Positions 1 through 26,989 of a stretch of DNA of 26,989 nucleotides are shown piece by piece. The notes below the pieces were generated by a model. That model searched no databases and had not been told where the DNA came from. It worked only from the letters and a program-made list of their open reading frames with translations. Where the stretch lies: contig JAGVWA010000009.1 in the NCBI GenBank assembly GCA_018304505.1, positions 1 to 26,989 of the forward strand. Reading direction: 5' to 3'. Made by a program: the position numbers and the translations under genes. Source of the DNA: Nanobdellati archaeon. GTDB taxonomy: Archaea > B1Sed10-29 > JAGVWA01. Each line of letters opens with the position of its first letter. Position 1 is the stretch's first letter.

Positions 1-27
1 TCCTGTTCCTGTTCCGCCGTCCCACAT
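1..27 (-). CDS. Partial (runs off the window edge) small protein starting MWDGGTGTG; member of the Met-Trp-start group
   Basis: The reverse strand reads AAAAGCTATTTATA (BRE/TATA, ~62-75), then GGAGA (RBS-like), then ATG TGG GAC GGC GGA ACA GGA ACA GGA to the window edge. Not in the ORF track. Confidence 0.6.
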
Positions 28-85
28 TAGTTGTCATCTCCGGTATAATTATACATCGTATCTATAAATAGCTTTTGGTAGACTG

Positions 86-454
86 CTAGAAGTTGACCCT
101 GATCGTGTCATCGTCAAAATCAAACTTTTTTTCGTCGGTGATTTTTCGCCACGCGTCGCTGATTCGGCGCAGGGCGCTTGAGAACTCGGTATTGAGATGG
201 TATCTCATTTGTCGCCTGTCCACTATGCCCAGTGACCTCAGCCTGACGAAGACCTTCTGCATCGTGGCCCGAGAAATTGATTTTTCGTTGCAAATTTTGT
301 TAAGGTGGTGGCCTTCGAGGCCGTTCTCGCTTTGTGAAATCGCTTTAATGAGGTGGGCCGCAGCGAACCTGTACTTGTCCTGCTGAGGGTACAGTATCCG
401 TGTTAATTCCTCCAGGGTCATGCCCGTGCTTGGTTTTTGATGATGAAAATCCAC
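86..454 (-). CDS. Winged helix-turn-helix DNA-binding protein
   Basis: 122-aa ORF with a GTG start preceded by GGAG. SRATMQKVFVRLRSLGIVDRRQMRYHL resembles a wHTH recognition helix plus wing. Confidence 0.75.
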   Translation of the reverse strand: MDFHHQKPSTGMTLEELTRILYPQQDKYRFAAAHLIKAISQSENGLEGHHLNKICNEKSISRATMQKVFVRLRSLGIVDRRQMRYHLNTEFSSALRRISDAWRKITDEKKFDFDDDTIRVNF

Positions 455-590
455 GTTAATCGCTCCACACCGCGCGTTTTCCGTTGTTGGTTTGCACTAA
501 ATAGTAAATCAGGGTTTTTAAAACTAGCGGTTCACGTCGGGGGAATAAACCAGCGTGGGTTTAAACTGAAATTTACTAAACCGAGTTAAG

Positions 591-604
591 GAAAGCTTAT
601 ATTT
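591..604 (+). promoter_or_regulatory. Archaeal BRE/TATA promoter of the tRNA
   Basis: GAAAGC-TTATATTT ends about 29 nt upstream of the mature tRNA 5' end. Confidence 0.6.
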
Positions 605-632
605 GTTGAGAAACAAAAGGTAGTTTATAGGT

Positions 633-715
633 GCCAGGGTGCCATAGTCAGGTATTGGGCTCGCCTTAGGAGCGAGTGCCCACGGGCAACGCGGGTTCAA
701 ATCCCGCCCCTGGCG
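633..715 (+). tRNA. trnL: tRNA-Leu (anticodon TAG), class II with long variable arm, CCA not encoded
   Basis: Acceptor stem GCCAGGG/CCCTGGC; anticodon arm CTCGC-CTTAGGA-GCGAG; 14-nt variable region TGCCCACGGGCAAC; T arm GCGGG-TTCAAAT-CCCGC. Confidence 0.93.
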
Positions 716-1040
716 CCTATTTCTCCACCACCCTAATTATGCAATTAGGAGTATAAAAACTTAATTGAAACCAGCGTGGGTTTAAACCAGTTGAAATAGG
801 GCGCGGTAGCAAAATCGTTATAAGGGATGCTTGTTATAATTATCGCGGGCGTTCCAGAAGGAATAGCGAAAGGCAGCACCATAATTGCTAGTTTTAAGGT
901 GAGGAACGATGAAGCTGCCAGTACTATAGTCCGGCAAGCGGGTTGAAGAAAGAAGAATTTGTAAAGGGAATATAAGTCGACCCACAAGTTTATACTGTTT
1001 AGTGTAAACGGGAATTCAGGGGGTGCGCCCGACAACTGCT

Positions 1041-1060
1041 TTCTTACACTAATTAGTGCA
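1041..1060 (+). promoter_or_regulatory. Palindrome-containing 20-mer TTCTTACACTAATTAGTGCA; near-identical inverted copy at 2569-2588
   Basis: 19/20 identity to the reverse complement of 2569-2588; the core CACTAATTAGTG is a perfect palindrome. Confidence 0.6.
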
Positions 1061-1077
1061 AGTATATATATGTACCT

Positions 1078-1204
1078 CTGGGGGGCACGCTTTCTCGACA
1101 ACGGCGTGCCTGCAGAAACCGGGTTGTGCTTGGCCCCAGGAAGGGCCTGGCGGAATTTACTGATTAGTAGAAAACGGGGGCAACCACAGCCAGCTGGCAC
1201 CCAG
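1078..1204 (+). ncRNA. Candidate structured non-coding RNA, unknown family
   Basis: Closing stem CTGGG/CCCAG, hairpin GGCACGCT/GGCGTGCC, and stem GGTTGTG/CACAGCC extended by TTG/CAA and CCCC/GGGG. It lies downstream of TATA-like sequence. Confidence 0.35.
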
Positions 1205-1222
1205 TAGCATGAATTTATAAAC

Positions 1223-1302
1223 TTAAGTAATTTGGGGTTTTACTTAACCTAGGTTAAGTAATTTGGCGTTTTACTTAAGTTGGGTTAAGTGATTGCGGGG
1301 TT
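1223..1302. repeat. 31-bp-period tandem of palindromic TTAAGTAA-N9-TTACTTAA units, including a perfect 22-bp palindrome (1240-1261)
   Basis: Units at 1223-1247 and 1254-1278, plus a degenerate third from 1285; palindrome TTACTTAACCTAGGTTAAGTAA. Confidence 0.85.
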
Positions 1303-1341
1303 GTGGGCCCCGGCCACCGTTGGTCGGTTATGAAGAATCGT

Positions 1342-1445
1342 CATTATAATGATAAAATGGCATTATAATGGGGGAATGACACTACAATGATAAAATGACA
1401 TTACAATGAAAGAATGACATTATAATGAAGAAACGACATTATAAA
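1342..1445. repeat. Tandem array of about 5.5 degenerate 19-bp units with core CATTATAATG
   Basis: Units start at 1342, 1361, 1380, 1399, 1418 and 1437; the core is palindromic. Confidence 0.9.
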
Positions 1446-1608
1446 CCACACCCGGGCACCCCTCCGAGTACATTAGTGTGTGCTGAGCAAAGAGGACGAG
1501 GGGCACAGGGATTTGTAAATTTTGCTGTATACAAAACTTATACAGTTGTATAAAAAGTTTACTCGATTTGTGCTGTGCTAACAGGGCAGGTCAGCGTTTT
1601 ATTATCCA

Positions 1609-1938
1609 TTATGAGTTTTGCCTTTCAAGCTCTTCAAAGTCCCGCAGGGCTTCGAACGCGCTGCCCTTGGTGGTGTCTGATTCTGCGCTTGTCATGGCTG
1701 TTTTCAGTATACTCCTGATTTCAGCGACGCCTTCCGCCCTGTGAACCAGTGAGAATTGTTGGATCGTTGAGTCATTTCCACTATCGATCCGCAGCGAGAC
1801 GCAGGGCTTGGCGTTGCTGGCGGCGATTTGGAAGCTTCCCGTGTCTAGCCTGACGGTTTGTTCCGGGTCCATTTGCTGGGCCAGCGTCGCGTAGAATCCT
1901 GGCGCAGTGCTTTTTGTGGCTTCAAGTTTCACCCACAT
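1609..1938 (-). CDS. Hypothetical protein, 109 aa, Met-Trp start (MWVKLEAT)
   Basis: ATG at 1938 is preceded by a GGAGG RBS embedded in the end of the upstream gene. The track's TTG start at 1953 overlaps that RBS and is unlikely. Confidence 0.75.
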   Translation of the reverse strand: MWVKLEATKSTAPGFYATLAQQMDPEQTVRLDTGSFQIAASNAKPCVSLRIDSGNDSTIQQFSLVHRAEGVAEIRSILKTAMTSAESDTTKGSAFEALRDFEELERQNS

Positions 1939-1940
1939 TT

Positions 1941-2210
1941 TTATTCCTCCCAATCAGTGTCCGAGCCGTCAGGTTCTGGTAAATCAAATGCGCGCATCGC
2001 GACGCTTGCAGGATGAAGCTCAATCATAGGATCGCCGCTATTTGGGACGTGCATTATCTGGCCGCTTCCAAGCAGGTCGAAGCTGCCTCGTTCGGTGTGT
2101 GCCGTGGCGAGGATGCCGCCGCCCCGTGCCGCGATTTCATCTAGGCGCTTTTGAAGCGCGTCTGGCAGTTCATCGTGCCTTTCGTCGTGCCACATTTTAT
2201 CATTCCACAT
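1941..2210 (-). CDS. Hypothetical protein, 89 aa, Met-Trp start (MWNDKMWHDE, two in-frame MW)
   Basis: GGTGA RBS just upstream; middle gene of a tightly packed three-gene operon. Confidence 0.75.
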   Translation of the reverse strand: MWNDKMWHDERHDELPDALQKRLDEIAARGGGILATAHTERGSFDLLGSGQIMHVPNSGDPMIELHPASVAMRAFDLPEPDGSDTDWEE

Positions 2211-2214
2211 TATA

Positions 2215-2535
2215 TCACCAGCGAGTTGGCGTCATTTCGTGGATCGCGTCAAGGGCCCGTTGGGCCTGTTCATGTGGGCTGGCGCCGAGTTCATGAGTTA
2301 ATTCCTGCAGTGCCCGTGTCATGTCGCTATCAGTCAATTTGAGTGTCGTGGTTGTGTCATCAGTGAATGTCTTAATGTAAAGCGCCTCGGGGCCAAGGTA
2401 GTACGCCGTTCCCAGATCGCCTTCAGTGGCACCCCACCTGCCAAGGGCCCGTACCCCCCGGCTGTTGATTTCAGACTGAAACTGCCTTGACAATTCTTGG
2501 TCGCTGCGCGAATGCGCGGTTTGTGTTGTCCACAT
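2215..2535 (-). CDS. Hypothetical protein, 106 aa, Met-Trp start (MWTTQTAH)
   Basis: First gene of the operon; GGGGA RBS-like sequence and an upstream TTCTTATA TATA-like box. Confidence 0.75.
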   Translation of the reverse strand: MWTTQTAHSRSDQELSRQFQSEINSRGVRALGRWGATEGDLGTAYYLGPEALYIKTFTDDTTTTLKLTDSDMTRALQELTHELGASPHEQAQRALDAIHEMTPTRW

Positions 2536-2620
2536 ATGAGTTCCCCATGAAAAGTGCAGAATAACTTATGCACTAATTAGTATAAGAACGTTTTGGCACT
2601 GCGCTGCAGGCCCTGGGCAA

Positions 2621-3232
2621 TTATTCAAATAGCCGCGACCTTGTCACCGCGCCTGTGAGGAGCATGCCAACGATTCCTACACTGAACAGCAGTATGAAGA
2701 GATACCAGGAGAAGGAGGCCACGTCCTGCAGGCCTGTTGCCGTGCTTACTTGGTTTATTGCCGTGACGTCAGTGACGTGTTCGATGCGTGCTGCTTCTGC
2801 GAACTCGCCGACCGTTAATGCGGCCCCAGCAGGGGCTTTGTAGTCGCCGGTTTCCTTGCCTGCTATGAGGAAGTTGTCGCGCGCCCCGAGCGCAACCCCT
2901 GGGGCTTCAGCGTAAGTGTATTTTGGAATTGTAAAGAAAACGAGGCTGGCGAGGAACACGATGAACACAACGGCCATGGCGGGTTTTATTATTTCCGGCG
3001 AGGCGTGATGACCAACAGTAATTGGCTGGTATTTCCTGTGGTGCCTGAACTGGCCTTTCTTGCTGAGTTTTTCGTACTCTTTGTCAGACAGCTGCAGAAT
3101 CAATGGGCCCGTGTATCCGCAGGTGGTGCAGTAGTAATCCTGAGGTAGGCCGAGGCCGAGCAAGGCGCCGGATTCCTTTCTGAGCGACGCATAATCGAGT
3201 TCCCGAGACCCGCATTTTGGGCAGACCTTCAT
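2621..3232 (-). CDS. Membrane protein with N-terminal zinc ribbon
   Basis: CPKCGS...CTTCGY motifs and two hydrophobic transmembrane-like segments; 4-nt ATGA overlap with the upstream gene. Confidence 0.8.
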   Translation of the reverse strand: MKVCPKCGSRELDYASLRKESGALLGLGLPQDYYCTTCGYTGPLILQLSDKEYEKLSKKGQFRHHRKYQPITVGHHASPEIIKPAMAVVFIVFLASLVFFTIPKYTYAEAPGVALGARDNFLIAGKETGDYKAPAGAALTVGEFAEAARIEHVTDVTAINQVSTATGLQDVASFSWYLFILLFSVGIVGMLLTGAVTRSRLFE

Positions 3233-3585
3233 GAAATCACCCGAACCTGCGCCTGTGCCGCTATCGTGTCTGCAACGCGGTCGTACCTGTCTGGGTGCAT
3301 CATCACCTTTACGTCAACTGGATATGCCCCCGGCTCAATGTTGTAGCGTGCGTACAGCGGAAACGGCACAATTTTCTCCTGGCTGGGCTTTATGTAATCG
3401 ATGCGCACGCGCTTTTCCCGTGTCAGCCCCGTCTTGTCGAAACCGAGCATCAGCGGCGTTTTTGTAATTACACTTACCAACTGCGTTTCATTAGAGCGAT
3501 TTTTGATGATCACATTTAGAATTATCGGCGTCTTCTGGCCCATCATGAATCGAATGGGGTTGAGCCTTGTCGTCACGGAAAGCAT
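3229..3585 (-). CDS. Hypothetical protein, probable Ig-like beta-sandwich
   Basis: Alternating hydrophobic strands and an N...IKPSQEK...PGAYPV pattern typical of CARDB/NEW3-like folds (inference). Confidence 0.75.
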   Translation of the reverse strand: MLSVTTRLNPIRFMMGQKTPIILNVIIKNRSNETQLVSVITKTPLMLGFDKTGLTREKRVRIDYIKPSQEKIVPFPLYARYNIEPGAYPVDVKVMMHPDRYDRVADTIAAQAQVRVIS

Positions 3586-3621
3586 ACAAAGCTATTAAAG
3601 CCGCGGCGGTTTAATAACCTT

Positions 3622-4137
3622 ATGGCGGGCGCGTTGAGGGTTTTTCCAAAAGGCATGCCAGAATCAGAGCACGTAATGAGGACTTTTGTCATCCGTGACA
3701 TGGAGCTCCCCCGGGACGTTCTGCTGACGAAACAGTCGCTGCTCCGTTGGATCGCCTTGTCGTTGGGAATTATCAGCGAAAACGAAACCCGGAACACGAT
3801 CCTCCCGATTCTCGACGCATTACTTCACTTTCAAGTGAAAGAGCAAAAACCAGCATCGGCAAGGCAAGTCAAGGAATACCTCGATTCGCACGGGTGGGGT
3901 ATGCGCGACAAAATCGGCCTTGAGTCAAGGGTCACAGAGAAGGCCATCAGCTACCACCTCTCCAAGTTAGTTGACCGCGGAATCCTGCAGCAAGACAAGC
4001 GCAAGTATTCCTTTGCAAGGGACCCGGAAAACCCTGACATAGCCGGGTTCATTGACTTCTACGTCAAAACAAACACAGGCAAGTCCATTTCCAGGGCAAA
4101 GCGCGCCTTTGAAGAACTCAGGAACCTGTACCATTAG
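3622..4137 (+). CDS. Winged-helix (ArsR-like) DNA-binding protein; alternative start at 3655
   Basis: TEKAISYHLSKLVDRGIL HTH motif. The TATA-like TTTAATAA at 3610-3617 fits the ATG at 3655 better. Confidence 0.85.
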   Translation: MAGALRVFPKGMPESEHVMRTFVIRDMELPRDVLLTKQSLLRWIALSLGIISENETRNTILPILDALLHFQVKEQKPASARQVKEYLDSHGWGMRDKIGLESRVTEKAISYHLSKLVDRGILQQDKRKYSFARDPENPDIAGFIDFYVKTNTGKSISRAKRAFEELRNLYH

Positions 4138-4140
4138 AAA

Positions 4141-4680
4141 TTTAGACATAATGGTTTTAATTATTATATCATATCATATTAATTAAATTTTATAAAAGAT
4201 AATTTATTAAATTAATTATAACTAATTAATCTTATCCTTTTTAATTTATAAAATCTAATTTATAAAATGTACTTTCTTAGACGTTCTTTGGCAGATTCTT
4301 AAACAATATTTGCAAAACCGTGCGTGCGTAAAACGGCCCGGAAAGGCCGAATTTGGGCTTTTCAGGGGTGGCTCGTGCGGTCGGCAGGCCCCCATCGGAG
4401 CTAGCCCCGGTTCAGAGGGTTTGGCTAGCCCAATGGCCTTGGCTGCGCCAGAGTGCGGTGGCGGGGCGCTTGGGCGTGGAGTTGCCCGGCACGTTGCGGG
4501 CGCGTAGTGTAAGATTCAAGGGGTGTAGTGTAAGATTCCGCAGGCGTAGTGTAAGACACATTGGGCGTGAGCCTGTGTGTTCCCAACATGGCTGAAAGGG
4601 CGCAGAAAGTGAGACTTAGGTCCAAAAGTTCGTGGTACCTTAAAGCCAAAATGTGAGACCTTGGTGGAATTTGGGGCGCT
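4141..4680. other. Candidate replication origin: AT-rich unwinding-like tract plus 21-bp-periodic repeats
   Basis: 4151-4270 has 11 G/C in 120 nt. GTAGTGTAAGA occurs at 4504, 4525 and 4546. No credible ORF covers the region. Confidence 0.4.
4504..4556 (+). repeat. Three direct repeats of GTAGTGTAAGA with 21-bp period
   Basis: Read directly at 4504, 4525 and 4546. Confidence 0.9.
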
Positions 4681-4707
4681 GATTCCAACAGCAATATTGC
4701 AAAGGGG

Positions 4708-4953
4708 CTATTCGGGCTCGTCGGGGGCGCTTTCAAAGATTTCCGGGTCATTGAAGTCCCTAGTGTCCGGCACATCAAGCCGCTCATAGGAGATGCCCCG
4801 AAGGGCCGAGCCACGTTCAGTTAACTCCATGAGCACCTTATTGCCGTTTTCTGCTAGAACAAGCTTGAATTTGCCCTCTGGTGTCCTGAACCGGACTTCT
4901 TGGCCATGCACCAGCTTGCAGTCTTTCCGGTCAATGGCAATTGCACTCCACAT
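4708..4953 (-). CDS. Hypothetical protein, 81 aa, Met-Trp start (MWSAIAID)
   Basis: TTTATTA TATA-like box about 25 nt upstream, so probably leaderless; acidic C-terminus. Confidence 0.7.
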   Translation of the reverse strand: MWSAIAIDRKDCKLVHGQEVRFRTPEGKFKLVLAENGNKVLMELTERGSALRGISYERLDVPDTRDFNDPEIFESAPDEPE

Positions 4954-5000
4954 AATTAGTTTCCACGCTTGAAGGTAATAAACCTGCTATCGTGGATTGT

Positions 5001-5561
5001 CTACTTGAGCTTGCTGCTAATGATTAAATCGTGCAAATTGTTCAAGGTTTTCCTGGCCATGTCCTGCTTGGGCTTCAACCCAGGCACAATGCTGCCGGGG
5101 TAAACGAGCTGCGAGTACTCGGCATACAGGTCCTCGAGGTCGTTGTACAGCTGCTCGGCGTCCTTTATTTCGGCTCTGCCGAGCATGTCCATGGCCACCC
5201 GTTTCAACTCACCGATGGCGTCACCCATGCCTGTCAGGTATGCTTCGCTCGGCACATTGAGGTTAGGCAGTTTTCTTGATTCATAGAACGAGATCAAGAT
5301 TGCGAGTTCTGCATATTCCTGGTAAGCTGCGCCAAGCATCTGCGCCACTAATTCAGGGTGCTCCTTGTGGCTGGCCTCGAGCTTCCTGATTTTGCCATCG
5401 ATGGTCTGGAGCTGGGCCTTTGCCTCTGCTGTTTTGCCCTTCTGGAATTCCCTGATGGCCTTGGCGCACGCTGGTATGATTTCGCGTGAGTCCTTTATCA
5501 GCTTGTCCCGGACGTCTTGTATTACGTCGAGCTCTTGTTTAATCTGTGCCAGTTTCGTCAT
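5001..5561 (-). CDS. Translin/TRAX-family (C3PO-like) RNA-binding endonuclease
   Basis: AYQEYAE and YLTGMGDAIGELKR motifs plus C-terminal LKPKQD, characteristic of archaeal translin homologs. Confidence 0.9.
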   Translation of the reverse strand: MTKLAQIKQELDVIQDVRDKLIKDSREIIPACAKAIREFQKGKTAEAKAQLQTIDGKIRKLEASHKEHPELVAQMLGAAYQEYAELAILISFYESRKLPNLNVPSEAYLTGMGDAIGELKRVAMDMLGRAEIKDAEQLYNDLEDLYAEYSQLVYPGSIVPGLKPKQDMARKTLNNLHDLIISSKLK

Positions 5562-5781
5562 CGAGAACTTTAGCTCCGGGGTTGTTTATTATACCTTCTG
5601 TACCCCTGATTGCAAACAGGGGCTCGCCGTGTACCCCTGGCTCTAAGGCTAGCGTTTTCGGGTCATACGCCACCAGGTGTTGTACACCCCGCGAATCCCT
5701 GACGCCAACTACCGAGAAATCCGGCCTCTGAGCCCTGATTGTGTTAGTAAGGGCGCTGCCAAAAATGTTGTTTTCCCACAT
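5539..5781 (-). CDS. Hypothetical protein, 80 aa, Met-Trp start (MWENNIFG)
   Basis: A GAGGTGA RBS lies 8 nt before the ATG at 5781; the track's GTG at 5793 lies within that RBS. The 3' end overlaps the translin start by 23 nt. Confidence 0.7.
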   Translation of the reverse strand: MWENNIFGSALTNTIRAQRPDFSVVGVRDSRGVQHLVAYDPKTLALEPGVHGEPLFAIRGTEGIINNPGAKVLDDETGTD

Positions 5782-5789
5782 GTTATTTT

Positions 5790-6080
5790 TCACCTCTTAT
5801 TCGGAATTTTTTCCTCGCCCTGATACAAAAGCGTGTACCGCAGGGCTTCGCCGCGCGCGTCTACCTGGATTTGTTTTACTTCATGGAGCCATGCGTCCCG
5901 GGGCTCGGGCGCGGTGTGGTTCCGGTCGTCGAATTCTAAAGGCACCCAAAACGCGCCTTCATTGACGTTGCGCAGCTCGATTTTGCCATCTTGTTGTTTT
6001 GCAATGACGCGTGACTGGCCGATCATTTCAAATGTCTCGCTGTATAATGGGTGCCCCTCTGTCACCGTTGTTTTCCACAT
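5790..6080 (-). CDS. Hypothetical protein, 96 aa, Met-Trp start (MWKTTVTE)
   Basis: GAAACC-TTTAAATA promoter and GAGG upstream; the stop codon overlaps the RBS of the next MW gene. Confidence 0.75.
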   Translation of the reverse strand: MWKTTVTEGHPLYSETFEMIGQSRVIAKQQDGKIELRNVNEGAFWVPLEFDDRNHTAPEPRDAWLHEVKQIQVDARGEALRYTLLYQGEEKIPNKR

Positions 6081-6157
6081 AAGCCTCTAGAGAGTATCTG
6101 TGCAAAAACATATTTAAAGGTTTCTGCATGCGGCGCGGCTCCCCAGAACCCAGGGGG

Positions 6158-6556
6158 TTAAAAAAGCCTTAAGGCATCGTTGGGCCTAATGATTTTTATA
6201 CCTCTAAATGTGTCAATGCTAGTCAAATGCTTGTCATAGCTTATAATGTAGTCTGAAGATGATGCAATGGCACATTCTAAAATTTTGTTATCATCTGGGT
6301 CGTCTTTAACAACTTCAAGTTTCTCATTTGGTTCTATAAGTTTAATAAATGTAAAGAGGATCTCGGTTATCTGCTCAACAGCGTCTGCATTGTAATCAAA
6401 ATCCCTCTTTAGCACATTCTGGAATTCTTGCAGGGCGGCAACAGAAGAAAAAATTTCAACGTCCCTTTCAATGAAGTTATACAGCATCTTCTGAGCAACG
6501 CTGCCGTCCCACAGGATAGCTGAGATAAGTACATTGGTGTCAAGGACGACCCGCAA
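6158..6556 (-). CDS. PIN-domain toxin (VapC-like, putative type II TA toxin)
   Basis: RVVLDTNVLISA, DDPDDNKILECA and IISYDKHL motifs; likely TTG start at 6556, just after the antitoxin stop. Confidence 0.92.
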   Translation of the reverse strand: MRVVLDTNVLISAILWDGSVAQKMLYNFIERDVEIFSSVAALQEFQNVLKRDFDYNADAVEQITEILFTFIKLIEPNEKLEVVKDDPDDNKILECAIASSSDYIISYDKHLTSIDTFRGIKIIRPNDALRLF

Positions 6557-6557
6557 A

Positions 6558-6827
6558 CTACCGCCGCCTTTGTTTTTCAATAATACCTTGGATGTCTTCC
6601 TCTCTTATTCCCCGTGCTTCCAATCGTTTTTTCCCTTGCTTTGCAATGCTTTTAAGTTTACTGATTAATTCTTCTTTTGAGGGCAGGTCTATGCGCTTGA
6701 GTATAACCATGTCCGCGCTGCTTATTACAGCAAACACCGTGCCTTCTGTTGCATGAATCATTGCTCGTGTGCTCTGGGGAATAACGATTTGGCCTTTCGA
6801 GGACATCCTTACTGTTTCGACACTCAC
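6558..6827 (-). CDS. AbrB/MazE/SpoVT-family antitoxin
   Basis: MSSKGQIVIPQSTR signature; directly upstream of the PIN gene. Confidence 0.92.
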   Translation of the reverse strand: MSVETVRMSSKGQIVIPQSTRAMIHATEGTVFAVISSADMVILKRIDLPSKEELISKLKSIAKQGKKRLEARGIREEDIQGIIEKQRRR

Positions 6828-6842
6828 ATCTCTCCCTCGGTA

Positions 6843-6880
6843 TTCTTACTTTCTTACTTTAAGAATGTTCTATTATATAA
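6843..6880 (-). promoter_or_regulatory. TA operon promoter with tandem TTCTTACT x2 putative operator
   Basis: TTTATATAA TATA box on the minus strand at ~6873-6881 and a direct repeat at 6843-6858 near the expected transcription start. Confidence 0.45.
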
Positions 6881-6932
6881 AGTTTCCTTCTAGAAGCGGC
6901 GCGGTCAAGTTATCTCAGCTGGGCCCGCGCGG

Positions 6933-7259
6933 TTAGAAGAGCAGCAGCTGCCTTTCTGTGCGATCCCGGCGTGCGAGTTCTGGGTGCCACACTGCTTCTT
7001 GTTTAATCCTGTAGTTTTCCGCGTCACGCTGGGCTTGTGCAGCTGCAACCCGCGCGTCATTCCCGGTCATCTCAAAGGCCTCTCTGACGGCGCCACCCGG
7101 CCCATCGATCGTAAGAATTGTGAACCCGTCTAATTGACCGTCTTTGATAAATGCCCTTGATCGGGGGTGCAGTTGCAGGGCAGGTGTCGAGTTTATTCTG
7201 TCTTGCAGCGTCTGCGGCAGGGTGCCTTTCTCTGCGGTGTGATAACTAATTTTCCACAT
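6933..7259 (-). CDS. Hypothetical protein, 108 aa, Met-Trp start (MWKISYHT)
   Basis: AAAAGCG-TTAAATA promoter about 22 nt upstream (leaderless). Confidence 0.75.
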   Translation of the reverse strand: MWKISYHTAEKGTLPQTLQDRINSTPALQLHPRSRAFIKDGQLDGFTILTIDGPGGAVREAFEMTGNDARVAAAQAQRDAENYRIKQEAVWHPELARRDRTERQLLLF

Positions 7260-7284
7260 GGGCTATTTAGGGTAGAAATGGTAT

Positions 7285-7692
7285 TTAACGCTTTTTCTTC
7301 CCACGACGTGCTTTCACAGGTGCTTTGAGTGCAGCTGTTTTTTTCGCGGGTGTTTTGCGCATCGGCTTCTTTACCTCGGTCTTGAGTTCCTCGATTTCCC
7401 GCATTAGGCGCTTCTTTTCTAAGCGTTCCTCGTACCCGTGTTCCTCTTGCTCTTCCAGGGCAACATAAGCGTTGGCGATGCCGAAAACTATGCCGAAGAA
7501 ACTCACTATGCCGAGAATGAGGTCTTGTATCACGATTGCGAAGAAGAACAGCACCGCGCTAGGCAAAAAAAACGCCACACTGGCTGGAAAGCCGATGTGC
7601 TTTTTCCTGCTGGTGGCGATTTCTATTGACTCAACCAGAAGTGCTGCCCCGAGGAGGAGCGCCGCTGCGTACGCGATGTCATAAAGTGCCAT
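7285..7692 (-). CDS. Membrane protein with three TM helices and a basic C-terminal tail
   Basis: Hydrophobic N-terminal half and K/R-rich tail; the ATG at 7692 lies about 22 nt after a TTTTTAAA box. Confidence 0.8.
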   Translation of the reverse strand: MALYDIAYAAALLLGAALLVESIEIATSRKKHIGFPASVAFFLPSAVLFFFAIVIQDLILGIVSFFGIVFGIANAYVALEEQEEHGYEERLEKKRLMREIEELKTEVKKPMRKTPAKKTAALKAPVKARRGKKKR

Positions 7693-7815
7693 GCTTAACA
7701 AACGGGGCGTTGTTTAAAAAAGCTTTCTGTCATAAACAGCGAAAACCCGCCCAACCAAGTTATTTATAAAGGTTGCTTTTTTTTGTGCAACTTCCGGGCG
7801 ACAAAGAACAGGGGG

Positions 7816-7873
7816 AGAAAGAAAAAAAGAAAGAGGAAGCAGAAACGGGCCCGCGCAGATGCCTCACCTGCGC
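7816..7873 (-). terminator. Putative terminator of the surface-protein operon (hairpin plus oligo-T)
   Basis: GCGCAG/CTGCGC inverted repeat (7853-7873) followed on the minus strand by a long T-rich run (7833-7816). Confidence 0.35.
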
Positions 7874-7927
7874 AGATCCCCGATTCTCTTAGTGGGGTTT
7901 TTTTTGCTGTTGTTTTGTTTGGGGGTT

Positions 7928-8281
7928 TCAGAAGCCAGTGTCGCTCGCGTCGTCTTCCTCAGACCCGAATGGCGAAGTGCCTGAAGTGTCTGTTCCGCCT
8001 AGGCCGCCGAGGGCGCTTGCCCCGCTTGTTTGTCCGCTAGTTAAACCTGAGGTTTCGCCGAAGATCTCTCCTGCTTCCCCGGCTTTGCCACCAAAGACGC
8101 TGCCCGACGTCTCCTCGAGCCCAGGGAAGATTTCAAAGTCTTGCTCTGCCTGCTGTACAGCCTTTCCCCCGCTTGTCGTGGGTTGGGTACCAGCGGACCC
8201 GCCAAACTGCGGTATGGTGCACCCTGCCATGATTACCAGGGCAAGGATTGCGGTTAATGCTTTTCCATATTTGTGTTCCAT
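7928..8281 (-). CDS. Putative lipoprotein with low-complexity G/S/T/E-rich body
   Basis: Signal MEHKYGKALTAILALVIMAG-C with a lipobox; GGAGGT RBS. Confidence 0.8.
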   Translation of the reverse strand: MEHKYGKALTAILALVIMAGCTIPQFGGSAGTQPTTSGGKAVQQAEQDFEIFPGLEETSGSVFGGKAGEAGEIFGETSGLTSGQTSGASALGGLGGTDTSGTSPFGSEEDDASDTGF

Positions 8282-8298
8282 TTTTCATCTACCTCCAC

Positions 8299-10830
8299 TT
8301 AGGCTGCGAGCAGTTGCGCCCCTATCGTTTTCAGGTCTGCACCCAGGATGAACGCTGCTTCCAGCGTGTCCATGGCATCCCTGTATTGGCCTGAACCTGC
8401 GCGCTGTCTTGCGGTATTCACCAGTGTTTTAATTGATGTAAGTAACGCGTCAGCCTGTGTCGTGTCCTTTCCTGCGTTTCTCAATTCAGTCAACTTGGCT
8501 TCAACCTGAGGAATGAGCTGGTCTGCCTCCCCCAAGACCCTGGTTACGCGTTCTTGCAGCGCTTCTGGGTTTATTGAGAACAGCTGGTCCTTGTAGTCCT
8601 CAAAAACGCGCTCGAGTTTTTCGCCAAGCACAAAGGCGGTCCTCAGGATCTGCAGTGCCTCGTCGTCGCGCCCCTGGTTGTGTGAGTCAGTTGCTTCTTG
8701 CACCAGGGCCCTTACCTGTGTCAGTAACGACTCTGCACGGCTTGTGTCGATGCCCCTGGTTTTGAATTCATTCAGGCCCTGTTCAACATCTGGGAGCTTT
8801 ACAGAAGCCAGCGCGAGTGCCTCGTCGACGTCTTGCGTTGTCCCGCCGTCTGCGCCCCCGCTGCCTTGTCTTCTGATGAAGTCCTTTATTCTTTCACCCA
8901 AGGGCATTACTTCTTTTAGGATTCCGAGTGCGGCTTTGTAATTGCCTTGTTCTGTCTGGTCACGGGCTTTTTGAATCGCGTCCCGGATTCTTTGGATCTG
9001 GCTTCGCGCTGATTGTGTATTCACGCCCTGGCCTTCGAGCTGCGTCAGTTTTCGCTCAGCCCCGGGCAGGTTTCCTTCTACGTCCTTAATGATTCTACGC
9101 ACCTCACTAGCAGCATCTTCGTCAGTGTATCCCCTGTCGCGCCCCCTGCTCAGGAGCTTGTCGAGGCGGTCTCCTTTTTCGAATGCCTCTGCAAGGATGC
9201 GCTTGGCTGCTGCCTCGTCCCCTGTGCCGTATGCGGTTTTTACACGCTCCATGATCGCCTTTATTTCACTGAGCAGTTGCCTTGCCTCGGTAACGTCAAC
9301 ACCGCGTTCCGCAAGTCGGTCGATGTCCTCTTCAGTGTCTGCAATGAATATCGGGGCTTCGCGCAGTATCTCAGCTACGCTCATGTCTTCAGGTCTCGGT
9401 CCTTCGAAATCATCATCAAAACCAGCTTGCCTGTGCAGTTCACGGAAGACCTTTTCTGCCTTTTGCCCGAAGCGCTCGAAGTTCCTCAGGATCTTGAAGG
9501 CCTCGTTGTCCTTGCCTTCATCTTGCAGCGCCTTGATTTTGGCGAGTAGGTCTTCTGCTTCTCGAATCAGGGTCCTGCCTTCTGTCACGTCAACGCCGCG
9601 CGATTCTAAGTCATCGAGTTCGAAGCGTGCCTCGCCAATGTGGAATTCAATTTCGGAAATGATGTCTTCTATGTCTTGTGGTTCTGGCCCCATTCCGGGC
9701 CCACCACCTGGTCCACCAGGTCCTCTGCGGTCTTGGCTTCTCCAGAGTTTTTCCATTGCCCTTTGGAATTCCCTTCCCAACCGTTCGAGTTCCCGCAAAA
9801 CACGCTGCGCTTCACGGCCGTCATCAGCTGCCCCGATCTTGTTTTTTCCGTCTGCTATTGCTTGTTTTAGTTTGCTTAACAGGTCGCGCGCCTCTGTGGT
9901 GTCTGCGCCCTGGAACTCCAGGTCATCAAGTTGGAATCCGGCGTCTTCGAGGAAGAACGACATGTCTTCAACGCGCCTGTCGAATTCTTCCCGCGCCTGT
10001 TGTGCGCCCCGCATTTCGTGGCACGCCCTGAAGGCATCGCCGATGTTCCTGCCGCTGCTTCTCCTGGCGTTTTCCAGAAGGTCTTGGGCTTTTTGTGGTG
10101 CGGTTGATGCTATTGATTTTGCCTCTGCAGCCTGCTTTTTCATTTCATCAATAAGTTGCCGTGCCTGTTCACATTCTATGCCCTCTGCCTGCAGGTCTTC
10201 GAGTTCCCATTGCCTTTGTTCAATGTCGTAGAATTCAAAGTCCTCGATGTTCCTCAGCACGTCTTGTGAAAATTGCTGGTCGTTGAAGCCGTTGTCCGGC
10301 CCTTGGCGTGGCTCCGGCATGCGCTGGTCTTGGAAATCGCAGTGCTCCCCTGCATTGTATGTTGACCCGTCAGCGTTTGTACAAATTTCGCGTTTGCACT
10401 GGTTGCCTGCTTGATCAGTAAATGGCTCGCTGTAGCAGCCGCCACCCCCACTGCCGCCAACCGGCGTTTGCGACACGCTGTCGCATTTTTCCTCGTTGAA
10501 GCCGTCAGTGCACTTCGTGATCGTACATCTCCTGTTTGAGTCATAGAAAGATTCGCATATCTTCCCGGAAGTTCCATCTCCAGGTTCTGGTGGGGTCGTC
10601 TCCCCCTGGCAAAATTTGTTTACTTCCTGGCCGTCACAGTATTCTATGTCGCAGCCGGATTCCGTGTCATGCCGCGTTTCGCATACAGGCGCCGGTGGCG
10701 TGGTTGTGTCGCCAGTGTCGTTTCCACCTGTTGCATTTTGGTCTTGCGCTAACATCGGTGTTGAAAACACCAGCGTAAAAAGCATAGCAAGAGTCAATAG
10801 TTTTTTAATCATTTTAAGCCTATTAGTCAT
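8299..10830 (-). CDS. Large secreted protein (843 aa): signal peptide, Cys-rich repeats, seven helical-bundle repeats
   Basis: GAGGTGA RBS before the ATG at 10830; signal KKLLTLAMLFTLVFSTPMLA; repeated LxxxGxDxxxAxxLL motif. Confidence 0.88.
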   Translation of the reverse strand: MTNRLKMIKKLLTLAMLFTLVFSTPMLAQDQNATGGNDTGDTTTPPAPVCETRHDTESGCDIEYCDGQEVNKFCQGETTPPEPGDGTSGKICESFYDSNRRCTITKCTDGFNEEKCDSVSQTPVGGSGGGGCYSEPFTDQAGNQCKREICTNADGSTYNAGEHCDFQDQRMPEPRQGPDNGFNDQQFSQDVLRNIEDFEFYDIEQRQWELEDLQAEGIECEQARQLIDEMKKQAAEAKSIASTAPQKAQDLLENARRSSGRNIGDAFRACHEMRGAQQAREEFDRRVEDMSFFLEDAGFQLDDLEFQGADTTEARDLLSKLKQAIADGKNKIGAADDGREAQRVLRELERLGREFQRAMEKLWRSQDRRGPGGPGGGPGMGPEPQDIEDIISEIEFHIGEARFELDDLESRGVDVTEGRTLIREAEDLLAKIKALQDEGKDNEAFKILRNFERFGQKAEKVFRELHRQAGFDDDFEGPRPEDMSVAEILREAPIFIADTEEDIDRLAERGVDVTEARQLLSEIKAIMERVKTAYGTGDEAAAKRILAEAFEKGDRLDKLLSRGRDRGYTDEDAASEVRRIIKDVEGNLPGAERKLTQLEGQGVNTQSARSQIQRIRDAIQKARDQTEQGNYKAALGILKEVMPLGERIKDFIRRQGSGGADGGTTQDVDEALALASVKLPDVEQGLNEFKTRGIDTSRAESLLTQVRALVQEATDSHNQGRDDEALQILRTAFVLGEKLERVFEDYKDQLFSINPEALQERVTRVLGEADQLIPQVEAKLTELRNAGKDTTQADALLTSIKTLVNTARQRAGSGQYRDAMDTLEAAFILGADLKTIGAQLLAA

Positions 10831-10953
10831 TAGTAATATCACCTCTGCTTTTCCTTTTGGCGCTTGGAATATAAAAGGGCAACCCAGGCCGCGGGGGTTT
10901 TTTAGGAATTTTTTGGAAAAATGTTTAAACCCCCTGCTGTATATAATAGTGTC

Positions 10954-11730
10954 ATGAAAGCGATAGTGTGCAGCACCCGGGAACAGGCCAGCATGAACCT
11001 GTTCGAGAGATTCCTTGAAAAGGGGTTTGATGCTACTGATTTGAGTTTCAATGGGTATGGTATCTATGAATACAACGACGTTATGCTGGTTCGCACTGAC
11101 GAGCCCATAACGCACGCAGACTCGATAAATGGCCTTGATGCTTCCGAAATTGTGTTTGCGAGCCCCCATACTGCGGCCTCAGGCATTCACGCCTTCGCAG
11201 TGCACTTCATCGGAAATTTTGGAAGTGCCGACCTGGGCGGCTTGCCCCAGAAGCTCAGTCAAGCAAACGCGAACACCGCCCGGAACATTTTTAAAGAAAT
11301 CCAGAAACGCATGCCGGAGGGCTTTATTGCGACCATCGAATGCACGCATCACGGTCCGGACATTGACACCCCGGTGTGTTTTGCAGAACTCGGCAGCAGC
11401 GCGGCACAGTGGGGCAATACAGGTGCGGCGAGCTATCTGGCCGACTGCATCATCGCAGGCATAATGAGCAATGAAGAAAAACCGACAGCGATCGCCATTG
11501 GGGGGAATCATTATGCCGCGAAATTCACTGCGCTTATGGGTGAATATGCCCTTGGTCACATCTGTCCAAAATACAACCAGCAAAACCTGAACAAGGAAAT
11601 GATTCAGCAGATGATTGATAAAACCGTACCCGGGCCTGAAAAAATATTTATCGACAAGAACGGCGTGACCGGAAAAACGGAGTTGTTAAAAATGCTCAGC
11701 GCGTTTGACTTACAGATAGTGCAGATTTGA
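10954..11730 (+). CDS. dtdA: D-aminoacyl-tRNA deacylase (archaeal/plant DTD2 type)
   Basis: FASPH, VHFIGNF, ECTHHGP, FAELGS, GGNHYA and GHICPKY motifs; start at MKAIV. Confidence 0.93.
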   Translation: MKAIVCSTREQASMNLFERFLEKGFDATDLSFNGYGIYEYNDVMLVRTDEPITHADSINGLDASEIVFASPHTAASGIHAFAVHFIGNFGSADLGGLPQKLSQANANTARNIFKEIQKRMPEGFIATIECTHHGPDIDTPVCFAELGSSAAQWGNTGAASYLADCIIAGIMSNEEKPTAIAIGGNHYAAKFTALMGEYALGHICPKYNQQNLNKEMIQQMIDKTVPGPEKIFIDKNGVTGKTELLKMLSAFDLQIVQI

Positions 11731-11756
11731 ATTTTTGATGCATCTGGGCGACGTTT

Positions 11757-12914
11757 ATGTTTAGCGTTTTGAAACACTTGTACGGGGCTTTTGACATACG
11801 GTCTGAAGTGAACGAGATTTTCATTCACAGGATAATTGACGCGTTCGCGTTCGGCCTTGTCGGGGTTTTTGTCCCGATTTATTTGTTCAACATCGGGTAT
11901 TCGTTGAACGATGTTTTCTTGTATCTTGCGCTAACGTTTTTGTTCTACTCGATCTTCGCAGGCCCGGCACTAAAGCTGGCTGAGAAAATCGGCATCAAGC
12001 ACACTGTGACGCTATCGCAGGTGATGCTGGTAGCGCTTTTCTTGCTCCTGCGGCAAGTGCAATCTCCCGTGATACCCGTGTTTTTTCTTGCCGCGTTCAC
12101 CGGTTTGATAAAGATGCTGTATTGGATGCCGCTAAACACCGACTTTGCGGTTGCAACACACCCTGGGCACACTGGCAAGGAGACGGCCATGTTGCACATG
12201 TTTCCGCAGATCGCAGCCATTGCGGCCCCGTTAATCGGGGGGGTGCTGATTACGTACCTCGGTTTCGAGATGCTCTTTCTCGTGGGGGCAGTGCTTATCC
12301 TTGCGAGCGTTTGGCCGCTGTTTATTACAAAGGAGCGCTTTGAAGCCATCAGGATGAAGAAAACAGACGTGTTTTCCAAGCGCAATTTTCCGCTCTTCAA
12401 CATCTTTTTGGCTAATGGTTTTTTCTTCGCAGCATACCTGTTGTGGCCATTTTACGTTTACATTACAGTTCCGGATTACGTTTTCACGGGCATCATCACT
12501 GCGCTTGTTGGCCTGAGCACGGCGCTTGTTATATATTTTGTGGGGCGATTCGAGGATCGGATTGGCGTGAGGCCCATCTTGAGAATTGGCGGCGCGGCAA
12601 ACTTTGTCTTGTGGATATCGGTTTTGTTTGTTGACTCGCGGCTCGGCTTGGGCGTTCTGTCGTTTTTCTTCGGCATCGTCTCTGGTTTTATTTTAGTCCC
12701 AACACTGGATTTTGCAGTGAAAATTGCAAAGAACCGCAAGAGCGCGGCAGAGGTCATGCTGTTGCGGGAGTTGCCGCTTGGTTTTGGCCGCTTTGCCCTG
12801 CTGTTCCTGCCCGTGTTTCTCCCAGATGGCATTAAGTTCCAGGCCGTCTTCGTTCTGGCGGCTGTCGCTTCGTTGTATTTTTTCCTGACTGACGACATTG
12901 AAAAAATTTGGTAA
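11757..12914 (+). CDS. MFS transporter
   Basis: About 12 TM segments; loop motifs LAEKIGIKH and GRFEDRIGVR; APLIGG. Confidence 0.9.
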   Translation: MFSVLKHLYGAFDIRSEVNEIFIHRIIDAFAFGLVGVFVPIYLFNIGYSLNDVFLYLALTFLFYSIFAGPALKLAEKIGIKHTVTLSQVMLVALFLLLRQVQSPVIPVFFLAAFTGLIKMLYWMPLNTDFAVATHPGHTGKETAMLHMFPQIAAIAAPLIGGVLITYLGFEMLFLVGAVLILASVWPLFITKERFEAIRMKKTDVFSKRNFPLFNIFLANGFFFAAYLLWPFYVYITVPDYVFTGIITALVGLSTALVIYFVGRFEDRIGVRPILRIGGAANFVLWISVLFVDSRLGLGVLSFFFGIVSGFILVPTLDFAVKIAKNRKSAAEVMLLRELPLGFGRFALLFLPVFLPDGIKFQAVFVLAAVASLYFFLTDDIEKIW

Positions 12915-12918
12915 AGGC

Positions 12919-13095
12919 CTAGAGGTCACCGCCCCTGACGGTTTTCCTTCCGTTTGCCTGGCACCGCTTGCAGGCCTTTTTTATTGCGTCTTCTAAAACG
13001 TCATTTGCGGCCTCTGCGAGGTCTCCGGAAGAGTTAAAGCCGTGCTGTTTCACCATTTCCTTTAGCGCACTCTGGTTCACCAATAGTTTTGACAT
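12919..13095 (-). CDS. Short histone-fold protein (alpha3-truncated, face-to-face/DUF1931-like), 58 aa
   Basis: Manual translation MSKLLVNQSALKEMVKQHGFNSSGDLAEAANDVLEDAIKKACKRCQANGRKTVRGGDL; RKTVxxxD histone motif, GGTGA RBS, TTTAAA box. Below the ORF-track size cutoff. Confidence 0.88.
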   Translation of the reverse strand: MSKLLVNQSALKEMVKQHGFNSSGDLAEAANDVLEDAIKKACKRCQANGRKTVRGGDL

Positions 13096-13268
13096 TTTTT
13101 CACCACACCACGCTTGAATTTAAATGTTTTTGTTGTAGTTTTCCGAGACGCCCCAGGGCTATGCTTTATAACGCCTTGTTTTAAATAGTAATTAGATGCT
13201 AAGTAAATACTAATCAGTGCTAATGCAAGCTATGCTATTACTGTTTATGGAAACACGGGCGAGGCTTA

Positions 13269-13466
13269 ATGGTAACGAAACTCAAGATTGATGGTGTTAA
13301 GTGCATTTATTGCGGCGGCTGCACGTCAGTGTGCCCCGTAACCGCATTGACGCTGAAGGAGATATACATCGACATTGATCAGGACACATGCACGCAATGT
13401 AATGCGTGTGTTAAGTTCTGCCCGGTTGACGCGATTTCACTAGTGCAAATAGAGGGTCAAAAATGA
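13269..13466 (+). CDS. 2x[4Fe-4S] ferredoxin
   Basis: Two CxxCxxCxxxCP motifs; GAGG RBS. Confidence 0.95.
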   Translation: MVTKLKIDGVKCIYCGGCTSVCPVTALTLKEIYIDIDQDTCTQCNACVKFCPVDAISLVQIEGQK

Positions 13467-14719
13467 GCGGGGAAACAAGGGATGTTCTAGGGCATTACAT
13501 GGAGCAGCAGCTCAGAAAACACGAGCCTTGGGATGTGATTGTTGTAGGTGCGGGCCCCGGCGGATCGATAGCTGCGCGCGACTGCGCACGCCAAGGCTTA
13601 AAAACGCTGGTGATTGACAAGCGGCAGGAATTGGGCACGCCTGTAAGGTGCGGCGAAGGCCTCGGGCAAGTCTGGATCAAAATCGCAGGCCTGGAATACG
13701 ACCCGAGCTGGTGCCTACAGGAAATGAGGGGTGCCGCGATCACGCTGCACAACGGCGAAGAAATCGTGATAGAAACCGAGAACCGTGGTTATATTATCGA
13801 GAGAAAGGAATTCGAAAAGCGCCTAGCAGAGCACGCCATTGCAGAGGGCGCAACATATATTGTAAAGACCCTTGTAAATGGCGTCATCATGGACGAACAG
13901 GGCTGTGTTGCCGGAATTAAATGCAAGAACATGGAAGGCGAATTTGAAGTAAAGGCCAAGCTTGTAATAGCGGCCGATGGTGTTGATTCGCAGATCGCAC
14001 GCTTTGCAGGCATAAGAACTCATGTGCCGGTAACAGAGGTTGACACGGGCTTCCAGTACTACATGACAAACATGAAAATCAAGCACCCCAACCTCATTCA
14101 TCTGTTTATCGGTAACGATGTCGCGCCGCGCGGGTATGTCTGGATTTTCCCGAAAGCAGATGACAAGGCCAACGTTGGCATTGGCATTACGGGCTGGCAC
14201 GAGAAGACGCCGAAATGGTACTTGGATAAGTTCATCAATGAGCACCCGGAGTACTTTGAAAACGCGTCGATCGCAGAACTCAACGGGGGCTGCTGCCCGG
14301 TGACAAACCCAATAAAGAAACCCTATGCTGCGGGCCTGTTGGTTGTCGGTGACGCTGCGCACATGGTGAACGCCATCCACGGCGGGGGCATCGGGAATGC
14401 AATGGAAGCTGGCCGCATCGCGGCGACTGTTGCGAAGGAAGCGGTTGAGGCAAACGATTTTTCTGAAGGGTTCCTAAAGCTGTATAATGACAGGTTTCTT
14501 GAAATCAGGGGCAACCAGCTTAATCGGGTAGTGAAGGTCCGAAAGTTTTTCGAGAAGCTTTCAGACGCCGACATTGAATCCCTGCACAGCTTTTTTAAAG
14601 GAAAGGAAAATGACGTGCTGACCTTCAGCGAAGGCGACAAGCTGAAGACCTTCGCAAGTTTATTTGCCAGAAACCCCCGGCTGGCTGTTATTGCAGCAAA
14701 AACCCTTCTGACGGGATAA
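13463..14719 (+). CDS. Digeranylgeranylglycerophospholipid reductase (geranylgeranyl reductase family)
   Basis: GAGPGG FAD-binding motif, PVRCGEG, GYVWIFP and VGDAA...GGGI; coupled to the ferredoxin gene. Confidence 0.93.
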   Translation: MSGETRDVLGHYMEQQLRKHEPWDVIVVGAGPGGSIAARDCARQGLKTLVIDKRQELGTPVRCGEGLGQVWIKIAGLEYDPSWCLQEMRGAAITLHNGEEIVIETENRGYIIERKEFEKRLAEHAIAEGATYIVKTLVNGVIMDEQGCVAGIKCKNMEGEFEVKAKLVIAADGVDSQIARFAGIRTHVPVTEVDTGFQYYMTNMKIKHPNLIHLFIGNDVAPRGYVWIFPKADDKANVGIGITGWHEKTPKWYLDKFINEHPEYFENASIAELNGGCCPVTNPIKKPYAAGLLVVGDAAHMVNAIHGGGIGNAMEAGRIAATVAKEAVEANDFSEGFLKLYNDRFLEIRGNQLNRVVKVRKFFEKLSDADIESLHSFFKGKENDVLTFSEGDKLKTFASLFARNPRLAVIAAKTLLTG

Positions 14720-14721
14720 GA

Positions 14722-15708
14722 GTGCGGGCGACGTTTCTCATCATCGGTATCGTAACATTACTGTACTTTGTTTTATCGCCAGACCTGCTGTTCATACCCC
14801 AAGAAGCCCTGCAGCAGCTCGGTTTTTCAATTTCCAACCCAAAGGGAATTTTCACCTACTCGTTCATACACGTGACGCCGCAGCACTTGCTGTCGAATAT
14901 GATCTTCCTAGCCCTTGTCGGTCTTATTGCTGAAAGAAAGTTCACCCGCACCGATTATTTGCTCGTGTACTCTGCGGCTGTCGCATTTTCGGCAATAGCC
15001 TATGTGTCGCTTGAGCCGAAGGTGCTGCTTGTCGGCGCTAGTGCTGGTATTGCAGCCATTCTGGCGGCCGCCGCCCTTATCGATATTAAGCGCACGGTTA
15101 TCTATGTTGTGGCGTTTGTGTTACTCGTTCCAACAGTGCTAATGCCGGTTTTGTCGTACTACACCCAGTCCGCGGAAGAACAGGTAAGTACAATGACAAC
15201 AGAACTTGAGGCAATAGTTTTGGAAAAGCAGCAGGAACTCGTGTTGGCCGAAGAAAAACTAAGGCTGATAGCGCAAAACATAAGTACCCTACAGGACCAA
15301 TTTATACAAGGCAGAATCTCGGCAGATGTATTTGAATCAAGGAAGGAGACCCTTGATTTGCAGATCACGCAGGAGCGCGAAAAAATCGGCAAGCTCGAAA
15401 AGCAAGCTGAAGAAATGGGGCTTGAGATCAAGGAATCGAAAGCGGTGCAAGAGAACTTGGCCACGGGAAGGGAACGCGAAAAACTGCAGCCGCCGCAGTT
15501 CATGCATTTATTTGGGGCAATCATCGCAGTCATTTATATTATCGTGTTTAGGAGAGATATATTATGGGAAGTGCCGTTACAAGTTTCGTTCTTAACAAAC
15601 TACTTGCAGAGATCAGCGGAGAAATCGAAGACCAGTACCTTGAAAAGGTCCAGCAGATCTCGGCAGAGACGTTCAAGTTCGCGTTCAGGGGAAAGAAAGA
15701 GCTACTAA
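14722..15708 (+). CDS. Rhomboid-family intramembrane serine protease with coiled-coil insertion
   Basis: FIHxxxxHLLSNM, VGASAG (catalytic Ser) and MHLFG (catalytic His). Confidence 0.88.
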   Translation: MRATFLIIGIVTLLYFVLSPDLLFIPQEALQQLGFSISNPKGIFTYSFIHVTPQHLLSNMIFLALVGLIAERKFTRTDYLLVYSAAVAFSAIAYVSLEPKVLLVGASAGIAAILAAAALIDIKRTVIYVVAFVLLVPTVLMPVLSYYTQSAEEQVSTMTTELEAIVLEKQQELVLAEEKLRLIAQNISTLQDQFIQGRISADVFESRKETLDLQITQEREKIGKLEKQAEEMGLEIKESKAVQENLATGREREKLQPPQFMHLFGAIIAVIYIIVFRRDILWEVPLQVSFLTNYLQRSAEKSKTSTLKRSSRSRQRRSSSRSGERKSY

Positions 15709-16562
15709 TACAGCCCGGCGCGCGGCTCAACCTGACAAGGTACAGAATTGATGCCCCGCAAAAACCGTCGACGCTGGCGCTGATTCTGCGAAAGACCCTC
15801 GTAAACCAGAAGCTTGCCAAGATAGAGCAGTATGATTTTGACCGCGTCGTTACGATGCATTTCCAGAATCACAAGTTCATCATTGAGTTCTTTGGCAAGG
15901 GTAACATGGTTCTTACCGACAACGATTTAAAGATAATAGCGGTGTGGCGCGGCGAGATATGGAAAGACCGCGCCCTGAAACGAAACGAAACCTATCAGTA
16001 TCCTGGCCAGAGTGGCTTTTCTCCAATTGACGTGCCGTTCAGCGTTTTTGAAACCATTTTCGACAAACTTGACGCTGTGCGAAGCATGGCCCTGAATCTG
16101 AAACTCGGCGGCGCATATGCAGAGGAGATCTGCAATTTGGCAGGCGTTGACAAGAACACGCAAAAGCCGGCAAAGGAACAGGTCATAAAACTGTTTGAAG
16201 CAATGCGGGCACTGTTTGCAAAACCCCCTCAGCCGTGCATCCAGAATAACGAGGTGATGCCGTTTCCCCTTGGGGATATGGCTATTCAAAAGCAGTTTAA
16301 GACGCTGAACGAGGCGGTTGACGAATTCTATCTTGATGAATCAATAAGCAGCGCCGCTGTAAAGGACTCTAGGGTAGAGAAGCTCGCGCACAGGCTGGCG
16401 GAGCAGCAGGAAACCCTCGGCAGGTTCGCGCAGGAAATCGAGGAAAACAAGCAGAAGGGAGACTTGATTTACAGCAACTTCGCGAATGTGCAGGAAATCC
16501 TCGGGGACAAGAAAACAAAGCGCGAAAAAGACGGCTCAATCATTGTCGATTTGTCAGATTGA
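15564..16562 (+). CDS. NFACT/Rqc2 (RqcH)-family protein, N-terminal part only
   Basis: LRKTL...IEQYDFDRVV, IEFFGKGNMVLTD, GGAYAEEIC and LNEAVDEFY motifs; ends shortly after KGDLIYSNF. Confidence 0.88.
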   Translation: MGSAVTSFVLNKLLAEISGEIEDQYLEKVQQISAETFKFAFRGKKELLIQPGARLNLTRYRIDAPQKPSTLALILRKTLVNQKLAKIEQYDFDRVVTMHFQNHKFIIEFFGKGNMVLTDNDLKIIAVWRGEIWKDRALKRNETYQYPGQSGFSPIDVPFSVFETIFDKLDAVRSMALNLKLGGAYAEEICNLAGVDKNTQKPAKEQVIKLFEAMRALFAKPPQPCIQNNEVMPFPLGDMAIQKQFKTLNEAVDEFYLDESISSAAVKDSRVEKLAHRLAEQQETLGRFAQEIEENKQKGDLIYSNFANVQEILGDKKTKREKDGSIIVDLSD

Positions 16563-17384
16563 TAGAAGCCACACAGTCGGTAAAGCGAGGGCGATGGCCA
16601 GCCACGTTTTCTTGTCGAGTTTTTCCTTCAAAACCAGCGCACTCAGGAACACAGTCGGAATCAGATTCATGTTGGCAATCGGCACGACTACTGATAATGG
16701 GCCAAGCGCAAATGCCCGAAAAATGCTGATAACGCCTAACGACAGTAGGACACTGACGATGGCAAAGTCTTTCAAGGCAGCTGATTTTACCTTCCTGATT
16801 TCCCGGGCTTTCATAGTCGCATTGTAAACAATCAGGAAGAGCAGGGTTGAGGTTGAGAGAATCGCAAAACCAAGCAGCGGATTCATCAAGTCTGCTGATG
16901 ATTTGATGAAGTAATTCATTATGCCAAACGAAGCCATGGCCCCAATGGCGTGCAGGAGCCATGCGCCCCCGCGAATTTTTTCTGGAGAATACACAAGAAA
17001 AATCACAATGATGCTCAATAGAATGCCAACAGAGGCCGTGCTGTTTAGTGTTTCACCAAGCAAAAGGATACCGAGCGGCACAGCGATTACTGCGTTGAGG
17101 TTGTATATTGTGGTTATAGTTGATACGGGTCCTGTTTTTAAGGCAGTGTAGACAAACATGATGGCGAGGAATGTGAAAAAGCCGCCTGCAAGGGGCCAGA
17201 TTGCGTGCTGCAGTGAAACAGAAACACCAAACAACAGCACGGCAACCCAGGAAATTATTGCCGAACCTGTGCTCTCTATGAGCGCAGCCACGCTTGGCTC
17301 AATGTTTTTCAGGGCCACCTTTCTGTAGAAGGCGCCTGCACCAATAAGCAGCGCGCCCAGGACAGCGAAGATAACGTAGCTCAT
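16554..17384 (-). CDS. EamA/DMT-family transporter
   Basis: Duplicated 5-TM halves with ALKTGPVS...LLGETL and AFALGPLS...LKEKL. Confidence 0.92.
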   Translation of the reverse strand: MSYVIFAVLGALLIGAGAFYRKVALKNIEPSVAALIESTGSAIISWVAVLLFGVSVSLQHAIWPLAGGFFTFLAIMFVYTALKTGPVSTITTIYNLNAVIAVPLGILLLGETLNSTASVGILLSIIVIFLVYSPEKIRGGAWLLHAIGAMASFGIMNYFIKSSADLMNPLLGFAILSTSTLLFLIVYNATMKAREIRKVKSAALKDFAIVSVLLSLGVISIFRAFALGPLSVVVPIANMNLIPTVFLSALVLKEKLDKKTWLAIALALPTVWLLSI

Positions 17385-17390
17385 GCGGCT

Positions 17391-17744
17391 CTAACCGCCT
17401 CGTTTGTGGCGTTTGCGTGTAGCGATTTTTCGCTTCGCAGTTTTCATGCTTCGGGGGGCTGTACGAATTGCTGTATGAGTTGTTGGCTGCAGTTGCCTGA
17501 ATCTTGATTGCGGAATTGGCATGGGCTTGCCGATGATTGAAACGTGCACAATGGTTGCAAGCAGCACTATTGCCCACGCGGGCATTGAAACGCTGATGAT
17601 GCCCATGGTGTAGATCATTACCAGCAATATCATTCCGAAAAGCGCGCCGGCAAAGGAGAGGAAAATTATTCCGGGTATAAGCACTACTAGAAACGCTATG
17701 AGGGACCGGAATACGATGCCGGCAGGGCTTCGTGGGTTTTTCAT
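17391..17744 (-). CDS. Membrane protein with basic C-terminal tail
   Basis: The ATG at 17744 forms an ATGA overlap with the upstream stop; hydrophobic segments are followed by a K/R-rich tail. Confidence 0.7.
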   Translation of the reverse strand: MKNPRSPAGIVFRSLIAFLVVLIPGIIFLSFAGALFGMILLVMIYTMGIISVSMPAWAIVLLATIVHVSIIGKPMPIPQSRFRQLQPTTHTAIRTAPRSMKTAKRKIATRKRHKRGG

Positions 17745-18046
17745 CGTGGAATTCCCCCAAAGAGCTTTTCGTATTCGTGTGCCCGCGAGAACCAGTCGTA
17801 GATGCCCTGTGTAAAACTGCTGCGGGCTGCGATTATGCCTGCCGAGAGGACAATTGCCCACGTGTCAATAGGCCCGATGCCGATCAAATTGTACGCTGTC
17901 AAGAGCGAGATGACGATTGACAGCAGATAGAAGTTGATTATGAAGTTTATCAGGTACAGTATGAGTTCTTTTACGTAACCGTGGGAATAAGGATACAGAA
18001 CCTCGGTTATGATAACGCGTGTGGCTGTAAAGAAATCGCCGGCCAT
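17741..18046 (-). CDS. Small membrane protein
   Basis: ATG at 18046 after GGTGTGA; two hydrophobic segments; in an operon with the PRC-barrel gene. Confidence 0.75.
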   Translation of the reverse strand: MAGDFFTATRVIITEVLYPYSHGYVKELILYLINFIINFYLLSIVISLLTAYNLIGIGPIDTWAIVLSAGIIAARSSFTQGIYDWFSRAHEYEKLFGGIPR

Positions 18047-18051
18047 GGTTT

Positions 18052-18315
18052 TCACACCAGCAAGGCTTCGTCTGCAACAATGACATCGCTAACTGCGATA
18101 ATCGACTTGAATGGAACAGATGCCATGCCCTGGACCTTGTGTAGGTTCTTAGCAACCTTCGAGTCCCTCTGCGTCTCGATCAGGAAGGCCTCTATTTTAC
18201 CTGATTTTTCATCAATTAGTATGTCGCTTAGCCTGCCGAGTTCCTCCCCCTTGTTGGTAATGATGCGCTTGCCGCCCATCTGCTTTGCGATTACGAACTT
18301 TTTCGATGTGGTCAT
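18052..18315 (-). CDS. PRC-barrel domain protein
   Basis: MGGKRIITNKGEELGRLSDILIDEKSGKI...VPFKSIIAVSDVIV, the typical archaeal single PRC barrel (CdpB-like by inference). Confidence 0.92.
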   Translation of the reverse strand: MTTSKKFVIAKQMGGKRIITNKGEELGRLSDILIDEKSGKIEAFLIETQRDSKVAKNLHKVQGMASVPFKSIIAVSDVIVADEALLV

Positions 18316-18490
18316 GTAAATCCCCCAATGATCTTGTTAATCACGGCGCCTTTAAATACGTTTTGGTTGCTTTGCCGAGCCGATCGCACGGGCCTGTTTT
18401 GTCCCACTGAGCCCGGGGCACGCAACCCAATGAGCATGTAAGCCAGCGAGCACGAGTTATTTATATGTGAAAGGGTACAAGTAGCTGTGC

Positions 18491-18937
18491 ATGCTCATTA
18501 ATAATTACAAGAAGAAGAACATTCAGGGCGCGGCCATAGAGCTACGCTTGGGCAGCCTGTACAAGCAGGACAAGGGCACAGTAGACATTCTTGAGGGCAA
18601 ATGGCCCGATGCGAAGGAAATCCTCATAGAAGAAAAGCCGTACACGCTCAAGCCGGGCGAGTTTATCCTTGGTAAGACGATTGAGAGTTTCGACGTGCCC
18701 GACGACCTGGCGGCGCTTGTCGTTCCTAGGTCCACGATCTTCAGGATGGGCATTGAGTCGTCTACTGGTTTTGTCGATCCGGGTTACCAGGGCGAACTTG
18801 TAGTCCCGATGAAGAATGTTGGCGAAAACCCCATTTTGTTAAAGCATGGCATGGCCGTCGTCAAGGTCATCTTCCTTGAGGTAAAAGGGGGCACCATACC
18901 GTTGTTTACAAGATACATGGGCGGAAAGGTTGTGTGA
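18491..18937 (+). CDS. dUTPase/dCTP deaminase superfamily protein, probably a dUTPase
   Basis: LKPGEF, PRST and VDPGYQG motifs. The position after DPGYxG where dCTP deaminases carry the catalytic Glu reads GELVVPM. Confidence 0.88.
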   Translation: MLINNYKKKNIQGAAIELRLGSLYKQDKGTVDILEGKWPDAKEILIEEKPYTLKPGEFILGKTIESFDVPDDLAALVVPRSTIFRMGIESSTGFVDPGYQGELVVPMKNVGENPILLKHGMAVVKVIFLEVKGGTIPLFTRYMGGKVV

Positions 18938-18940
18938 GTT

Positions 18941-19270
18941 ATGATCCTTGGGCATGACGATTTACTCAGAAGAATGGCTGGCATCGAGAGCACTAAGCTT
19001 GAAAAGGTGTTTCGGCTGATGGCCAAGCACTCGCTTTCTGAGCTGAGGTTGCGCGCGCTAAAGCAGCTGGCAGAGCTTAAGGTGGCGACCATTGGCAGCG
19101 TTTTAACTGAATTGAAGGAAACGACCAGCGGCGGCACGTTTATCTCAATCAGGGACTTTTTCAACGCGCTCAAAAAAGAGGGCATCCTTTCGTCAAAGAA
19201 GGTCGGCAAAACCACCTATTGGGAAATAAGCGATGCGGCCAAGGAGCTCGAAAAGTACCTTTTGTCATAA
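18941..19270 (+). CDS. Winged-helix transcriptional regulator
   Basis: FNALKKEGILSSKKVGKTTYWEI helix-plus-wing pattern. Confidence 0.78.
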   Translation: MILGHDDLLRRMAGIESTKLEKVFRLMAKHSLSELRLRALKQLAELKVATIGSVLTELKETTSGGTFISIRDFFNALKKEGILSSKKVGKTTYWEISDAAKELEKYLLS

Positions 19271-19356
19271 TTTTCGAAACCCTCCGGGGCACAACGTGAA
19301 TTGCCGAAGCTACTGTTTATATACTAGATCCTTACATAAATGTAATTAAACCTTCT

Positions 19357-19402
19357 GTTGGGTGGGAACAGGATTACCCACATGGTCCTAATCTCACCCA
19401 AC
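19357..19402 (+). ncRNA. Candidate small RNA hairpin with loop CCCACA
   Basis: Stems GTTGGGTGGGA/TCTCACCCAAC and AGGATTA/TGGTCCT with three G-U pairs that form only on the + strand; TTTATATA box about 35 nt upstream. Confidence 0.45.
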
Positions 19403-19599
19403 TAAAATTCGGAAGAATTAGCTCGCCCAGCCAAAACGCAAGCAAAAAAAAAACCGAAAATGTAAGGCCACCTTCTCAAGGACGGCAGTCTTATTCTGCC
19501 GATCCTTGTCCCGTTTCTCTCGGTACAAAAGCAACGCAAAAAAGCGGTATTAGCTAAGCATTTATACACCAACACCCACAAGTAAAGCGGGGTTGGGAA

Positions 19600-21225
19600 A
19601 TGGCATTAGAGAACTTCACAGAACAAGAAAGGCAAATTCTCAGCAAATATGTAACCAACCTCGACTCGGATGTTTATTGCGTAAAGAATCTGCCAGAGGA
19701 AGTTGTTGCGGTGCTGTTTGCATACGTGTCAAGGAGCAACAACACCTTCCGGCAAAACCTGTTAAAACTATTAGGCAGCGGCGAAATCAGTATTTCTAGT
19801 AGAGACAGCACATACAGTGACGACATTTATTCAGAAGACGCGACAGCCAAGGCCAAAAAGACAGCCAAGGAATTCCACGAAAAATGGGTAGTCGGTTACG
19901 GCCACGCAAGCGTTGCAGAACACGCGGACGTGAAGATCGCCATCGATTCATTATCAAACGTGGCCACGAAAATGGTGGAACACAACCGCCTCGGCAGGTA
20001 CACAGAGAAATCCAGCAGATACGTAAAATTCAGCAAGGACAATTACTACACCCCCCCAAAAATCGCGCGTGACGAATCCTTCTCCAAGAAATACAAGGAA
20101 GCCTGTGACCACCTGCTCGACACGTACGACGATTTATACGACAAGATCGTGGCGTATGTAATGGAACGCATGCCCCAAGAGAAGGGGGTTTCCGACGGCG
20201 CATACAAGTCCAGCGTAAAGGCAAAAACGTGCGACGTCGTCAGATACCTATTGCCGGCATCTACAATAACCAGCGTCGGGGTCAGCATGAACGCCCGCGC
20301 ACTCGCATACTCAATAAAGCAGCTCCTCTCAAGTCCCCTCGAGGAATTCCAAGAGCTGGGGCAAAAAATAAAGACGGAGGCAGAGCTAATCTGCCCCGCG
20401 CTGCTCAAGTATGCCGAATTCGATCCAATGATGCACGACGTGCCACTGGCGGCACGCAAATTGGCGGATTTCGTTTTTGTCGGGACCGAAATTGAAAAAC
20501 CAAGAAGGCCAGTAGAGCTAGTACACTATGACAAAGACGTGGTAGACAAAATCGCAGCATCAATTCTGTACAAGCATTCAAATCTGCCATATCATCAGGT
20601 ATACGAACGCGTACAAAAAATGTCAAGTCAAGAAAAAGAAAAAATCTTCGACACATATCACCTGAGCAAAGGCAAATTCAACATTCCGCTCGAGGAATTC
20701 GAGCATGGGAACTTCACTTTTGACATGATAATGGACTTCGGTGCATTCAGGGACGTGCAGAGGCACAGGACTTGTATTCAAAGTGATCAGCTAATCACCG
20801 CAGACCATGGATACGACACACCAGAGGACATAATAAAAGCAGGCTGCCAGAAGCAATACCAGGCAGCGATGGAAAAAGCAGCACAGGCCTACAACGCAAT
20901 CAGGAAAAAGTATCCCCACGAGGCGCAGTACGTAGTGCCCAATGGCTATCGAAAACGCGTCCTCATTACGTGGGATCTCAGGGGGCTTGAAAACTTCATT
21001 CGCCTGCGATCAAGCCCACACGGCCACGAATCCTACAGGCGAATCGCGCAGCAGACCTACGACGAGCTCGCCAGAATTTCACCACTGCTTGTCAAGTACC
21101 TGAGCGTGGACAAGAACGAGTACTATCTCGGTCGCCTTAAATCGGAAGTGGCGAAGCACGAAAAGATCGACGAATTAAAAAAGAAGTATGGCGAGCAAGC
21201 CGTAGTAACAGAAGGAAACCAGTAA
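19600..21225 (+). CDS. thyX: FAD-dependent thymidylate synthase ThyX (tandem two-domain form)
   Basis: GYGHASVAEH, YTEKSSRY, DVVRYLLP, RDVQRHR and FIRLRS motifs. Confidence 0.95.
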   Translation: MALENFTEQERQILSKYVTNLDSDVYCVKNLPEEVVAVLFAYVSRSNNTFRQNLLKLLGSGEISISSRDSTYSDDIYSEDATAKAKKTAKEFHEKWVVGYGHASVAEHADVKIAIDSLSNVATKMVEHNRLGRYTEKSSRYVKFSKDNYYTPPKIARDESFSKKYKEACDHLLDTYDDLYDKIVAYVMERMPQEKGVSDGAYKSSVKAKTCDVVRYLLPASTITSVGVSMNARALAYSIKQLLSSPLEEFQELGQKIKTEAELICPALLKYAEFDPMMHDVPLAARKLADFVFVGTEIEKPRRPVELVHYDKDVVDKIAASILYKHSNLPYHQVYERVQKMSSQEKEKIFDTYHLSKGKFNIPLEEFEHGNFTFDMIMDFGAFRDVQRHRTCIQSDQLITADHGYDTPEDIIKAGCQKQYQAAMEKAAQAYNAIRKKYPHEAQYVVPNGYRKRVLITWDLRGLENFIRLRSSPHGHESYRRIAQQTYDELARISPLLVKYLSVDKNEYYLGRLKSEVAKHEKIDELKKKYGEQAVVTEGNQ

Positions 21226-21249
21226 GCTCCGAGGACGGTGAACTAAAAT

Positions 21250-22497
21250 ATGTTGTACAGTGAAATCCAAAAGGTAGACCCTGAGGTGTACGAGTCGTTG
21301 AAAAACGAGCTGCAGCGCCAGCGAAACAGTTTGGAAATGATCGCGTCAGAAAACTTCACAAGCCCGGCAGTAATGGAAGCCCAAGGCTCAATAATGACAA
21401 ACAAGTACGCGGAAGGCCTCCCAGGCAAGCGATACTACGGAGGCTGTGAATTCCATGACCAGGTAGAGCAGCTGGCAATCGACCGCGCCAAGGCCCTGTT
21501 CAAGGCAGACCACGCAAACGTTCAGCCACACTCTGGCAGCAACGCGAATTTCGCGGCCTACTTTTCAGTCCTAGAAGCGGGCGACAAAATTCTCGGCCCG
21601 CTTCTTCCGCATGGGGGGCACTTAACGCACGGCTCGCCAGTGAACTTCTCTGGTAGGCTCTTCAAGTTCTCGCAATACACACTGAATCAGGACACGCAGC
21701 GTTTTGAACCAGACGACATACTCGAAATCGCAAGACGAGAAAAACCCAAACTCATCCTGACAGGCTATTCCGCATACCCCAGAAAAATAGAATTCGAAAA
21801 GTGGCGTGCAGTTGCAGATGAAGTCGGCGCGGTGCTGATGGCCGACATCGCGCACATCGCAGGCCTCATTGCAGCAGAACAGCATCCGCAGCCCTTTCCG
21901 CACTGTGACATCGTGACGACCACGACGCACAAAACCCTGCGGGGGCCGCGAGGCGGCATAGTAATGTGCACTGAGAAGTATGCGAAGCAAGTTGACAAAA
22001 CCGTGTTCCCTGGCTTCCAAGGCGGGCCATTGATGCACGCCATTGCCGGAAAAGCAATAGCGCTTAAGGAGGCGCAGTCAGCAGAGTTCAGAAAATACGC
22101 GGAGCAGGTCGTGAAAAATGCGCATGCCCTGGCAGATGAACTAATGAGCAACGGCTTCAACCTCGTAACCGGCGGCACCGATAGTCATCTAATGTTAGTG
22201 AACCTCGAGTCAAAATCAATTACAGGAAAGGAAGCCGAGGTCCTGTTAGAGCAAGTCGGGATAACGGCGAACAAGAACATGGTCCCTGACGACAAGCAGA
22301 GCCCGTTTGTCACCTCAGGAATTCGGTTGGGCACCCCGGCCATCACAAGCCGCGGTATGAAGGCAGACCAAATGAGGCAGATCGGCGAGTTCATTTCAAG
22401 GACAATGAACTATCGCAATGACGAAGAACAGAAGAGAAAAATCAAAAACGAGGTTCTGGAAATCTGCAAGGCGTTCCCGTTGTATCCTGATTTTTAG
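21250..22497 (+). CDS. glyA: Serine hydroxymethyltransferase (bacterial-like)
   Basis: [39 protein letters not shown] and SGIRLGTPA motifs. Confidence 0.98.
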
Positions 22498-22606
22498 GGG
22501 TACAGCATAGCAGCAAAGCACAGGCAAGTGGCGTAAGATCCATAGTGCGATTCCTTTTTCCGTCTAGCTTTCCCGAGGGCCGCCTTGTTGATGGACATTG
22601 CAATCA

Positions 22607-23353
22607 TCACTGCATGTAATCTTTATAAATCCGCACTGCCTCGTTGCGGCTGTGTTCAATGCTGACGCCAGCGTCGAGATATTCAACGCGGCTGCCACGG
22701 GATTCAAAAATCTCACGCAGTTCTTTTCCCTCGTATATTGGTTTCAACTTAAGCTGGAAGTCAAGTTTCTCGAAAATCGCGTTGTCATCCTTCCCCCTGT
22801 TTTCTAGGCGTTTCATGACCTCGTCAACGTTCTTGATGGTAGGAATAATCAGTAAGTCAGGCGCGTATTCCAGGGCCAGCTTGTTCCCAGAAAAGTTCAT
22901 GATGTCTTCAAGTGAAAGTTCGGATCCTTCTTCCTTTGCCTGCAATTGCTGATATGCAAGTGAACTGATTACGCCGCGGCTCTGTAGCACGGTTTTTGCG
23001 TTTTCAAAACACGGAATGAGCAGGCGCTTGTACAGGCAAAGGCGGTCGAGGGAATAAGCCAGTGCAGTGTCGCGTGCAGTGTATTGCCTGTTGTTCTCTG
23101 CAATGATTTCGTTACGGATCATCAGGCCAAGGCATGCGTAAGTTGGCTCATGCTCATGTGACACGATCACGTCATGCTTTTTCAGCTGTTCGTATTCTGG
23201 GTGGTCTTTGTGTGTTTCCCAATAGTCATTTAGGTCGTAAACGTCTTTCCCCTGTTGTTTTTCGTAATCAACAAGCGCGCCGAGAGCAACGCCTTTCCCA
23301 ACGCCATCGAGGCCGTCAAGCATTACGAATTTTCCGGGAAGTCCTTTTGGCAT
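22607..23353 (-). CDS. tmk: Thymidylate kinase
   Basis: P-loop DGLDGVGKG, HEP, SLDR and SRGVISSLAYQ; adjacent to thyX and glyA. Confidence 0.88.
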   Translation of the reverse strand: MPKGLPGKFVMLDGLDGVGKGVALGALVDYEKQQGKDVYDLNDYWETHKDHPEYEQLKKHDVIVSHEHEPTYACLGLMIRNEIIAENNRQYTARDTALAYSLDRLCLYKRLLIPCFENAKTVLQSRGVISSLAYQQLQAKEEGSELSLEDIMNFSGNKLALEYAPDLLIIPTIKNVDEVMKRLENRGKDDNAIFEKLDFQLKLKPIYEGKELREIFESRGSRVEYLDAGVSIEHSRNEAVRIYKDYMQ

Positions 23354-23415
23354 TTCACGTCACCATTATTCATTAGGCGGCACAGATATATAACACTTTA
23401 ACTCTAAATCAGTGC

Positions 23416-23622
23416 ATGGGCGTGCTGGATTTCATGAAGGGGAAACCGAAGGATGAAACGGTCGAGGAAGAAGAGCCGGAATCTGAATCGGCAACCGGGC
23501 CCGTGTCGATGCACGAGTGCCGCTTGTGTGGGGGCAAGGGCGCGGACAAGAAGTTCGGGGGAATGCACTGGCACAAGAAGTGCTTGCGGAAAGCGCGGAA
23601 GATGGCGAAGGGCGCGATGTGA
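23416..23622 (+). CDS. Small putative zinc-binding protein
   Basis: CRLC...WHKKC motif; TATATAA box about 22 nt upstream. Confidence 0.75.
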   Translation: MGVLDFMKGKPKDETVEEEEPESESATGPVSMHECRLCGGKGADKKFGGMHWHKKCLRKARKMAKGAM

Positions 23623-24399
23623 TTATAATGGATTTTGGCTATTCAACTTAGTGGATACTGTCGAGAGCACGTATGCCGAAACGTCTTTAAAGGGTGGAAC
23701 CCGGGGAATTAGGCCGCCAAGTTCGGGCTCCCATATTTTCTCAATCTTTATCAATGAGGCATCAAACTTTTTCAAGTCAAGTTTTTCGTTATACATTGAG
23801 AGCTTTTTGTTGACCAGTTCTGGGTCAAGTTCAGTTCCTTTTTTCAAGAGGAAGTATGTGTCGTATAAGTCTCGGGCGAGCCCCCTTGTTGTTATTGCCC
23901 TGATTTTTTCTGCAAGCGTTTCCTCTTTTTTCATTACCGGGACGGTAAAAGGTCTTACATCGTCATACATTGGAATCACTTCCAGGATTTCCGGTTTTAG
24001 CACAATGTCTTTCCTCAGCGAAATGTCTATGTCGACAACCGTCTTGTTGATGGGTAATTTGTAAAGGGGCCCCTCGATTTTTACCTTTATTTTCTTGCCC
24101 AGTACTGATTTTACATCTTTGATTTCATGTGTTGCACCAATAAGGCCGAGCATTTCTGAGATGCTTGTTTTTAATTTGTTATGGTCATATTCTGCTGTCT
24201 GCGTAAAATCCAGGTCTTCAGAAAATCTATCGAGTCCGCGGAAAAAGAAGAGGGCTGTGCCCCCCTTGAACACCAGCTCGTCAACGATGTACGAGTAGAT
24301 GCCAGAGAGCACCAAGGTCTGAGCATAGTGTTTTTCCTGTTGGTGTGGCTTGAGCTTGTTTATTCTCGCCAGGCGCAAAATTTCGTCTGAGTTGATCAT
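23623..24399 (-). CDS. abiEii: AbiEii-family nucleotidyltransferase toxin (type IV TA)
   Basis: LVFKGGTAL, RFSEDLDF, AEKIRA and RDLYD motifs. Confidence 0.94.
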   Translation of the reverse strand: MINSDEILRLARINKLKPHQQEKHYAQTLVLSGIYSYIVDELVFKGGTALFFFRGLDRFSEDLDFTQTAEYDHNKLKTSISEMLGLIGATHEIKDVKSVLGKKIKVKIEGPLYKLPINKTVVDIDISLRKDIVLKPEILEVIPMYDDVRPFTVPVMKKEETLAEKIRAITTRGLARDLYDTYFLLKKGTELDPELVNKKLSMYNEKLDLKKFDASLIKIEKIWEPELGGLIPRVPPFKDVSAYVLSTVSTKLNSQNPL

Positions 24400-24402
24400 T
24401 CA

Positions 24403-24936
24403 TTATCCCCTGTTTAGTTTTACCCGTGTTTTTTTAGCATATGAAATCAGTTTGGCGCGGTCTGCTTTTTTCAAGATGTTGCCAGGAACTGCTCCTTGTT
24501 TGTATATGATATCTATAATGGCCTTTTCAACGTCTGCAATTGATATTTCATGTCCAGCATACGGTTTTTTTTCAAATCCAAATACCATGTCAACTGGTAG
24601 TGTTATGAATTCAATTCCATCAACGTGTCTGCGAGTTCGTTTTGGTACCACTATTTGCACCACAGCCGGAATTTGGTTTATGATGCCATGGAGATAGAGG
24701 GCCGAGTTGAATGAGATATATGAGTTTGGAATGATATAAGAGCCGTAGTAGACGGGGTCTTCAGTGGTCGAATATAGTCCCTTAGCAAGCCGAAACAGTA
24801 GTTTTTTATCAGTCATTCTCTTAGCGTATGTCTTAGCATGACCACGTTTTACGTTAAGGGCGCGGGCTATTTCAGCCACATTGAACACAGGGGTTTTTCT
24901 TTTCCGAAGGATTTCGAGGCCAGCGTAGATATTCAT
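24403..24936 (-). CDS. abiEi: AbiEi-family antitoxin (type IV TA)
   Basis: N-terminal wHTH with RLAKGLY, YISFNSALYLHGIINQIP and EKAIID; upstream of abiEii. Confidence 0.9.
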   Translation of the reverse strand: MNIYAGLEILRKRKTPVFNVAEIARALNVKRGHAKTYAKRMTDKKLLFRLAKGLYSTTEDPVYYGSYIIPNSYISFNSALYLHGIINQIPAVVQIVVPKRTRRHVDGIEFITLPVDMVFGFEKKPYAGHEISIADVEKAIIDIIYKQGAVPGNILKKADRAKLISYAKKTRVKLNRG

Positions 24937-25207
24937 ACAATATTTGGGTATTCAGCATATATAAAGGTATGGCTCCAGGGTAACAATTTAGTTACCGTGG
25001 CGCCAGTTTGTAAATGGGGCGTAAATTATGCTACTTGCGTGCAATATGGCGAAGGGCGCGATGTGATGAACCGATAAACTCGGGCTGGTTTGTGAATGCT
25101 TTATAAATAAGAACGTTCATAAACATATCAATCAGTGTGTCACTGTTATTTAGATGCACCCTAGCGATGTTAGGTCTCTTTATGGCAGAGGCACACCTTC
25201 AAGTAAA

Positions 25208-25351
25208 CTATTTTTTGAATATTCCATCATAAACCTTAATTGCAGATTCCAGATTGAATTTTGTTGGCTTGATTAATCCCTGTCTTGCGCACCCTGAAAT
25301 TATATCTGCATACAGAACAGTCTTATTCTCATGTATTGAGCTAGTTCCCGT
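25208..25351 (-). pseudogene. Possible C-terminal gene remnant without a start codon
   Basis: Open stretch TGTSSIHENKTVLYADIISGCARQGLIKPTKFNLESAIKVYDGIFKK preceded by an in-frame TAG. It is loosely like the DUF3800 C-terminal ADxxAG motif. Confidence 0.25.
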
Positions 25352-25398
25352 CTAGTGGTTTTGGGTTTATTTTAGGCGTTGTTTTGTTTTAGAAGTTG

Positions 25399-25641
25399 TT
25401 ATCTAGTAAAGTGTTCCGGCCTGATTTCTTCTTCGAAGCCGTAGAGTATTATCGTGCCAGTTTCTACGTCCTTGACGATCCTGTCTGCGAACGGTCCAAT
25501 GCGGTCTTTGCTGTTTATCAGTGCGTGCTGCATTGTGCGCACAGACTCCCTGTCGCCGTTTCCAAATCGCACTTCATACTCTGGTTCTTGTGCTACCATG
25601 ACTTCGAATTCGTGTATTCCTGTTACGTTTTCATACCACAT
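25399..25641 (-). CDS. Hypothetical protein, 80 aa, Met-Trp start (MWYENVTG)
   Basis: TTTTTATA box and GTGATG RBS-like sequence upstream. Confidence 0.72.
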   Translation of the reverse strand: MWYENVTGIHEFEVMVAQEPEYEVRFGNGDRESVRTMQHALINSKDRIGPFADRIVKDVETGTIILYGFEEEIRPEHFTR

Positions 25642-25736
25642 AAATCATCACTATTGCTATAACTATTCTGCCCAGTGCCATATAAAAAGGTATCTTGCAA
25701 AATGGGTATTTGGCGTTTCCAAAGAAAAAATTAGTA

Positions 25737-26141
25737 TTAACCGGTTTTCTTTACGAGCTCCTCAACATGGGCTTTGATCTTATCCCTGACTTCCTTGTGG
25801 CGCTCCAGCGTGGTGCCTTTTGCGTCCGGCACGTGCCAGAATTCAACCCCATGTTTGTCAACATACTCAGGCAAGTCTGTTTCATCGCACATCACAACGA
25901 TCTTGTCCGCGTTTTTTGTCATGTCTTTGGTTAGCTGCGTGCGTCGGTGTTCCCACATGTCATATCCAGCTTCAAGCATGGCCGCGTTCACCTTGTCCGG
26001 CAGCCGCTCCCCATCAGCACCCTCGTTTTCGACGTGCGTGCCTGCACTCACCGAGCTGTTTTTCATCGAAAGCCGGTTGTAGAACGCCTGCGCGATCTGG
26101 CTCCTGCCCGCATTGGACCTGCACACGAAAAGCACGTTCAT
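25737..26141 (-). CDS. Low-molecular-weight phosphatase / ArsC-like arsenate reductase family protein
   Basis: VCRSNAGRSQIA (CX5R) motif, SAGT, ADKIVVM and WHVPD. Confidence 0.92.
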   Translation of the reverse strand: MNVLFVCRSNAGRSQIAQAFYNRLSMKNSSVSAGTHVENEGADGERLPDKVNAAMLEAGYDMWEHRRTQLTKDMTKNADKIVVMCDETDLPEYVDKHGVEFWHVPDAKGTTLERHKEVRDKIKAHVEELVKKTG

Positions 26142-26247
26142 GAATTGCTTGTGAATGTTGTTGTATATAATCCTTTTTCACTGTGGATGGTTTAAACCCG
26201 CAGGAGTTGCAAAATTGTTAATAAGATGATTGGTCACATGATATTGG

Positions 26248-26825
26248 ATGGAATCAAAAAAAGTATCTGCGCTCGACAGGCTGGTGATTGTTTCCAATAC
26301 GTCGCCATTGATCTGCCTGGCCAACATGGATTCCTTGGATTTGATAAGCAAATACAAGGACGCAACGCTGTACGGCAATGAATTTAGATTTCTCATTCCG
26401 CAAGAAGTTCTTGATGAAGTAAAAAGCCAAAAAGGTAAGGTTAATGAATTCATAAGGAAAAATGATTGTTGCCGAAATTGATTGAGATTCCGGAAGCGGT
26501 AAAGGGGTATGCGAACACTATGGTTTATGAACACTTCACTCAGCATGCGCAACGGAAACCAGAGCACCATTACCCGGAATGTATTGTTATTTATCACGCC
26601 AAAGCACTCAATAGCTTTGCAGTTCTGATAGACGAAAACGCTGCGCGGAGCGTCGCTAAGGCAGAATGCCTAATGGCTTTAAACCACGTTGGTCTACTAA
26701 GAGAAGCCGTCAAGGCTAATTTAGTTTCAAGAGAAAATGCTATGAGGAGATTTAAGCTTGGGTTGAAAAATGGAAATAGATATAAAAACCAAAGGGCAAT
26801 AATTGAGGTATTGGGGGAGTTATAG
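26248..26825 (+). pseudogene. DUF3368-like PIN-domain gene split by a 1-nt frameshift near 26466
   Basis: The first half has IVSNTSPLICLA and IPQEVLDEV; the second half has ECIV, VLIDENAARSVAK and VGLL. The halves are in different frames and overlap by 16 nt. Confidence 0.75.
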
Positions 26826-26989
26826 TGGAACCGATAGAAATAGATCTCAGTAATGATGGCTTATTTGCGTTAGAAGAATTTAGAAAACGGGGAATTGGTA
26901 AGTTTAAGTCAAGTCCTTTTGTTGATGGTTTGCAGGACCTGACGGTGAAGGATTGGGTTAAGTTGCTGTTGTTTTCAGAAAAGCACAGC
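26825..26989 (+). CDS. Partial hypothetical protein (MEPIEIDLSN...), runs off the window
   Basis: GTG overlapping the upstream TAG, GGGGGAG RBS, and 55 open codons to the window end. Confidence 0.6.
   Translation, partial: MEPIEIDLSNDGLFALEEFRKRGIGKFKSSPFVDGLQDLTVKDWVKLLLFSEKHS

Follow-up and report, generated by a model that had tools for sequence, protein, structure and literature searches.

About 7–9% of the genes of one small archaeal genome encode short acidic proteins that begin with Met-Trp (MW) and are otherwise unrelated to one another. The class is restricted to this genome among those screened, and its Trp at residue 2 (W2) is retained in paralogues. Our preferred reading, to which we give a probability of about 40%, is that of a fast-evolving, lineage-specific protein class whose selected MW N-terminus may act as a fold-independent recognition tag. 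The signature is not explained by any known system and was not seen in any relative examined.

Met-Trp starts across the genome

In the window (the whole 26,989-nt stretch of DNA analysed), the original prediction had listed nine MW starts, and every one lies where it was placed. It had also held that an upstream start hides two of them, which is the case: the ORF lister extends the gene at 1609–1938 to a TTG at 1953 and the gene at 5539–5781 to a GTG at 5793. All eight complete MW-start versions are exact entries in a collection of 15 billion proteins, where the extended 1612–1953 version has no exact entry, and independent public gene callers picked the MW starts of the window genes too.

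Across the whole genome (917 kb), MW stands at the first ATG of 75 of 1016 ORFs (7.4%), as counted with our own ORF caller, which is crude and takes the first ATG as the start. Trp makes up 0.83% of all residues and is enriched 8.9-fold at residue 2 (binomial p for the excess of MW starts 3e-45); after internal Met residues it was found in 40 of 5432 cases genome-wide. About 18 further starts of the MW type sit behind upstream ATGs or use GTG or TTG as the start codon. The enrichment is a matter of size: MW opens 14 of 95 ORFs of 50–80 aa, 43 of 151 of 80–110 aa, 14 of 155 of 110–150 aa and 4 of 599 of 150 aa or more, which amounts to 71/401 proteins below 150 aa versus 4/599 larger ones (Fisher odds ratio 32, p 2.5e-25). 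The proteome has 121 in-frame MW dipeptides, and 78 of them fall within residues 1–3. At residue 2 genome-wide, Phe, Tyr and Cys are depleted, and the usual excess of Lys, Ala and Thr is present as well.

Could chance, gene calling or binning have produced this pattern? The crudeness of the caller speaks for such an origin, as does the total of ATGTGG in the window, which is near background (16 against 12.1 +/- 3.5 expected); the non-random feature of the hexamer there is its position at gene starts, not its abundance. Against it stand the binomial p value given above and the agreement of the public gene callers. A test that dispenses with gene calling points the same way: at GGTGA-N3-10-ATG-NNN sites, the top next codon is TGG (23/225). 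The identical pipeline, applied ORF by ORF to two relatives, returned MW starts in 1/376 and 0/345 cases, and core genes and MW genes are interleaved on the same contigs. An artefact is effectively refuted, and the genome-wide count likewise disposes of the alternative that MW occurs at background frequency and the window is a fluke.

MW genes of the window

All nine genes lie on the minus strand. The first, of which the window holds nine codons (MWDG, 1–27, ATGTGG at 22–27), runs off the window and is preceded by a TATA-like box and GGAGA. Window bases 1–99 match the end of contig C13 exactly, and the whole gene, an MW ORF of 71 aa, is located there. Three genes form a tandem trio with intergenic gaps of 2 and 4 nt: MWTT (2215–2535, 106 aa) comes first, followed by MWND (1941–2210, 89 aa), with a GGTGA Shine–Dalgarno (SD) motif upstream and a second in-frame MW at codons 6–7, and MWVK (1609–1938, 109 aa), with an upstream GGGAGG SD motif. 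Public gene calls include both the 89-aa and an 84-aa start version of MWND. A HMMER search with MWVK against 1.8 billion representatives returned the protein itself and two weak matches to giant repeat proteins.

Two genes flank a translin-family gene. MWSA (4708–4953, 81 aa) is directly downstream of it; its ESM Atlas model is of low confidence and gave no usable look-alike. In four relatives' loci among those listed, genes for a 118-aa protein and a zinc-ribbon protein occur on the same side of translin; here a wHTH gene, an ORF-free stretch and MWSA lie between those genes and interrupt the relatives' order. The end of MWEN (5539–5781, 80 aa), which has an AGGTGA SD motif upstream, overlaps the translin start by 23 nt; the protein is both an exact entry and a cluster representative in the protein collection. 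MWKT (5790–6080, 96 aa) has its own BRE/TATA element, TTTAAATA, 38 nt upstream of the ATG. A TATA-like box is found about 30 nt upstream of MWKI (6933–7259, 108 aa), for which a word-indexed search of 5.8 billion clusters found only the protein itself and 40 relatives gave no match. MWYE (25399–25641, 80 aa) has a TATA box 45 nt upstream and an SD-like GTGATGA element, and another assembly holds a 75-aa variant of it with an internal deletion. An own SD motif or TATA box, which had been ascribed to each MW gene, is present for most of them, not for each one.

Protein properties and relatedness

The class comprises roughly 75–93 proteins of about 50–155 aa. Their median pI is 4.9 versus 8.1 for other small proteins, and 61 of 89 (hidden starts included) have a pI below 5.5. 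Asp, Glu and Arg are raised and Lys and Ile lowered; among residues 3–16, Asp, Asn, Glu, Thr and Gln are abundant. The earlier description as soluble-looking and nearly Cys-free holds, with a median GRAVY of -0.57 and 0.6% Cys versus 1.1%. Judged by reading the sequences and by this GRAVY value, there is no Sec or Tat leader, i.e. a positive region followed by a hydrophobic core.

A Pfam scan of 74 MW proteins gave no match for the small members and no WXG100 domain; matches were limited to a few large proteins (thioredoxin/DsbA, AAA ATPases, DUF655). No homologues of the small MW proteins were found in billions of public proteins. In an alignment of the 74 proteins, M1 and W2 are the sole invariant positions. 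Only five MW-MW pairs are related by phmmer, and members are otherwise unrelated by BLAST, phmmer and jackhmmer. W2 is kept in 5/5 of these paralogue pairs (identity 28% and 43% in two aligned pairs), and two more paralogues with a GTG start keep it too, which identifies the constant element as Trp/TGG after any start codon rather than ATGTGG. Because there are no orthologues outside this genome, conservation of W2 is read from just seven paralogue pairs.

Common ancestry could still underlie the class if one or a few families had spread by tandem duplication and diverged to an extreme degree, with W2 as a structural keystone, in the manner of effector families whose members are unrelated in sequence and related in structure. 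The arrangement of the genes fits this, with an MW neighbour for 30/75 of them, often 1–8 nt away, as does the frequent Ile, Thr or Val at residue 4. With HMMER filters off, weak MW-MW matches outnumber those to reversed-sequence decoys (27 vs 4 at E <= 0.1, 71 vs 35 at E <= 1). Jackhmmer with decoys, however, recruited nothing beyond the known MW pairs, a hand-picked helical seed recovered only itself, and hhalign gave a probability of 0.2% for two paralogue-pair profiles. The wide spread of lengths, from 51 to 153 aa, also speaks against it, and so do the structures. One MW protein was confidently modelled as an alpha-helical hairpin (pLDDT 87) with residues 1–3, W2 among them, outside the helix, whereas many other members read by eye as strand-turn-strand. 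The low-confidence AlphaFold2 single-sequence model of MWKI (6933–7259) has an N-terminal strand and no hairpin (pLDDT 53). From one confident and one poor model, at least some members appear to differ in predicted fold. We consider common ancestry unlikely.

Nucleotide context of the start

As was foreseen in the original prediction, a protein signal and a nucleotide signal look alike in the sequence, since Trp has a single codon, and no result here separates a signal in the protein from one in the RNA. The data at the hexamer fit equally well with a signal that acts on the mRNA or its translation, in which the start codon and UGG would form a cis element that co-regulates the gene set. In one version the first peptide bond would be gated by charged tRNA-Trp in an organism unable to make Trp; in another, an RNA-binding factor or small RNA would recognise (N)UGUGG at the start. 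IGPS, an enzyme of Trp biosynthesis, was indeed not found in the ~93%-complete genome, but genes for tRNA-Trp and two class Ib aminoacyl-tRNA synthetases are present, and Trp is not avoided elsewhere in MW proteins. The MW genes also share an mRNA architecture unlike that of the rest of the genome: an SD-like motif precedes 36/67 of them versus 107/339 other small and 141/527 large genes, and their TATA box lies 35–60 nt upstream, compared with about 30 nt in other, mostly leaderless genes.

Several observations nevertheless narrow the nucleotide option. The bases flanking ATGTGG are not conserved (information <= 0.5 bit per position outside the six bases). The complement CCACAT is not in the 16S rRNA, whose anti-SD end, GATCACCTCCT, is ordinary. 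Among SD-led genes W2 occurs in 28/87 small ones and in 0/78 of those of 150 aa or more. With TGG missing from the second codon of all these large genes, a role of W2 as a general context or enhancer of initiation can be dismissed. ORFs that begin at the +2-frame GTG are all short, with a median of 7 codons. On this balance, an effect at the mRNA level seems rather unlikely. Prokaryotes are known for second-codon preferences, with Lys/AAA and Ala/GCN favoured; these are weak, apply to genes in general and peak among highly expressed ones. Codon 2 is biased in both cases, but here the bias concerns Trp at the enrichment given above, in small orphan genes only and in this genome only.

A candidate N-terminal recognition tag

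Because methionine aminopeptidase leaves the initiator Met in place when Trp follows, the proteins would keep a free, hydrophobic Met-Trp end. In the recognition-tag reading, this N-terminus would be selected at the protein level and read, independently of fold, by one common partner, which could decide the turnover, docking or delivery of the MW proteins. Their genes look like a fast-evolving, dispensable accessory repertoire; they are placed between conserved genes and usually have a promoter of their own and an SD-led mRNA. The core of the earlier proposal, a selected mark on divergent proteins, is supported by the class-specific enrichment, the mutual unrelatedness of the members, the retention of W2 in paralogues and the absence of the signal from relatives.

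A two-residue signal is biochemically plausible, as recognition of known N-degrons hinges on one or two residues and on an N-terminus that is free. The eukaryotic Arg/N-degron pathway has Met-hydrophobic N-degrons, a class into which Met-Trp falls; bacterial N-degrons are read by ClpS, and we know of no archaeal N-recognin. ClpS (PF02617) was not found in this 92.8%-complete genome, while the control search was positive in 5/14 reference genomes. The genome does encode the machinery that a stability tag would need, namely the alpha and beta subunits of the proteasome and two peptidases of the M24 family. In known systems, N-degrons are a property of scattered proteins; MW, on the other hand, is the hallmark of a large gene class.

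WXG100/Esx substrates of type VII secretion are likewise about 100 aa long, acidic, devoid of a signal peptide and often encoded in tandem pairs. One MW protein is modelled as a helical hairpin; its matches in the PDB are generic, with none at E <= 0.001 and Esx chains among the non-significant ones. Their Trp is in the hairpin turn, in contrast to residue 2 here, many MW members look non-helical, the small ones lack a Pfam match, and there is no clear EssC-type ATPase: the FtsK/SpoIIIE (EssC) profile had three matches, confined to the P-loop (~20–27 profile positions), the best of them marginal at 23.6 bits, or 24.5 with in-frame neighbours, for a cut-off of 24. With ClpS not found and these matches marginal, the genome yielded no candidate reader of the Met-Trp end.

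Motif-marked repertoires of host-associated eukaryotes, such as oomycete RxLR, Plasmodium PEXEL and the powdery-mildew Y/F/WxC candidate effectors, offer another likeness: dozens to hundreds of small, fast-evolving, lineage-specific and mutually dissimilar proteins that have only a very short motif near the N-terminus in common, in organisms with presumed host dependence, as we infer for this archaeon. Their motifs lie 20–60 residues in, behind a classical signal peptide. MW differs in being the first two residues with no hydrophobic leader and in belonging to an archaeon. That Met-Trp is a new archaeal sorting signal, a leaderless two-residue tag on about 90 fast-evolving, effector-like proteins of a host-dependent archaeon for delivery to a partner cell or docking to a dedicated machine, and the prokaryotic equivalent of effector codes such as RxLR and PEXEL, is a speculative extension that we think quite improbable. 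In mycobacteria, too, a sizeable part of the genome is taken up by a lineage-specific class, the PE/PPE proteins, whose name comes from a residue pair at the N-terminus. These proteins form families of real homologues with conserved N-terminal domains of ~110 and ~180 aa, unlike the MW proteins, which have only two residues in common.

If a two-residue mark does define 7–9% of the genes, current annotation has missed a recognition or regulatory system, one that acts on the "dark matter" of small proteins dominating small-genome archaea. The tag would be an experimental handle, open to mutation, to use as bait that captures its reader and to detection in metaproteomes, and could reveal the roles of orphan proteins and any mediation of host interaction. 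Were the signal to act in translation, it would represent a start-codon context of a new, class-specific kind. Either way, it provides a simple rule by which start sites can be corrected and the class spotted in newly sequenced related genomes.

Distribution, genomic setting and strain variation

Among 251 archaeal genomes screened and the two relatives analysed ORF by ORF, this genome alone shows the MW signal. Another reading is that the MW genes are a foreign or mobile pool (a virus, plasmid or other lineage-specific element), with MW as that element's expression convention. MW genes have a GC content of 0.505 versus 0.472 in resident genes, prefer Arg to Lys and adjoin toxin-antitoxin and HTH genes; the gene at 4708–4953 is within the stretch that breaks the relatives' gene order, and contigs C15 and C17 have a duplicated segment in common. 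Yet their GC3 is lower, not higher, than that of resident genes, and they are scattered among housekeeping genes on 15/21 contigs. Small MW proteins, including the first member in the window, matched nothing in PHROG or PADLOC, where each listed family matched only 1/74 members, and searches of viral contigs with two paralogue profiles brought up no relatives. The only k-mers enriched in the 60 nt downstream of MW stops belong to the next gene's promoter or its ATGTGG, hence no repeated 3' motif of an integron-like cassette site, and no reverse transcriptase (PF00078), as a diversity-generating retroelement would have, was found in the genome. We consider a mobile origin very doubtful. The annotated PHROG matches (clamp loader, transposition protein, ABC transporter) fit a large AAA protein.

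Strain differences in the MW genes amount to 11 non-synonymous and 6 synonymous changes and one nonsense allele. They cluster in the tandem trio on a contig of run X2 (one population), with five SNPs in MWVK, five in MWND and six in MWTT (2215–2535; three non-synonymous, three synonymous); the nonsense allele changes codon 7 of MWND from TGG to TGA. The MW genes seem to be under weak constraint, which, together with the nonsense allele, is hard to reconcile with strong selection on the function of each and every member. The suggestion that the proteins are hypervariable draws some weak support from the SNP cluster and the nonsense allele of the trio, but not from the five other MW genes of the window, which have 0–1 strain differences. 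The variants are scattered single substitutions.

Met-Trp starts in the window and its genome

The genome (917 kb on 21 contigs, estimated to be 92.8% complete) is identified as that of a small-genome archaeon by its BRE/TATA promoters, intron-containing tRNAs and archaeal 16S rRNA. In the window, which is contig C11 in its entirety, the original prediction had listed nine minus-strand ORFs beginning with Met-Trp (MW). All eight complete ones are present and start as described, including the two whose MW start is hidden by the ORF lister, and the ninth (1–27) has ATGTGG at its start. Window bases 1–99 match the final 99 bases of contig C13 exactly, from which it follows that the two contigs are neighbors, that ORF 1–27 is the beginning of an MW gene that is complete (71 aa) on C13, and that the MW cluster of the window runs on into three further MW-type genes there. 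Three other contig pairs (C5/C13, C8/C21, and C18/C19) also have 99-nt ends in common. The MW-start versions of the eight genes are, without exception (8/8), exact entries in a collection of 15 billion proteins, meaning that other gene callers picked the same starts; an extended 1612–1953 version was not found in that collection. ATGTGG hexamers occur in the window at background level (16 vs. 12.1 ± 3.5), and the anomaly is their position, not their number.

Genome-wide enrichment in small proteins

ORFs of at least 50 codons were called crudely by a codon log-odds score with a greedy non-overlapping choice, and the first ATG was taken as the start of each. An MW start was found in 75 of 1016 ORFs (7.4%; binomial p = 3e-45), in a proteome where Trp makes up 0.83% of residues and directly follows an internal Met in 40 of 5432 cases. 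The signal is limited almost entirely to small proteins: MW starts account for 14/95 ORFs of 50–80 aa, 43/151 of 80–110 aa and 14/155 of 110–150 aa, against 4/599 proteins of at least 150 aa. Trp is the most frequent second residue among the small proteins, and 78 of the 121 in-frame MW dipeptides of the proteome lie at residues 1–3. Nine further ORFs carry MW no more than 20 residues from an upstream in-frame ATG, with a Shine-Dalgarno (SD) sequence that fits the MW start in at least four of them, and another nine small ORFs probably start with GTG-TGG or TTG-TGG, giving a class size of 75 (strict) up to about 93. An artefact is barely credible, even with hexamer numbers at background in the window, since TGG was also the top next codon when gene calling was bypassed and GGTGA-N3-10-ATG-NNN sites were counted directly (23/225). 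The MW pattern is real and class-specific.

Properties and relatedness of the MW proteins

MW proteins are hydrophilic (median GRAVY −0.57) and acidic: their median pI is 4.9, and those of other small proteins and of large proteins are 8.1 and 7.8, respectively. They are enriched in Asp, Glu, and Arg and poor in Lys and Ile, and their genes have a raised GC content (0.505 vs. 0.472) and a lowered GC3. Pfam matches were few and confined to large members, and no PHROG or PADLOC family matched more than one MW protein.

Common ancestry, with a Trp retained for structural reasons, is an unlikely explanation of the start. On its side, HMMER run without filters gave weak MW–MW matches modestly above decoys (27 vs. 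4 at E ≤ 0.1), and judged from these sequences some members probably have a deeper family structure. BLAST and phmmer recovered five MW–MW pairs, jackhmmer with reversed-sequence decoys found no relationships beyond known pairs, and M1 and W2 (Trp at residue 2) are the sole invariant positions in an alignment of 74 members. A hand-picked helical seed and an hhalign comparison of A2 with A3, two profiles built from MW paralogues, likewise gave no sign of a hidden superfamily. A confident model was obtained for one MW protein, a two-helix hairpin in which residues 1–3 lie outside the helix; a PDB fold search with the helical-hairpin model returned generic hairpins only. The AlphaFold2 model of 6936–7259 is of low confidence (pLDDT 53), and an ESM Atlas model of an MW protein (pLDDT 0.48) gave no usable look-alike.

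Conservation of W2 and the level at which it acts

W2 is kept in all five MW–MW paralogue pairs, of which two that were aligned are 28% and 43% identical. The N-termini of two further paralogues align to a GTG-TGG start, so that Trp/TGG is what stays constant, whichever start codon precedes it. At residue 2, the proteome is depleted in Phe, Tyr, and Cys.

Since Trp has one codon, a protein signal and an RNA signal are inseparable in these data, and a signal at the level of mRNA or translation is a doubtful but serious alternative. Among SD-led genes, W2 occurs in 28 of 87 small ones and in 0 of 78 that encode at least 150 aa, which argues against TGG as a general initiation enhancer. Outside the hexamer, information does not exceed 0.5 bit per position and there is no extended motif; the 16S rRNA contains no CCACAT and has an ordinary anti-SD 3′ end (GATCACCTCCT), and dual coding from the +2 GTG was not seen. 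The reading we favor, with a probability of roughly 40%, is a protein-level Met-Trp tag that would be independent of fold and recognized by a putative partner. Methionine aminopeptidase does not cleave before Trp, and the initiator Met would be retained on these proteins. The genome contains a tRNA-Trp gene and two genes for aminoacyl-tRNA synthetases of class Ib, and IGPS was not found in its 92.8% complete assembly.

The passages retrieved in a full-text literature search held no account of residue-2 Trp enrichment or of an MW protein class. We take the nearest analogues to be motif-marked effector repertoires, Met-hydrophobic N-degrons, WXG100 proteins and the PE/PPE families; for none of the known families considered was a tested defining feature established in MW proteins.

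Promoters and genomic setting

An SD-like motif precedes 36 of 67 MW genes compared to 27–32% of other genes. TATA boxes of MW genes lie 35–60 nt upstream, and TATA-like boxes of genes without an MW start are most frequent about 30 nt before the ATG. These distances suggest that the organism makes mostly leaderless transcripts, with leaders and SDs preferentially at MW genes. Upstream of MW genes a “TGCA” motif is enriched; it sits where transcription is expected to begin and is most simply an initiator element of these leadered promoters.

MW genes are found on 15 of the 21 contigs, intermixed with housekeeping genes, toxin–antitoxin pairs and HTH genes, and 30 of the 75 have an MW neighbor. 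We consider a mobile gene pool with a convention of its own improbable: no cassette or mobile-element signature was seen at MW 3′ ends, and a Pfam scan of ten neighbors of MW genes revealed nothing mobile. A viral origin was also pursued, and two paralogue profiles had no relatives in viral contigs. The sole sign of a repeated multi-gene unit with an MW gene is a duplicated segment (C15:1–2017 and C17:4123–5943), each copy of which holds two larger genes without a Pfam match and one paralogous MW gene.

Variation between populations

Contigs from four DNA runs were used for strain comparison. In one soil-metagenome population, a 9.6-kb contig showed 11 differences, all within 2122–2491, a region that lies in two tandem MW genes, and none over the 4.9 kb of 2536–7400. 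A minor contig added five differences in 1609–1938 and another run one in 6933–7259, for a total of 11 non-synonymous and 6 synonymous differences; among the former is a nonsense change (TGG to TGA) at codon 7 of 1941–2210. This suggests that some MW members are weakly constrained or dispensable, and the cluster within 1609–2535 could reflect a local hot spot or a recombinationally acquired allele. “Hypervariable” is a weakly supported description of the class; the differences do not amount to a dedicated hypervariation mechanism, and a reverse transcriptase was not found in the genome.

Restriction to a single genome

The phylum comprises 31 species genomes, of which this one is the sole member of its family. 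An SD+ATGTGG pattern occurs 23 times in it (reversed-pattern control: 2) and 0–10 times in the other 30, and in five relatives the surroundings of the pattern matches held no comparable genes. With a tighter pattern across 251 archaeal genomes, it again came first (12 in 0.92 Mb; next best, 6 in 1.6 Mb). The same ORF pipeline found an MW start in 1 of 376 ORFs of a same-order relative (336 kb) and in 0 of 345 of a same-class relative (322 kb).

A homology search in 40 relatives gave no match for the MW protein of 6933–7259, and word-indexed searches with 6936–7259 and profile A3 returned the query proteins only. Altogether, searches with three MW proteins and a single paralogue profile gave nothing outside the genome save for weak matches of 1612–1938, the gene at 1609–1938: HMMER against 1.8 billion representatives returned the query itself and two giant repeat proteins (2011 and 1342 aa; E = 1e-5 and 9e-5), where it matches repeated stretches, 5–7 per protein. 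By sequence resemblance, 1612–1938 could have a repeat unit in common with large surface-type proteins.

The lineage is poorly sampled and the orphan status of the class is partly due to this, given that even the conserved translin-family neighbor gene has nearest relatives of at most 54% identity. In the four relatives' loci that show this arrangement among those listed, the genes for a 118-aa protein and a zinc-ribbon membrane protein are found together on the same side of translin. The equivalent genes of the window (2621–5561) are separated by about 1.4 kb with a wHTH gene, a stretch free of ORFs and the MW gene 4708–4953, and two more MW genes lie on translin's other side. Around 570 nt at 4138–4707 are without a convincing ORF: the ORF list shows nothing there but short frames that overlap one another, and Rfam gave no match even at E ≤ 1.

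Additional observations

At 6158–6827 there is a PIN-domain gene (Pfam PIN_3, E = 7e-21) in overlap with a small gene upstream of it, which has no Pfam match and by eye resembles an AbrB/SpoVT-type antitoxin; this toxin–antitoxin-like pair is flanked by MW genes. The serine hydroxymethyltransferase gene at 21250–22497 has mostly bacterial best matches among species genomes (up to 62% identity), which suggests acquisition from bacteria. The single tRNA-Trp gene (C3:106320–106457; anticodon CCA, 64-nt intron by ARAGORN) is about 160 nt away from the MW gene 106003–106158 and 2 kb from another, a proximity that may be coincidence. On C15, three tandem MW genes stand directly upstream of the 16S rRNA gene (18912–22046), which is apparently interrupted by insertions, at least two in number, one with an HTH-domain ORF (Pfam HTH_3) and the other with an ORF resembling a LAGLIDADG homing endonuclease by eye; the true 16S 3′ end, which contains GATCACCTCCT, is located about 1.7 kb beyond the main match.
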